Of a stretch of DNA of 64,000 nucleotides, positions 1 to 64,000 are shown one piece after another. The notes below the pieces were generated by a model. That model was not told the DNA's origin. It did no database searches and saw nothing but the letters and a program-made list of their open reading frames with translations. The position numbers and the translations under genes were made by a program. This DNA comes from Macrostomum lignano (taxonomy: Eukaryota), in the NCBI GenBank assembly GCA_002269645.1, contig NIVC01001176.1, forward strand, positions 62,001-126,000, written 5' to 3'. Position 1 is the stretch's first letter. Each line of letters starts with the position of its first letter.

Positions 1-1473
1 CTGTTCCTTTCCCTGTTCCTTTCCCTGTTCCTTTCCCTGTTCCTTTCCCTGTTCCTTTCCCTGTTCCTTTCCCTGTTCCTTTCCCTGTTACTTTCCCTGT
101 TCCTTTCCCTGTTCCTTTCCCTGTTACTTTCCCTGTTCCTTTCCCTGTTACTTTCCCTGTTCCTTTCCCTGTTCCTTTCCCTGTTCCTTTCCCTGTTACT
201 TTCCCTGGTCCTTTCCCTGCTACTTTCCCTGTTACTTTCCCTGTTACTTTCCCTGTTACTTTCCCTGTTTTCTTCCCTGTCTCTTTCCCTGTTCCTTTCC
301 CTGTTCCTTTCCCTGTTCCTTTCCCTGTTCCTTTCCCTGTTCCTTTCCCTGTTCATTTCCCTGTTCCTTTCCCTGTTCCTTTCACTGTTCCTTTCCCTGT
401 TCCTTTCCCTGTTCCTTTCCCTGTTCCTTTCCCTGTTACTTTCCCTGTTCCTTTCCCTGTTCCTTTCCCTGTTCCTTTCCCTGTTCCTTTCCCTGTTCCT
501 TTCCGTGTTCCTTTCCCTGTTCCTTTCCCTGTTCCTTTCCCTGTTCCTTTCCCTGTTACTTTCCCTGTTCCTTTCCCTGTTCCTTTCCCTGTTCCTTTCC
601 CTGTTCCTTTCCCTGTTCCTTTCCCTGTTCCTTTCCCTGTTCCTTTCCCTGTTCCTTTCCCTGTTCCTTTCCCTGTTCCTTTCCCTGTTCCTTTCACTGT
701 TCCTTTCCCTGTTACTTTCCCTGTTCCTTTCCCTGTTCCTTTCCCTGTTCCTTTCCCTGTTCCTTTCCCTGTTACTTTCCCTGTCTATTTCCCTGTTCCT
801 TTCCCTGTTCCTTTCCCTGTTCCTTTCCCTGTTCCTTTCCCTGTTACTTTCCCTGGTCCTTTCCCTGTTACTTTCCCTGTTACTTTCCCTGTTACTTTCC
901 CTGTTTCCTTCCCTGTCTCTTTCCCTGTTCCTTTCCCTGTTCCTTTCCCTGTTCCTTTCCCTGTTCCTTTCCCTGTTACTTTCCCTGTTCCTTTCCCTGT
1001 TCCTTTCCCTGTTCCTTTCCCTGTTACTTTCCCTGTTACTTTCCCTGTTTCCTTCCCTGTTCCTTTCCCTGTTCCTTTCACTGTTCCTTTCCCTGTTCCT
1101 TTCCCTGTTCCTTTCCCTGTTCCTTTCCCTGTTACTTTCCCTGTTCCTTTCCCTGTTACTTTCCCTGTTCCTTTCCCTGTTCCTTTCCCTGTTCCTTTCC
1201 CTGTTCCTTTCCCTGTTCCTTTCCCTGTTCCTTTCCCTGTTCCTTTCCCTGTTCCTTTCCCTGTTACTTTCCCTGTTTCCTTCCCTGTCTCTTTCCCTGT
1301 TCCTTTCCCTGTTCCTTTCCCTGTTACTTTCCCTGTTCCTTTCCCTGTTCCTTTCCCTGTTCCTTTCCGTGTTCCTTTCCCTGTTCCTTTCCCTGTTCCT
1401 TTCCCTGTTCCTTTCCCTGTTCCTTTCCCTGTTCCTTTCCCTGTTCCTTTCCCTGTTCCTTTCCCGTTCCTTC
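1..1473. repeat. 12-bp tandem minisatellite (CTGTTCCTTTCC)n, intronic, runs off the window start
   Basis: About 120 direct copies with variants CTGTTACTTTCC and CTGTCTCTTTCC. Ends about 40 nt before the AG acceptor at 1511-1512. Confidence 0.98.
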
Positions 1474-1512
1474 CTTTCGATGCGAATGCTTCATCGCCCC
1501 GGAATTCCGCAG

Positions 1513-1692
1513 GCCATCTTCATCGCCAATCTGATCTTCTACGAGTCTCGACCGGTCATGGTGCTCGGGGAAGCGATTCCGTTTCCCAAGTGGGCCATCG
1601 GCATCGGCTGGATGATCACAATGTCTTCACTGGTCATGGTGCCCGTGTACTTTTTCTACAAGCTAGCCATCACGCCCGGCACCCTTAAGGAG
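1513..1692 (+). CDS. SLC6 (sodium:neurotransmitter symporter) family, penultimate exon covering TM11 end and TM12
   Basis: Acceptor ccgcAG at 1512, donor GAG|GTGAGC at 1693, 60 codons in phase 0. [11 protein letters not shown]...[37 protein letters not shown] matches the SLC6 TM12 pattern (YPxWxxxIGWxxxxSSxxxIP...GTxxE). Confidence 0.85.
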
Positions 1693-1759
1693 GTGAGCGG
1701 GACTGCGGGAGAACTTTGTCACAACCATGCTCGATTGATTGCAGATCGATGACCGGGGA

Positions 1760-2085
1760 TTTTTGGCTTGGATACCGAATCAAGATTTGGGAGTAGGATC
1801 GGGATGTGAGAGTCTGGTTCGGAGATGGGATCGGGATTCGAAACAAAAAGAGTCTGAGATGGGATTGGGATTCGAGAGAAGAGTCTGAGATGGGATGGGG
1901 ATTCGAGAGAAGAGTCTGAGATGGGATTGGGATTCTGACCAAGGATTCCGAACATAATTATTTTCAAGTTTGGGATTCTGGACAAGGAGCTGGGATCAAG
2001 ATTAGGGATGTGGTAGCAAAATCCAGGATCGGGATTGGGATCGGTTTAGACTACTGAATTGGAATTTCGGATGGGGTTGTTGTTG
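1760..2085. repeat. Degenerate GGGATT-rich repeat, including about 3 copies of a ~31-bp unit, in the SLC6 intron
   Basis: GAGAAGAGTCTGAGATGGGATTGGGATTC recurs at about 1845-1935, with many GGGATT/GGGATC hexamers around it. Confidence 0.65.
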
Positions 2086-2402
2086 CAATCGGAGAGTGTG
2101 AAATACTGAGATGTTCAATTTAGGCTACTGAGGAAAGTAGAGGAATAAAGATTTGAATCGTAAAATCTTTCACATAGCCCGAAAAAAATCGCCATAAAAG
2201 AAACGATTTGCACACACTGAGAGTGGGTTGGGAGAGTACAGCGTGCGGCTGTGGTCAACTGACGAAGGCAAACAAGCCAGAAACCGGTCTCTGTCTGACT
2301 GCACAAGATTCGACCCCCCCTTTAGTTTTATGCGTCACAGAAATAATTCTACCAGTTAGCTTTGATTTGTCCCAATGCTTTTTCTGTGTCAAATTTCTGC
2401 AG

Positions 2403-2537
2403 CGCTTCATGAAGATCAGCCAGCCGGAAGAGCTGCCGCCGCATGTCGAGGTGCTGCCGCTGGAGCTGCTGGGCAGCGGCGCCGGCAAGGCGGATGGCGT
2501 TGAGGACAATCAGCAGCAGGAGCCCACGGCCGTGTGA
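2403..2537 (+). CDS. SLC6 family, terminal coding exon (cytoplasmic C-tail)
   Basis: Acceptor tttctgcAG at 2402. RFMKISQPEELPPHVEVLPLELLG...EPTAV*. Phase 0 joins GTLKE|RF, as in the SLC6 'GTLKE-R' junction. Confidence 0.8.
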   Translation, partial: RFMKISQPEELPPHVEVLPLELLGSGAGKADGVEDNQQQEPTAV

Positions 2538-5323
2538 TGCTGCGCTGATTCATCGTCTTCTGATGGATCTCATTGTGGACTGCCTTCTGAGCGGTTGACT
2601 GTAGGATTGGCTTATTTAACTAGTTTGCAGACTCAACTGTACGTTGAACAGTTCAAGTATATAAATTTCGATCAAGTATGGGGGAAAGTTAACAGATTTA
2701 CCATTCATCAAATGACAGAAATGACAGCTAACTTTATCTACATGTATCTAGACTGGACTTTCATCAAGGAATCTATCGCTGCGATCTGAAATTGAAACTT
2801 AAAAAGATTTCGTTTTCGGAATAGTCCCCCTTTCAGAATTTTAACAACCCAGGTGTAAAAAGCGTGGCTTCGTACTGTTTAGTAGCATGCAGGCTTTTCC
2901 AAACCATACCGTATAAGGAAACAGCTAGTGTGTCAGGGTCAGGGCGTAATGTAACTTATTCTATTATTGACTGTTAAAAAGTTGGGGATATAATGTTAGC
3001 TACTGTTAGTAGTTTTCTTACAACTTTAACTGCCACATTATCTCATTATGATTGGTATTTTTTACTAAATTTCATATATAAAGTACAGTAGTTTTCTTAC
3101 CCGTTTAGCTTCTAGCAATGCCTAAAAAATTAATAGCGCAATAGTTCAGATTCTAGCATATTAATACCACCCTTTGCATGTACTGTAACCGGTTTATAAC
3201 ATGTAAAGTGTTTATTGCACAAACTTTGTACAATGTGGCCTGCTTTTTTAAATAATGTGTCTATATTCTGATAGTACAGCATTTTTTATGCTAGTATATA
3301 CAAAACGAATGCTTGAACTTAAATATTTTTACCTGGAAGACCCGCAGTAGTATAACTTAGCCAATACTTCTAGTTCTACCCTTTCTTATAGTAGAGACTG
3401 CCTCTGTTGAAGAGCTAGCTTATCGATACGCGGTTAGTGTCATGATAATTGATAATTGATAATATCATCATCGTTTTCTAAAACAAACAAAAACGGACAA
3501 TTTTTATTCTTTGTTGTTACCTCTCTACACTAATTCTCATGGACTCGTCTACCCAAATAAGCTGATCATTTGTTATTGAACACTGATTACATGCAATATT
3601 GAATAATATAGTCATTAAATAAGTATTTTTGTGATGCAGTTGCTACACGCGCACGAGCGCGTATTTATCCGAAAAATCATTTATTGTCTTTATTCTCAAG
3701 TTAAGTAAATTCCACTTTTCGCTCTCAGCATTGAAACATAACATTTATTTAGCTACTGATGAAAGATTTTTATCCTTTATTCTATACAGCAGCTCTGCGA
3801 TATTATCGAATTGGCTTACTTTTTCGTGGCGTCCTGCTTACGCGGAGCGTCAAAATTATCCAATGCTAATTAAATCAGCCCAGTATTTTTGCGTATAACC
3901 AACAAGTTGCACGAACTCGTTATTCCATGTCTTTAATTACTTTTAAAACCCCCACCATTTAAAACTTTGCACATTATTATGGCATCGTAATCTGTTTTTT
4001 TTTAACACAATTCGTTATAAGCTAACATTTACTACAGTAACTGACAGTGATTTAGGATTAGAAAAATGCTAAAACTTAGTTAATGCTACTCTAAAGTATT
4101 TGATTTTAGTATGAATTCAATTGAAAATAAATTATTGAAGTGCGTGATGCTTCTCAGTTATTTATCTAATTATACTTAAAAGATATTTCGTTATTTTCTT
4201 AAAATAGTTTTAAAGCTTCAAAGAATCAACAGTATTTAAAGAAAAAAACTAACTTCTTCTTATACAAAAAAATAATTGTATCGTATGCATAGATAAGAGC
4301 CTTCTTTTCATTTGTTATACTGCGATAAAGCGCTAATTGCAATTGGCGATTTATGATTTAATATGGTCGAATTTTAGAAATATTGCGATTCGACTTAATT
4401 AATACAGACAGTGCCAATGCTGCTTGCATATATCGCAGTTAATACGTCAGCTTGATTTTATATACACGAAAAATGAAGGAGATAATATTCTAGTATCCGA
4501 GAAAATCATTTTTGTCTGCTGAAATTCCTGTGCCCATATTCGCAATGCTGCTTGTTTAAAAATCTGGATTTGATATGCCCTGGTAAGGAAATGTTTTCTT
4601 ATTTCCTATTATAAAATTTTACTTGAATATTCATTATGTATTAAGTGTCATTAGCAGCTTTCACTTTTGTAAATTATTTTTTGCATTAATAAATAAGGAC
4701 ATATATACATGTATTATTTTAATCTTTTAAACTCTAAAATTAAAATAAATAGAATTAAAATTATGAGCTAATATCTGTTAATTTTCTAATCTCGTACTAT
4801 TTGTCATCTGCACAATATTAGGACTTTAGCAAGAACTAATTAAATCCATTAAAATTTTCATATGCCGCGCAAAGTGTATTTTCATGAGATAAACACTTTT
4901 TGCTTTACCCAATATCCACCTGAAACAAAATTAGCACGTACAATAAAGTAAGTTATATGACACCATATTTTATTCTTGTATGGTTATGAATTGTAAATAT
5001 TTGTTATTAAATATATTAAACCAGCGTTTACAGTGTACTTCATTCAAGATTCTGAATCGGCTGTGATCCTAGCTATGCAGCATGTTAGCTTACCGAGCAG
5101 CTGCATCTTACCTATCCCCTCGGCGGGAGTGGAAATCAATTTGCCTGATTGGTTTCCGACTGTTACAGCATTTGCAGACTGACTGCCTGAGCCTGAATGG
5201 TGCGATTAATTAACTGATTGTCGTCCCTTTCAGCGAGTGATTGGTTTGGGCAAAGGCAGCATAAATGAAGTGGCAAAGCTAATCAGTCTATTTTTAGTAA
5301 CACTCGCATTTTCTTGTCAACAG

Positions 5324-5500
5324 CGACGGCCCGCCGGTGGTGAACCTGCCGAAGGAGGACGGTCAGGCCGAACTGGCAGCCGCTGGTCCGCCTAAAGCCG
5401 CCGCTGCCAGCGCGGCCGCGAAGGTGAATCACGGAGGAGGCGATCAATGGCAGCAGCCCGGTCGGATTTGGCGCGAAACCAAAGCTAAGAGCACGAGGCG
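5324..5500 (+). CDS. Inward-rectifier K+ channel (Kir), N-terminal coding exon; start codon not located
   Basis: Acceptor ttttcttgtcaacAG at 5323, donor GCG|GTGAGT at 5501. Open frame DGPPVVNLPKEDG...WRETKAKSTR ends in CG, which joins C at 11496 to read R-YKRLVFKNGECN. Confidence 0.75.
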
Positions 5501-5591
5501 GTGAGTTCATGCAATTTTGATGAGTAACAAAAGCGGGTTCATATTTTTCTATTTAAATCATTATACTTCGAGTAGCGCATGACTGCGCATC

Positions 5592-6537
5592 AGAGGAGAC
5601 GGAATAGAGAGGAGAGAGAAGAGTGGAGAGACGAGAGACGAGAGACGAGAGTGGAGAGAGGATAGAGGAGAGAAGAGGATAGAGGAGAGAAGAGGATAGA
5701 GGATAGAGGAAAGAAGAGGATAGAGGAGAGAGGAGGATAGAGGAGAGAGGAGGATAGAGGAGAGAGGAGGATAGAGGAGAGAGGAGGAGAGAGGAGAGAG
5801 GAGGATAGAGGAGAGAGGAGGAGAGAGGAGAGAGGAGGAGAGAGGAGAGAGGAGGAGAGAGAGAGAGGAGGAGAGAGGAGAGAGGAGAGAGAGAGGAGAG
5901 AGGAGGAGAGAGGAGAGAGGAGGAGAGAGGAGAGAGGAGGATAGAGGAGAGAGGAGGAGAGAGGAGAGAGGAGGATAGAGGAGAGAGGAGGAGAGAGGAG
6001 AGAGGAGGAGAGAGGAGAGAGGAGGAGAGAGGAGAGAGGAGAGAGAGGAGAGAGGAGGAGAGAGGAGAGAGGAGGAGAGAGGAGAGAGGAGGAGAGAGGA
6101 GAGAGGAGGAGAGAGAGAGAGGAGGAGAGAGGAGAGAGGAGGAGAGAGGGAGAGAGGAGAGAGGAGAGAGGAGGATAGAGGAGAGAGGAGGAGAGAGGAG
6201 AGAGGAGGAGAGAGGAGAGGAGGAGAGAGGAGAGAGGAGGAGAGAGGAGAGAGGAGGAGAGAGGAGAGAGGAGGAGAGAGGAGAGAGGAGGAGAGAGGAG
6301 AGAGGAGGAGAGAGGAGAGAGGAGGAGAGAGGAGAGAGGAGGAGAGAGGAGAGAGGAGGAGAGAGGAGAGAGGAGGAGAGAGGAGAGAGGAGGAGAGAGG
6401 AGAGAGGAGGAGAGAGGAGAGAGGAGGAGAGAGGAGAGAGGAGGATAGAGGAGAGAGGAGAGAGAGGAGAGAGAGAGAGAGAGGAGAGAGGAGGAGAGAG
6501 GAGAGAGGAGGATAGAGGAGAGAGGAGGATAGAGGAA
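5592..6537. repeat. Polypurine (GAGAGGAG/GAGAGGAGGA)n array in the Kir intron
   Basis: About 940 nt of almost only G/A on the + strand, with occasional GAT variants. Confidence 0.95.
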
Positions 6538-8062
6538 ATTAGAAAGAAGAGATCTTCTAAGAAGACACAAGCCTTGAGCGGGCCGGATTGCTATTGTGAA
6601 GTTTCAGAGGACCAGAGGGCCGGATAGAGAGGCTTCGCAGATCGGAGTTTGCTGACCCCTGCCGACCAGTACTAAACGCACTGACGATACGAAAAGTACA
6701 CGTTCCTTTACGTGCCTCCAGCTCATTTCTAAGAAATTCAAGTGCAGTGTCTTTCTACGACTACTTCAGCTGTCCATGGTTGGTAACCAGCCAGGGGCTT
6801 TATCGACACCTGCCGAAAACCGACCCACAGTCAGTGAGGAGGAGGCAAGCATGTTATGTTAAAGTCATTCCACTGACCCCCCTGAGCATGCGCCCGCACT
6901 CGGATACAGGTGCGTACGCAATCACACGCTCACAGAGTTTGTACATCCACCCTGACTTTCTCATGTATGTACCGTAAACAGGCGGGTAAAAACTCTGAAT
7001 GGCTTAGGTTTGATCCTAGTGAGCATAAATATCTCAACAGGACCCAGGTTAATTTCCGTGCACGAGCCCGAAATTTGATTTGGCTCGCGCTAAATCTTTG
7101 GACCGAGAGTCGGACGCTTTGAACACTGAGCTGTTACTCTCGCCTATACACTGTTTGTTTCGATTACTTTTGTTTCCCTTGTCATTCTTCTCTCTGCCTA
7201 AAAACCAGTTTTTTGTTGCTGTTTAAGTCGCCCGGGAAGTAAATAGCAACCGTTTTCTTTGGTGGCAGTTTTTCGAGTTTCGAATGGGTATTGATTGAGA
7301 ACTCATCGATCTGTGGGGGGCGGCGGCCTCTGTGCCGCCATGACAACAGCCTGAACCCCGCCCTAGAGTTGATCTTCTTCTCTTCACGATTGCTGCTCGA
7401 ATCGAACTGCTAATGCTTACCAAATTCCTGCATTCGATCCTGTTTTCTCGAGACTTCGCTTTGAAATCTGAAAGGGATAGTGTAGGATAGGCAAATGCTT
7501 CTGTCTTCTGCTGTTAACAGTAAATTTGCTCTTCACTTGCTCCTTTTGCCTCTTTTGCGCAGAGTCTGATTGGTGGAGACGAGCGAGGAAGCTTTGATTT
7601 AAATGGAGTTCATTGATAATTAAAAATTGAATATGGGACGCCTCCCAAAGCGCGCACTGGATCACTTTCATAAACCTCGAAATTTCACATCGTCGAAACT
7701 TCATAAGCTAAAGAAATTTCAAAAGTTTGGCAAGAGTTTTTGACAATATGTGAAATTTCGAGCTTGTGAAGTTTCGCTCTAGCTAGACAAAGTAAACTTT
7801 ACCAAGACATTTCGATGATATGAAGTTTCAAGCTTGTGAAAACGACCCCTAAGAACTGGGCTGGGAACGCACTGGGGTGTTGCATAGTTTTGACAAGCTG
7901 ATCAAGAAGCAAGTAATTCATTTTCATATTGTCTAATGAATATCTAATGAGTCCAAGACAAAGTTATAAATACTCACAAGTGAATTTTGTTTTTTTTGAA
8001 TAAGTAAATCTGTAAAGAAGCTGCATGCAGGCACTCTTAAGCCATTATTGTAGGTATATTAT

Positions 8063-10372
8063 TGTAATTAAGACCGTGGGTTGAGTTGCAGTGAAACAAA
8101 ACTTGAGGAGACCTCACTGGCTCACGCCAATTTATTTATTGCCAAAGTTGGGGTGGGTGTAACCACTCTAAGCACGCACACGCTGCAGCGCTAAACCCCA
8201 ACCCCCAAACAAGCCAGACGCGCACATCAAAGTGCACGCGCACCAACAAGCCACCTAGAAGCAAAAGACCCGATTTCCCGAGTCAAGCAAAGCCCGCCAT
8301 GTACAAGTCAGGTGGCCGCCACTCTCTCGCTGACCGCCGCAAAACAGTGACCGGCGCCTGCGGCCGGTCTCGTCCTGGATGCGGTAATTGACCTCGCCCA
8401 GGCGCCTCAGAACTCGGTACGGCCCCTTCCACTTGGCGCTCAGGCACCGCGTCTGACCGCGCTTGACGACGTAGTTGCGAAGCATCACGAGCTGGCCCTC
8501 TTCGAACGGTACGAACCGTGAGTCCTGGTTGGTCAGCCGGTTGCGCTCGACCTGGGCGCTCCGCAGTCGGCCGTGCACCGTGTCGAAAGCGCTCTGCAGG
8601 TTCTCCTGAGTTCGCCGCAGGAAGCCGTGATGTCCACCGTCGGCTGCCAGCCGGTCGCCGCTTATCAGCCAGCTGTCGAGATCCAGCTTCGGTGGCCAGC
8701 CGTGGAGGACCTGGTACGGACTGAGGCCGGTGGTGCTGTGCACGGAGGTGTTGTAGGCCCAGGTCACATACGGCAGCTTGCTGTCCCAGTCCTGATGGTT
8801 CTCGGCCACCGTCGTCGCCAGCATGTCGCCGAGCGTCCGGTTGCCTCGCTCGACGATTCCGTTGCCGCTCGGATGAAACGGCGACGTGCGCGTCTTCTCG
8901 ACGCCCAGCTGCTCGCAGAGCCGGCCGAACACCTCGCTCTCGAATTGCCGTCCCTGGTCACTGTGCAGCACCTGAGGAGCGCCGTGACGCAGAACCACTG
9001 ATTTGAGCAGCGCATCCGCCACCGTCAACGCGTCGATCACCGCCAGGGCTGCCGTCTCCATCAACTTGGAAAAGGCGTCGCACATGCTCAGGATGTACGC
9101 CTTGCTATCAGTCGTACGCGGAAGCGGCCGTTTGATGTCGATCTGCACCAACTGCCACGGGGCCCATCGGCTGGCACGTCGACTGTAGCGGCGCCTTCTG
9201 CGGCTTGGTTGGACTCTTCTTGGCCAGGCAGACCGCGCAGCTGGCCACCCAGTTCTCGACGTCCCGTCGCAGACCAGGCCACCAGCAGCGCTCAGACAAT
9301 CTCACTCCGGTCCTGTCGACGCCGAGGTGTCCGCTCTGGTCGCACGAGTGCGCCTGCTGCAGGAAATGTGGCCGCAGGTGACCGGAAATGACTAGCCGGC
9401 CACCCACCAGCAGGACACCCGCCGAGCTCACCGAGGCCTCGTCCAGCAGTTCGCAAACCTGCGCTGCCACGAATCGGACAGGCTGTCAATCCCTTCGGTC
9501 AGCGCCTGGAACGCCTTGCTCAGCAGCGGGTCTTGCAGTTGCTCCTCGTGCTGGCGGCTGTCGTCCCACCGAGGCTGCAGGCGCGTGCCGGCCACCCGGC
9601 TCAGTGCATCCGGCACGACGTTGTCCCTGCCAGGCCGGTACAGCAGCTTGAACGAAAACTGCTGCAGCGTCGAAAGCCATCGCGCCATCCGACATTCGGG
9701 GTCCTTTGTTGCGAGCAGACCTTGCAGTGGCCGGTGGTCCGAGTAGACTCTGAAGCTCGGGACACTCAGCAGGTACGTCCTAAAGTACTTCAGACTCCAG
9801 ACCAGCACCAGCAGCTCGCGGTCGGTCGCCGAGTAGTTGCGCTCGGCCTTGTTGAGGGTGCGCGAGGCGAACGCCACAGGCAGCTCGGCGTCAGCGTGCA
9901 GCTGGCTGAGCACCGCGCCGACGGCGAACTGACTGCTGTCGCAGCTGAGCACGAACTGCTTGGTGAAATCCGACAGCCTCAGCACCGGAGCCGTCGTCAG
10001 CCGGTCCTTCAACTCGCGGAACGCTCGCTCGCAGTCGCTGCTCCACGCGAAGTCCCTCGATTTCACGCTGACGTCGTGCAAGACCCTCGCCGTCTGGCTG
10101 AAGCCTGGGATGAACCGGCGGTAGAAACCCAGCATTCCGAGAAACCGCTTCACCTCGTCGGTCGTCGTTGGGCTGGGCATGCTGCGAATGGCCTCGACCT
10201 TGCCGGGATCCGGTGCGATGCCCTGCTCGCTGATCAGGTGTCCCAGGTACAGCACCCGGCGATGACCGAACGCGCTCTTGGCCTTGTGCAGCTTGAGTCC
10301 CGCGTCTCCCAACCGCTTAAAAACTTCCGCCAGCCTCTCCAAGTGCTCGTCGAACGTCCTGCTGAAGACAAT
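8063..10372 (-). mobile_element. 5'-truncated, decayed Ty3/gypsy LTR retrotransposon (RT C-term, RNase H, integrase, possible 3' LTR)
   Basis: The pol order RT-RH-IN is gypsy-type. A possible ~240-bp LTR at about 8063-8303 (TGT...ACA on the minus strand, with AATAAATAAA) is tentative. No 5' LTR, gag or protease. Confidence 0.9.
8255..10372 (-). pseudogene. Ty3/gypsy pol remnant with two frameshifts
   Basis: RT begins just after the missing YLDD (IVFSRTFDEHL...YLGH...FLGMLGFYRRFI). RNase H: CDSSQFAVGAVL, DRELL, YSDHRPL. Integrase HHCC: AH..GHLG..CAVC. DDE: QIDI, HSDQG, VERGN. GPY motif present. Frame changes at about 9430-9475 and about 9160. Confidence 0.92.
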
Positions 10373-11495
10373 GAACAATGAGACAATGAGTTCCATTTAA
10401 ATGCATACTAGTAGCTATTCCTACACCTGTCTAAATAATTATAAGTAGAAAATGTTATCAATATCATTTTTTTCAATTTTTATTGACCTAGTCTTTAGAA
10501 AGCCATCAATTTTTAAGCCAAGGCCTGAATGCAACAATATTATTACTAATGTACTTTATTTAAAAAGGAACAAAAACAAAATTTTCACTGGTGAGTAGCT
10601 CGTATTTACAACTTTGACTTGGGCTTATGAAGTAGGAAGAAAACAATAAAAATGAAGCTTTTACGACACAGCTATACAAAATACAACAGAGTAACATACT
10701 GTACATGTTAAATTAAAGGAATGGTAATCTTCACTGCCCTAGAATCAATGCAAATACTGATTTTGGGGATGAAAAAATGATTTTTTCTTATCTTCACAGT
10801 TTCTTTTTTACAAGAAATTGGCCCCCTAAAAAATTAGATCTTTGAGTTTTACGCCCTGTTATACTATAGTGGTCCTTGCTCAAGTGACTTTAGCCTAATT
10901 TTGCCTAATTTAGCCTAACTGACAAGTCCAAAATGCGAGTACGCATGACAATTAGCGGTAAACATAAGCAATAAACATACACGCGTGTATAAAGTACGCG
11001 TGCATTAAATATAATTGGTACTAATCCAGAGAGCTTGGGTTGTGCGATGTATTATAAATTCATTGAATTTACTAACATGACTAATACATGTACGACGCAC
11101 TTAAAGTAGCTAAAAAGCAGATTCAACCACAAGAGTTCTTCACCAGCATACGAGCTAATCGATTTACACCTTCGTAATTGTTTTCGCATTTATCCCAGTG
11201 CGCTTCTGTGGTGGTAGTGCGTGAGTTTTTTGCCTGGGCTCTGTAGTCAAGTACTGGCCATAAAATTGCAGGCGCGATAATCCAGCGCCACCTATTAATG
11301 GGACTCTTCCTGTTAAATAATTGAGGCTAATAGAGAATGTAAGGTGACAGACATTCTCTCAATTTTAAGGCTCTAGAGAACTGAGCCCAATATGGTAGAC
11401 ATTGAGAATCTGAGTGCATTTGGTAAAGTTTGCAGCTGATCTCGGGCGCTATCTAGTAAAGCTCATTCTCTTCTCTGCTTTCCTTCCCCTTACAG

Positions 11496-12657
11496 CTACA
11501 AGCGGCTAGTGTTCAAGAATGGCGAGTGCAACATCTCGCACTACAACATTAAGAAGAGAAAGCGCCGCTTTCTAGCGGACATCTTCACCACCCTGGTGGA
11601 TATGAAGTGGCGCTACACCCTACTGCTATTTGTGGTCACCTTCATCTCTGGCTGGCTGTTCTTCTCACTGATGTGGTGGCTGATCTGCTTCGCCCACGGC
11701 GATCTCGACGACAAGCGACCACTCGGCTTTGTGCCCTGCGTCATCAAGTTGGACAACTTTTCAGACGCGTTGCTGTTCTCGATTGAGACTCAGCAGACCA
11801 TTGGCTATGGCTATCGCTATCCAACTGATCGCTGTCCAGAGGCTGTTCTCATGGTGATGACGCAGAGCTGTTTCGGCGTTATTATCCAGGCGCTGATGAC
11901 CGGCTTGGTGTTTGCGAAGTTGTCCCGTCCGAAGAAGCGCGCCGAGACGCTGATGTTTAGCAAAAGCGCCGTGATCTGCAAGCGCGACGGTCAGATGGTG
12001 CTGCTGTTCCGAGTCGGCGACATGCGTAAATCGCAGCTGATCGAAGCCCACGTCCGCGCCGTCCTCATCAAGAAGCGCATCACCCGCGAAAACGAAGTGC
12101 TACCTCTTGAACAGTTCGACATCGATCTTGGCTACAACGACGGCTACGATAGATTGTTCCTGGTGTGGCCGATCATCGTCGAGCACAAGATCGATTGTAA
12201 TTCACCGTTCTGGGAGATCTCGGCCGACGACCTACAGACGGAACAGTTCGAGCTGATTGTGATGCTGGAGGGCATCATCGAGTCAACTGGCATGACCACG
12301 CAGGCCCGTTCCAGCTACCTGCCGTCTGAGATCCGCTGGGGCCACCGGTTTGAACGGCTGATCACCTATCAGAAGGACAACGGCGAGTACCAGATCAACT
12401 ATGAGAAGTTCCACGCCACCCGAGAGATCCCCCGGTTCCCGCGCTGCTCTGCCAGGGAGCTGGTCGATTTTGCCGGCGACGAGGAGAACTCCTCGGCCAT
12501 CGGGTTTATCTCGGACGAGGACTGTTCGTCGACTAGGACCACGAATGCCGCCACTGCTGCAGCCATGGCCGTATCAGTCTCCGATGATGCAGCTGGCGGC
12601 TCAGTAGAACCATTGCCGGCAATGCCGCTTTCTGCATCTTTTCAGCGCCCAACTTGA
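11496..12657 (+). CDS. Inward-rectifier K+ channel (Kir), main exon (TM1-pore-TM2 plus cytoplasmic domain)
   Basis: Acceptor cccttacAG at 11495. Motifs IFTTLVDMKWR, selectivity filter TIGYGYR, PKKRAETL, RVGDMRKS, VMLEG, QARSSY. Confidence 0.97.
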
Positions 12658-12878
12658 CCCACGGACAGCAAATTTCAGGACTTGGGTGACGGATGCGCAC
12701 AAACTCAACGATGAACTTTGGATTGTATTTTTTTCATCTACAATATTTGGAAAACACTACCGTCTGTTTAGTCCACTGATGACTAAGATCAAACATTTCT
12801 CCAGTCGTTGTTTGCCGGTAGTTCCGATAACTGTAATTTGAGTTCCTGTCCGTTGTTTTTTATTCTCATGCCTGTGTC

Positions 12879-13242
12879 CATGGGCGTCGCCACCGGGGGG
12901 AACAGGGGAGACATGTCCCCCCCAGTGAAAGCTACGGGGGCATGCCAATGCTTTGTCCCCCCACCCCACCTTGTTGACCCATTATGGAAATCAATAATTT
13001 TGCTTCAGGGCGACAAAACATAGCGCCTGCAGCACCAAAATGAGGGCCTGTGGCGCCAAAATGAGTACCTGTGGCGTTAAAATGAGTGCCTGTGGCGTTA
13101 AAATGTGTGCCTGTGGCGTTAAAATGATCGATGAGAACACCGATTCGGAAATAATGTACATGTAGGAATTTAGTCATTCGCATGTACATGTAGAATTCTC
13201 AGCTTTGTCCCCCCCACTATAAAATCCATGGCGACGCCCCTG
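12879..13242. mobile_element. Non-autonomous hAT-type MITE, 364 bp
   Basis: 14-bp TIRs CATGGGCGTCGCCA / TGGCGACGCCCCTG (1 mismatch). Flanks CCTGTGTC / GCTGTGCC (6/8, degenerate 8-bp TSD). Internal ~21-bp tandem AAAATGAGTGCCTGTGGCGTT at about 13037-13125. Confidence 0.75.
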
Positions 13243-16200
13243 GCTGTGCCACACCCCCTCAACTCTCCCTGTTTGTCTAATCGCATTGGTGTACGAATCT
13301 AGATTGTATTGACAGTTTGTGTTTACAGCTAAACAGGAATAGTTTAGCAGAGGATCTTGCAATAAAGCACTTTTGGTACTCTATGTTACTCGTAGTATTA
13401 CACGTCTAGATATGTCTATTCAACAATTCAATAATTAAGAAACGTAAATAAATCGGTATACCGGTATTATTTGATATGACACATTTTTACGCCGGCTGTG
13501 AAGGCTTCTTCATCAAATTTGACGAGCATCAGACACTTTATCGACTAAATTATTAATTGTTGTCAGGCTGTGAACTAACACTTAAGACTTGCAATTGTCA
13601 TAATGCGAATGAAGTGTATTTTGCTTTTACTGCCTGCGTTTTTCGAGCTCAAATACGCTTGTTTCTGATGGTTGTGCGCCTAGTCGAAAAATGTTTTATT
13701 GAGCGCAGTATTAATCTGTTTCTACATCAGTTTTATAACGGAGTCGGCTTTTCTATTGTATGTTATCCATTTCCCTATGCAAAAAACCTCTCGTTGGTAA
13801 TCCGAGTGCACCTACGTTAAAATGCGCGCTTGAATGCTTCTTTATTCGCGCTTTGAAGCTGTCAATACCTTTGAAGGATGTTTTACTGTGGAGATCATTT
13901 TACGAGCTACTATCAGATACGCTGCATCACCACGGGAATTGCTTGTCTTTGCAGCAGCCTATCTGAGGAGAATTGTTTGTCCGTTTTTACGACCGAATAG
14001 CAACTTTATTCATTTTTAGTATATAATTTAGTATATTTAGATTTTTGTATATTCGACATGGATGGGTATCCTACTATGAAATAATTTTTGTGCCATGTTT
14101 CTTATGCGCTGTGTTTTTATGACAAGTTTAATAGTTTATTCGATATTGTTGCGACTTCGATTTTAACTTTTAGCAGACTTTTCAGTTGAACAAATAGATT
14201 ATAGGCAAAAATGGTGGAACTGGTATGATGTAATTGCTTTTTTCAACTCATTTTCCTGCTAATTAATTGAAAGCTCATCATAGAAAGGGCTACAAAAGAC
14301 TGCAGAAAGGACTACAGTTTAAAATTTTGGACATGTCAGCTCTTGACTACTTGCAGTAAGTTAACTAGTATTATCTGCAAAAAGCGTTCGATAGATATCA
14401 AACTTATTAAGAACCTATTGTTCCAAAGTGTAGCACACCTGCCAACACATTCCATCGATGGTGCAGCAGAAAGCTGGGAATAATAGATGCGCTTAAACGA
14501 CCAACGAGGGTGCGCCCGATACAAAAAAATTATTCCATTTTGTTTCATGAACTTCTCTAATTTTAGTACTGAACTAGAGCGTTATGGACATTCAAGCAAG
14601 CATACAAACCTTAGAGATTTAGTATATTTAGATTAACTATGTAATATTATTATTAAATTTTTAATAGTCAATTTCGAAATTTGAGGCCGCTCTCCCTATC
14701 AACAACAAAGTCACAATTGTTTCAATGAACAATGAACAACTTTGTTGAACAGTTTTTGATGTTTTTCTAACATAAAAAAATAAAATTTACCCTTTGTTTT
14801 GTCTAAATTGCCGTTGCGTCTTAATGTCCTAAATGACATTAACACGCATCCCACGCGCGTGTTATTGTCACCAAAAGTGCATAGCAACAATGCGCCGATG
14901 GGTAGAGTTGAGCCATAGACTAAATTTCAGGAGATGAGACTTGTTCACTCATTGATTTCCTGAAAAAAATATTGCCTGTTTTGAAAAGTGGACAATTAAC
15001 ATTTCGACGGATTTTGCTTGATTGACGATGGTCTCCAGTAGCATTTCATGAAAATGGATAAACTTATGAGTAGCAACACCTCGAACGAAGCACAGCGTGT
15101 TCCCAACAACTGTCAAAGCAGGAAATCAATGTGCGCACCCGAGCACAGACTGCATTGCACACTCCCAGCTGAAGCAAGGCAAGAAGAGGTCTCGATTCGA
15201 CTGCCGCTCGCCATTCGTCGAGTATCCCCTCACCCCCCGAGTCTGAGACTCAAGAGTCGAGACCTGATCCGGTTTTAAGATTGAGATGAGGATGAGGAGC
15301 CTGTTTTTAGGCTTCGGTGACAACATCGTTCGAGCCTGATTTCAGGGTTAGGGGGTAGCGTTCGTCTGCTCCCGTGTTGCTGATGCGAAGCTTGGCAAGT
15401 AACTGATCTGATCCGTTTCGAGTTCGAGTTGAATCGATCTGCAAGTTGTCTTGCTGCTTCAACAAGTGAATGCGGTGCGCCTCTGGCTAACAGCAGCAAG
15501 AATGATTGTTTTGTAAATAAGTCCACTTTGTACTTTTAGTGGTCTGGTTTGGCTTATCGGGTTTATTGGCTTAGTGTAACTTTATTTGCCAATTTGTTAA
15601 TAAGCAAAACTGAAGAAAGTTATGAATAAGCACTCAATCAGTTGCGAAACTGAAATGGTGTGGAAAAGTAATTCTCCACTCAAAATTTACGGTGCTCGTA
15701 AACTTAGAAATTTTGCGTGTACATTACAATGTCAACCAAAAGTTGTCAAGGGGTAAAAAGCATAATAAAACGCTGCTTGAAATTCGAAATATGATTTTAT
15801 AAGTCAGAGCAAATCCAGAATGGTTTCTGTTTAACTTTTTCAATTAAAAATCAGGTGAAAATCTAAAATAATTTTTCGGCTATGCTATAGGCTAAATCAG
15901 GCTGCTGTGTACACACATACACAGTGCACGCAGTTTTAGCTGCCTGAAGTGTTGCACGCGCGCGCGAGCATGAATCGCGAATGTGCAAGAGAGCTCGACA
16001 GTCAAATAAAGTGCTTTTTTTCATTTGCGCCGATTTTCTAACTGGGATGCCTGCCACCCACCCCACTTAAAGGCGCAGTGTGCAAGTGCTGCAACGAAAA
16101 GCTAGATCTCCAAAACCAAGCTTTCAGAAGTCAAGCTTGTGGTCCGATCCGAGGATAATGTGATTTTGAAATCGACGGCCGGCTAAGGAGTGGCTTAAGC

Positions 16201-16976
16201 CTCACTATTCTAATTCTAACCTTCGCTTGTCCCGACTCCAACCCACCCCTCTCCACTTTGTCACCCTTTTCTACCCCTGTCTGTGTACATTAGGCTATTT
16301 TGGGTTGGAGTCGCGGTTAGCCCAATCAGATAGCGGCGAAATCATTGGGGGGGGAGGGGGGTTGGGGGCCGCCTGTTTTTATTGCACCCTTTTTATCTGT
16401 TTACGAAAATCACAGCTTTAATTGGTACAGCCGAGGGAACGCCTCTCTCGATCTTCGTGCGACCTTTTTGCAACTGTGATGTAAGGAAAGATTACTGTTG
16501 ATTTCGCTCTCTAATTGAAACTTTCGATCGCGCCTCTTGCTTGCTCAGTTTATTGCCAGAGGAACGACGGCCAAGCGTCGAAATATTTTCTTCAAGAAGG
16601 ACTACTAATCCTAGCGCAAGGCTCTTTCGAACGCTAGTTGACTCAAACAAACGAATTGTGTGGAACTGTAGTAAGTTTTCTTATAATACGGAATCGTCGC
16701 GCTGTTTATTGGAATTTTCTTCAACGTTAAATAATTAAAGTTTTGTGTTTGTCCGCATTGGTTATACGGGTGTACGAGTATCAGAACACACATGAATTGA
16801 GTCTGGCTACCTACCTATTTAACGAAAACCAAAATGAGACAGGCAGACACATCAGCATCTCTTCTCTCCTTCCTTCCTTAACCACGATGCTTCTCTTTAC
16901 TTATACTAGCCAACTCATCAAGGAATTAAGGATCGAGGCTGGAGCTGGTGTGTGAGGGAGTTCAGTCAGCTTCAGG

Positions 16977-17917
16977 TAGGGATTCCAAAATCCCGACATT
17001 TTACAATCCCGGGATTGAATAGTCCCGAAATCCCGATGCTGTTGAAATCCCGGGATTCAAAATCCCGGAATCCCGGTGCTTTTGCAATCCCGGGATTAAA
17101 AATCCCGGGATTCGATTCCCAAAAAAATCCCGGGATTCAAATCCCGGATTTTTGGCCCCAATCCCGGGATCCCGGGATCCCGGGATTGGAATCCCTAAAT
17201 TGCTAGACGGACTGTGCGGCGTGCCGCGTGCAGTAGTCATGGTCTCGCGACTCTCAGAGTCTCAGGGCCTTTTCATATTACCAATTCCAGAACCAGAATC
17301 GGTTCGGAATACGAAGAAAAACAGCAGTATAACTATTAAACTCTGTTAATATTTGACTGCCTTAACAGCCTCACTTAGCACAATTTTTCACTTTCTTCTT
17401 GGCGACTGTCATTCAATAATAAAAACTTTATAGCACGTATCTCCCTCTAGTTATGGAGACAAAAAGTTTATACTTCACAAATTGGTTCTTGTTCTGGAAC
17501 CAGAGCAAGCAATATGAAAAGGCCCTCAGTCTCGTCTCGTGGTAGAAAACGAAAAAAAAGTTAAAATAATCTATAATTTACAGTTCACATTAACAATTTT
17601 TAGCTCAATTAGGACAGGAGCTTTGCAAATGTTTAACGTTTCATTGAGAAACAGCAAAAACAAATAAATGTTTTATTATTCAAATAAACGTTTAGACTTT
17701 AAATTATCTAATTTAGGCATTGAAAGGTCGTTCTAATCCCGGACCAATCCCGGGATTAAGGCCTTGAAATCCCGGGATCCCGATCCCGGTCTTTTGCAAT
17801 CCCGGGATTAAAAATCCCGGGATTCGATTCCCAAAAAAATCCCGGGATTCAAATCCCGGATTTTTGGCCCCAATCCCGGGATCCCGGGATCCCGGGATCC
17901 CGGGATTGGAATCCCTA
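16977..17917. mobile_element. Composite non-autonomous hAT element, 941 bp, with an internal duplicate of its right end
   Basis: TIR TAGGGATTCCAA (16977) / TTGGAATCCCTA (17906-17917). Perfect 8-bp TSD GCTTCAGG at 16969-16976 and 17918-17925. Many ATCCCGGGAT palindromes. A second right end at 17079-17197 is identical to 17791-17917 except for one 8-bp unit. Confidence 0.9.
17265..17525. mobile_element. PIF/Harbinger (Tourist)-like MITE nested inside the hAT element
   Basis: Perfect 15-bp TIR GGGCCTTTTCATATT / AATATGAAAAGGCCC, extended by an imperfect TTCCAGAAC inverted block. 3-bp TSD TCA at 17262-17264 and 17526-17528. Confidence 0.75.
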
Positions 17918-18795
17918 GCTTCAGGCTCAGCCTCATCCATCTATCACTCCTCAAGCGCTCCCAGCAGCAGCACACAATCGTGCCTTGCGCTCGTGCTGCG
18001 AATGCGTAGAGACGAGAGCCAACCGGCATGCTTATCTGATACACACTAATAATAGAGCTCTCACACAATGCTTCATCCAACCCAGTACAACTGCGCAACT
18101 CCCCAAGTTGTTACTGATGCATTTCTCTCTCTATTGAGCCTATTCTACTCTGCTATCCTCGTTGAGTTTCAGAAATTAAGTTCTCCCTCCCCAAACTAAC
18201 TCCGCTCGTCCACTCCCTGGCCGTCCCGCGGTGTCCGGAGGAGGGAGGAGAAGGCCGCGACGCGACGCGAGGCTCAAAGGAGAGAGAACTGGGGCGGGCG
18301 CCGGAATCGGGGCAGAGAGGAGGGGAGGGGAAGAAAGGAAAAGGTTTTGAATCCCCGCGCTAGATTGGGGTGGGGCGTGGAGACAATACGAAGCGAGCGC
18401 GCGAAAGGGTTCGAGGAGGCGGGGTTGAGCTGAGGTGGGAGTTTGAGCAATGGGTCTGAAAGGTGGCAAGGTAGCCAACCAGAGCTGGGGCAGGGGGTCT
18501 GGGACTGGGGGAGGCTCGGACGAATTGGCATTTTCATAAATAAATAAGCAGGCCCTGTCAACAAGAAGGAGACTCCCAGAGCGGGTCTGGAACCCTCCTA
18601 CCAAAAAACAATTCATCCCAAAATTTTTCAAAGCCCTCCACAGCAGAGACCCGTTGGAGACAAGAGTTTTAGGGAGCAGGCCGCATTAGACCCACAGAGT
18701 CAGCCTCCGACATCGCTAAGCCGGCATTCATTAATCCATTGTCTTTATTGTCCATTGTCCAGACCAAGCAAGCCGCTTTGCCAGACGCCAGCAAG

Positions 18796-19599
18796 ATGTC
18801 CGAGCCACTTGTACTGAGCAGCAGCGCCGCCGCCGTAGGCTCAATGGTCGGCAGTCCGAGCATCGGCGGAGCCAGCGACGCCACTGGCCCTGACAGTCCA
18901 ACGTCCGACGCCGTGTCGTCCGTTGCGGCGGTGCTGACGGGCTCGGCGTCGCCGCAGCAGCCGCAGACGCCGCAGACTCAGGCTCCGCAGCAGCAGCAGC
19001 AACACGTTAAGTCGCAAGCCAAGAAGTCCTTCGTGTGGCGCTACTTCACCCACCCGATAGACGAGACGAGCGGCATTCAGGACGTGAAGAAGACGGTCTG
19101 CAGCATCTGCAACGCTGTCTTAGCCTTCAACAACTCGGGCACCACCACCACGATGTTGAACCACCTGAAGAGTCGTCACGGCGACGTGGCCCGGCAGGAG
19201 GAGGAGCAGAAACGCGGCCGTGGCAACGGCCCCGCACCGGTTGTCAAGGAGAAGTCGGGCAAGCCGGCATCCGCCGACCAGGCGTCGCCAGCTTCCGCAG
19301 CGTCGGCTGGCAAGCAACAGCAGCAGAAGACTAGCAGTGTTTCCGGCGGAAAGTCGACTCCGAATTCGCAGCAGACTCAACAGCAGCCGCAGCAGCAGCA
19401 GCAGCCTCCGCAGCAATATCCCTTGCCATTGACGGTGGCGGTGAAGCCGGACCAGGTGCAGCAGGTGCCCTCTGTGAAGTGCGCTACGGAATTCGGCACT
19501 GGCGGCAATGCTGACGGCGGCGCAGTCAGGGGCGGCGGCGGCGGTCGCGCGTCCGGCCTGCCGCAGCACGGAGGCTCCATTGGGCACGCTATGGACAAG
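18796..19599 (+). CDS. BED-finger protein domesticated from a hAT transposase (ZBED/DREF-like), coding exon 1
   Basis: Acceptor AG at 18762, ATG at 18796. BED finger KKSFVWRYF...VCSIC...MLNHLKSRH. Donor AAG|GTAAGG at 19600, phase 0. Confidence 0.9.
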
Positions 19600-22190
19600 G
19601 TAAGGAACGCTCCCCATTCGTTCTGGTGGACCGACCTGCAGGGGCCCGCAATTTTCGGAATTTCCGCTCCCGAAGGAAACTAGCCAGCCTCCCCATGCAG
19701 TCCCCCATCATCTCCTTCCTCCGCCTGCATCTCTCCTCTTCTCCCCCTTTATTGAATGCCCTTCCTCGTGCGACTCCCTCTGGGCCTTTCACTTTTTCGC
19801 GCTTCTTCCACCAGATTTTTTTCTACTCTTTTGCTACTTTTTTCGGACCATGAGCTGAAAGGCGTGCAATGGGACTTGGATTGAGTTGAGTTTTGTGCGC
19901 CGGGAAGAAAGAGGAGTTTAGCGTTGGGGATCAATCTGTCGAGTCCTCTCACGGCCTTACCAAGGTCTTCCCATAATCATCATCAGAGTCCAATTTCTCC
20001 CACCTCTGTCAACTCCCCGGGGGGCCTTGGGGTTGGTGGCAACTAGCAGGAAGGCCCGGCTCTCCACTTGAGGCTGCGGGCCCCCCGGGGGCGGCCGCCC
20101 TAAGCCCGGTTCACGCGCGCACAATGAATTGAGCGCCCCGACTTTTTTTCGAAAACTCCTCCGGTGTTTAAAGTGGTATTGGGAGGGGAGGTGTTTTTTC
20201 ATCTACTCAAAACGCAACCAAGCCCCGGAGCAAGTGCGAGCTGTGCGGTGCTCAGGACCCCCGGTTCTGCCCTCAAAAAGTTTTTTTATAGCCAGCGAAG
20301 TCGGCCATTGTTAAGCCTTGGTTCCAAAGCAACATTGATGAATTGGCCTCTGTCCCCTGCTCCTTCTCTTCAGTTGTGTGCGGTGCACAATACCTATTCT
20401 CTCCTCGTCTGCGCCGCAACTTCATCCCGTCAAAAAAGCACCCCTGCCCCCTTGGTATGCTCGCTTCGGCCGCCCTCCCCCCCTCGACCGCAAGCTGCGC
20501 TGCTGCATTGGATCGCTTTTCTGTTCCACTCCCCAATTGCCTTCTCCTGGAAGCGGAGCCTCGTTTCTGGTCCGCGACCCGGAAGTCGAAGAGCCCGCTT
20601 GAAGAGCCCCGGTGGGGCCGCGGCGCTCGCTCACAGCTCATTCCCCCTGTTCCAATGGCCCCTCCTCTGCGCGGATGAGACCCGCTTCTAGATTAGGCCT
20701 GCAGCCCTGGCGCCAAATAGAGGCTCCGCTTTGGGTCTGGCGCTGATCAGAAATCAGTATGAGTAAGTTTGTGCCGCTAAGTGACCTAATACAGTCGCAT
20801 TGCATTGATGCTGCAGCACGCACCCCACTTCAACCCCCTCAAATAAGGTGCTGCAAGTCATTTTTCATCAATGAATTACCCTTCTAACTAGTACTACATT
20901 ATTTCATTCACACTTCAGTCCCTGAGTCAGTCTCTCTTTCTCTCTTGTCCATTGTGCAACTCCATCAATTAGAATTTCAAACTGCAATCGCTAAATTCAT
21001 GGATACAGAACTTTGTAGTTTTTCGTGTTGCTAAGTTAAAAAATTTATTCGACAGACTAAGATCAGAAATTAGTGATAGAAAAGACGGAGCCAGACCAGC
21101 TGTTTCCATCCCAGTCGCTCTCCCAGTCCCAGACCGCAGGCAGTGAGAAAGTAACATTCGAGCATCACCTGTTGCCAGCCCCTGCCTGCTCTGCTAAACC
21201 AGTTCTCTCCCACTACTCGAGGCCCACTCGAGACCGATTGGAGACTCAAAGCCTCGATACACAGACAGCTTTTATTCGTTTCGAACAACAAAGCCGCCCA
21301 CCCCCCCCCCCCCAATTCGAATTGTTTTCATTTTATAACCCGCCTGTTCTTGTCACGACCTCCCCTTCGCCTGGCTCAATTGTCTGGGATGAACACGAAA
21401 AAAAACTGTCTGCTCCGTGAGTGCAACGGTGAGAAAGCGATTTTAGGAGAGACGAAATAAAAACTTATAAAACGATGACGTGAGGGAGGATCTGCTGTGT
21501 GCGGTTTTTAGAATGAAGGGCCCCGGCTTTAAGAGGGAAGACTTTCAACGATCCCGATGAGCTATCGAGGAGGAGGGCGTGTGGCATGCGTAAATAGGGC
21601 TTAGAGAAACTGAGGGGTCGAGCACGGGACGACGAAGACGCGGGGGTGCGCAAACAGGCGGGATGTGACTGGGAATTGGGATTCGAGCAAAAATGCGGGC
21701 CGGCCCGGCCTCCTAAACCTCCGGAGTTCGCTTTTTTCGCTTCTAAAAGCCTGCGGGGGGACTTGTGGGAGCGGGAGAGACGATGGAGGCGACTCCAGCG
21801 AGTTTTCCTTGAGCCGAGCCCACACAGGATCTGGTTAGGGTCTGGGAGGACAATATGCGGAATCATTATAAAGCGGCCTGGCAGAAATAAGCGATGGGAT
21901 AAAATGGGAAAAAGAGGGAAAAGGAAAACAAATAGGTAAGCGGGAGGCTAAGCAAATCCTCCCGCTGAAGTTTAGATTATAATAATATTGCTCGCTCGAT
22001 TAGCTCAGAGCGAATCGCTTCCTCAAGCAGACTCCACAGCTCAGGCAACACTCGCGATTTCCCATCGAGTTCGAAAACAATTTATGCAGCAAAATGCTTT
22101 GCCGTTTGGAATTTGGAATAATTCAGTATGGTGCTTATGAATATTTCATACCTATACATTGTCAACATGCCGTCTTTTCCATCTTTTCAG

Positions 22191-22246
22191 TCCGTTCTTC
22201 AGCAGCAGCTGCAACAGCAACAGCAGCTCCAGCAGCTTCAGCAGCA

Positions 22247-22283
<37 letters not shown>

Positions 22284-22895
22284 CAGGTGCCAGCGCAGGC
22301 GATGCAGTGGCACGCGGCAGCGGCGGCAGCCCCGCCGGCAACAACAGCCGCTGTTCAGGACTTCTCCGCACTGTTCCTGCCCAGCCACTGCTTTCCTGGC
22401 ACCTTCCCGCCGCTGGGCGGCAGCCACCTAACCCTGCAGGATGTGCTGTACTCGAACGCTCTGGCGCAGATGTACCCCACAATGGCGCTGGCCAAGGGAG
22501 TCTACCGGCCCGCCAAGCACCAGTCGCCTACTAACTTTGGAGACGACTATTCTAGCGCCGATCCAGCTGTTAATAATCCCACAGCTAATAATAATTCAGC
22601 CACCTCAGGCATCGGCGGTAGCGCCAGCCTGTCGGCGGGCAACGGTGGCGTCGGAGTCAGCGGCCCGCCGGACCCGAAGCGGGCCAAGCGGAAGGCGCCG
22701 GCACCGTTGCGCAAGACCGGAGGCGGCCCGACGGCGGCGGCGGCGGCTCCGCACACGGCGACTGGCCAGCCGGGCGAGTCGCCTACACCAGCGGCTGGTC
22801 AGTGCCGCGACAATCCGATCGGGGCTGAGAAGTTCGTGCACTTCCTGGCCAGAGACCTGCTGCCAACGGACACCCTGTATCAGCCTGGCTTCTTG
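22191..22895 (+). CDS. ZBED-like gene, exon 2 (polyQ, NLS-like PKRAKRK, start of the hAT dimerisation/DNA-binding region)
   Basis: Acceptor cttttcAG at 22190, donor TTG|GTGAGC at 22896, 235 codons. FVHFLARDLLPTDTLYQPGF resembles hAT FIAKDLRPFSIVEDEGF. Confidence 0.88.
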
Positions 22896-25800
22896 GTGAG
22901 CTGCGCTTCTTGGTCTAGAAATTGCTTTGCTCAAGATAGTTCTTCTTCTTTACCATTACCAGCCTCTCCATTGTCCATCCGGTCCATTCCTTCACGGCTT
23001 CAGGTCATCTTCCCGCCCACTGCCTTTTCGGTCTTCCTCTTTTTCTTTTCACCTTCTATTTCTCCTTGAATACAGACATTTGCCATGGCTACCTTCCTCG
23101 TCTGATGTCGCTTGATGATCTCCTCCAGAGGTTCTGGTTCCTTTCCCAATAACTCCTTAACTTTTCTCCAAACACAGCATTTGTTTTTTTCTCTTTCCAT
23201 TCTTTTCGCCAATGTTCATCAAGCCTTATTTATCATTGAGCTGGTTGCGACGCCAATTCGGTTTATGATCCCTTCCTTCGATTCTTCTAAAATTCGAAAT
23301 TTCGGCCAGATGAAAGTGGCTCCCCCAGTCCCCACTGCAGCACTTCAGGTCAGCTCTAACTGACTCATTCACATTCTCACTCCCTCCTTACCTTTCTTAA
23401 ACTGTCTGCAACTCTTTCGGCCTTGTCGAGCTTCCCTATTCATTTTTTGCCCGAGCCTTTCACAGCTGGTTCCTCTCATTTCCCTTCTCATTTTATTCGC
23501 TCTTGCTTTCTTTCTTGCCTGTCGTCTCTCTCGTCACGTTGCTGCCGCGGGGAGCCGAACAATTCGAGGGTTAGCTAAAGCTCGCTTAGCTCAGCTCTGC
23601 TCGCTCGGCTCCAGCTCGGATCGGGGGGGGGGCAGAAGTTATGAAGAGGGAGCGGAGTCCTGCTGAATACTGTTCAAGCCGTTTTTTAGATACGAAGGGT
23701 GCGTGTGTGTGCGCTGGGGTGGCTCAAGTACTGACGGTCTGTCAGTTTTCAGTAGCTTCTCCTATCCAGCTTGACCAGCGCTGTCAAAAACTGTTCGAGT
23801 TTTGAAAATCGATCTATACCACTGTGAATTAACTTCAAAAGTTAATAATATTATTTGAGATTTTCAATCTTATTTTGGAGAGCATACTTTTGCGCGATTG
23901 TTTTTGGCGAGTTTGAGATTTCTCTTCTCTCTCTCTCTCTCGTTCCTTCCCGCGGTTTCCTGTTGCGGGAGCGGAACGAAGTGGAACAGCAGTGGCGAGT
24001 GCGGCTTTGAGAGCGCTGTCGGGGGATAAAAATTCGATTCCCGCAATATGGCGCCCGGTGTGGAGCTCAGAGACACACAGACAGCTGAAGCGGGGTCTTA
24101 ATCAACAGGGTGTCCCCGTCAGTATTGCGGAATGGTATAGTTTCAGAGGCTTAAGTGTAGAGGGTTTTGTAGGGAAAAAGGTTATGGGGCAGAGCCGGGA
24201 TCGGAGAGGGGCACCAAATTATTCTCCGGCTTTCTGAGCTCGTCCTCTGCGAGCTCCGGGGATCGCAAGTAGGGAGCTGTTTTTTTCAGCACACGGGAGC
24301 AAGGACTGGGGAAGCAGCCGTTTCTCGTTTTCCCCGTGTGAGTCGGGTGTGTGTGTGTGTGTGTGTGCTGGCGAGCTCGCGAAATCTGCTGCCACAACTG
24401 GCCACTTTGCAAACAATGCTGCACCCACGAATCGGTGGGGGTTGGCGGAGTCGGAGGGAGGGGGATCTGCGAGACTCGACTCGCTCGCTGGCTTGCGCCC
24501 GCAGCCGCTGCCGCCAGGCAAGTGAAACAGCAGCCTGCTGCTCGCTTGCCGATCGAGCGAGTGTGAGAGAGAGAGAGAGAGAGAGAGAGTGCTGGTTTTC
24601 AGGCTTCTTTGCTGCCTAGGCAGACTGCTGCAGACTTGGGAATTGGTAGTTTGGGGGGGAGTGGGCTGTTGGCTGGGGCAAGATTGTGGGGCTCACGAGT
24701 GGTCCTCGAATGTCGGCGGCCCCCCCCCCCCCCCCGGCTGCTCGGTGCGCCAGCCAGGAGGCTTCGGAGCTGCGGGCAGAGCTGAACAGCTTTATTGCCG
24801 AGAGTTCCGCGCAGTCAGTCAGCCGCCTACCTGGGATGACTGGGCTTAGGCTTTGCCTTTTTGCTCCCCCTTTACCCGCGCATACAAAATCGCAGGCAAA
24901 AAAGCTATATATATTCCTGCAGAAGAGGAAAAAGCGGGCGTCTGCCGCTTGTCGCCGCTTTTGGGCTTCGTTTCGGACTCTGGTCCGCGACTTTTTTTCG
25001 TGGAGCTAGCGAGCGAATCGTCAGTTTTTCGGGAGGTTAGTCGGTTGAGCAGTGAGCACCCCAGTCCGGACGGGGGGGGGAATAAATCCATATACGGCCG
25101 GGGCTGGAAGGGGTTTTAAAAGGGGAATCGGGAAAATGGGATTTTTGCCCACCTGGGTTTATTCAACCAGCAGGGTGCCGCACCAACCCCCTCCCCGTAA
25201 CTCGGACAGACGACCCGCACCGTTAATGGCATTGTGTGCGCAGTGCATGCGCTCCAACAATGGATTTCTATTCCCCTATGCAGTTCATTCTGTTTTCGCG
25301 AGCTTCAGCTGCTTGAACCAACGAGTATGTTGCTACCAGCCATCTTGGTCCCTCTGCTCTAATCCCACTTGAAAATCCCTTGATCACTGAAACCTCCTTG
25401 CTCCCGAGGCTGTGACGGACGGGGCCCAGGACAGACCAGACGGATACGACGCGCGACTGTCTGTCGTTCTACTCTCTGCTCTCTCTCAGCTTCCCCCAGC
25501 CATTATTCTTCACACGGCGGCTGGTCAGCCCAGGTGTGATGGGGTGGCGCCCTGGTGTAGCTTCCTTCCTCCTTAGCCGAAAACTCGTGTCCATCCATTC
25601 TCTATTTTAGCTCTAAACTCACTCTCGCTCTCAGAGAGGGGCCAAGAACTTCGCTTCGCCTTGTTCCCCCTCCCCAACTCCTCTCCCCGGGGCCTCGATG
25701 CCGGTAATAGGAACGAGGAATTCTTAAGTGAAGAAGGGGGAAGTTCTGGATAGTAGAAGCCGGTCGGGTTTAATAAGAGAGAGAGAGAGAGAAGGCCCGG

Positions 25801-27688
25801 TATAAAACGGAGCCTCCATGTGACTATATAACTGGCGCTGTTGAAAAGTTTCGATACAATGCGGGCGGGACTCGCGGCAGAATCAGTTCCATTCCAGCTG
25901 TAGCAGCAGCAGCAGCAGCAGCAGCAGCTGCATTGTGGGGCTGCTGGGAATTCGCATTAAACTTAAGATCCCGTCCCACTGTCTGTCTCCCCTACCAGAT
26001 AGGCGCTCCCCAGCTCGAACACGCCGGGCTGCAGGCCTATGCTACTAGATTAGGTCGCAAACAATGGAGGTCTGGCTGAGGGGAGTAGGTGGAGGGGAGG
26101 CCGAGCTCGGAGGCTCATATTTGTCAGATTAATGGCTTCTCCGCAGGCCCGCACCGTCATGAGCTCAGCTCTGCAATTCCCCTCCCATTTATCGCTCGGG
26201 CATACGGCGGCCATATCTGCTCCTTCCTTGCTTTCCACGATTCCGCACACAACTGAGGCGGGGGCTGGGTTTAGAGAAAGCAGAAAGAATGCTTCTAGAA
26301 GCAATAGCCCAAACAACACAGCGCCATCCCTCCTGTATAATATGCTTCTTAAGTTCCCCCAGTTTCTCTTTCTTCGTCACATTTATAAAGCTTGTCAAAC
26401 ATTGTAAATTTAGCACAGATGGAGGGAGCGAGAACGGGGACAAACTCGAAGGTGTGAGCCAGCCCTGTGAACGAAGGAAGGTGTTTCAGACACGGTGAGC
26501 TGTCCGCAGCCCGTGTACACAATGGGTCTCTGTCAGCCAGCCATGGGTCCGTTCCGATATCTCACAAAACACTGGCTCTGTTGTTCAATCGAATGGAGCG
26601 GGGCGGTTTGTGTTCTCCCTCACCGCAGCTCCTTCTATTTCTCCCCTCCCACCCCCCATTGTTTGCTTTGCGGAAACTCGAGCGCGGCGCGCAGTTGCAG
26701 CAGCAGCAGCAGCAGAAGCAGGCCCGAGTGAGAAAAAGGTGGGTTTGCCTTGAAGCTTTGCCTTGGGATTCTGCTGCCTTGCTTGGCCTGGCATCGGGAA
26801 GCCTGGCGGGGAGGGTATTGGGGAAGGCCGCCTCGTGCGGGTGCTGCTTCTAGCCTTAGGGAAACAAAGGATCTAGATTCCTGGAAAGGAAGACTTGGTG
26901 TGTGCGGCCCCTGAATGTGTGTGTCTGTGTCAAAAATGCTCGCCCAGTCTGGGCTTCCTTCGCATCAAGGCTGGCATCTTGCTACCGAAAATTCAAAACA
27001 GCCCGGCCTCATCTCTACTCACTGCTCATTCACCTCGGACAAGCCTGCTCAAAGGACATATTGCTTTGCCCTATATAGCGGCATTGTTGCCTTATCGACT
27101 TTCTGATGGAGAGGGGAGAGAAAGAGGCAGAGGCGTTGAGAAGGTGGAATGGATTTGGTCACAGCCGTCTTCCGATCCCACAATCCAGAAACTTGGCCGG
27201 TTTTTTCTCTGCTGAAGTTTTGTTTGAATTTAAAAGAAAGTCGGCGCGAAGGGGCTTAGTGGGAGAAGTGAGCAGGGGAGGCTGGCCGATGGGGAAGGCG
27301 TCATCACTCATCAGCCGCTCGGATCGAAGCGAACCTTGGGGTCCCAGGGAAATTGGGTGGACAGGGGAACGGAAGGGGAGCCAAGAGGTGAGGTGAGAAC
27401 CGAGACGACCTTCCCGACAGTCGCCCAGTGTGTCTTTTTTGCCTCCAGCCGGGCTCAGGTCCGAGCCGCCCCCCTGCCCCAGTCTGCAGGAAATGGGACG
27501 TCAAGCCGCGGGCAGTAGAGAATTGGCACAGGAGAACAGAAGAAGTGGCGGAGCGGGAGGCTGGGGTGGTGCTCGCTGGCTCGCGCGAAAAGTCGCGGAT
27601 TTCAGCATTCAGCAGGCGCTTTGCTCTCCTCCATCATCATCTCTCCCAGCCTGACCCGCGCTTCTTACCTTTTTCCACCAAGTTTTTT

Positions 27689-27692
<4 letters not shown>

Positions 27693-27760
<68 letters not shown>
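27693..27760. repeat. (CT)n microsatellite in ZBED-like intron 2
   Basis: About 34 uninterrupted CT units. Confidence 0.95.
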
Positions 27761-27762
<2 letters not shown>

Positions 27763-30700
27763 CCTTTAATTGGGTATTTGATGCGAGTACAAAAGAGAGG
27801 CTAGGACTCGGATTTCAGGCCCGGGCTACTCGCGAAACCGCCTGGGCCCGGCCCGATCGCATTCCAAGCGCTTCTGAATGAATGTTTGGGAGGTGAGCTA
27901 CTTGAGGAAACGGGATGAAGAGAGAGGGAGGGGGAAAGGAAGGTAGGAGAGCAAAGTGAATGCGCTGAAGGCGATCGGTGGTTAGAGCCGGCCTGGCGGA
28001 CCCTCCTGCCGAGTATTCTAATCGAGTTATGGGCCTTTAGCCATCCAGGGCGGGCTCGGGTTACCTCTGGCCAAACTCTGGGTCTCACACAAACTGTGCA
28101 TGGGCGAAGCATCGGTTTTCTTTGGTTGGCCGGCTTGGCTGCATTGGGGGAGGGGGAGGCATTGTTGCATTCGAGAATCGTTCGCCGGCTGCCCAAGCCT
28201 CCCATTCTTCTTCTTCTCCTTATTCAGCCGCACCTTGAGGCCCGTCTCATCCCTCGGTTCCTGGCAATTGTGTTTGCCTCTGCTTTCGTCCCCGTTGGCT
28301 TTTTAATAAAAATCAACTGTTCGCCGGAGCCCTCGCGGGCCTGCCCGAAAACCGGGCACGAGTCTCTCTCTCTCCGCCGCTCGACCTCGGATCTCCGGTG
28401 CTCCTCCGCCAATCTATCCTTGATCCGAAACTTCTTTTCTTTTCTCCATCCATCCTGTTCTGGGCTTTGGCAGACGCTTTGTGAAAGTCGTCGTCGGTCT
28501 GTCTGCCTGCCGGCTCGGGAGAGGGTCGGGGTGGCTGCGGCAGTCAAATATTGCCTACACCCGCTGGGGAGGCCGTGACGAGGGGCGGCGCGCGGCATTA
28601 TTCTAGGAAAATCTCGGAAATTCGGGGCTCGGGGTCGGCTGGCAATTTCTCTCTTCCAGTCCCGTCTTCTTTTCTAATCCCATCTGCGAGGCTTGGCCTG
28701 TGTGTGACTGAGAACACCGGGGGAAAGGGGTTCTGGGAAATTTCGACTCAGGTGACTCGGAAATTGAGGGCGCGACGTGCCTCCCACTCCCCGCCGCCGC
28801 TAGAGAGAAAAAAAGCAATATTTCTCCCCAGCAAATATTGGGAAAGCGAATAGAGAAAAGCTCGACAATTGAAACCGATTTTTATTATGAATCGACTCTC
28901 AAAGCTGAGAAGTTTGGCCTCTTGGACTCAGCAACACATTTCTCTCTGGCGACGAGAGCATAGTTGTTCGTCTTCAAAATTTGCCGGGGCTTGGCGAAGG
29001 AAGGCTTGAGGTCGACCGAGGCTTACGAAGGAACAATAGGGAGTGTTGAAAGCGCAAGAGACTAGCAGCAGCAGGTCCTTCAGGCGGCCTCTAGAAGACA
29101 GTGAGGTGGGGAGAAGAGAGGCGAAACGCGCGCGAGGCAGCGAGGGACAAAGCGGAGAAGAGGGTATTTCCTAACCCTTCAAGCTTGTTTTCCTGCATCC
29201 AAGCGTGGCACACTGCAACACAATTATATATTGGTCACTTTGTCCCCGGAATTTTGCTATGCAGCCTCCCAAAACTCTGCATCTTGGCGGCGGCAGGGGC
29301 GGGGGTCTGGCTGGGCAAAATCGCGAGTCAGGTGTTGCGAGGCCGAGGGCTGCGAGAAAACAAAAAAAACGCAGTTGAGAGAGACACACGCCCAACAAGT
29401 GGAGCACGGGCGGTCCACTTGCTACATGCAAACTTGTTGCCGCAATTCAAGCATTCAGTTTGAGTTGGCCCTGGGTCTCGCGTGTGCCGGCTCTGGGAGT
29501 TTGTGTCCTGGCGGCGGCTGGCTATGAATTCAATTGTTTTCAGGGGGCGAAAGAGGATGGGGATGAATGCGGGGGCATTTTCTGCGGGTTGGGCGGGAGA
29601 GTTGGTTATTTCGCATATTGCGGCTTTTTTGTTTCTGACGCGTTTCTGCTTGAGCTGCCTCCGTCTCACTCTCGAGTTGGTTTCGTCTGGGGCATAATAG
29701 ACTGACTGGCTAAACAGCTGCTAGCGAGAGCGATGGTATATGAGCTATGCAGCGTTGCGTGACGGTGAGCAGTTGGATGAGGCTGACAATGGGATGCTGG
29801 GCTTGGCCGCGAAGGCCGGCAAAGGGCGGGGTGGTCGGCTTTCTCGAGCCCGAGCGATTCTTCCCGCTCTCTGTCTCTGTCTAAGAAGCTGGCCGCGCGG
29901 GTTCAAGAGTGTCTGGTGGGTGGGGGGGGGCGGTTTGAGCCTGCGAGTGATGAGTTTTTGGTGGTTTAGGCAAGCAGCTTGAGGGATAAAGAAGTTTGAA
30001 AAAACCTGCTGCCGGAATGCCGGGCCTCGCTTCCCACCTGGTCGGCCGTGCGTCCCCTTCCTCCCCTCCGCTTTTGGATGCGGCATTCCGGCATACAATG
30101 GCGTGCGGGTCCGATGGCTGCCGCCGCTCTCCCGGGATGATGAAGTGACGGGCGCGACCCCCGCGCGGGCGGAGGCGGAGGTGGAGGTGGAGCTGCCTGC
30201 TGCCGCCGCCGCCGATTCCCCGGTATGATGAGGGCGGCAGAGTCCGGCGCGGAGTTAAAACTCCCGTGCTGCGCTGCAGGCCCGTAAAACTTGGGGGGGG
30301 GGGGTTGGGAGACACGAGAGATGAGGGAGGGGAATGAATGAGTTGAAGAGTGGGAAGCGCTGAGGGCAGGAGAGGGGCTCGTAAAGCTCGGATCCCAGGG
30401 TAAAAGAGGCTCGCGCGCGGACTCGGGCGCCGATGATGAGGCTCTCCGGAGTGGAATGGGGGACTTGCGGGGTTAGAAGAGTCGGCCCCCCTGCCATTGT
30501 TCCCCGCGGCCCAGGGCATTGTGTGATGGCAGCAGACCTACAGGTAGAGATAATTAGGGAGAAATAGAATTACTGCTCAATTATTCATGCGGCCCCGGAC
30601 CCGGAGTTCGCGAGTGGCCCCCGGACCCAGTAGAGAAAGAGAGAAGTTGGAGAGGGACTAAAGTTGAAGCATGGCAGAATAGAGGGGGGGTCGTCCGCCT

Positions 30701-33700
30701 CGTATTGTGTTGTTGTTGCGGCAGGCAGATACAGCTTGCGCTTGCCGCCTCTGCCTCTCTTTCCCAAAAACTGTGTCTGCAACAGGAGGCGGGAGGTTTG
30801 GACTGGGGGAAAATTTGGGAATGCTCCCCTGCTGGGCCCGACTCGACCCTCAACCAGCTGAATACCCTCTCTCTCTCGTGCATTGCTGTGAAAAGCCTTT
30901 GGAAAAATGTCCAAACGCCGGAGCCGCGGGGGTTGGGGGGCTGCAGAGAGAGGCGAACTACTGGCGGGAGGGCCTCCAGAACAAAAGCTTTGCAACTTTG
31001 CTGCTGCTTCTGCTGCTGTTGTTGCTGCTGCTGGACGAGGAGTTTAAAAAGTTGCGGCTACCTGGGGGTGAGGGGAGAATTTATTGACGGGGTGGGATTT
31101 GGCTAGTTGTCTTGCAGCGCAGAATACGAGTTTCAATACAAGCCGCTGATGGAGGCTCAATGGACTGCGAAGCAATGAATTGCGCTATAGCCTTTGAGAT
31201 GATGCGAGTGGCCAGGGGCGAGCGTAGTTCTGCAGCGACGCTGTCAGGCTCTGCAGCTGCGGTTTTATTTGAGCCCCGGCCGGACCATTGTCGGGGGCCC
31301 GCAGCATTAAACATGTCTTTAACAGTGCGGGGCGGTGAGCATGGGGGGAGATGATGCTCTAGAAGATGGAGGAACATAATAATAAAAGCCTCTCCTGAAT
31401 TCTCCTCAACGGCAAGACGAGTTCCGCCACCCGACTCAGTCCCCCCGCATAGCTCGAGCGCGTCTGGATCGCCATAAATTGGGATCATTGCTCCGCTCCT
31501 CAATGCCTCTCTCTCGTGCGGAGCTCGTTCGCTTCACTGCCTGCCCTGCCTCCCTATATGCGCCTGCTTGTTAACTTCGCGAAGATCTATACAGCGCGTC
31601 TCGCACCTGCTGGTATGTAGCAGACAAACTTCAGGCCGCGAGATCGGGTTTTTGTGTTTAGATTAGCTGTGGCAGGATAATAGAACCGCCCGCAGATCCT
31701 CGCGGAGGATGAGGCGGTTGTCCTATAAAAAATTTTTGGGAAGGATGGAACAAAGCGTGAGTCTGCAGATCTAACTGCTGAATACCGAGGAGCGGCTCGC
31801 ATTCTCGCGCGTTGTTAGGGAAAGAATAGGGGGGAGGAAGTCTAAGGAATAAGAGCGTTTGAGACGCGGTGAGCAGGCGGAAGAGCTCTGGTAGGCGCAT
31901 TCCCTCCCTGTACCCACTCTGCTGCATTCTGCCTCGAATCGCAAGGGGTTGGGGGCGCTCGAGGGGGAAGTGGGAGTAGAGAAACAGATGGAGGAGGGAG
32001 CGATGGAAAAGTGAAGTGGGTGTAAAGAACAAAGAAACTCTATGCTGCTGCAGTTCCCACGAGCTGCTTTCGGCACAGAAGATGCAGCAGAATAAGCCAG
32101 GCCCCTTCCTCCCTCAGCCCCGTCGTTGCGGGTCCCGCAGCGTGTGACTCCCTCCTTCCCTCCCTCCCTCCCCCCATTATCGTCGCTGCTCGCAATTCGG
32201 GAGAACTGCCTTTTAATGGCTTCCTTCTCCATCCCAAAACTGTCCCAGTATCATTCATACCTGTCGAGCAATCGAGGGATATAACAGTCTATGTAGGCGC
32301 CGGCCAACTTCGGCAGTGTCAAGGTGGTCGCGGGAGCTGGCATTGGGATATCTTGTTCGTCGAGTCCAATTGAGTTCCCCAACTCTAATGATGAAACTTG
32401 AGCACCGCAGATCCAATTAACAATGGCCGCCCGCTCCAAAAAAGCGCCTGACACACGAAGGGGCGGCTGTTGTTGACGCTGCACCCTGGACCGAAAAAAA
32501 ACTTGTGTGGTCTTCCCCCATCAAAAAGGGAAGATGACTCTCAAAGAGCTCCATAGGCCGGGATTATCAATCTCTCCACAGCGTTTTTGGTTCGACGGCT
32601 TTGTGTGAGTCGGACCCGAATTTCTTGCTTGCTGTCGCGATCAAAAAAAACTTGGCGCCAGAACAATGGGCGCAGGAGCGATGCAAAAAAGTAGTCTATT
32701 TCGTTTCGCCAACTTGAGAAGCAGCCTAGTCAGCCTCTCTGCACACTTGGGAGACAGGCGGCAGGGTGGGTGACGGGGGGGGGCTGCCCGAGGTGATGAT
32801 ATCGATTTACCCATCCGACTCAAAAGCCGCATTTATTCCCCCCCCCCCTGATTTCCCGCAAAGCCAGCCTCGTTGGAGGTAAAAGAGGAGGAGGGCGCTC
32901 GGATCGGGGGAGAATTCCCACATTTTTTGTATTGTTGTCATCCTGTCTCTCTGTATTTGTCATCTCCCCAACACCGCAGTTTGCAAGCTTTCAAACAAAG
33001 ATTTTGAGCGCCCCAATTCCTCTTATATAGAGCAGTTCAATGAAAGCTGATCCGCTTAGATTCAAGTGCGCAATCGGCGCGCCTCTCTTTCCATTTCTTT
33101 CTATTGCTCTGCTCGCCTGCCCAGGCATGCGGAGTCGAGGCTGGTAGGCGATGATGAGTTGCCCCCCCCCTCCCTCCAAATTCCCAATTCGGGAGCTTGA
33201 GTCTACTCGCATAGGAAGTTGCTGCTCGGGGCCGAGTTCACCGCAGCCGCCGTGGGAAGGAAGCTGAATGAGCTTGATAGAAAGTGTTTGTTTGCAAGGT
33301 GGCAAGCAGTTTTCACTTTGTGTGTTAGTAAGCGAGAGCAGAAAGCGACTGGGGTGTGGAAGGAGAAGCAGCTGGAAATGAGGACTGAGGGACTGCATTA
33401 TCGATTTGGCTTTCACCTCTTCTGTAGCAGGCAGCTGGGCCTGGCCAAGCCGAAGGGTTCGAGACGCTGGAGGGGGTGGCCCGGGTGACGCTTGATGGGG
33501 AGGTGATGCTGTGTGGGGTGAGCACGGCAACTGCCTGAAATGGGATTAGAAATTGGTTATGGGGGGAGGGTAGAGGAATGCGACGAGTGAGAAGAGAGGG
33601 GGGACAGGCCCGGCCCAGAAGCTTCACTCATTCGCTCGCAGCAGCAGCAGCAACACTGGTTGAGCCCCCCCCCCCGGGGGAGCTTGAGACTCGAGCGAAA

Positions 33701-35556
33701 CAATGCACTCGCCAGGGGGACGGGGTCTATTGTATTTTGAGGCTGGGGTTGAGGTAGCTGGCGGCTCACCGCGGGGGATGGGAGGAGCTCTGCGAAGGGT
33801 TGGCAATGACTTGAGGCATCTGCTGCTGCCTCCGCCGCTGCTGCCACCACCGCCGCTGCTGGGGGTCGCCGGCGGCTGATTTTGCCTTCGCGCTGCTGAG
33901 GCTGACACCTGTGGGGGAGGCTGACGATGAGGGGCACGCGGCGGCGGGAACGAGCGGAAAGAAATCGATTTCTAGAAGAGGCTCTGGCCTGATGAGAAAG
34001 AGAGAGTGGGGGGGGGGTTGAGAGCGAGCCAGCATGGTGGTGAAAAAGCTGGCACCCTCCAGGTCCCGGCGGGATCTGGAATTCGGAGAGCTTTTTTATC
34101 CATGCCTCGCTGCTCCCCGTGGTCTTCCCTTTCCCCGGCTTGACTATCCCCTTCCCTCCCTTCCTCTCCGCCTCACGGTCGGTCATCATCAATTCATCGA
34201 AACTCGCTGACTCGAATCCCATTGTTTGAGAATGGCATAAAAAATAGAACACGAGGCAGCGGGGGGGGGGCGTTCTCGTGTGGAGCGGGGGAAGGGGAGA
34301 GCGAAGGCTGAGTGGAGAACAATGAACAGCAGCAGCACAGTGAAAAAGAGAGGGGGCACAGAGCAGAGATCGACTCCAGGTGGAGGTCTGGGCTATTTGG
34401 GAACTCCGAGGGTGGAGGGGGGCTGCAGAGGGCGCCGGAATGTCCCGCTCCCCTGGAGGGCCTGAAGGGGGACAGGAAGCCCTTGCGAGCGCCGCGGCTG
34501 AGCGCGCTGTCTTCTGCGTGAATGGGCCGGGGCCCGCACTGTTTGTTCAGGTAATCATTCAGCCGCCCCACTCCACCGCAACCGAGCTTCTTCTCGGGGT
34601 GGCCCTCTTCGGGTCCTGCTGCTCCGGAAATCGGCTCCGTTGGTAACAATGGGGACAGAATCCTCTTATTGCTCAGCCTGTCACCCCGCGGGACCGAGGC
34701 GAACAATGCCGGGGGGTTGGTTTGAGGTTGAGGGGAACGGGAAAGAGGACGGATTTTCAGGTCGGGGAATCGAGTTCCCGTCCTCCCCTCTCTCTCACAT
34801 TCACTCAGCCAGATCGCTGGAGGGGCGGGGAACAATGACTTTCGAGTGTTGGCATAGGAGGGCCCGATAATTGTGTCACAAAACGGTGGGGAAGGCAGCA
34901 GGAGAACGGGAATTCCCGGTCCCTGACAGGGAGAGGCAAGTAATGGAATGAGCACACGAGCAGCTCGCTAGGCTGCGCTGGATATCAGCTGCTGCTGCAG
35001 GTCCCGCTCACACACTTCAGCGGCGCCCGCCACGCCACCCAAAGCTTCGGGTTGCTGACGACCAGCGGCGCCTCACTTAAGAGCGCCGGCTTAGCCACTC
35101 TTCGATCAGTTTGGGCAGTTTCCTACGCTAGAATAGGCGGCCCCTGTCTGCTGGGTAGTTTTTGTTGCATTTTTTTCCCGGCTGTAATAGGGGGAGAAGG
35201 AGACAACACAGAGAGACAGAGAGACGGTGAGAGTGATTGAGCGAGTGGGCTTTAGAAGAGGAAGTCGCTTCCTGTTAGCGGCACCAACAATGGCTCCGAC
35301 CGAAGTCTCCGCCGCAACCCCTCCGGCCTCTAAAAAATTTTTTTTTTCGTTCGGCGTCATTCGCGAGTGGCGCCGTGTTTGTCCAGCAGTTCCTGCTGGT
35401 ACTGGCCCATTCTCTCTTCTGTCTTCTCTCTTCTGCTTTTGCGTCAGCTTTTGCATTATTCACACTGCCTGCTCAGGGGGGAGGGCATTATTATTCTTTT
35501 TTTTCGACTTCTGCTCCTAACCCACCTTACGACCCCCCGCTGTGGCACATTTGCAG

Positions 35557-35844
35557 CGCCTGGTGCAGAGCTTGGCGCCCAGGTGCGAGCCGCCGAAGCG
35601 CGAACGGCTACTCGAACAGTTGCTACCGGCCGCCCTGACCTCCGAGCAGGCCGCGGTGAAAGCCGCTCTAATCGGCGGCGCCCCCGGAGTTCGTGCCTTC
35701 TCAGCCGAGGTGTGGCGCAATCATGCCGGCACCAGGCTGCTAACGCTCAGAGCGTTTGTCCCGCAAGACAGCACTCCGGCACAGCAGCAGCTACAGCAGA
35801 CTCTGTCATCGTCTTCTAAATGTCGCGTTCTGGAGACCCGACCG
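35557..35844 (+). CDS. ZBED-like gene, exon 3 (first part of the RNase H-like hAT catalytic fold)
   Basis: Acceptor tttgcAG at 35556, donor CCG|GTGAGT at 35845, 96 codons. GFL|RLVQSLAPRCEPPKR matches hAT GF..L...L.P.Y..PSR, and AFSAEVWRN corresponds to ALTTDxWTS. Confidence 0.85.
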
Positions 35845-35927
35845 GTGAGTGTCTTAATTGTGCTGCTTAATTTGCTACTCAAGATATGAGTACACCCCAA
35901 TGGTCCTTTACACAGCCTGTCCTTGGC

Positions 35928-36991
35928 GTCTGTCTTAGCGTCTGTGTCTTAGGTCTGTCTTAGTGTCTGTGTCTTCCGTCTGTCTTAGTGTCTGTGTCTT
36001 TGTCTGTCTTAGTGTCTGTGTCTTCCGTCTGTCTTAGTGTCTGTGTCTTAGGTCTGTCTTAGTGTCTGTGTCTTCCGTCTGTCTTAGTGTCTGTGTCTTA
36101 GGTCTGTCTTAGTGTCTGTGTCTTTGTCTGTCTTAGTGTCTGTGTCTTCCGTCTGTCTTAGTGTCTGTGTCTTTGTCTGTCTTAGTGTCTGTGTCTTCGT
36201 GTGTCTTAGTGTCTGTGTCTTCCGTCTGTCTTAGTGTCTGTGTCTTCCGTCTGTCTTAGTGTCTGTGTCTTAGGTCTGTCTTAGTGTCTGTGTCTTAGGT
36301 CTGTCTTAGTGTCTGTGTCTTTGTCTGTCTTAGTGTCTGTGTCTTCGTGTGTCTTAGTGTCTGTGTCTTCCGTCTGTCTTAGTGTCTGTGTCTTCCGTCT
36401 GTCTTAGTGTCTGTGTCTTCCGTCTGTCTTAGTGTCTGTGTCTTAGGTCTGTCTTAGTGTCTGTGTCTTTGTCTGTCTTAGTGTCTGTGTCTTTGTCCGT
36501 CTTAGTGTCTGTGTCTTCCGTCTGTCTTAGTGTCTGTGTCTTCGTCTGTCTTAGTGTCTGTGTCTTCGTCTGTCTTAGTGTCTGTGTCTTCGTCTGTCTT
36601 AGTGTCTGTGTCTTCGTCTGTCTTAGTGTCTGTGTCTTCGTCTGTCTTAGTGTCTGTGTCTTCCGTCTGTCTTAGTGTCTGTGTCTTCGTCTGTCTTAGT
36701 GTCTGTGTCTTCGTCTGTCTTAGTGTCTGTGTCTTAGGTCTGTCTTAGTGTCTGTGTCTTCGTCTGTCTTAGTGTCTGTGCCTTCGTCTGTCTTAGTGTC
36801 TGTGTCTTCCGTCTGTCTTAGTGTCTGTGTCTTCCGTCTGTCTTAGTGTCTGTGTCTTTGTCTGTCTTAGTGTCTGTGTCTTCCGTCTGTCTTAGTGTCT
36901 GTGTCTTAGGTCTGTCTTAGTGTCTGTGTCTTCGTCTGTCTTAGTGTCTGTGTCTTCGTCGGTCTTAGTGTCTGTGTCTTAGGTCTGTCTT
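35928..36991. repeat. 25-26-bp tandem array (GTCTGTCTTAGTGTCTGTGTCTTCC)n in ZBED-like intron 3
   Basis: About 40 direct copies with end variants -TTCC, -TTAG, -TTT, -TTC. Confidence 0.97.
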
Positions 36992-38261
36992 GTCGAGCCT
37001 GTCCGCTATTGTCCACCAGTCTAGGATCCACAAAGAATGTCAGATTCAGATTTGAATCCATCTATTTAACCTAGCCTGGAGAGAAATTTTCTGAACCAAT
37101 CAAGACGGGAACGGCAGCCGCAAAGTCGATCTGGCATTTTGAAAAGGTGTGGGCCGAATTTTTTATGAAAAAAAGAAACTTAAAATTGATGAGTCTCCCG
37201 TCAGCTCAGTCTGAAATTGAGCTGAGCTAAGAGAGGGAAGACCGGGGAGTTTGAAGGCTCCAGGCTGACAAACGCGCGGAGGGTAAATCGCCGGGCTTTG
37301 AGAATAAAGAGGATGCTGGGAGATGAGGCTGCGGGCAAAGAGAGATCCTGAGCTCGGTGATGGAAGAAGCTTGTCGGCCTCCCTCCCAGCCGAGCCTTCA
37401 AGCCAGACAGGAAAGACTTGCACGGACGTCTTTTCAAGTCGGAGAGGCTGTGACAATGAGCCCGAGTTCCGCTCCGAACAATGGAGCCCGCCACCCCCCG
37501 CTATTCTCCCTCTGTCCCAGGGATGCCTATAAGGGATCTCATAATCCTCTACTCGATCTTCGCAGCGCGGGAACGCTTCTCACTGTTCAATTGGCCGGGT
37601 AAGAGGAGCTATAGGGGGCCAACTTCCTCTCCGTGTCCCCTTGTTATTCTTTGCCTTCTTCGCTGCGACCGCGAGGCCTCAAATCTGGCCTCAAGCCGAC
37701 ACCCCATGGCGGTTGTTAAGTCACGGCACGCTTAGCTGATCTGCCGCCAGCCCGCATCTCCCGCCCACCACCTCCCTTGGCGTCGCGCCTTTTTCTGCTG
37801 CCGATTATAAGCAGCCTATTGTTGAATCTGCTTGGCCGCAGGGCTCGCGATCGCCACTCTGTCGCCAGGGGAGCCTCAGCTTTGCTTTGATGAAGCATCT
37901 GCTGCAATGGCATGCTGGGGGTGGGAAGAAGGGGAGCACACGCACAATGCGAACACGAAACGGAGAATTGCGGCAAGTCGCCTTGACAACTATGGAGATG
38001 GAGAGAGGAAGCTTCATAGAAGGAAGGAAGGCCTCCTTAGCTCGCATATCGCATCGCTGGGTCCGACTTCTTTTTCGTAGCTGGTGCTGAACGAGAGGAG
38101 GAAAACAAGTCAAGCGTGCGGAGGGATTGTTGTTCTCACCTTATCTACTGATGCAATTCGTCTGCTTACGAGTATAATTGCGTGAAATCGTTATGATATG
38201 CAGTGACAGAATGTTATTGACTTGAGGATTAAAACTAGTCGAAATTAGAATTGCCAACAGA

Positions 38262-38745
38262 CACCAAGAGGCACCAGACAAACAGCAAGGGATGCCAGAG
38301 ACACACCAAGGGGCACCAGAGAAACACCAAGGGGCACCAGAGAAACACCAAGGGGCACCAGAGAAACACCAAGGGGCACCAGAGAAACACCAAGGGGACA
38401 CCAGAGAAACACCAAGGGGACACCAGAGAAACACCAAGGGGCACCAGAGAAACACCAAGGGGCACCAGAGAAACACCAAGGGGACACCAGAGAAACACCA
38501 AGGGGACACCAGAGAAACACCAAGGGGCACCAGAGAAACAGCAAGGGATGCCAGAGACACACCAAGGGGCACCAGAGAAACACCAAGGGGACACCAGAGA
38601 CACACCAAGGGGACACCAGAGAAACACCAAGGGGACACCAGAGAAACACCAAGGGGACACCAGAGACACACCAAGGGGACACCAGAGACACACCAAGGGG
38701 ACACCAGAGACACACCAAGGGACACCAGAGACACACCAAGAAACC
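38262..38745. repeat. 21-22-bp tandem array (CACCAGAGAAACACCAAGGGG[A])n in ZBED-like intron 3
   Basis: About 22 copies. The variant block AAACAGCAAGGGATGCCAGAGACAC occurs twice (about 38280 and about 38536). Confidence 0.95.
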
Positions 38746-38843
38746 CCAAAGCGACACTGGAAGGTGTCAAAGACACAATAAGCTCTCTAAAGTCCCCAAA
38801 GTACCGACTTCAAATGATGATTTATCACCCCTCTCACCACCAG

Positions 38844-40208
38844 CTGCCCAACCTAAACCTGCTGGCATCCACCTGCCTGGAGATCATCTCGGCTTACACC
38901 GAGTCGCAGCTGCCGCAGGACTTTCTGCCCATCGTCTGCAACCGACCGGCCGACTTTGTCCGCCAACTGCAACAGGCCAACCAGAACGGGATGCACGACT
39001 CCATCGACAAGATTATCATCGTGCCCTGTCTGCACGCCGCCATGTCGCAGGCTGTCAGCAACGCCCTGGCCGAGACGCCGGCCTGCCAGGCGATTCTCAG
39101 CCGCTGCCGCAGCCGCCGTTGCAGTCGTCGCCGCGGTCACTACGGACGTCGTCAGATCCTTCGCGCCAATCGTCGCCTAGCGAAAGACGATGATGCCCGC
39201 CGACCGAAGAAGGCGGACGTCAACTGTAACGACCTGCTAGATGATCAGGAGGCGCCAACCGCGACAGACTGCGAAGGCAACGACGCTGCTGTCGGCACCG
39301 TCGCCACCGACTGCGCCATGGATGCCGACTGCGACGTCAAAGCGGCTCAGGACGTCAACGAAGACGAGGATCAGGATCAGGAGGAAGAGGACTTCGATGA
39401 CGAATCCGGCTGGGAGTCGGCGCTGGACGCCCTGCAGCGTCTCGTGGACGACGCTTCCGTGACGAAGCCGCCATCGCCATCGCCGCAGTCTGGCTGCACC
39501 GATCCGGAGCTTCGCTCGGCCCGCGAGTTGGCGGCCGCCCTTGTCCGGTTCCGCGACCACCTTGGCCGGCTTTTCTCCGCCTCGTCTGGCAGCCTCGGCC
39601 AGGCTCTGCCGGTGGTGCGTGACCTGCCCGCCGTGCTGCGCCAACCGGCGACGTCCTCGACGGCGTCGCCCTCCTCGCACGCCGACGCCGCGGTGGATCC
39701 CGCTGTGGAGGCGCTGGCTGAGGCAGCCGGAGAGCGGCTGCTGGCGGCCTACCGCAGCCCGGACAAGGTGTGGCGCCTCGCCCAGCTGGCCGCCTTCCTG
39801 CAGCCGCGGCTGCCACTCCCGGCCGAGACGGACCGGAAGTCGGCCGTCGCCCAGCTGGTGGAGAAGCAGCTGGCCGAAGAGGCCGGCCACATCAGCCGGC
39901 GGAAGCGGAACTCGCTGGTGGTGCAGCAGAATCTGGATCAGGCGCGCAAGTCTGTAGAAGACGAGGCCAGACGATACGAGTCTCTGCTCGAACAGGCCGG
40001 AGCTTCCGGCTCGGCGGCTCAGTGGTGGTCGTCGTCGGCCGATCGCCTGCCGACGCTGTCTGGCGAGGCGCGGCTGCTGCTGCACATCCCGGCCTGCTGC
40101 CTGCACGCTCAGTCGCCGCTCGGCTTGGCGGAATTCGCCGCTAAGCGGGCCCGCCTGCCCGAGACGGAGCTGAACGCGCTGCTGGCGCTGCATCAGAGCC
40201 TGGCCTGA
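38844..40208 (+). CDS. ZBED-like gene, exon 4 (rest of the hAT fold plus C-terminal hAT dimerisation domain)
   Basis: Acceptor caccAG at 38843, phase 0. GWESALDALQRL corresponds to RWNSTYDMLERL, LAAFLQPRL to ATFLDPRF, and WWSSSADRLPTLSGEARLLLHIPA...KRARL to the hAT C-terminal domain. Stop TGA at 40206-40208. Confidence 0.88.
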   Translation: MPNLNLLASTCLEIISAYTESQLPQDFLPIVCNRPADFVRQLQQANQNGMHDSIDKIIIVPCLHAAMSQAVSNALAETPACQAILSRCRSRRCSRRRGHYGRRQILRANRRLAKDDDARRPKKADVNCNDLLDDQEAPTATDCEGNDAAVGTVATDCAMDADCDVKAAQDVNEDEDQDQEEEDFDDESGWESALDALQRLVDDASVTKPPSPSPQSGCTDPELRSARELAAALVRFRDHLGRLFSASSGSLGQALPVVRDLPAVLRQPATSSTASPSSHADAAVDPAVEALAEAAGERLLAAYRSPDKVWRLAQLAAFLQPRLPLPAETDRKSAVAQLVEKQLAEEAGHISRRKRNSLVVQQNLDQARKSVEDEARRYESLLEQAGASGSAAQWWSSSADRLPTLSGEARLLLHIPACCLHAQSPLGLAEFAAKRARLPETELNALLALHQSLA

Positions 40209-41390
40209 GGCTGCCGAGCTCACAGCAATAGAATTTTTTGTTAAAATTAGCGAAACTTGCCGTCCCGCAACTGTTAATTGCGTTTTTCCTCATTTCCGCG
40301 TTGTCTTAAATTGCGGAATCTCTCTGGGTGGCCCGTCAGCTGAGTATCTTTCTACAGTCCACCTTTTTGCACTTTATCAAAGTTTTGCGCGCACACACAC
40401 ACACCTTGGATACTGCTGCCTTTTTGTCTTCTGTTTGTTTTGTTTCTAATCAAATTTCTATTGCAATATTAACGGTAGTAACTATATGAATCGTGCTTAT
40501 TATAATTACTAACAGCTCAAGCTTGATATTCTAGTCCTGCCAGATTTGAGATCGATTCGAGAATAAAGCAACTCCACTTGTACATTTCTAGGCAAACTGA
40601 TTGCTGATGAACTATAAATTTGAGTAGATTTGCTGTGTGTCGCACCATATTAAACTCGAGTGTTATTGCTATTTCACTTCATTAATGATTGCACATCCGC
40701 TCTGTCTTTTATTCGTTTTGCGCTTTTGGTTACTATAGCAACCGCTCCGCGTCCGCTTTTTATCAATTCCTTCGTTTTGTGCTCAGCCTTGTTTTCTTCT
40801 CTACTTTTTCTGTTGTTTTTTTTCTACTTCTTATGTCTTTAGCCGAAAAGACAAGCAAAATAACGGAACGCAGAGCCTGTCCGTTGCTGGAGCTCACGTC
40901 GCTGCCTTCACTTGCAAATAGGGGAAAATGAAATTGTGCGCAATTGTCGCTTAGCGTTAGCCTCGTGGTACTGTTAATAACACATTCTTTATTAATATTT
41001 TGTTTAAGCACATTTTTAAGAAGCTGCACACACAAACTTTATGTAGTCAGCAATTTCTGAGTCCCAGCTTCATCATATATCTATTTATGGTGTCAATTAG
41101 CAGCAAAGAAGCCGCGTTTTTCACCCCTGCACCCACCCACCTCATCTCCAATGTCAATTCGATCCCCTTTGTTCCCTCTCCAGTCTCCTGCATACATATT
41201 TATTTATGATTTATTAGTTTGTATATGCATAAATAAATGGAGCGTTGGCTCTACTAAAACTGTCAAAATTAAACGAAACATTAAAGTTGCAACGTTTTCT
41301 TCTTGTTTATTGTGTTCATTGATGCCGGTTTCCTATATGAGGGCTCCGGGGCACCCTGGCGCAACGCCTTAGGCACCATCGGTCCCATAC

Positions 41391-42296
41391 ATGCGCAACA
41401 GTCGGCCGATCCGGCTGACCGATTTGGCGGCCAACCAAGGTAAGTCCCAAAAATGCCCACCCCAAAGAATACAGACGTAGTACTAATTAGATGACAAGGC
41501 ATTTAGCCCTAATAAGACAGTCATAGCTACTCCTACCGTTTACCCGAAATTGCGTTAATTTTGCTTTAGGGTTTCTCTTTCACAGGTAAGTCGCATTTTT
41601 GTTAAAACTAAGTCGCACGGCCGACCGAATTTTGGAGGTTGCGCATGTATGATCGGTCCCACAACCAGCGCTGACGGCAGTTCTGCCCATCCCGCCGACT
41701 TCTGAGCACATGCAAGCGCGCCAATACTGTACACGCAGGCACAGCACTCATTCATACATACGGTTCACACAGGGTGTACAGCAGCCTTTCGATTTTCTCT
41801 TCGTCAGACATGTGCACCTTCTGTGCCTTGGAGGAAGGGTGGCGCTCCCGCGCGCATAGATGTGAATCAGTGGCATTGGGGCCGTGGTGCGATTCAGACA
41901 CGTTTACCGCTGAACTGCTCTTCCCCTGCTGGTTTCCTAGAAAGTAAGTGAATTTCTTAGAACATTCTAATATAATAGGATATCATATTTTATAGAGGCA
42001 CTGTGGCATCGAGTATGAACTCGAGTAAAAATTACACATGTAAATCCACCAAAATCAATACTTCCAAGTCGATCTGACATTGAAAAATTCGCTGGAGAAA
42101 ACACCACCGCCTGCACTGTCTCCGGTGTCCAAAAAGTACTATAGATTTGCTTGAAAGTTTTAACGGAAATTTGCATCTCACCTTTAATCAAAGACAAACC
42201 AAATTTATTTCGATTTTTTCCTAATCACAACGCAATTGATGTTTTCTTACTAACCTTAGTTGCTAAATGCAGCTAATTTCACTGTTCTTTAGATGA
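41391..42296 (+). other. Putative unannotated spliced transcript (lncRNA, spliced 3' UTR, or 62-aa sORF)
   Basis: Donors GTAAGT at 41440 and 41944. Acceptors ttttctcttcgtcAG at 41807 and ttctttAG at 42292. Perfect TACTAAC branch at about 42248-42254. Joining 41391-41439, 41808-41943 and 42293-42296 gives an open 62-codon frame. Confidence 0.4.
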
Positions 42297-43585
42297 ATGT
42301 CTGAATACTTCGCATAATGCTAAGCAGTCTGCTTCCCTTTACAATGCATGGTACACGGAACATACACCGCTGTAATGGTACATACACGCGACAGACAGTC
42401 CACTACTGGTGTCTATGGTCAAAACACTTATCACTGCCGCCACATTGCGGCCATAGACATGCAGCGGTTGCAAGACCAATGCGCCTGATACAACAGTAGA
42501 AATCGTGTCCTGCTCGTTTGAACAGAAGCTACAGACAGCCAGACCGGGGAAAGAAAATTTCCCTTTTTTGATTGACAGGCCACTCGAAAGCTCCGCTCCG
42601 GCCTCCGAGGCACAATTTTGAAGGGTTAGGGCGGATGAGTAAACACTTCGCGGCTTGTATAGCTCGCTTGCATCTCAGTTTGACAGCTCAAAATGCGGAT
42701 ATTTCTCCCAATATGGAGGCGTCGAGGGAGGGGGGGATTATTCCTGTCCGACCGATTCATCCTCAAACTGGCAATAATTTTGAATACCCTGATTTATCAT
42801 ACCTTCACCAATATTACTCTCTCACCTATGAGAATTTCACCCAGTCAAACCCGGGCTTGGGTTTGCTTGGCTAGGTTGATGGGACAGAATCTGTAACAGC
42901 AGTTGATAAATTTTGACAAACAACATATAGCAATTCAAAATTCTAAACATAAAAATTTCAATTATTTTTTTATTCACAGAGAGTAACATTTGCATTAAAA
43001 AAAGAACAAAAATGTACAAAGTATGAGTACAAGTGGCGGAGGATCGTGCTGTATATCAGTAAGAAAATACAACAAATTAAATGTTAAAAAAGCAACTCGG
43101 TAAGCTCACACATTGTTCCAGAGTCCCAAGTTTAAAGTCTCTGTCATGTCTGAACCCCGCATTTACAACACAAAAATTAGTAGCATCAGAAAAAAGTTCT
43201 AAAAAACTAAAATCGCTACTAAATTGGCGCCTGAGTAGTAATATAAGAGTATTACGCTGAAAAAGGCTCCGAGCCAGTTCCTGAATTTATCTCATGTTCC
43301 TAACAATGTGAAGGATTGGATTAAAATTGGAGCAAAGCAGCATAGTCATGCGGCGCTGGATAAGTGTGTGACCCAAAAAGAAAGCTTAGAAAATCACCAA
43401 AGCCCAAGCTTATGGAGTGCAGGGCACGTGGCTATGGCATGTGAACACACATTAGTAAAAACAGTGTGAACACACATTAGTAAAAACATTGTGAACACAT
43501 TACATTAGTAATAAACGAGCCTTCGTTTGCTTAAAAAATCACAAAGTTTATTGTTATAAGAATTATAAGTTTATACGAATGTATA

Positions 43586-43810
43586 ATCCCGCATCTCAGA
43601 TATCTAAATCCCGCATATCAGACATCTAAATCCCGCATCTCAGATATCTAAACCTCGCATCTCAGGTGTCTAAATCCTGCATCTCAGATGTCTAAATCCC
43701 GCATCCCAGATCTCTAAATCCTGCATCTCAGAAATCTAAATTCCACATCTCAGATGTCTATTAAACCCCGCATCTCAAATATCTAGATCCCGATCCCAGA
43801 TGTCCAAACA
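43586..43810. repeat. 22-bp degenerate tandem array (ATCCCGCATCTCAGATATCTAA)n just past the DESI1 stop
   Basis: About 10 copies with period 22. Confidence 0.85.
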
Positions 43811-43940
43811 CCTGTAATCTATATTATCCGAACCTATATTTAAGTGTTGAGTTTATTTTCATAACAACAAATGAACTCCAAAGCTTTTAAACAAAGCGCT
43901 AAACTCTTTAACTTAATTTACAATAAAACTCTGCATTTTG

Positions 43941-44186
43941 TTAATTAGCCTTAGCCCGTACAACGGCCTGATTCAGTCTGGCCACGTGCGGACACAGGCC
44001 GGCCAGTTTGTCCAAGCTCAGTCCTTGAATAGCCGCTAGTGGCGCCAGTTGATCGGCGCTACGCGCCGCAGCGCACAAAGCCCGCGCCAACGTCAGCTGG
44101 GCGGCCTCCGAAGCGCCGGAGGCGGCCATCGCCTGCAAACGGTCGGTCAGGAGGCAGCCGAGGTCGAAAGCAAGGGACTCGTTGCC
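43941..44186 (-). CDS. DESI1: DESI1-like deSUMOylating isopeptidase, exon 5 (terminal)
   Basis: Minus-strand acceptor catttCAG ending at 44187. GNESLAFDLGCLLTDRLQAMAAS...VVRAKAN*. Phase 0. Confidence 0.75.
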   Translation of the reverse strand, partial: GNESLAFDLGCLLTDRLQAMAASGASEAAQLTLARALCAAARSADQLAPLAAIQGLSLDKLAGLCPHVARLNQAVVRAKAN

Positions 44187-44318
44187 CTGAAATGGCGGGA
44201 GCGATATTGCGGCAGGGTCGGTCGGGTTTGCAGGTTTAAAAATATTGTATTCTTGAGCCTATCTATACAAGCAGCACCGCTACAGCTCTTCAGGAAATGT
44301 TACACCCTTTAATTCCTC

Positions 44319-44491
44319 TGGGATTAATACTAAAAAAACTATAACTCTTTTAGGGATTAATGCTACACCCTAACTCCTCAGAGATTAATGCTACACCCCA
44401 ACTGCTCAGGGATTAATGCTTCACCCCAACTGCTCAGGGATTAATGCTTCACCCCAACTGCTTAAGGATCAATGCTACACCCCCAATTGCT
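44319..44491. repeat. 28-bp tandem array (GGGATTAATGCTACACCCCAACTGCTCA)n filling DESI1 intron 4
   Basis: About 6 copies with period 28, abutting the donor at 44494. Confidence 0.85.
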
Positions 44492-44494
44492 CAC

Positions 44495-45015
44495 CGGCCG
44501 CAGCAGAAGCAAGTTAAGCGCCAATGCCCCGCCCACTTCAGGCAGTCCGGCCCGGCCACCCGAGGCCAGCAGTCGACGGGCACAGTTAGCCAGTCGATCG
44601 GCCGAAACGCCGCCGGCAAGCAAGTCGCTGGCCGAGTTGACAGCCACCCGGCCGGCCAGTTCGGCAAAAGCGGGCTGCCGATCTGACCTGGCCAGCAGCT
44701 GTTCGAGCGTCGACACGAAGCGATCAGCGGCCGCAGGCGCAGCGAGCGGACTCGGCCGGCTGGAATCACCAGACGTCGCTGTGCGTCGGAGAAGCGACGT
44801 GAGGCGCCGACTGGAATCGGCGCAAATTTCCGCTTCGTTTAAAGCGTCGAGCCAGCAAAGCTCGGCGTCTTCGCCGCTGTCGGCGACATCGTCAGGTCCG
44901 GTGTCGTCGGCAAAGTCGGCTGGCGGATTAGCAAATTTGATGGGGCTTGGAAGCTGCGACTGCGGCTGAGTCTGCGACTGTGGCACCTGTCCGCTACCAC
45001 TGCCACTGCCGGGGC
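44495..45015 (-). CDS. DESI1: DESI1-like, exon 4 (linker plus helical C-terminal domain)
   Basis: Minus-strand acceptor tttttatttAG at 45017-45016, donor CCG|GTGAGC at 44494. Phase 1 in, phase 0 out. Confidence 0.78.
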
Positions 45016-45291
45016 CTAAATAAAAAGCGGATTAATTATTAGCATGCTACTATTAGTAGGAAAAAATGATAGGCCGAGTATATTAGTTGTACCTGTACAT
45101 GATAAGAGATCGCACTTTCAGAAAAAAGATAAACATAAAAGGACCATGCTCAATACAAAGAGTGCAAATCATATTTTTTAACTTCTATAAACATAAAAAT
45201 TTGGTTTTTTTTAACCGTGTCACTTATTACACAGGTGAGGTCCCGAGTTTGAATCCGAGTTTTCAAGTCCGAAAATCTTTAACACACTAAC

Positions 45292-45658
45292 CAGCTGCGC
45301 CTCCGCCACCAGCTGTAGTAGGCCCGGAATTAGCGGCAGTGGAATTCGAATAGTGATAGCCCTGGGTGTGAGTCAGCTGCATCTGCATCGAGCTGAGCAT
45401 CTGTTCCAGCTGGGCGCCGAATGGCGTCGACAAGACTTCGGCAGGCAGGCCGGTGATGCGCGCCGGAATGCCTTGGCCAGTGAGAAACTGGGCCAGCTCA
45501 TCGGAGAAATTGTTGCAGTTGTGTCGCAGCAGATTGTACCGGCTGCCGTGGAATCTGTCCCGACTCAGGTCAGCTAGCAGCTCATCCAGCACCTCCTTGG
45601 GCATCTCTGTGCGGCCTAGGTTGTGCACCTCCAACGGCTCGCCAAGCACTGTACCACT
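45292..45658 (-). CDS. DESI1: DESI1-like, exon 3 (PPPDE catalytic Cys)
   Basis: SGTVLGEP...[41 protein letters not shown] matches DESI1 [36 protein letters not shown]. Canonical splice sites. Confidence 0.93.
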
Positions 45659-46072
45659 CTGAATTACATTATAATGGTTAGTTAATGTAGTATAAAAGCA
45701 ATCACTTATGTAATAATAATATTCTAAGTATTCTGGGCACCCTAGAGCAATGCCTTTGGCAACATCAAGAGTTCTGCAAATTCCTCTGTCTCCTTATTAT
45801 ATGCAGACATACACTGGGTGTATAGTGGCCCTTTGACTTCTCTAATCATCAGATATCTTCAGGCCTTTGGAGGGTGTGAGTTGCATAATTTGACGACCCC
45901 TTGGAACCACTTGTTGAACACAAGCCCTAAATTAATATAGTCCAGAATAGAATTAATTCAAAACTTGATTTGAAAATATATATAGATTTTCTCCTAGATT
46001 TTCTTTTGGAGCTTTTTATTAGTTATTTTAGTAATTCTATCTTTATAAAAAACATCAATATTAAATACTTAC

Positions 46073-46164
46073 AGGTAAACAGAATTGAATTCCATCACTT
46101 CCAAAGAAGTACTCGTGGCCAAAGACAACAATTGATGTGTGCCAAATTCCATCAATTTGTTTAC
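46073..46164 (-). CDS. DESI1: DESI1-like, exon 2 (catalytic His)
   Basis: [31 protein letters not shown] matches DESI1 [19 protein letters not shown]. Donor CCT|GTAAGT. Absent from the ORF track. Confidence 0.93.
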
Positions 46165-46293
46165 CTATCAAGAAGAAAGCATATAGATAACTTGCATTGT
46201 AGATAAAATTGTTTAAGTTCAATCAACTTTTTTGTACTTAAAGACAAGTGGCATATATAGCTATTAATATATTTTAAGATTTATTATTAATTA

Positions 46294-48043
46294 CGAGGGA
46301 TGTTCCATAAGTACTTATACTTTTGCATGCTGCTCAGGAACTACGCAACCAATCATTGTAAGTTTTATGTCGCTGGAAAGCGGCTTTACTCATCTTTAAT
46401 CTGTCGCCAAAATCATTTCGTTCTGTCAACTATGTCAAAAGTTACAACAAAAAACGTAGTCAAAGGTCACCCATAGACTTACAAGAAATTTAAAGAGCAA
46501 CAACTACAATGGCAAGCATGAAAACAGAGGCGCATTGTTGATGACAGAAAGTTTGACTTCTTTGTCACTCATCCTCAGTCGGTACCGACACCTTCTCAAC
46601 GTAGTTTCCACCGGAGTTGATGCACTTGGTCCACCTGTTAAACATGCTTTTGATGGCTTCTGCGTACAGCTGTCGGGGATGACATACAGCAGAATTCTGC
46701 GGACTTCCTCCTCGATCTGGTTCCTGGTCTCGTACACGCGTCCTTTCAGATGGCGCTTCAACTCTGGAAATAAAGCAAAGTCTGCTGGTGCCAGGTCTGG
46801 AGAGTAAGGAGGGTGAGGTAGAAGATGGAGCTTCAGCTTGCTGATTGCCTCGACTGTCTTTTGTGCTGTATGAGGCCTTGCATTGTCATGATGAAGAATG
46901 AAAGGTCTGGGATTTTCACGACGCTTGTTCTGGATGTCATGATGCAGCTTTGTTAGCGTTTCAACGTAGCGCTCAGAGTTTATTGTAGTGTTTGGCTCCA
47001 AAAACTCGACAGTTAGAGGACCATTGCAGTCGAAAAACAGAGACAGCATGATCTTCTTTCCATGTGCGTCCCTTTGAGCTTTTACCGGAGGATCAGAGCC
47101 CTTCAGCATCCAGACCTGGGAATCACGTTTCGTTGGTGGATCAAAATGGGGAATCCAGGTTTCATCTCCAGTGACTATCATTCGATGGAAGAGATCCCAA
47201 CCACCGTATTCTTCCATCATCCGAATATTGGCCTGACAAATCTGCTGCCTCTGCAGTCTCAAGTCCGAGGTGAGTAGGCGTGGCACCCAACGAGCAGTCA
47301 GCTTGACAAAGTCCATGCGCGACAAGCAGCGATGCACAGTTGTGCTCGGCGTGTCCAGTCTATCTGCAATCTGTCGAATCGTTAGCCGACAATCTTCGTC
47401 CAGCAGATCAAGAATTCGATCGGTGAGAGCATCAGAGCCTGATGTGCAGGGGCGGCCCGACCTCGGCAAATCAGCAACATTGGTCCTTCCTGCTTCGAAC
47501 TGCTCAACCCAGTTGTAGACGGTCATCCTGCTCACCGCATTAGCTCCATGAATGTTGCATAAATCCGCATAAATCTCTGATCGCTTTTTTCCGAGTTTCC
47601 AGAGGGTAAAAATTGCAGCGCGCTGTCCTTCCCTTGAGTTCACATCCATGGTGATGCAGCAGCAGCCAAGGTGGTGAAACTTTACAAGATTAAGATGCTG
47701 TGATCTTAAGATTAAGATGCTGTGAAAGCTTAGGCCAGTATTTTCCATAGACGAAAAGGGTGTGGCATTCGCTTATGAAGCAAAAAAGAATGCATTATGT
47801 AGAATCCGAAATAACTCTGCGTGCTGAACTTTGAAGTTTTGATTTTGAAAATTTCTTGTAAGTCTATGGGTGACCTTTGACTACGTGTTTTGTTGTAACT
47901 TTTGACATAGTTGACAGAACGAAATGATTTTGGCGACAGATTAAAGATGAGTAAAGCCGCTTTCCAGCGACATAAAACTTACAATGATTGGTTGCGTAGT
48001 TCCTGAGCAGCATGCAAAAGTATAAGTACTTATGGAACATCCC
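46294..48043 (-). mobile_element. Tc1/mariner (DD34D) element with ~195-bp TIRs in DESI1 intron 1
   Basis: TA at 46292-46293. Left TIR 46294-46491 versus right TIR 47849-48043, one mismatch seen. The right end lacks the terminal TCG. Confidence 0.96.
46565..47649 (-). CDS. Mariner transposase with a single 1-nt frameshift near the C-terminus
   Basis: MDVNSREGQR..., WVPRLL, TGDETW, HHDNARPH, YSPDLAPAD, with exactly 34 aa between D2 and D3. The canonical tail QLYAEAIKSMFNRWTKCINSGGNYVEKV lies in another frame after the G4 run at 46675-46678. Confidence 0.93.
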
Positions 48044-48152
48044 ATATAAGATATATAAGATTAATATTAATTGTTAATCTTACAGATGCATAAATTTATT
48101 TTATTGTAATATACTAGCCTACTTTTAATATGTCTAAAGTTTCAAAATAGTC

Positions 48153-48317
48153 CATGGGCAGCAGGAGCTTGTGGCATTGGGGACATGTGCCACCCCTAGA
48201 AAATGAGTCCACGAGGTAATTTTTAGTGCTTTTACAGCTTTTTCTAATTTTAGGCCCTAATTAGTAGCTTATAAAAGACCTGTGCCCCCCCCTAAAATAT
48301 TAGGCTCTGCCACCCTG
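48153..48317. mobile_element. Degenerate hAT-type MITE similar in layout to the element at 12879
   Basis: CATGGGCAGCAGGAG ... CTCTGCCACCCTG with internal GGGGACATGT and GTGCCCCCCCC. No TSD recognisable. Confidence 0.45.
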
Positions 48318-48860
48318 GCACCCTTGAACTTGAACTTTTAGCAGCATCTTAATCAAGTTATAACTAGCTAACAATAGTGATAGAATAGATCCTATATACT
48401 AAAAATGAGTTGTCTTCTATGCTATATTTGATTTGCTAGCAAAAATGCTAGCATAGCTAGTATAAAATGATTGAAGTTATTTATATTTATAATATATTAG
48501 ATAACATGTTTATTATTTTATATTGTTCAGTGACTTAAATAAATATCATTTTTTCATAGAAAGTGTCCATTTTTAGCGATTAAGTATTTTTTAAGTGAAT
48601 CGAACTCACTCAGTCTCACACTGTCAAGAAACTTTTTTGTTCAATGCAATAGCCCAACAACAGCACAACCAAAATTTTCCATTTAATAAATAGGTTTATT
48701 CAATTATTGTTATGTAAATTTGGTGCTTTTAACAAAAATGCACAAAACGATTAAAACTGAGCTGAAGACTAAGCTACAATCCCAACCCCAATCCCAATCC
48801 TAACCCCAATCGGCAATCCCAATCCCAACTCCAATCTCAACTACTACATGATTAACTTAC

Positions 48861-48933
48861 CAAGAAACATAGGCGAAAGAGACTTTGCCAAGCCCTGTGA
48901 AATATCGTAGATGTAGAGTTTGACTTCAGTCAT
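48861..48933 (-). CDS. DESI1: DESI1-like, coding exon 1
   Basis: MTEVKLYIYDISQGLAKSLSPMFLG matches DESI1 V.LYVYDLSKGLA..LSP.MLG. Donor G|GTAAGT. The full CDS is 1299 nt (432 aa). Confidence 0.93.
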
Positions 48934-49330
48934 AGCTAAAAGCAAGAATTTGTATCCGAATAACAGTTAGTTGACTGAAAATCACAAAAAGATTTGCTAT
49001 TTTACTGAGCAACGCCTAGTAAAGCTAGTTAAATAATAATAAAAAATGCACACTCATGTTTGCAGTGCAAATTTTATCGTGACAGCAAAGTATAACAAAC
49101 AGGTAAGCAATTATTTACAATGCTAAAAGTTTTAGCACCAGTAAGTTACAAAAAATAAAAAAACAACTTTATTTGTCGTAATAACGTTTTCTTTTAAAAC
49201 ACTATTTTTTTTTCAAAAAATCTACTTTCCTATCGGAGTTCCAAGAAAATTTAGTGTTTGTCAGGTTTATATCAAGAATACAACCAGAGACTGGGATATT
49301 TGAAAATATCTTCAGATTTGCAACAGGGAC

Positions 49331-49349
49331 ATGACTAAAAAACTATTAA
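49331..49349 (+). CDS. GNL3: Nucleostemin/GNL3-family GTPase, coding exon 1
   Basis: cAG|GGAC ATG ACT AAA AAA CTA TTA A|GTGAGT. Phase 1 joins AG at 54079 to give [15 protein letters not shown], similar to the GNL3 N-terminus. Very short, so less certain. Confidence 0.7.
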
Positions 49350-50248
49350 GTGAGTAATTTTGATTTGCCTATTCTCTTCCTCTAGTGTAAGCGAGTTCAC
49401 AAAATGTGTCTTACAACACAAACAATTTATGCATGTGTTATCCATTGCAATACAATTTGGCTATGCCTATAGGCATGTTAATCTTTCTTTAGGTTTAAGT
49501 TTAAGCATTAGTTCTTTAAGGTCATGACATTAAATGCCTTTAAGACTATATAAAATTTTAGGTAACAGCCATTTTGCTAGGGGGCTAATAGCCACTTCGG
49601 TAACAAGTGAGAATAATATAATATATATTAATTGATATGCTTTGAAAGACGTGCATGTGTTTAACTTGTTTAAATGTGTTTTAAACAATCTATTTTAATT
49701 TCCGGATGAGTCAGATATATGCACCCAAGACATCCTGTAATTGACCAAATATTGTGTATTATGCACATTAGAATATCTGATCTAGCTAGAGAATAGCAAC
49801 TTAGAATTGAATAATCTACTTTTTTCATTCATTGTTTAATTTTTTTCAATTTTAATATATGTGAGCTTGCTTTGCTTAATTTTTTTGCTTTCAATTTTTT
49901 TCACAAAGTAATGCAGAAGTTTAACCAAATTATAATGCAGTTCAACTAGAAAGTTTACCTATATATGGCAATAAGTCAGAAGGTATATAAGATGTTAATT
50001 ATTAAACTAATTATTGCTAAACCTAATTATCATAAAAATTAAGTGTTGATAGTCATAAATTTGCTTTAGTCATTTTTTGTTACCAAAGTGGGCTATTACC
50101 AAAGTAGATTGTATTCAAATTTTATATCTTTTGGTATTAGTAGACCTTGATTTGCTCACCTTATTGATAATAAATAAATGAAGCTTAAATTCATTTTTCA
50201 ATATTGACAACAAAAAACAATGTTTCAACCTACTAAGGCTATAATCAA

Positions 50249-51021
50249 TAGTGTTCTGCCATAGCCATAGCTATGGCTACAGGATCCTATGGCAAATACA
50301 GTAAAATAGGTGCCTATGGCAGCTATGGATATGTCTATGGTAGCTAGCTGCTCTTATGGCTACAAATACAAGAATATGGTAGTTGTTGTCATATTCCATA
50401 GATTCCTATAGCCGTAGTTATGGCAAATACAGTAAAATAGGTGCCTATGGCAGCTAGGATATGCCTATGGTAGCTAGCTGCTCTTATGGCTACAAATACA
50501 AGAATATGGTAGTTGTTGTCACATTCCATAGATTCCTATAGCCGTAGTTATTAATGTTAAAAAAATAGAAAAAAACATTATAAACAGGTAGAATAAAACA
50601 AATATACTTTTAATAAACTGTATTATCAACTTAAAAACTCTTAAAATATACCTAATAAAGTACAATTAAACACTAGCAAACTCTAATTTTTATTAATGTG
50701 AAAAAGTTCAGAATTAGTACTTTCAGCAACTATTAAGTATTGTTGCTCTGTAAAAAGAGGAAATATTATCTTACAAAGGCAATCAAGTGTTTCTTTTATT
50801 TTCTAACTTAATTTGCAGTTGTTGAAGCACTAGGTTATCTTCTTGAATAAAATATTTTGTTTTCTAAACTTTTTGTTAAAACTATGGCTACAGCTATGGG
50901 AACTATGGGAATATAGTAATATTGGGATCCCTATAGCTACAGAATATGGAGAATTGGAATAAGCCATAGTTTTGCTTATGGCTACAGCCACGGTACATGG
51001 ACCCTCTATGGCAGAACACTA
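50249..51021. mobile_element. hAT-type MITE, 773 bp, in GNL3 intron 1
   Basis: Perfect 16-bp TIR TAGTGTTCTGCCATAG / CTATGGCAGAACACTA. TSD ATAATCAA / ATAATCAG (7/8). Internal 131-bp tandem duplication at 50288-50550. Confidence 0.85.
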
Positions 51022-53078
51022 ATAATCAGGGTATAATTTGTTAATGAAACACAAAAAATCTAAATCTATGAATGATTGTATATTCTAATGCATCAAATAA
51101 AAAGGGAATAGTGAATATAAAAAAGAGTAAAAAAACTAGACTAGGGATAAAGGTAAGTAAGAAAGAGAGAAAAAGAGAGCATTAAAGAAGGAAATATGAA
51201 TTGTATACACAAAATCTAGTCAACCTCAAAACACTCTAACAAGGTGACTTATATCACTATGCAATGCCAATAGCTGAACATTGAAGCTAGGCCATACTCC
51301 GGATCATGTTGGCCATAGTCCAGATCATGGTCTATGCATATGCCGGAATGAAAATTCATTTTTTTTAATTTTATGCCCATGTAAAATTTAAATTTTTTAC
51401 ACCAAGCCTAGAGTTGTTTATAGGCCAATATTTTTAGAGAATACATAATATTAGAAATAAAAGAGTTTTACTAAACTCTAATAGCATGATTGTTTTTTGC
51501 TAAAAACTGATATTCTTTGTTTAAATTTAGTTTTTATAAATTGCATTAATATTTTTTATTTTAGTTTCCAATTATTTTGAAAAGAGCTTTTGTTGGTTGA
51601 TACATAACTATACAATTATATTAGCCTTGAAGTCAGATATTTTTTGTATGCCGACTATGTACACTTCACATTGTACCTAAAAATTCTATATGCCAAGTGT
51701 ATACCAAGATTGTGCAAGAGCAAGAATATGCCAGAATTTTCTAACATAAAGGCTACCTTCAGGACTATGGCATGTTGGATGCATGCTGGAATGTATACTA
51801 GGGAGTTTTTTGTTTGCATGCCTACTGCACACTATGCTTGCTGACCAAATGCCATGTATGCCATTGATAATAATTAACAATAGGCCTACAAAAAATCAGT
51901 TTGATAAGCATTTTCAAACATTACATTAAAAAATGTATAAGAAAAAACAATGCTTTAAAAATTTTAACCATAGGCATAAGCATTAAATTATGTTACAAAT
52001 ACTAGTAAATCTTTTCTAGTAAAAAATAAAAAAATAAAATACATTTATGAATATTTTTGAAATCTTAAGAAGACTGCCCTACTACAATCATACCATACCA
52101 CATTCTATGCTATCAAGGCCAAGCTATTCCATAGCATAGCATACCACTATGCCACATATCTAAATGTATGCCAATGCATGCCAATTTTTTGGCTAAACCA
52201 AATGCATGTTGGAATTTTCTGGCATGATGTATGCCTTCTGGAGTATGGAAGCAAGGGTTTTGAGCCTTAATATGCAATGTTCTTAGAATCCCAAGCTTGT
52301 ATTTAGAATTGGAACAGTCAATACTTTTAGAAGGTTCACTTTGTTCTCTATTACAGCATCATAATATAGATATCATCTTAAAGGTAAAACCATTCATTTT
52401 TTCCATAAGTTTTCTGGTATAAAGGACATTTAGACTATGGCATTGGCTTATAGTTTTCTTAAAACCTTTGTTTTCTAGCATGTAGTTGATATCTTCAAGA
52501 TTATAATATACTCTTCATATTTTTATTATTTTATATATTATATTAAAACAAAAAATAAAAGCTTTAACCAATTGTATAACATTGTATTATATAAGCATAA
52601 TGATTTTTAGAAACACTTTGCTTAAATGCATGTGCATGTGTCAATTCAATTATTGGCCTAGCTAACTGGGCCTGTGTCAATGATATCCTGAATCATGTTT
52701 AAATATAGAATAATTGCTAATCAATCTTTGCCATTCTGATTAATATATATATATAAAAGTATGCACTAAAGGTTAAGCCTTTATTTAAGGCAATCATTTA
52801 GTATATGCCAAAAATGCTATATTAGTATATTCTGAAATGTAAAAGAAGTCTAATAGATAAGATAGGGAAAGGTCCAATAGATAGATCTATAGGTTAAAAA
52901 GGGCATTTATGACACTAATATTGGTTTTTTCATTTTAACTTAGCCTATAAACAACCAATCTCAGCTATCCTATAGCATATATAGTGTTAGCCAGAGCTGG
53001 GTTTTAACTGCAGACATGCTCTCTTTTTATAATCAAAGCCTATAAGTAATCTATCTTGAAGTCCATGGCATTGAAATA

Positions 53079-53461
53079 CAAGGGGTGTCCCAAAAGCCGA
53101 TGACAGAAGTGTGCAGCGCACCCAGTGGTGACTATGTGGAGAAGCCTCGGGACAATGTTGATTAACTTTTAACTGTTCTTTCCTCAGCTTTCATGTTGCG
53201 GATGTTTTGTTGATTCATTGAATGTTTCATTGTTTCATGCATCAGGTACAAAGCTTTGGTCTATGGCAATTTGTAAAAGTAGCACAGGGGGTGGGGCAGG
53301 AAAGTGCTCATATCTCAAGAATACCAGCAGATACAGAAATAAACAGAAAGTCATTTTAATGGGCAGATAATTCTCTTTTCAACTGCAACAGACTTAATAT
53401 TTCTGATTGGTCAGAAAAGGCTGTAGTGAAGAAAGTGCACCGACTTTTGGGATACCCCTCG
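53079..53461. mobile_element. Tc1/mariner-type MITE, 383 bp
   Basis: TA|CAAGGGGTGTCCCAAAAG ... CTTTTGGGATACCCCTCG|TA, with 16/18 TIR identity and TA on both sides. Confidence 0.8.
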
Positions 53462-54078
53462 TAAATCATTTGGATAAGATAGATTGCTCACATAAAATAA
53501 TATTGGTAGGCTCTTTACTATGCCATGTTTATAGCACATGATTGTGTAGGACCTTGTTGCATATAAAATTTCCCCTAGAAATAGTATCTTCAAAAGTATG
53601 GCAATATTAGAAAAAGGCATATGCATAAATAATGCCTTTATATGTACAACTTTATATAGTCAAAACAATTGATAGGCAAAAATTTAGCCTCATGGCAAAA
53701 ACTAATTGAGTTCATGTAGTATTTTTAAATGTTTAATTGTTTTTGTTCTGTTTTGCTTCAAATTCATTTTAAAATATTTTTATCTACTTAACTAAAATAC
53801 CATTTAAAAAATATGAATATAATCTTGGCTTAGATATCCTGGCTTAAATAAAAAAACTAGCCAAAATGTAAAAAAGTTATAATTTTTTGTTATTCTGTTT
53901 ATTTTTTTAGCATTGAAACTTTTTTTGTAAACTGTTTAAATTTTACAATACTAAATTCATTCAAACAATGTATTCCAATCCTACCATCATGGTTCTAGCA
54001 TCAAATAAAAATCATGCAAACAATCATATTGATGCCCTTTGATATTAATAAACCTGTAAAATTATTACTAACTTGTAG

Positions 54079-54189
54079 AGAGTCGCAGCAAGCGTACTTC
54101 ATGCCGGCAAAAGTACAAGGTGCAGAAGAAGGTAAGGGAACACCTGCGCAAGGTGAAGAAAGAGGCCAAGAAGAATCCTAAACGAAAAA
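54079..54189 (+). CDS. GNL3: GNL3 family, exon 2 (GN3L_Grn1 basic domain)
   Basis: [33 protein letters not shown] at 54078, GTAAGT at 54190. Confidence 0.92.
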
Positions 54190-54650
54190 GTAAGTATTGT
54201 TGGCAGCTCTTTTAAACTACGAGGGCTGTCCCTAAAGAGAAGTGTCAAAAAACAATTTAGCAGAGTAGCATAAGTACTTCTTTGTTAGGCCACTGAGACA
54301 AAGAGATATGTATGAAAAAGCTTGAAGAAACAAAAAAACTTTTTAAGCAGCAGAATATTTCCCATTGCCGACTGGTGGAGCCAACTGTGAAGAAGACTTC
54401 AAATTTACCATAGACGAAACGATCAGTTCGCGTGCGTGATGTTATTTGGATCATCACAACGAGATACTCGTAAATAAATAATCAACAGTAACACTACTTT
54501 TGGGATAGTCCTTGTATCTTGCGCATTAATTTTGGCTTTTGTGAGCGTCACCACCCAGACACACAGTGTGTACACTGCGCCTGACGAAGTAATTAAATAA
54601 TGTGCAATAAAATCCATGCAAGATCGGCTAAACCTCGCACCTGTCCGCAG

Positions 54651-54904
54651 AGAAAGACCCGGGCGTGCCAAATTCGTTGCCATTCAAAGCCGAGGTGCTT
54701 CAACAAGCCGAAGCGATGCGCGCCGCCCATCAAGCCGAAAAGCGGGCGGCCGCCGATCTTCAGCGCCTGGTGGCCAGCGCCCAGCAGCGCCAGCGTCAGC
54801 ACGAGCGCCAGGTAGGCGCCGCTAAAGCGGCCGCCGCGGCAAACGGACCGCCCGCAGAACACGTGGAACGATCAGCTAAAGCTTTTCATCGGGAGTTTAA
54901 TAAG
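54651..54904 (+). CDS. GNL3: GNL3 family, exon 3
   Basis: KKDPGVPNSLPFKAEVL followed by a coiled-coil and AFHREFNK. Phase-consistent splice sites. Confidence 0.92.
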
Positions 54905-55087
54905 GTGCGCTTGGCTTGTTAAATCCCGAGGAGGTTTTAATTATTTTTCAGAAGTGTTTATCCTATGCCTAAATCTATGTTGATAGTATCGCAAGACTGA
55001 TCTCTTAATCCCATTTCTGATGATATAATCCCATATATGGTCCCCTTTTCTATTTCGGGATTCTCTCACCCCACCCTAACTCTCCAG

Positions 55088-55332
55088 GTTATCACATCGG
55101 CGGATGTTCTCCTCGAGGTTCTGGACGCTCGCGATCCCCTCGGCAGCCGATGCCGCGAACTTGAAGAGGCTGTACTCAGCCGGCCTGACAAGCGGCTAGT
55201 ACTGGTGCTCAACAAAGCCGATCTGGTGCCCCGCGAGGTGCTCAGACGTTGGGTGGCTCATCTGCGCAAGGAATTGCCTTGCGTAGCTTTCCGCTGTTCG
55301 ACCCAAGCGCAACGGGCTAGGATTGGACAGAG
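55088..55332 (+). CDS. GNL3: GNL3 family, exon 4 (G4 motif NKAD)
   Basis: [22 protein letters not shown]...[10 protein letters not shown]...[14 protein letters not shown]. Confidence 0.93.
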
Positions 55333-55407
55333 GTTAGTAGTACTTTCGCTACTCAGTAGTATCTCTGCTACTCAGTAGTATCTCCGTTTCTTCAATCTAC
55401 CTTTCCT

Positions 55408-55471
55408 AGACAGACAGACAGGCAGGCAGACAGACAGACAGACAGACAGACACTAAGACAGACAGACACTA

Positions 55472-55519
<48 letters not shown>

Positions 55520-55609
55520 GACACTAATAAGACAGACACTAAGACATACACTAAGACAGATACTAGGACAGACACTAAGACAGACAGACACTAAGACAGA
55601 CAGACACTA

Positions 55610-55657
<48 letters not shown>

Positions 55658-55731
55658 GACACTAAGACAGACACTAAGACATACATTAAGACAGATACTA
55701 GGACAGACACTAAGACAGACAGACAGACAGG

Positions 55732-55765
<34 letters not shown>

Positions 55766-55885
55766 GGTAGACAGACAGACAGACAGACACTAAGACAGAC
55801 AGACAGACAGACGACACTAAGACATACACTAAGACATACACTAAGACAGATACTAGGACAGACACTAAGACAAACAGGCAGACAG
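55408..55885. repeat. (GACA)n array interspersed with GACACTAAGACA units, GNL3 intron 4
   Basis: Direct reading. Confidence 0.93.
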
Positions 55886-56279
55886 CCATCACTTTGTCTA
55901 CTTTACACTAGGCCTGCTCCGTGGGCCTCAGTGTAAAGTGTGTTAACCCCACCCCACCCCCTTCGCCCACCTCTCCTCCGCCCCCCCCCTCCGCCGCGTG
56001 CCGGGGGTTCTTAAACCCAGTATTTTCTGGCTTGACCGTGTGCAAGTGCTTAGATTTATTTATTTTTTTCTCTTGTTTTTTTCTCCCCGGTTTTATCGAT
56101 CAATTTCGAATTCGACGTACGCCCGTGTATTGCGCAAAATAAATGCAACATCCGAAGGGGTCGCCTTCCCCACCTCGTCGCTGCTTTGTGCTTGCTGCCA
56201 ACCCGCCGCCTTTGCCTTCCTTTTGCTGCTTGTGGGGTTGCGGGTTAATCTCCACCTCCCTCATCATTTGTTTCCTCAG

Positions 56280-56832
56280 ACACGGTGACGCCGTCGACGC
56301 CGCCGCCGATTCAGCTGATGCCACCGCTAGCGGAAGTCGCGCCGCCGGCGTCGACCAGCTGCTGAGCCTGCTGGCTAACTACAGCCGCGGCCGGTCGGCC
56401 GGCGGAGTCGGCATCGGCGGCAGCATCGTAGTCGGCGTTGTCGGCTATCCAAACACTGGCAAATCGTCGCTGATTAATTCGTTGAAACGAGCTCGAGTTT
56501 GCCCTACCGGAGCGACGCCTGGCCTCACTCGGGTTAGCCAAGAGGTCGCTCTTGATAAGAAAGTTCGCCTACTAGACTGCCCTGGCGTTGTACTGGCTAG
56601 CGGCGCTCCGGCTGCGCAGCTAATTTTAAGAAACTGCGTCCGAGTTGAAACTATTGAAGATCCGCTGCCAGCTGTTCAGGTGATAGTGGACAGGTGCGCC
56701 AAAGAGAAACTAATGGTGTTTTATTCTTTGCCGCAATTTTCCACTGCCGAAGAGTTTCTAATTATTCTGGCCAAACGGATGGGCAAACTGAAGCGTGGCG
56801 GACTGCCGGACACTGCCGCTGCTGGGCGCAAG
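56280..56832 (+). CDS. GNL3: GNL3 family, exon 5 (G1 GYPNTGKS, G3 DCPG)
   Basis: The G4-before-G1 order marks a circularly permuted GTPase. Acceptor at 56279, donor AAG|GTTAGT at 56833. Confidence 0.95.
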
Positions 56833-56899
56833 GTTAGTAGTCTGCTATAAAGCACTGTCTTTATTGGGTAGCAGAGTGCGAGAGATTAGTGACAGTTGC

Positions 56900-57668
56900 C
56901 AGATTGACTAAGATGTCAGATTAGTGATAGATGTCAGACCAGTGACAGGGATGTCATATTAGTGACAGGGATGTCAGATCAGTGATAGGGATATCAGATT
57001 AGTGATAGATGTCAGATCAGTGACAGGGATGTCAGATTAGTGACAGGGATGTCAGATTAGTGACAGGGATGTCAGATTAGTGACAGATGTCAGATTAGTG
57101 ACAGATGTCAGATTAGTGACAGGGATATCAGATCAGTGACAGGGATATCAGATCAGTGACAGGGATATTAGATTAGTGATAGATGTCAGATCAGTGACAG
57201 GGATGTCAGATTAGTGACAGATGTCAGATTAGTGACAGGGATGTCATATTAGTGACAGGGATATCAGATCAGTGACAGGGATATCAGATTAGTGATAGAT
57301 GTCAGATTAGTGACAAGGATGTCAGATTAGTGACAAGGATGTCAGATTAGTGACAGATGTCAGATTAGTGACAGGGATGTCAGATCAGTGATAGATGTCA
57401 GATTAGTGACAGGGATGTCAGATCAGTGACAGATGTCAGATTAGTGACAGGGATGTCATATTAGTGACAGGGATATCAGATCAGTGACAGGGATGTCAGA
57501 TTAGTGACAGGGATGTCAGATCAGTGACAGGGATGTCAGATTAGTGACAGAAATGTCAAACCAGTGACAGGGATGTCAGATCAGTGACAGGGATGTCAGA
57601 TCAGTGACAGGGATGTCAGACCAGTGACAGGGATATCAGACCAGTGACAGGGATATTAGACCAGTGAT
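56900..57668. repeat. 18-20-bp tandem array (GTGACAGGGATGTCAGATTA)n, GNL3 intron 5
   Basis: About 38 copies. Each unit contains the inverted pair TGACA...TGTCA. Confidence 0.95.
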
Positions 57669-57729
57669 TAGGATTTCTCATTATGAATAACCCCGTCAGC
57701 TACGATATAAATCAAATTTCGCTACACAG

Positions 57730-58383
57730 GTGCTAAACGATTGGTCCAGCGGCCGCCTCACCTATTACACGTTGCCGCCGGAAAACCCGGCAGCTCAGAC
57801 AGCCAGCCAGCTTGAATTAGTTGGCCAGTGGTCCAAGGAGTTCAGCCTGGACACTGTCGATCTGTTGCCCAGCGAAGCCGACGGAGGCGGCGATTCGCTT
57901 GGCCGCGCGCCCGACGCTCTCGATACGGTGGTTAATCCGCTCGAGTCTGTTGCTATGGCAACGCTGGACGATGACAACAAGCAGGAGGCGGCTAGTAACG
58001 ATGCCGCAATGGAAACGGACAATGATGAAGAAGAGTCTGGAGCCGAGGTGGACGAGAATCTAGTCGTGGACGCTAGCGAGTCGGTCAAATCTAGCGCCGG
58101 CGCCGATGTTCTGGAAGCCGCCAAAGAAGCTCGATTCCGCGCCGCTATGGCCGGCGCTCAGCAGAATCGAAGCCTGCGCCTTCAGGCCAAAAAGGCGCGC
58201 AAGAAGGCCAAACGGTTGGATCGAAATGCCGGCAAATTGGGCGGCGAATTCGAAGCCAAGATGGACACCGTGCTGGACAGTCTGGCTGGTTTTGGCGGCG
58301 CCAAGAAGTCAACAGCAGCAACAACGGCAGCAGCTGGCCAAGCTGATTACGACTTTAATAAGCACTTTCCGCCCAAAAACTAG
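57730..58383 (+). CDS. GNL3: GNL3 family, exon 6 (terminal, acidic tail)
   Basis: VLNDWSSGRLTYYTLPP, acidic stretch, DYDFNKHF near the end. The full CDS is 1836 nt (611 aa). Confidence 0.93.
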   Translation: MLNDWSSGRLTYYTLPPENPAAQTASQLELVGQWSKEFSLDTVDLLPSEADGGGDSLGRAPDALDTVVNPLESVAMATLDDDNKQEAASNDAAMETDNDEEESGAEVDENLVVDASESVKSSAGADVLEAAKEARFRAAMAGAQQNRSLRLQAKKARKKAKRLDRNAGKLGGEFEAKMDTVLDSLAGFGGAKKSTAATTAAAGQADYDFNKHFPPKN

Positions 58384-58911
58384 CGGCTTTCCCCTTCGTG
58401 TTGAAAAACGCACTAATGCATTTTTCTATAGCTTGCAGGAGAGAGATAGCTGACTAGGAGGGATTGAATCACACTGTTTTTCTATACTACTCTTTTAAGC
58501 ATATATAAGTAGTCTATTAAAAAGAGTGCTTTTCAGTCAAATTGCGTATTTCCATGAGCTACGCAATATGGCTATGGCATTTATATTTATTAGCTGAATT
58601 CTCCCTCCTGGGCCATCTATCTCCCCCTCCCCCCGATTTTAGCTGTCTTCAGAAGCCGCACTTAAATACTAATAGCAGACTGTCGTGCATGCATTGATCA
58701 TGATAACAACAATTGTGAACAACTCTAAATAATTGCGCGTTTGACAGTTAAATAATTGCGCAAGCAAAGCGCCCCCGCCCGGTCTAGCTTGCTTGAACTT
58801 TAGAAAAAGTTCGATTGTTGGAAATAAAACGCTACATTGAAGCTCTCTGTCTATTTGTCTGGTTTGGAATGATTTGGATTTTCTAGTTTTTTATTTCTAT
58901 CCGCTCTTCAT

Positions 58912-60068
58912 TAGGCCACCCGCTCCTTCAGTAGGCCACCCGCTCCTTCAGTAGGCCACCCGCTCCTTCAGTAGGCCACCCGCTCCTTCAGTAGGCCACC
59001 CGCTCCTTCAGTAGGCCACCCGCTCCTTCAGTAGGCCACCCGCTCCTTCAGTAGGCCACCCGCTCCTTCAGTAGGCCACCCGCTCCTTCAGTAGGCCACC
59101 CGCTCCTTCAGTAGGCCACCCGCTCCTTCAGTAGGCCACCCGCTCCTTCAGTAGGCCACCCGCTCCTTCAGTAGGCCACCCGCTCCTTCAGTAGGCCACC
59201 CGCTCCTTCAGTAGGCCACCCGCTCCTTCAGTAGGCCACCCGCTCCTTCAGTAGGCCACCCGCTCCTTCAGTAGGCCACCCGCTCCTTCAGTAGGCCACC
59301 CGCTCCTTCAGTAGGCCACCCGCTCCTTCAGTAGGCCACCCGCTCCTTCAGTAGGCCACCCGCTCCTTCAGTAGGCCACCCGCTCCTTCAGTAGGCCACC
59401 CGCTCCTTCAGTAGGCCACCCGCTCCTTCAGTAGGCCACCCGCTCCTTCAGTAGGCCACCCGCTCCTTCAGTAGGCCACCCGCTCCTTCAGTAGGCCACC
59501 CGCTCCTTCAGTAGGCCACCCGCTCCTTCAGTAGGCCACCCGCTCCTTCAGTAGGCCACCCGCTCCTTCAGTAGGCCACCCGCTCCTTCAGTAGGCCACC
59601 CGCTCCTTCAGTAGGCCACCCGCTCCTTCAGTAGGCCACCCGCTCCTTCAGTAGGCCACCCGCTCCTTCAGTAGGCCACCCGCTCCTTCAGTAGGCCACC
59701 CGCTCCTTCAGTAGGCCACCCGCTCCTTCAGTAGGCCACCCGCTCCTTCAGTAGGCCACCCGCTCCTTCAGTAGGCCACCCGCTCCTTCAGTAGGCCACC
59801 CGCTCCTTCAGTAGGCCACCCGCTCCTTCAGTAGGCCACCCGCTCCTTCAGTAGGCCACCCGCTCCTTCAGTAGGCCACCCGCTCCTTCAGTAGGCCACC
59901 CGCTCCTTCAGTAGGCCACCCGCTCCTTCAGTAGGCCACCCGCTCCTTCAGTAGGCCACCCGCTCCTTCAGTAGGCCACCCGCTCCTTCAGTAGGCCACC
60001 CGCTCCTTCAGTAGGCCACCCGCTCCTTCAGTAGGCCACCCGCTCCTTCAGTAGGCCACCCGCTCCTT
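58912..60068. repeat. Invariant 20-bp tandem array (TAGGCCACCCGCTCCTTCAG)x~58, intergenic
   Basis: Identical 60-nt lines from 58921 to 60060. Confidence 0.98.
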
Positions 60069-60283
60069 AACTTAAAAAAAGGTAAATATTTTTCTTATTT
60101 AAACTGCCTAATACTTAAATGTTCATAAAAATTGATGCATGTTGATCCGTTTCGGCTTGTTAGTATGACATCTTTGCTGATAATTCTGCATATAAAATTT
60201 TGACAGAAGACAAATACTTTGACGAGCTTTTAATTGACTAAAAGGTCGACTAGAGACAATTCAAAACTACAAAAAGTCGAAAT

Positions 60284-60577
60284 ATGAGCCTGCTGTGTCC
60301 CTGCACCTCAGGCCGCAGTAGTCAGCGCGATGCAAAGTACTCACTGAACTCTGCCGGCCCCAGCGGCTCCGGCGCTACTGGCGGCGCTAATGCCGGACGA
60401 GGCGGTCGAAAATTGACGCCAAAACAAATTAGCGACCAGATTGACGAGCAGATCAAGCAGGACAAGCGGCGACGCCGTCAGGAGCGACGGATTTTGTTGC
60501 TAGGCACGGCGGCTAGCGGCAAGAGTACATTTCTGCGGTCCCTGCGCATCATCCATAAGGATCAGTTTGATGAGCGG
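60284..60577 (+). CDS. Heterotrimeric G-protein alpha subunit, G12/13-like (divergent), exon 1
   Basis: MSLLCPC..., [34 protein letters not shown] (Galpha12: [21 protein letters not shown]). Donor CGG|GTGCGA at 60578. Confidence 0.9.
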
Positions 60578-60595
60578 GTGCGATCGCTATCGTAT

Positions 60596-60856
<261 letters not shown>

Positions 60857-60890
60857 ATACAAGCATCCATAATATACAAACACCCGACAG

Positions 60891-61862
60891 GAGGTCCGCA
60901 GCTTCCAGGCCGTCATCTACGCGAACGTGTGGCGCGGCATCATGAAGCTGCTGTTCATCAAGAAGCAGCTGGGCATCAAGTGGGAGAGCTCCAAGCCGGG
61001 CATCGCCGCTGTGAAATCTATGCTAGCCCTGGAAAGCGAAATCGGTCAGGTCAACGTGGTGAGCTGCAACATCACCGAGGATCAGTTCCTCCGGGCTGCG
61101 CCGCATATCCGCACCCTCTGGTGCGACAGCGGCGTACGCGAATCCTTCGAACGCCGGCACAGCGTCCAAGGCGACGAAGAATTTCGCGACGTCGGCGAGA
61201 ACCTGGACTATTATTTGAATCAGCTGGACTCCATCGCCATGCCGGGCTACCGGCCCACCGAGGCGCACATTTTGCACTCGCGTCGATTCACCGACTCCGT
61301 ATTTGAGAAGCCGCTAATGTACAATGGCATACCGCTGCTAATCATCGATATTGGCGGCCACACCAATGAGAGACGGAAATGGGCCAAAACTCTGCGCGTG
61401 TTCCGCGGCGAATTGCAGTCCGTTATCTACATCATTGCCTGCTCAACATTCAACGAATTCTATACTAAACCGGCCACTGGCGAGCTGATTAATAAGCTTG
61501 ACGAGAGCTTTGACTGTTTGCGTCATCTGTTGGAGATTAAAACTGAGCTATTCACGCCCGACATGAGTCTGATTGTGTTCTTCAACAAGGACGACCTGTT
61601 CTCTTATAAGATTGAAACCCTTCGAGTCAACTACGCCCAGTACGATACCAGCTTCGACTCGCAGCGGTACGACCCCACTAATCTGGGCCACGTCAGGGAG
61701 CACCTGCTTCGCCGGCTTAACGTTGTGCTTAACGCCAGTCTTCAGCTGAAGAAGTACACCCACTTTACTACGTCAATCGATTTGAGCAACGTTCGTCGCG
61801 TATTCAAGGACGTCCAGGACACTGTTATGCACAATTTCATTCGGGAGGCGCTGCCAACTTGA
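60891..61862 (+). CDS. G-alpha G12/13-like, exon 2
   Basis: Acceptor gacAG at 60890. VIYANVWRGIM..LGIKW, ILHSRRFT, DIGGH, FFNKDDLF, HFTTSID, and VFKDVQDTVMH similar to Galpha13 VFRDVKDTILH. The full protein is 421 aa. Confidence 0.93.
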   Translation, partial: EVRSFQAVIYANVWRGIMKLLFIKKQLGIKWESSKPGIAAVKSMLALESEIGQVNVVSCNITEDQFLRAAPHIRTLWCDSGVRESFERRHSVQGDEEFRDVGENLDYYLNQLDSIAMPGYRPTEAHILHSRRFTDSVFEKPLMYNGIPLLIIDIGGHTNERRKWAKTLRVFRGELQSVIYIIACSTFNEFYTKPATGELINKLDESFDCLRHLLEIKTELFTPDMSLIVFFNKDDLFSYKIETLRVNYAQYDTSFDSQRYDPTNLGHVREHLLRRLNVVLNASLQLKKYTHFTTSIDLSNVRRVFKDVQDTVMHNFIREALPT

Positions 61863-62029
61863 ATTTTTTTATGTAAATCGTTCGATTTTCAAACACGAAA
61901 GAGTCTAATAATGCTTTGACTTTTCCCGCTCTATTTCCGCCTGTGTTTTCATTGTAGAGGCGTGCGTTGCTGCTTTTGCGAGGCTGAAGTTCAATATTTA
62001 GTCAATTGGCTTCTTTTCCGACCCTCATA

Positions 62030-62700
62030 CACTTGCTGGGCCGGCCTCTTAGGTCCTCAGTTGCTGGGCCAGCCTCCCAGATGCTCAGTTGCTGGGCCAG
62101 CCTCTTAGATGCTCAGTTGCTGGGCCAGCCTTCCAGATGCTCAGTTGCTGGGCCAGCCTCCCAGATGCTCAGTTGCTGGGCCAGCCTCCCAGATCCTCAG
62201 TTGCTGGGCCAGCCTCCCAGATCCTCAGTTGCTGGGCCAGCCTCCCAGATCCTCAGTTGCTGGGCCAGCCTCCCAGATGCTCAGTTGCTGGGCCAGCCTC
62301 TTAGATGCTCAGTTGCTGGGCCAGCCTCCCAGATCCTCAGTTGCTGGGCCAGCCTCTTAGATGCTCAGTTGCTGGGCCAGCCTCCCAGATCCTCAGTTGC
62401 TGGGCCAGCCTCCCAGATGCTCAGTTGCCGGGCCAGCCTCCCAGATCCTCAGTTGCCGGGCCAGCCTCCCAGATCCTCAGTTGCTGGGCCAGCCTCCCAG
62501 ATCCTCAGTTGCCGGGCCAGCCTCCCAGATCCTCAGTTGCCGGGCCAGCCTCCCAGATGCTCAGTTGCCGGGCCAGCCTCCCAGATCCTCAGTTGCTGGG
62601 CCAGCCTCCCAGATGCTCAGTTGCCGGGCCAGCCTCCCAGATCCTCAGTTGCCGGGCCAGCCTCCAAGATGCTCAGTTGCCGGGCCAGCCTCCCAGATGC
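62030..62700. repeat. 28-bp tandem array (CTCAGTTGCTGGGCCAGCCTCCCAGATG)n
   Basis: About 24 copies with period 28 and point variants. Confidence 0.96.
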
Positions 62701-63500
62701 AACCACACCTGAAAAGGAAACAAATAAATTACAAAGCTGTAAGAGTTCTGTTCGTTGCTTCCCGCCTTAAATAAATTTCGTATATAATCTTCAGTATAAT
62801 GCTAATGAAATGCCTTGTTAATTGAATTGTTTGTTTTTGTCATCGCAACCTGTATGCTATATTGTAATACCATCGTTGGCCTGCCGGAGCTCGCTAAACA
62901 GATATTTATCTCTAATATTTATCTGTTTCACACCTGCAGTTTTTATGATTCACATCGGTTTCTATAAAGTTGAGCACTATAATTTGAGTCCGGTAGGGTT
63001 GGAAAAATTATATAATATATAAACAATAATAGATTGATTGCTTATTTTTATTGTATCTAATCAGTATATATTGCGATTATTACTGTCATTGCTTACCAGT
63101 TTATCTGGATTTTTAGCTTTTTAAATAACCGACTGCAGTGGGGGGAGTGAGGTCATGCTCTGCTTGATTCAATATTCAAATTGCAGATGCTGACTAACTG
63201 TGTATTTTTGTGCCTGCTTTAAATACACTGCCATTAAAATATTTGTTTGCTTTCTGTTATCGCTGTTTTCAATTAATTGTTTTGTAGTCTTTACTGGCCT
63301 CAACTAGTTTCGGCCTGTTTATTACCATATCTTTAACCAGTTTTATAACTTATATTGTCAGTGACTTTTAACAGTTTTACAAATATCTGTGTAGAGTCTT
63401 TATTTTAAATTCGCGCTTGTTTTTTATTTTGTTTTTATCTGTTTAGCATTCAGTTGCAAGCCAAATAAAGGATGATCGGTTAGCTGAAATATTAAGTGCC

Positions 63501-64000
63501 TGTGTCTACTGAAGGGTTGGGGTAGTAGGTAGTGGTGTCTACTGAAGTATTGGGGTAGTAGGTAGTGGTGTCTACTGAAGGATTGGGGTAGTAGGTAGCG
63601 GTGTCTACTGAAGGATTGGGGTAGTAGGTAGCGGTGTCTACTGAAGGATTGGGGGTAGTAGGTAGCGGTGTCTACTGAAGTATTGGGGTAGTAGGTAGCT
63701 GTGTCTACTGAAGTATTGGGGTAGTAGGTAGCTGTGTCTACTGAAGTATTGGGGTAGTAGGTAGTGGTGTCTACTGAAGTATTGGGGTAGTAGGTAGCGG
63801 TGTCTACTGAAGGATTGGGGGTAGTAGGTAGCGGTGTCTACTGAAGTATTGGGGTAGTAGGTAGCTGTGTCTACTGAAGTATTGGGGTAGTAGGTAGTGG
63901 TGTCTACTGAAGTATTGGGGTAGTAGGTAGTGGTGTCTACTGAAGGATTGGGGTAGTAGGTAGCGGTGTCTACTGAAGGATTGGGGTAGTAGGTAGCGGT
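63501..64000. repeat. 33-bp tandem array (GTGTCTACTGAAGTATTGGGGTAGTAGGTAGTG)n, runs off the window end
   Basis: At least 15 copies with period 33. Confidence 0.96.

Follow-up and report, generated by a model that had tools for sequence, protein, structure and literature searches.

A 64-kb stretch of Macrostomum lignano DNA, referred to here as the window, carries on its forward strand a gene at 18796-40208, which runs from an ATG at 18796 to a TGA closing at 40208 and whose four exons (Table 1) encode a product of 1053 aa. The splice sites are canonical, with phase-0 donors at AAG/GTAAGG (19599), TTG/GTGAGC (22895) and CCG/GTGAGT (35844) and acceptors at TTTTCAG/ (22191), TTTGCAG/ (35557) and CACCAG/ (38844), the slash marking the junction; in a donor scan, 19599 came out far ahead of the other phase-0 donors for exon 1. 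An original prediction of four phase-0 exons and about 1053 aa is thereby recovered with the same coordinates, exon structure and length. Intron 1 may contain additional small exons, and the two largest ORFs of intron 2 gave no Pfam match. The copy number of the intron 3 minisatellites is unlike that in a duplicate locus, L001; the second array shares the reading frame of exon 4, which swells the raw ORF to 38292-40208.

Table 1. Features of the M. lignano gene, with positions in the window.
Feature	Position	Strand	Description	Basis
Exon 1	18796..19599	+	aa 1-268; N-terminal low-complexity region, BED zinc finger, Q/G-rich tail	ORF, ATG, donor scan
BED zinc finger	19021..19179	+	aa 76-128; KKSFVWRYF aromatic motif	Pfam
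BED finger ligands, C-x2-C	19099-19110	+	CSIC	
BED finger ligands, H-x4-H	19162-19179	+	HLKSRH	
Intron 1	19600..22190	+	2.6 kb; predicted	Best donor and polypyrimidine acceptor TTTTCCATCTTTTCAG/
Exon 2	22191..22895	+	aa 269-503; polyQ, low-complexity linker, basic cluster, hAT core start (GAEKFVHFLARDLLPTDTLYQPGFL)	Splice sites, hAT profile
(CAG)n polyQ	22200..22286	+	aa 272-300, longest run Q16	TRF period 3, 29 copies; translation
PKRAKRK basic cluster	22674..22694	+	aa 430-436; candidate nuclear localisation signal	Sequence
Intron 2	22896..35556	+	12.7 kb, G+C ~0.55-0.58; phase 0, immediately 3' of GF motif	
Exon 3	35557..35844	+	aa 504-599; end of hAT N-terminal DNA-binding region and beta strands 1-3 of RNase H-like core	AlphaFold strands, gene models
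E554, first catalytic Asp site (Hermes D180)	35707..35709	+	TTDxW to SAEVW	MAFFT/HMMER, profile
Intron 3	35845..38843	+	3.0 kb; two minisatellites	TRF
Minisatellite 1, intron 3	35927-36991		25 bp x 43	TRF
Minisatellite 2, intron 3	38261-38740		21/22 bp x 22	TRF
Exon 4	38844..40208	+	aa 600-1053 and TGA; remaining RNase H-like core, disordered basic/acidic insertion, all-alpha insertion domain, hAT C-terminal domain	
N632, second catalytic Asp site (Hermes D248)	38940..38942	+	VTDNAS to VCNRPA	Alignments, profile
CLHA replacing hAT CxxH	39027..39038	+	aa 661-664; Cys retained, His one residue off (CxH)	
Insertion relative to hAT proteins	39114..39407	+	~aa 690-787, basic then acidic, ends DVNEDEDQDQEEEDFDDES	Gap in all hAT relatives
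GW replacing hAT RW (Hermes R318-W319)	39408..39413	+	aa 788-789; Trp retained	
hAT C-terminal (dimerisation-type) domain	39900..40205	+	~aa 952-1053; WW aa 993-994; LLLHIPACCLHAQS...LLALHQ	
Q1022, catalytic Glu site (Hermes E572)	40110..40112	+	IPATSxxSER to IPACCLHAQS	Alignments

Existing M. lignano gene models cover exons 3-4. The GenBank M. lignano models PAA64400 and PAA54641 are 98-100% identical to the product and carry the exon 3/4 junction, VLETRP/LPNLN, which is found in the models P0001-P0004 and P0020; P0004, which is WormBase-derived, begins precisely at RLVQSL, the start of exon 3. The GenBank models come from a genome-guided RNA-seq assembly from which repeat-overlapping transcripts were taken out (PMC5730564), and they are partial because each of the two contigs breaks off within intron 2. 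Exons 1-2 are not covered by any annotated M. lignano protein of the collection searched. The BED exon is nevertheless predicted to be joined to the hAT core in one gene, on the strength of the reading frame, the continuity of the profile match and the models of the orthologues.

The product reads, in order, BED zinc finger, polyQ, PKRAKRK, Hermes-like hAT core and hAT C-terminal domain, an arrangement proposed earlier and recovered here by Pfam zf-BED, translation, and hAT-profile and structure matches. The polyQ, basic and acidic tracts described with it are all present. The finger matches Pfam zf-BED over aa 80-128 (E=6.1e-7, 29.8 bits versus a gathering score of 20.6), and its best solved match is the ZBED1 BED structure 2ct5 (E=0.009). 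The R. nana and Cichlidogyrus proteins have basic clusters of their own (AKRKRTRP and SRRKRQPK, respectively) at the equivalent relative position. The long acidic insertion ahead of GW, the RW position, is real and predicted to be disordered, with pLDDT <50 over aa 690-790 in an AlphaFold model.

Sequence search, profile and structure all support a hAT ancestry of the core. In an exhaustive HMMER search of 1.84 billion proteins, the BED-less core had nine distant matches (identity <=39%, best E-value 3.5e-6), seven of which carry Dimer_Tnp_hAT and one zf-BED only. A profile of seven hAT proteins, constructed with the query left out, scored 110.6 bits in four collinear blocks spanning both junctions; PGFL/RLVQSLAPR and VLETRP/LPNLN, read earlier as lying inside hAT motifs, both fall within a single continuous alignment. 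Domains 3-5 of this profile match within exon 4, the C-terminal domain (domain 5) at 26.4 bits. Of the two Pfam families expected, zf-BED is over its cutoff, while Dimer_Tnp_hAT (PF05699) reaches 13.1 bits on the C-terminal domain, below 21.4. The AlphaFold model is of moderate confidence (pTM 0.62, pLDDT 62) and was built with an alignment of hAT proteins; when it was compared with the PDB by Foldseek, Hermes transposase accounted for each of the nine best matches (E=3e-9 to 5e-7), the next match having E=0.18. Structure comparison with Hermes, proposed as a check in the original prediction, therefore gives Hermes as the sole significant match, with a TM-score of ~0.45-0.5.

At the catalytic site, MAFFT and HMMER place E554, N632 and Q1022 in the columns of Hermes D180, D248 and E572, Hermes being mapped through the profile alignment. 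The E/N/Q triad noted by eye is thereby confirmed, as are the accompanying SAEVW, VCNRPA, CLHA, GW and IPACCLHAQS substitutions. E554 lies within a modelled strand (AFSAEVWR) and N632 directly after another (LPIVC), as expected of an RNase H fold; the assignment of Q1022 comes from sequence alignment because AlphaFold confidence is low at aa 1021-1053. We infer that the protein is unable to cut or join DNA. The further suggestion that near-isosteric replacement was favoured by selection is not supported, as orthologue residues vary at the first and third sites and only the change of the second Asp to Asn is common to all three lineages compared.

The flanks of the gene contain no TIRs or TSDs above chance level, in agreement with the earlier reading. 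The other copies seen are collinear duplicates only, at ~97-100% identity: two further fetched loci are collinear with the window over >20 kb, introns and downstream gene included, in keeping with the DV1 assembly being known to be redundant (PMC5730564). The gene is under purifying selection, with a dN/dS of 0.23 (18 synonymous versus 12 non-synonymous differences, Fisher p=8e-5) obtained from just 30 substitutions separating duplicates of very recent origin. The gene and a duplicate differ at 13 amino acids, four of them in the insertion and 10 in low-confidence AlphaFold segments overall. The reading as an intron-containing, hAT-derived host gene, not a transposon copy, is supported.

The gene had been called lineage-specific, too narrow a description, as counterparts occur in Macrostomorpha, Trematoda, Monogenea and Cestoda. 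Probable orthologues, judged by sequence, are Smp_157870 of S. mansoni and hypothetical proteins of Heterobilharzia, Rodentolepis, Clonorchis, Echinostoma and Cichlidogyrus, although public models of these genes are fragmentary or split. The BED finger is by far the best-conserved part of the protein: its counterparts in trematodes, one cestode and one monogenean show 56-68% identity, and the M. lignano protein and these orthologues have in common the signature KKSFVW.YF.HP...LAFN.SGTTTTMLNHLKSRH. The gene and its orthologues likewise have in common a LAYFL..D..P....GF motif and, at the same place after it, a phase-0 intron, the latter being found in four species (M. lignano, S. mansoni, R. 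nana and Cichlidogyrus). Collinear hAT-core exons are present at the loci of S. mansoni and Cichlidogyrus, with Asn at the second catalytic site (LTNCSE and TTNDPK, respectively), a change present in all three lineages compared; in the cestode locus, the 10 kb downstream yielded no core exons. The first site is Glu in Macrostomum and Cichlidogyrus but Lys in Schistosoma and Heterobilharzia, and the third is Q, N or possibly D. The orthologues also differ from the M. lignano gene in being without its polyQ tract and long acidic insertion, and their cores have diverged far more than the BED finger. In the literature, we found no paper naming the gene or Smp_157870.

Several known systems provide a frame of reference. 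Hermes, from Musca domestica (PDB 2bw3, 4d1q, 8sjd), has the overall fold and domain order of the M. lignano protein, and a profile containing that protein matches it at E=7e-50. Hermes, however, is encoded between TIRs and is active as a transposase, its D180/D248/E572 triad, CxxH and RW all being in place, whereas the M. lignano protein has E/N/Q, CxH, GW and an insertion of ~100 aa predicted to be disordered, and its gene has no TIRs and no mobile copies among the loci fetched. ZBED1 (hDREF/TRAMP), ZBED4 and ZBED6 are domesticated Ac-type hAT transposases that function as DNA-binding regulators in the nucleus (PMC3606216, PMC7471704). Like the M. lignano protein, they carry one or more BED fingers at the N-terminus, an alpha-helical insertion within an RNase H-like core, and a hAT dimerisation domain at the C-terminus, and the nearest non-flatworm matches of its core are automatically named 'ZBED1-like' or 'ZBED4'. 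Vertebrate ZBEDs are reported to have originated in jawed-vertebrate ancestors and to conserve the DDE triad (PMC3606216). By contrast, the M. lignano gene is, as far as seen, confined to flatworms, has lost all three DDE positions, and has three coding-region introns and extra polyQ and acidic tracts; it is a domestication independent of the vertebrate ZBEDs, not an orthologue. Drosophila DREF and plant DAYSLEEPER are independent hAT domestications as well: lineage-restricted BED-plus-hATC proteins that, without transposition, serve as essential DNA-binding regulators. They belong to other phyla and to domestication events separate from that of the M. lignano gene.

The gene is probably a host gene derived from a domesticated Ac/ZBED1-like hAT transposase, encoding a catalytically dead, nuclear, sequence-specific DNA-binding regulator. 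Domestication would have predated the split of Macrostomorpha and the parasitic flatworms (Neodermata). The whole transposase architecture is retained, namely the BED finger, the N-terminal DNA-binding region, the RNase H-like core, within which lies the alpha-helical insertion domain, and the hAT domain at the C-terminus. The BED finger, perhaps aided by the adjoining transposase DNA-binding region, would recognize target DNA; the PKRAKRK cluster would bring the protein into the nucleus; the core and hAT C-terminal domain would form a folded oligomerization scaffold, like hATC in ZBED1/DREF; and the polyQ and acidic disordered tracts may recruit transcription or chromatin partners. From the BED finger, basic cluster, polyQ and hATC, it is reasonable to infer a role as a transcription or chromatin factor.

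The same scaffold could instead serve a non-transcriptional host role, with a SUMO-ligase-type or chromatin-adaptor function of the kind reported for ZBED1, an insulator or architectural function as in other BED proteins, or a repressor function in which binding to hAT transposon ends blocks mobilization. We regard this as unlikely, even though the architecture would be identical, the protein keeps the overall pocket and the Trp of RW, and the nearest named relatives are called 'E3 SUMO-protein ligase ZBED1-like'. Such names were transferred automatically at <=30% identity; no sequence feature specifically indicates a SUMO ligase, insulator or repressor, and no hAT elements related to the gene were seen within the window.

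It is more doubtful still that the locus comprises two transcription units, one a BED/polyQ gene made up of exon 1 and possibly exon 2, the other a gene for the hAT core without BED that begins within exon 2 or after it. The restriction of the M. lignano GenBank and UniProt models to exons 3-4, one starting exactly at exon 3, would agree with such a division, as would the missing annotation for exons 1-2, the in-frame ATGs at 22128 and 22167 ahead of exon 2, and the annotation of the Cichlidogyrus orthologue as two models. The partial models, however, have a technical origin in the contig ends, and the hAT profile is unbroken over the exon 2/3 junction, where the intron position is conserved in the four species. 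Exon 2 moreover holds the start of the hAT core, which is unreadable without exon 3; BED and core are joined in single S. mansoni and Heterobilharzia models, and their presence in one protein is the ancestral state of hAT transposases.

A decaying, immobile hAT copy whose frame is open by chance is close to refuted: the lost catalytic residues, the sub-threshold Pfam hATC and the clustering of inter-copy amino-acid differences in one region are set against a 1053-codon frame open across four exons with canonical phase-0 splice sites, the dN/dS value, the presence of exons 3-4 in RNA-seq-derived models, the absence of TIRs or TSDs, the synteny of the copies, and orthologues of the same architecture, with the conserved BED finger, in distant flatworm classes. 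Equally remote is a surviving nuclease or recombinase that uses E554, still an acid, with other nearby acidic residues such as D636 (CNRPAD) and E1030 (GLAEF), a few residues from the lost positions, even if vertebrate ZBEDs are reported to keep DDE for reasons not known (PMC3606216). Two of the three metal-ligand positions are amides in M. lignano, orthologues have Lys at the first site (Schistosoma) and Asn at the second in all three lineages, and CxxH and RW are degraded too. DDE enzymes are not known to tolerate the loss of these catalytic carboxylates.

As a domesticated hAT host gene of the ZBED/DREF-like kind, the M. lignano locus would represent an old, uncharacterised case of a well-known type of gene birth.

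The gene descends from the hAT transposase superfamily, a derivation already proposed in the original prediction and now carried by a Pfam-recognized BED finger, homology of the core, a dedicated profile and the predicted fold. The BED-type zinc finger lies at the N-terminus (aa 80-128), matches PF02892 with E=6.1e-7 and 29.8 bits against a cutoff of 20.6, and retains all of its CCHH ligands. An exhaustive HMMER search with the 581-aa core lacking the BED finger, run against 1.84 billion representatives at E≤1e-3, returned ten matches, one of them a 92% identical M. lignano paralogue and the other nine at E=3.5e-6 to 7e-4; Dimer_Tnp_hAT (E=1e-9 to 1e-20) is found in seven of these nine, several of which have zf-BED as well, and an eighth has only zf-BED. 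M. lignano copies were all that came out of a word-indexed search with the core; repeating it with the alignment of the hAT matches yielded just the M. lignano model P0001, perhaps because low-complexity words crowded the candidates. Searched directly against PDB sequences, the whole protein matched nothing beyond polyQ noise and the BED finger of ZBED1. A hAT-only profile, built from seven hAT proteins among the core matches with the query left out, aligned to the full protein with 110.6 bits in four collinear blocks corresponding to the BED finger, the N-terminal core, the insertion domain and the hAT C-terminal domain (hATC), the RNase H-like core and the all-alpha insertion domain giving blocks of 57.1 and 9.0 bits. 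For hATC, the Pfam score against PF05699 is 13.1 bits, under the cutoff of 21.4, and the hAT-only profile gives 26.4 bits in a block that keeps both the collinear order and the WW...IPA...LxLH pattern; a diverged hAT C-terminal dimerisation domain is probably present. Of the two Pfam domains anticipated earlier, zf-BED is thus recovered above threshold and Dimer_Tnp_hAT is not.

As had been anticipated, structure prediction recovers a Hermes-type fold. The AlphaFold model of the core (pLDDT 62, pTM 0.62) has the RNase H-type strand order b1-b2-b3-a-b4-a-b5, and its nine best Foldseek matches in the PDB are all chains of Hermes transposase (E=3e-9 to 5e-7, TM ~0.45-0.5), followed by a match at E=0.18. 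The input alignment held hAT sequences, so that the model, of moderate confidence, is corroboration rather than independent proof. The protein keeps the fold of Hermes, its closest structural match, with E/N/Q at the positions of the DDE triad (see table). With the Hermes reference columns fixed by profile alignment, MAFFT and HMMER both gave the motif substitutions first read by eye and showed the metal ligands to be lost. The model places E554 within the strand AFSAEVWR and N632 just after the strand LPIVC, while the assignment of Q1022 rests on sequence alignment because model confidence is low around it. The acidic insertion noted earlier ahead of the RW position appears as a gap in all hAT relatives; it comprises about 100 aa directly before GW, first basic and then strongly acidic, and is predicted to be disordered.

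Coordinates of the features discussed, in the window unless the protein or another locus is named
Feature	Position	Strand	Remarks
Pyrimidine-rich simple-repeat arrays, long	505-1500 and 5590-6570		very strong strand skew
LTR-retrotransposon pol fragment	8255-10396	minus	two ORFs; Pfam domains RT, RNase H, integrase core
Inward-rectifier potassium channel gene, upstream neighbour	11509-12657	plus	single ORF; IRK, IRK_C, E=1e-57 to 1e-67
Exon 1	18796-19599	plus	ATG at 18796; donor AAG/GTAAGG
Exon 2	22191-22895	plus	acceptor TTTTCAG/; donor TTG/GTGAGC
Exon 3	35557-35844	plus	acceptor TTTGCAG/; donor CCG/GTGAGT
Intron 3 minisatellite, first	35927-36991		25 bp x 43
Intron 3 minisatellite, second	38261-38740		21/22 bp x 22
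Raw ORF into exon 4	38292-40208		638 aa, misleading
Exon 4	38844-40208	plus	acceptor CACCAG/; ends at stop, TGA at 40206-40208
Mariner-type element	46294-48061		1768 bp; perfect ~40-bp terminal inverted repeats
Mariner-type transposase ORF	46504-47748	minus	intact, 414 aa; Pfam Transposase_1, HTH_48, DDE_3
Exons of GTPase (MMR_HSR1) and G-protein alpha subunit	56143-58383 and 60284-61862	plus	MMR_HSR1 domain in the GTPase
Raw ORF at G-alpha	60284-61306		long simple repeat read as (CLSV)n
TTDxW (Hermes D180), D1	E554 of protein		SAEVW
VTDNAS (Hermes D248), D2	N632 of protein		VCNRPA
CxxH			CLHA
RW			GW
IPATSxxSER (Hermes E572), third site	Q1022 of protein		IPACCLHAQS
S. mansoni stretches tied to probable mis-modelling of Smp_157870	L003 31093-31425, 37421-37765, 40424-40933		hAT profile
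Cichlidogyrus casuarinus orthologue, two annotated genes	L006 10001-13842 and 16697-19661		adjoining

The gene had been regarded as lineage-specific; comparison with other flatworms shows that it is not confined to Macrostomum. When exons 1-2 without the polyQ were used as a query, all BED matches with a named source organism came from flatworms, namely Schistosoma (Smp_157870), Heterobilharzia, Echinostoma, Clonorchis, Rodentolepis and Cichlidogyrus, with 56-68% identity over the finger and a common signature, KKSFVW.YF.HP...LAFN.SGTTTTMLNHLKSRH; BED-finger orthologues are thus present in Trematoda, Cestoda and Monogenea. Four of these loci (S. mansoni, Cichlidogyrus, Rodentolepis and Clonorchis) were fetched and their translations searched with hAT profiles. 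The S. mansoni gene extends over 31.7 kb and has collinear hAT exons with SLKFW (D1 to K), IILTNCSEY (D2 to N), LPCFNVYM, FLDPRFK and NPIQWW...YYLTIPMNILNNNN, from the last of which the catalytic Glu is gone. In Cichlidogyrus, the core lies within the next annotated 'gene' and contains LLLEFWTS (D1 to E) and YLTTNDP (D2 to N). The Rodentolepis and Clonorchis loci yielded just two exons, those with the BED finger and the GF motif: core exons were undetectable within 10 kb downstream of these exons in R. nana (UZAE01012253.1), where the core of the cestode gene could have diverged strongly, lie further off or be lost, and the C. sinensis locus sequence ends too early to cover them. Four species, M. 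lignano, S. mansoni, R. nana and Cichlidogyrus, have an intron after the GF motif at the identical codon boundary, and in each of them the read-through past the motif begins with Val (GTN). Core exons with N at D2 in S. mansoni and Cichlidogyrus, together with the shared intron, show that the domestication and the D2 loss predate the split between Macrostomorpha and Neodermata. N at D2 is the sole constant catalytic position across the lineages aligned; D1 is E, E or K, and the third site is Q, N or, from a weak alignment, possibly D, a variety that lends no support to the proposal that selection had favoured near-isosteric replacements. Apart from this proposal and lineage specificity, the observation behind the original prediction stands, as does most of its interpretation.

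Two of the orthologues are probably mis-annotated in public models. In S. mansoni (NC_031502.1), two exons with a match to the hAT profile, one of them bearing the D1 motif, are missing from the RefSeq model Smp_157870, which also leaves the hATC reading frame early, so that the public protein is probably mis-modelled. The Cichlidogyrus casuarinus orthologue is annotated as two adjoining genes, one with the BED part and the other encoding a 517-aa protein with hAT-core motifs and no Pfam match, which are probably one gene.

Since the BED finger is by far the most conserved part of the protein, sequence-specific DNA binding is proposed as the selected activity. A basic cluster ahead of the core in three lineages, PKRAKRK in M. 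lignano, AKRKRTRP in R. nana and SRRKRQPK in Cichlidogyrus, could plausibly act as a nuclear localisation signal; a folded oligomerisation scaffold, as in ZBED1/DREF, is the most likely role of the retained core and hATC; and the polyQ and acidic tracts, which are specific to M. lignano, are by their appearance candidate effector or interaction regions. A nuclear DNA-binding regulator built on a transposase scaffold is the reading we moderately favour. Some other nuclear role built on the same scaffold we consider a minority possibility.

A 1053-codon open frame crosses the four exons, and the product length originally predicted was reproduced exactly with the exon 1 donor at 19599. An alternative end of exon 1 at 19464 (1008 aa) has a weaker donor and was rejected, a scan of all GT sites placing 19599 clearly best among phase-0 donors. 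The predicted core is 98% identical to GenBank PAA64400.1 (BOX15_Mlig000368g3, partial), from which PAA54641.1 (g4) differs by one residue, both being named hypothetical protein. According to Wudarski et al. 2017 (PMC5730564), the GenBank models were built by genome-guided assembly of RNA-seq data, leaving out transcripts that overlap repeats. Five independent models in the databases contain the exon 3-4 junction VLETRP/LPNLN, which indicates that exons 3-4 are transcribed and joined in the way predicted. None of the M. lignano protein models searched includes exons 1-2, and one of the five starts at the first residue of exon 3, a pattern that two separate transcription units would also produce. 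However, both Mlig_3_7 GenBank contigs with the gene, NIVC01001753.1 and NIVC01002877.1, end within the 12.7-kb intron 2 (window ~28173 and ~29393), which accounts for the partial state of the public models and for the absence of the BED exon from them, and the largest block of the hAT-only profile spans both the exon 2-3 and exon 3-4 junctions; we therefore think two units improbable. In a database look-up, neither the 92% identical copy P0020 nor the exon 1 ORF was recorded as a gene, and the two largest ORFs of intron 2, checked as possible nested genes, had no Pfam match. The minisatellites of intron 3 differ in copy number from one duplicate locus to another and are greatly expanded in L001, the more diverged duplicate; the second array has no stop codon in the exon 4 frame, which produces a misleading raw ORF.

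The locus is a host gene and not a transposon. As first reported, it lacks flanking terminal inverted repeats (TIRs): within 2.5-kb flanks, searched for TIRs and an 8-bp target-site duplication (TSD), inverted k-mer matches are at the level of shuffled sequence, and a single 13-bp inverted match between the flanks is AT-rich and without TSD. The two other M. lignano loci fetched match the window collinearly for more than 20 kb, from the interior of intron 2 to ~12 kb past the stop codon, with ~95-99.9% identity per block including the introns and the downstream Peptidase_C97 gene; the duplicate copies of the gene are 97-100% identical, and a fourth copy, P0020, is known as a protein only. Such an arrangement is what the ≥95% identical duplicated blocks reported in the DV1 assembly (PMC5730564) would give, unlike dispersed insertions. 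Between the window and L001, exons 3-4 differ by few substitutions (Sd 18, Nd 12), with a dN/dS of 0.23 (Fisher p=8e-5), and of the 13 residues that differ, 10 fall in low-confidence, presumably disordered, segments of the model; the coding sequence is under purifying selection, on the basis of this small sample and of the deep conservation of the BED finger. A Kir channel gene lies upstream and Peptidase_C97 downstream, both of them ordinary host genes. A decaying transposon copy we consider very improbable for this immobile, syntenic and constrained locus. Residual catalysis is just as improbable in a protein that keeps neither an intact DDE triad nor CxxH nor RW.

A mariner-type element lies within the span of the Peptidase_C97 gene and is missing from both GenBank copies of the locus; the empty site visible there indicates a recent insertion, and the element is possibly active. 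The first 2 kb of the window have a GC skew of -0.41 and an AT skew of -0.70, and the pyrimidine-rich arrays give artificial ORFs of 300-400 aa. The raw ORF with the (CLSV)n repeat lies upstream of the G-alpha ORF and partly overlaps it. No Rfam families or tRNAs were found in the window.

Outside the flatworms, the nearest relatives of the core come from a tick, a thrips, a sea cucumber, a paddlefish and Aplysia, with 26-39% identity, E=3.5e-6 or weaker, and automated names of the ZBED1-like or ZBED4 type; part of the DDE triad is also missing in several. Four of the closest, P0022, P0025, P0026 and P0027, from animals including the tick, sea cucumber and paddlefish, lack at least one DDE position; they may represent other hAT domestications not yet described, or decayed copies, outside the flatworms. 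For the ZBEDs, an origin in jawed vertebrates and a conserved DDE triad have been reported (PMC3606216), whereas the M. lignano gene and its flatworm orthologues have lost the triad. An origin independent of vertebrate ZBED1-9 and Drosophila DREF, rather than orthology, appears likelier from these comparisons, while the way of working proposed for the flatworm gene would resemble that of vertebrate Ac-clade ZBED proteins and DREF. A literature search on the gene, Smp_157870, ZBED in planarians and domesticated hAT in flatworms found nothing relevant.

Transposase domestication is a recurrent source of new transcription factors, documented mainly in vertebrates, flies and plants. The kind of gene described here is well known and will not surprise specialists in transposon domestication; what is new is an old, phylum-restricted, uncharacterised and deeply conserved flatworm member, which adds a case in which the whole fold is kept and all three catalytic positions are lost, and for which at least three genomes have incomplete or incorrect public models. 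More tentatively, the invariant change of D2 to N and the shared GF-motif intron may mark a single hAT domestication in the rhabditophoran stem, giving rise to a phylum-restricted DNA-binding regulator kept in free-living and parasitic classes and essential to processes peculiar to flatworms, for instance in the control of stem cells or development; if so, parasite species would possess a regulator without a close host counterpart. Transgenesis and RNAi are possible in Macrostomum lignano, where the function of the family can be tested and then related to the unannotated orthologues of schistosomes, tapeworms and flukes.
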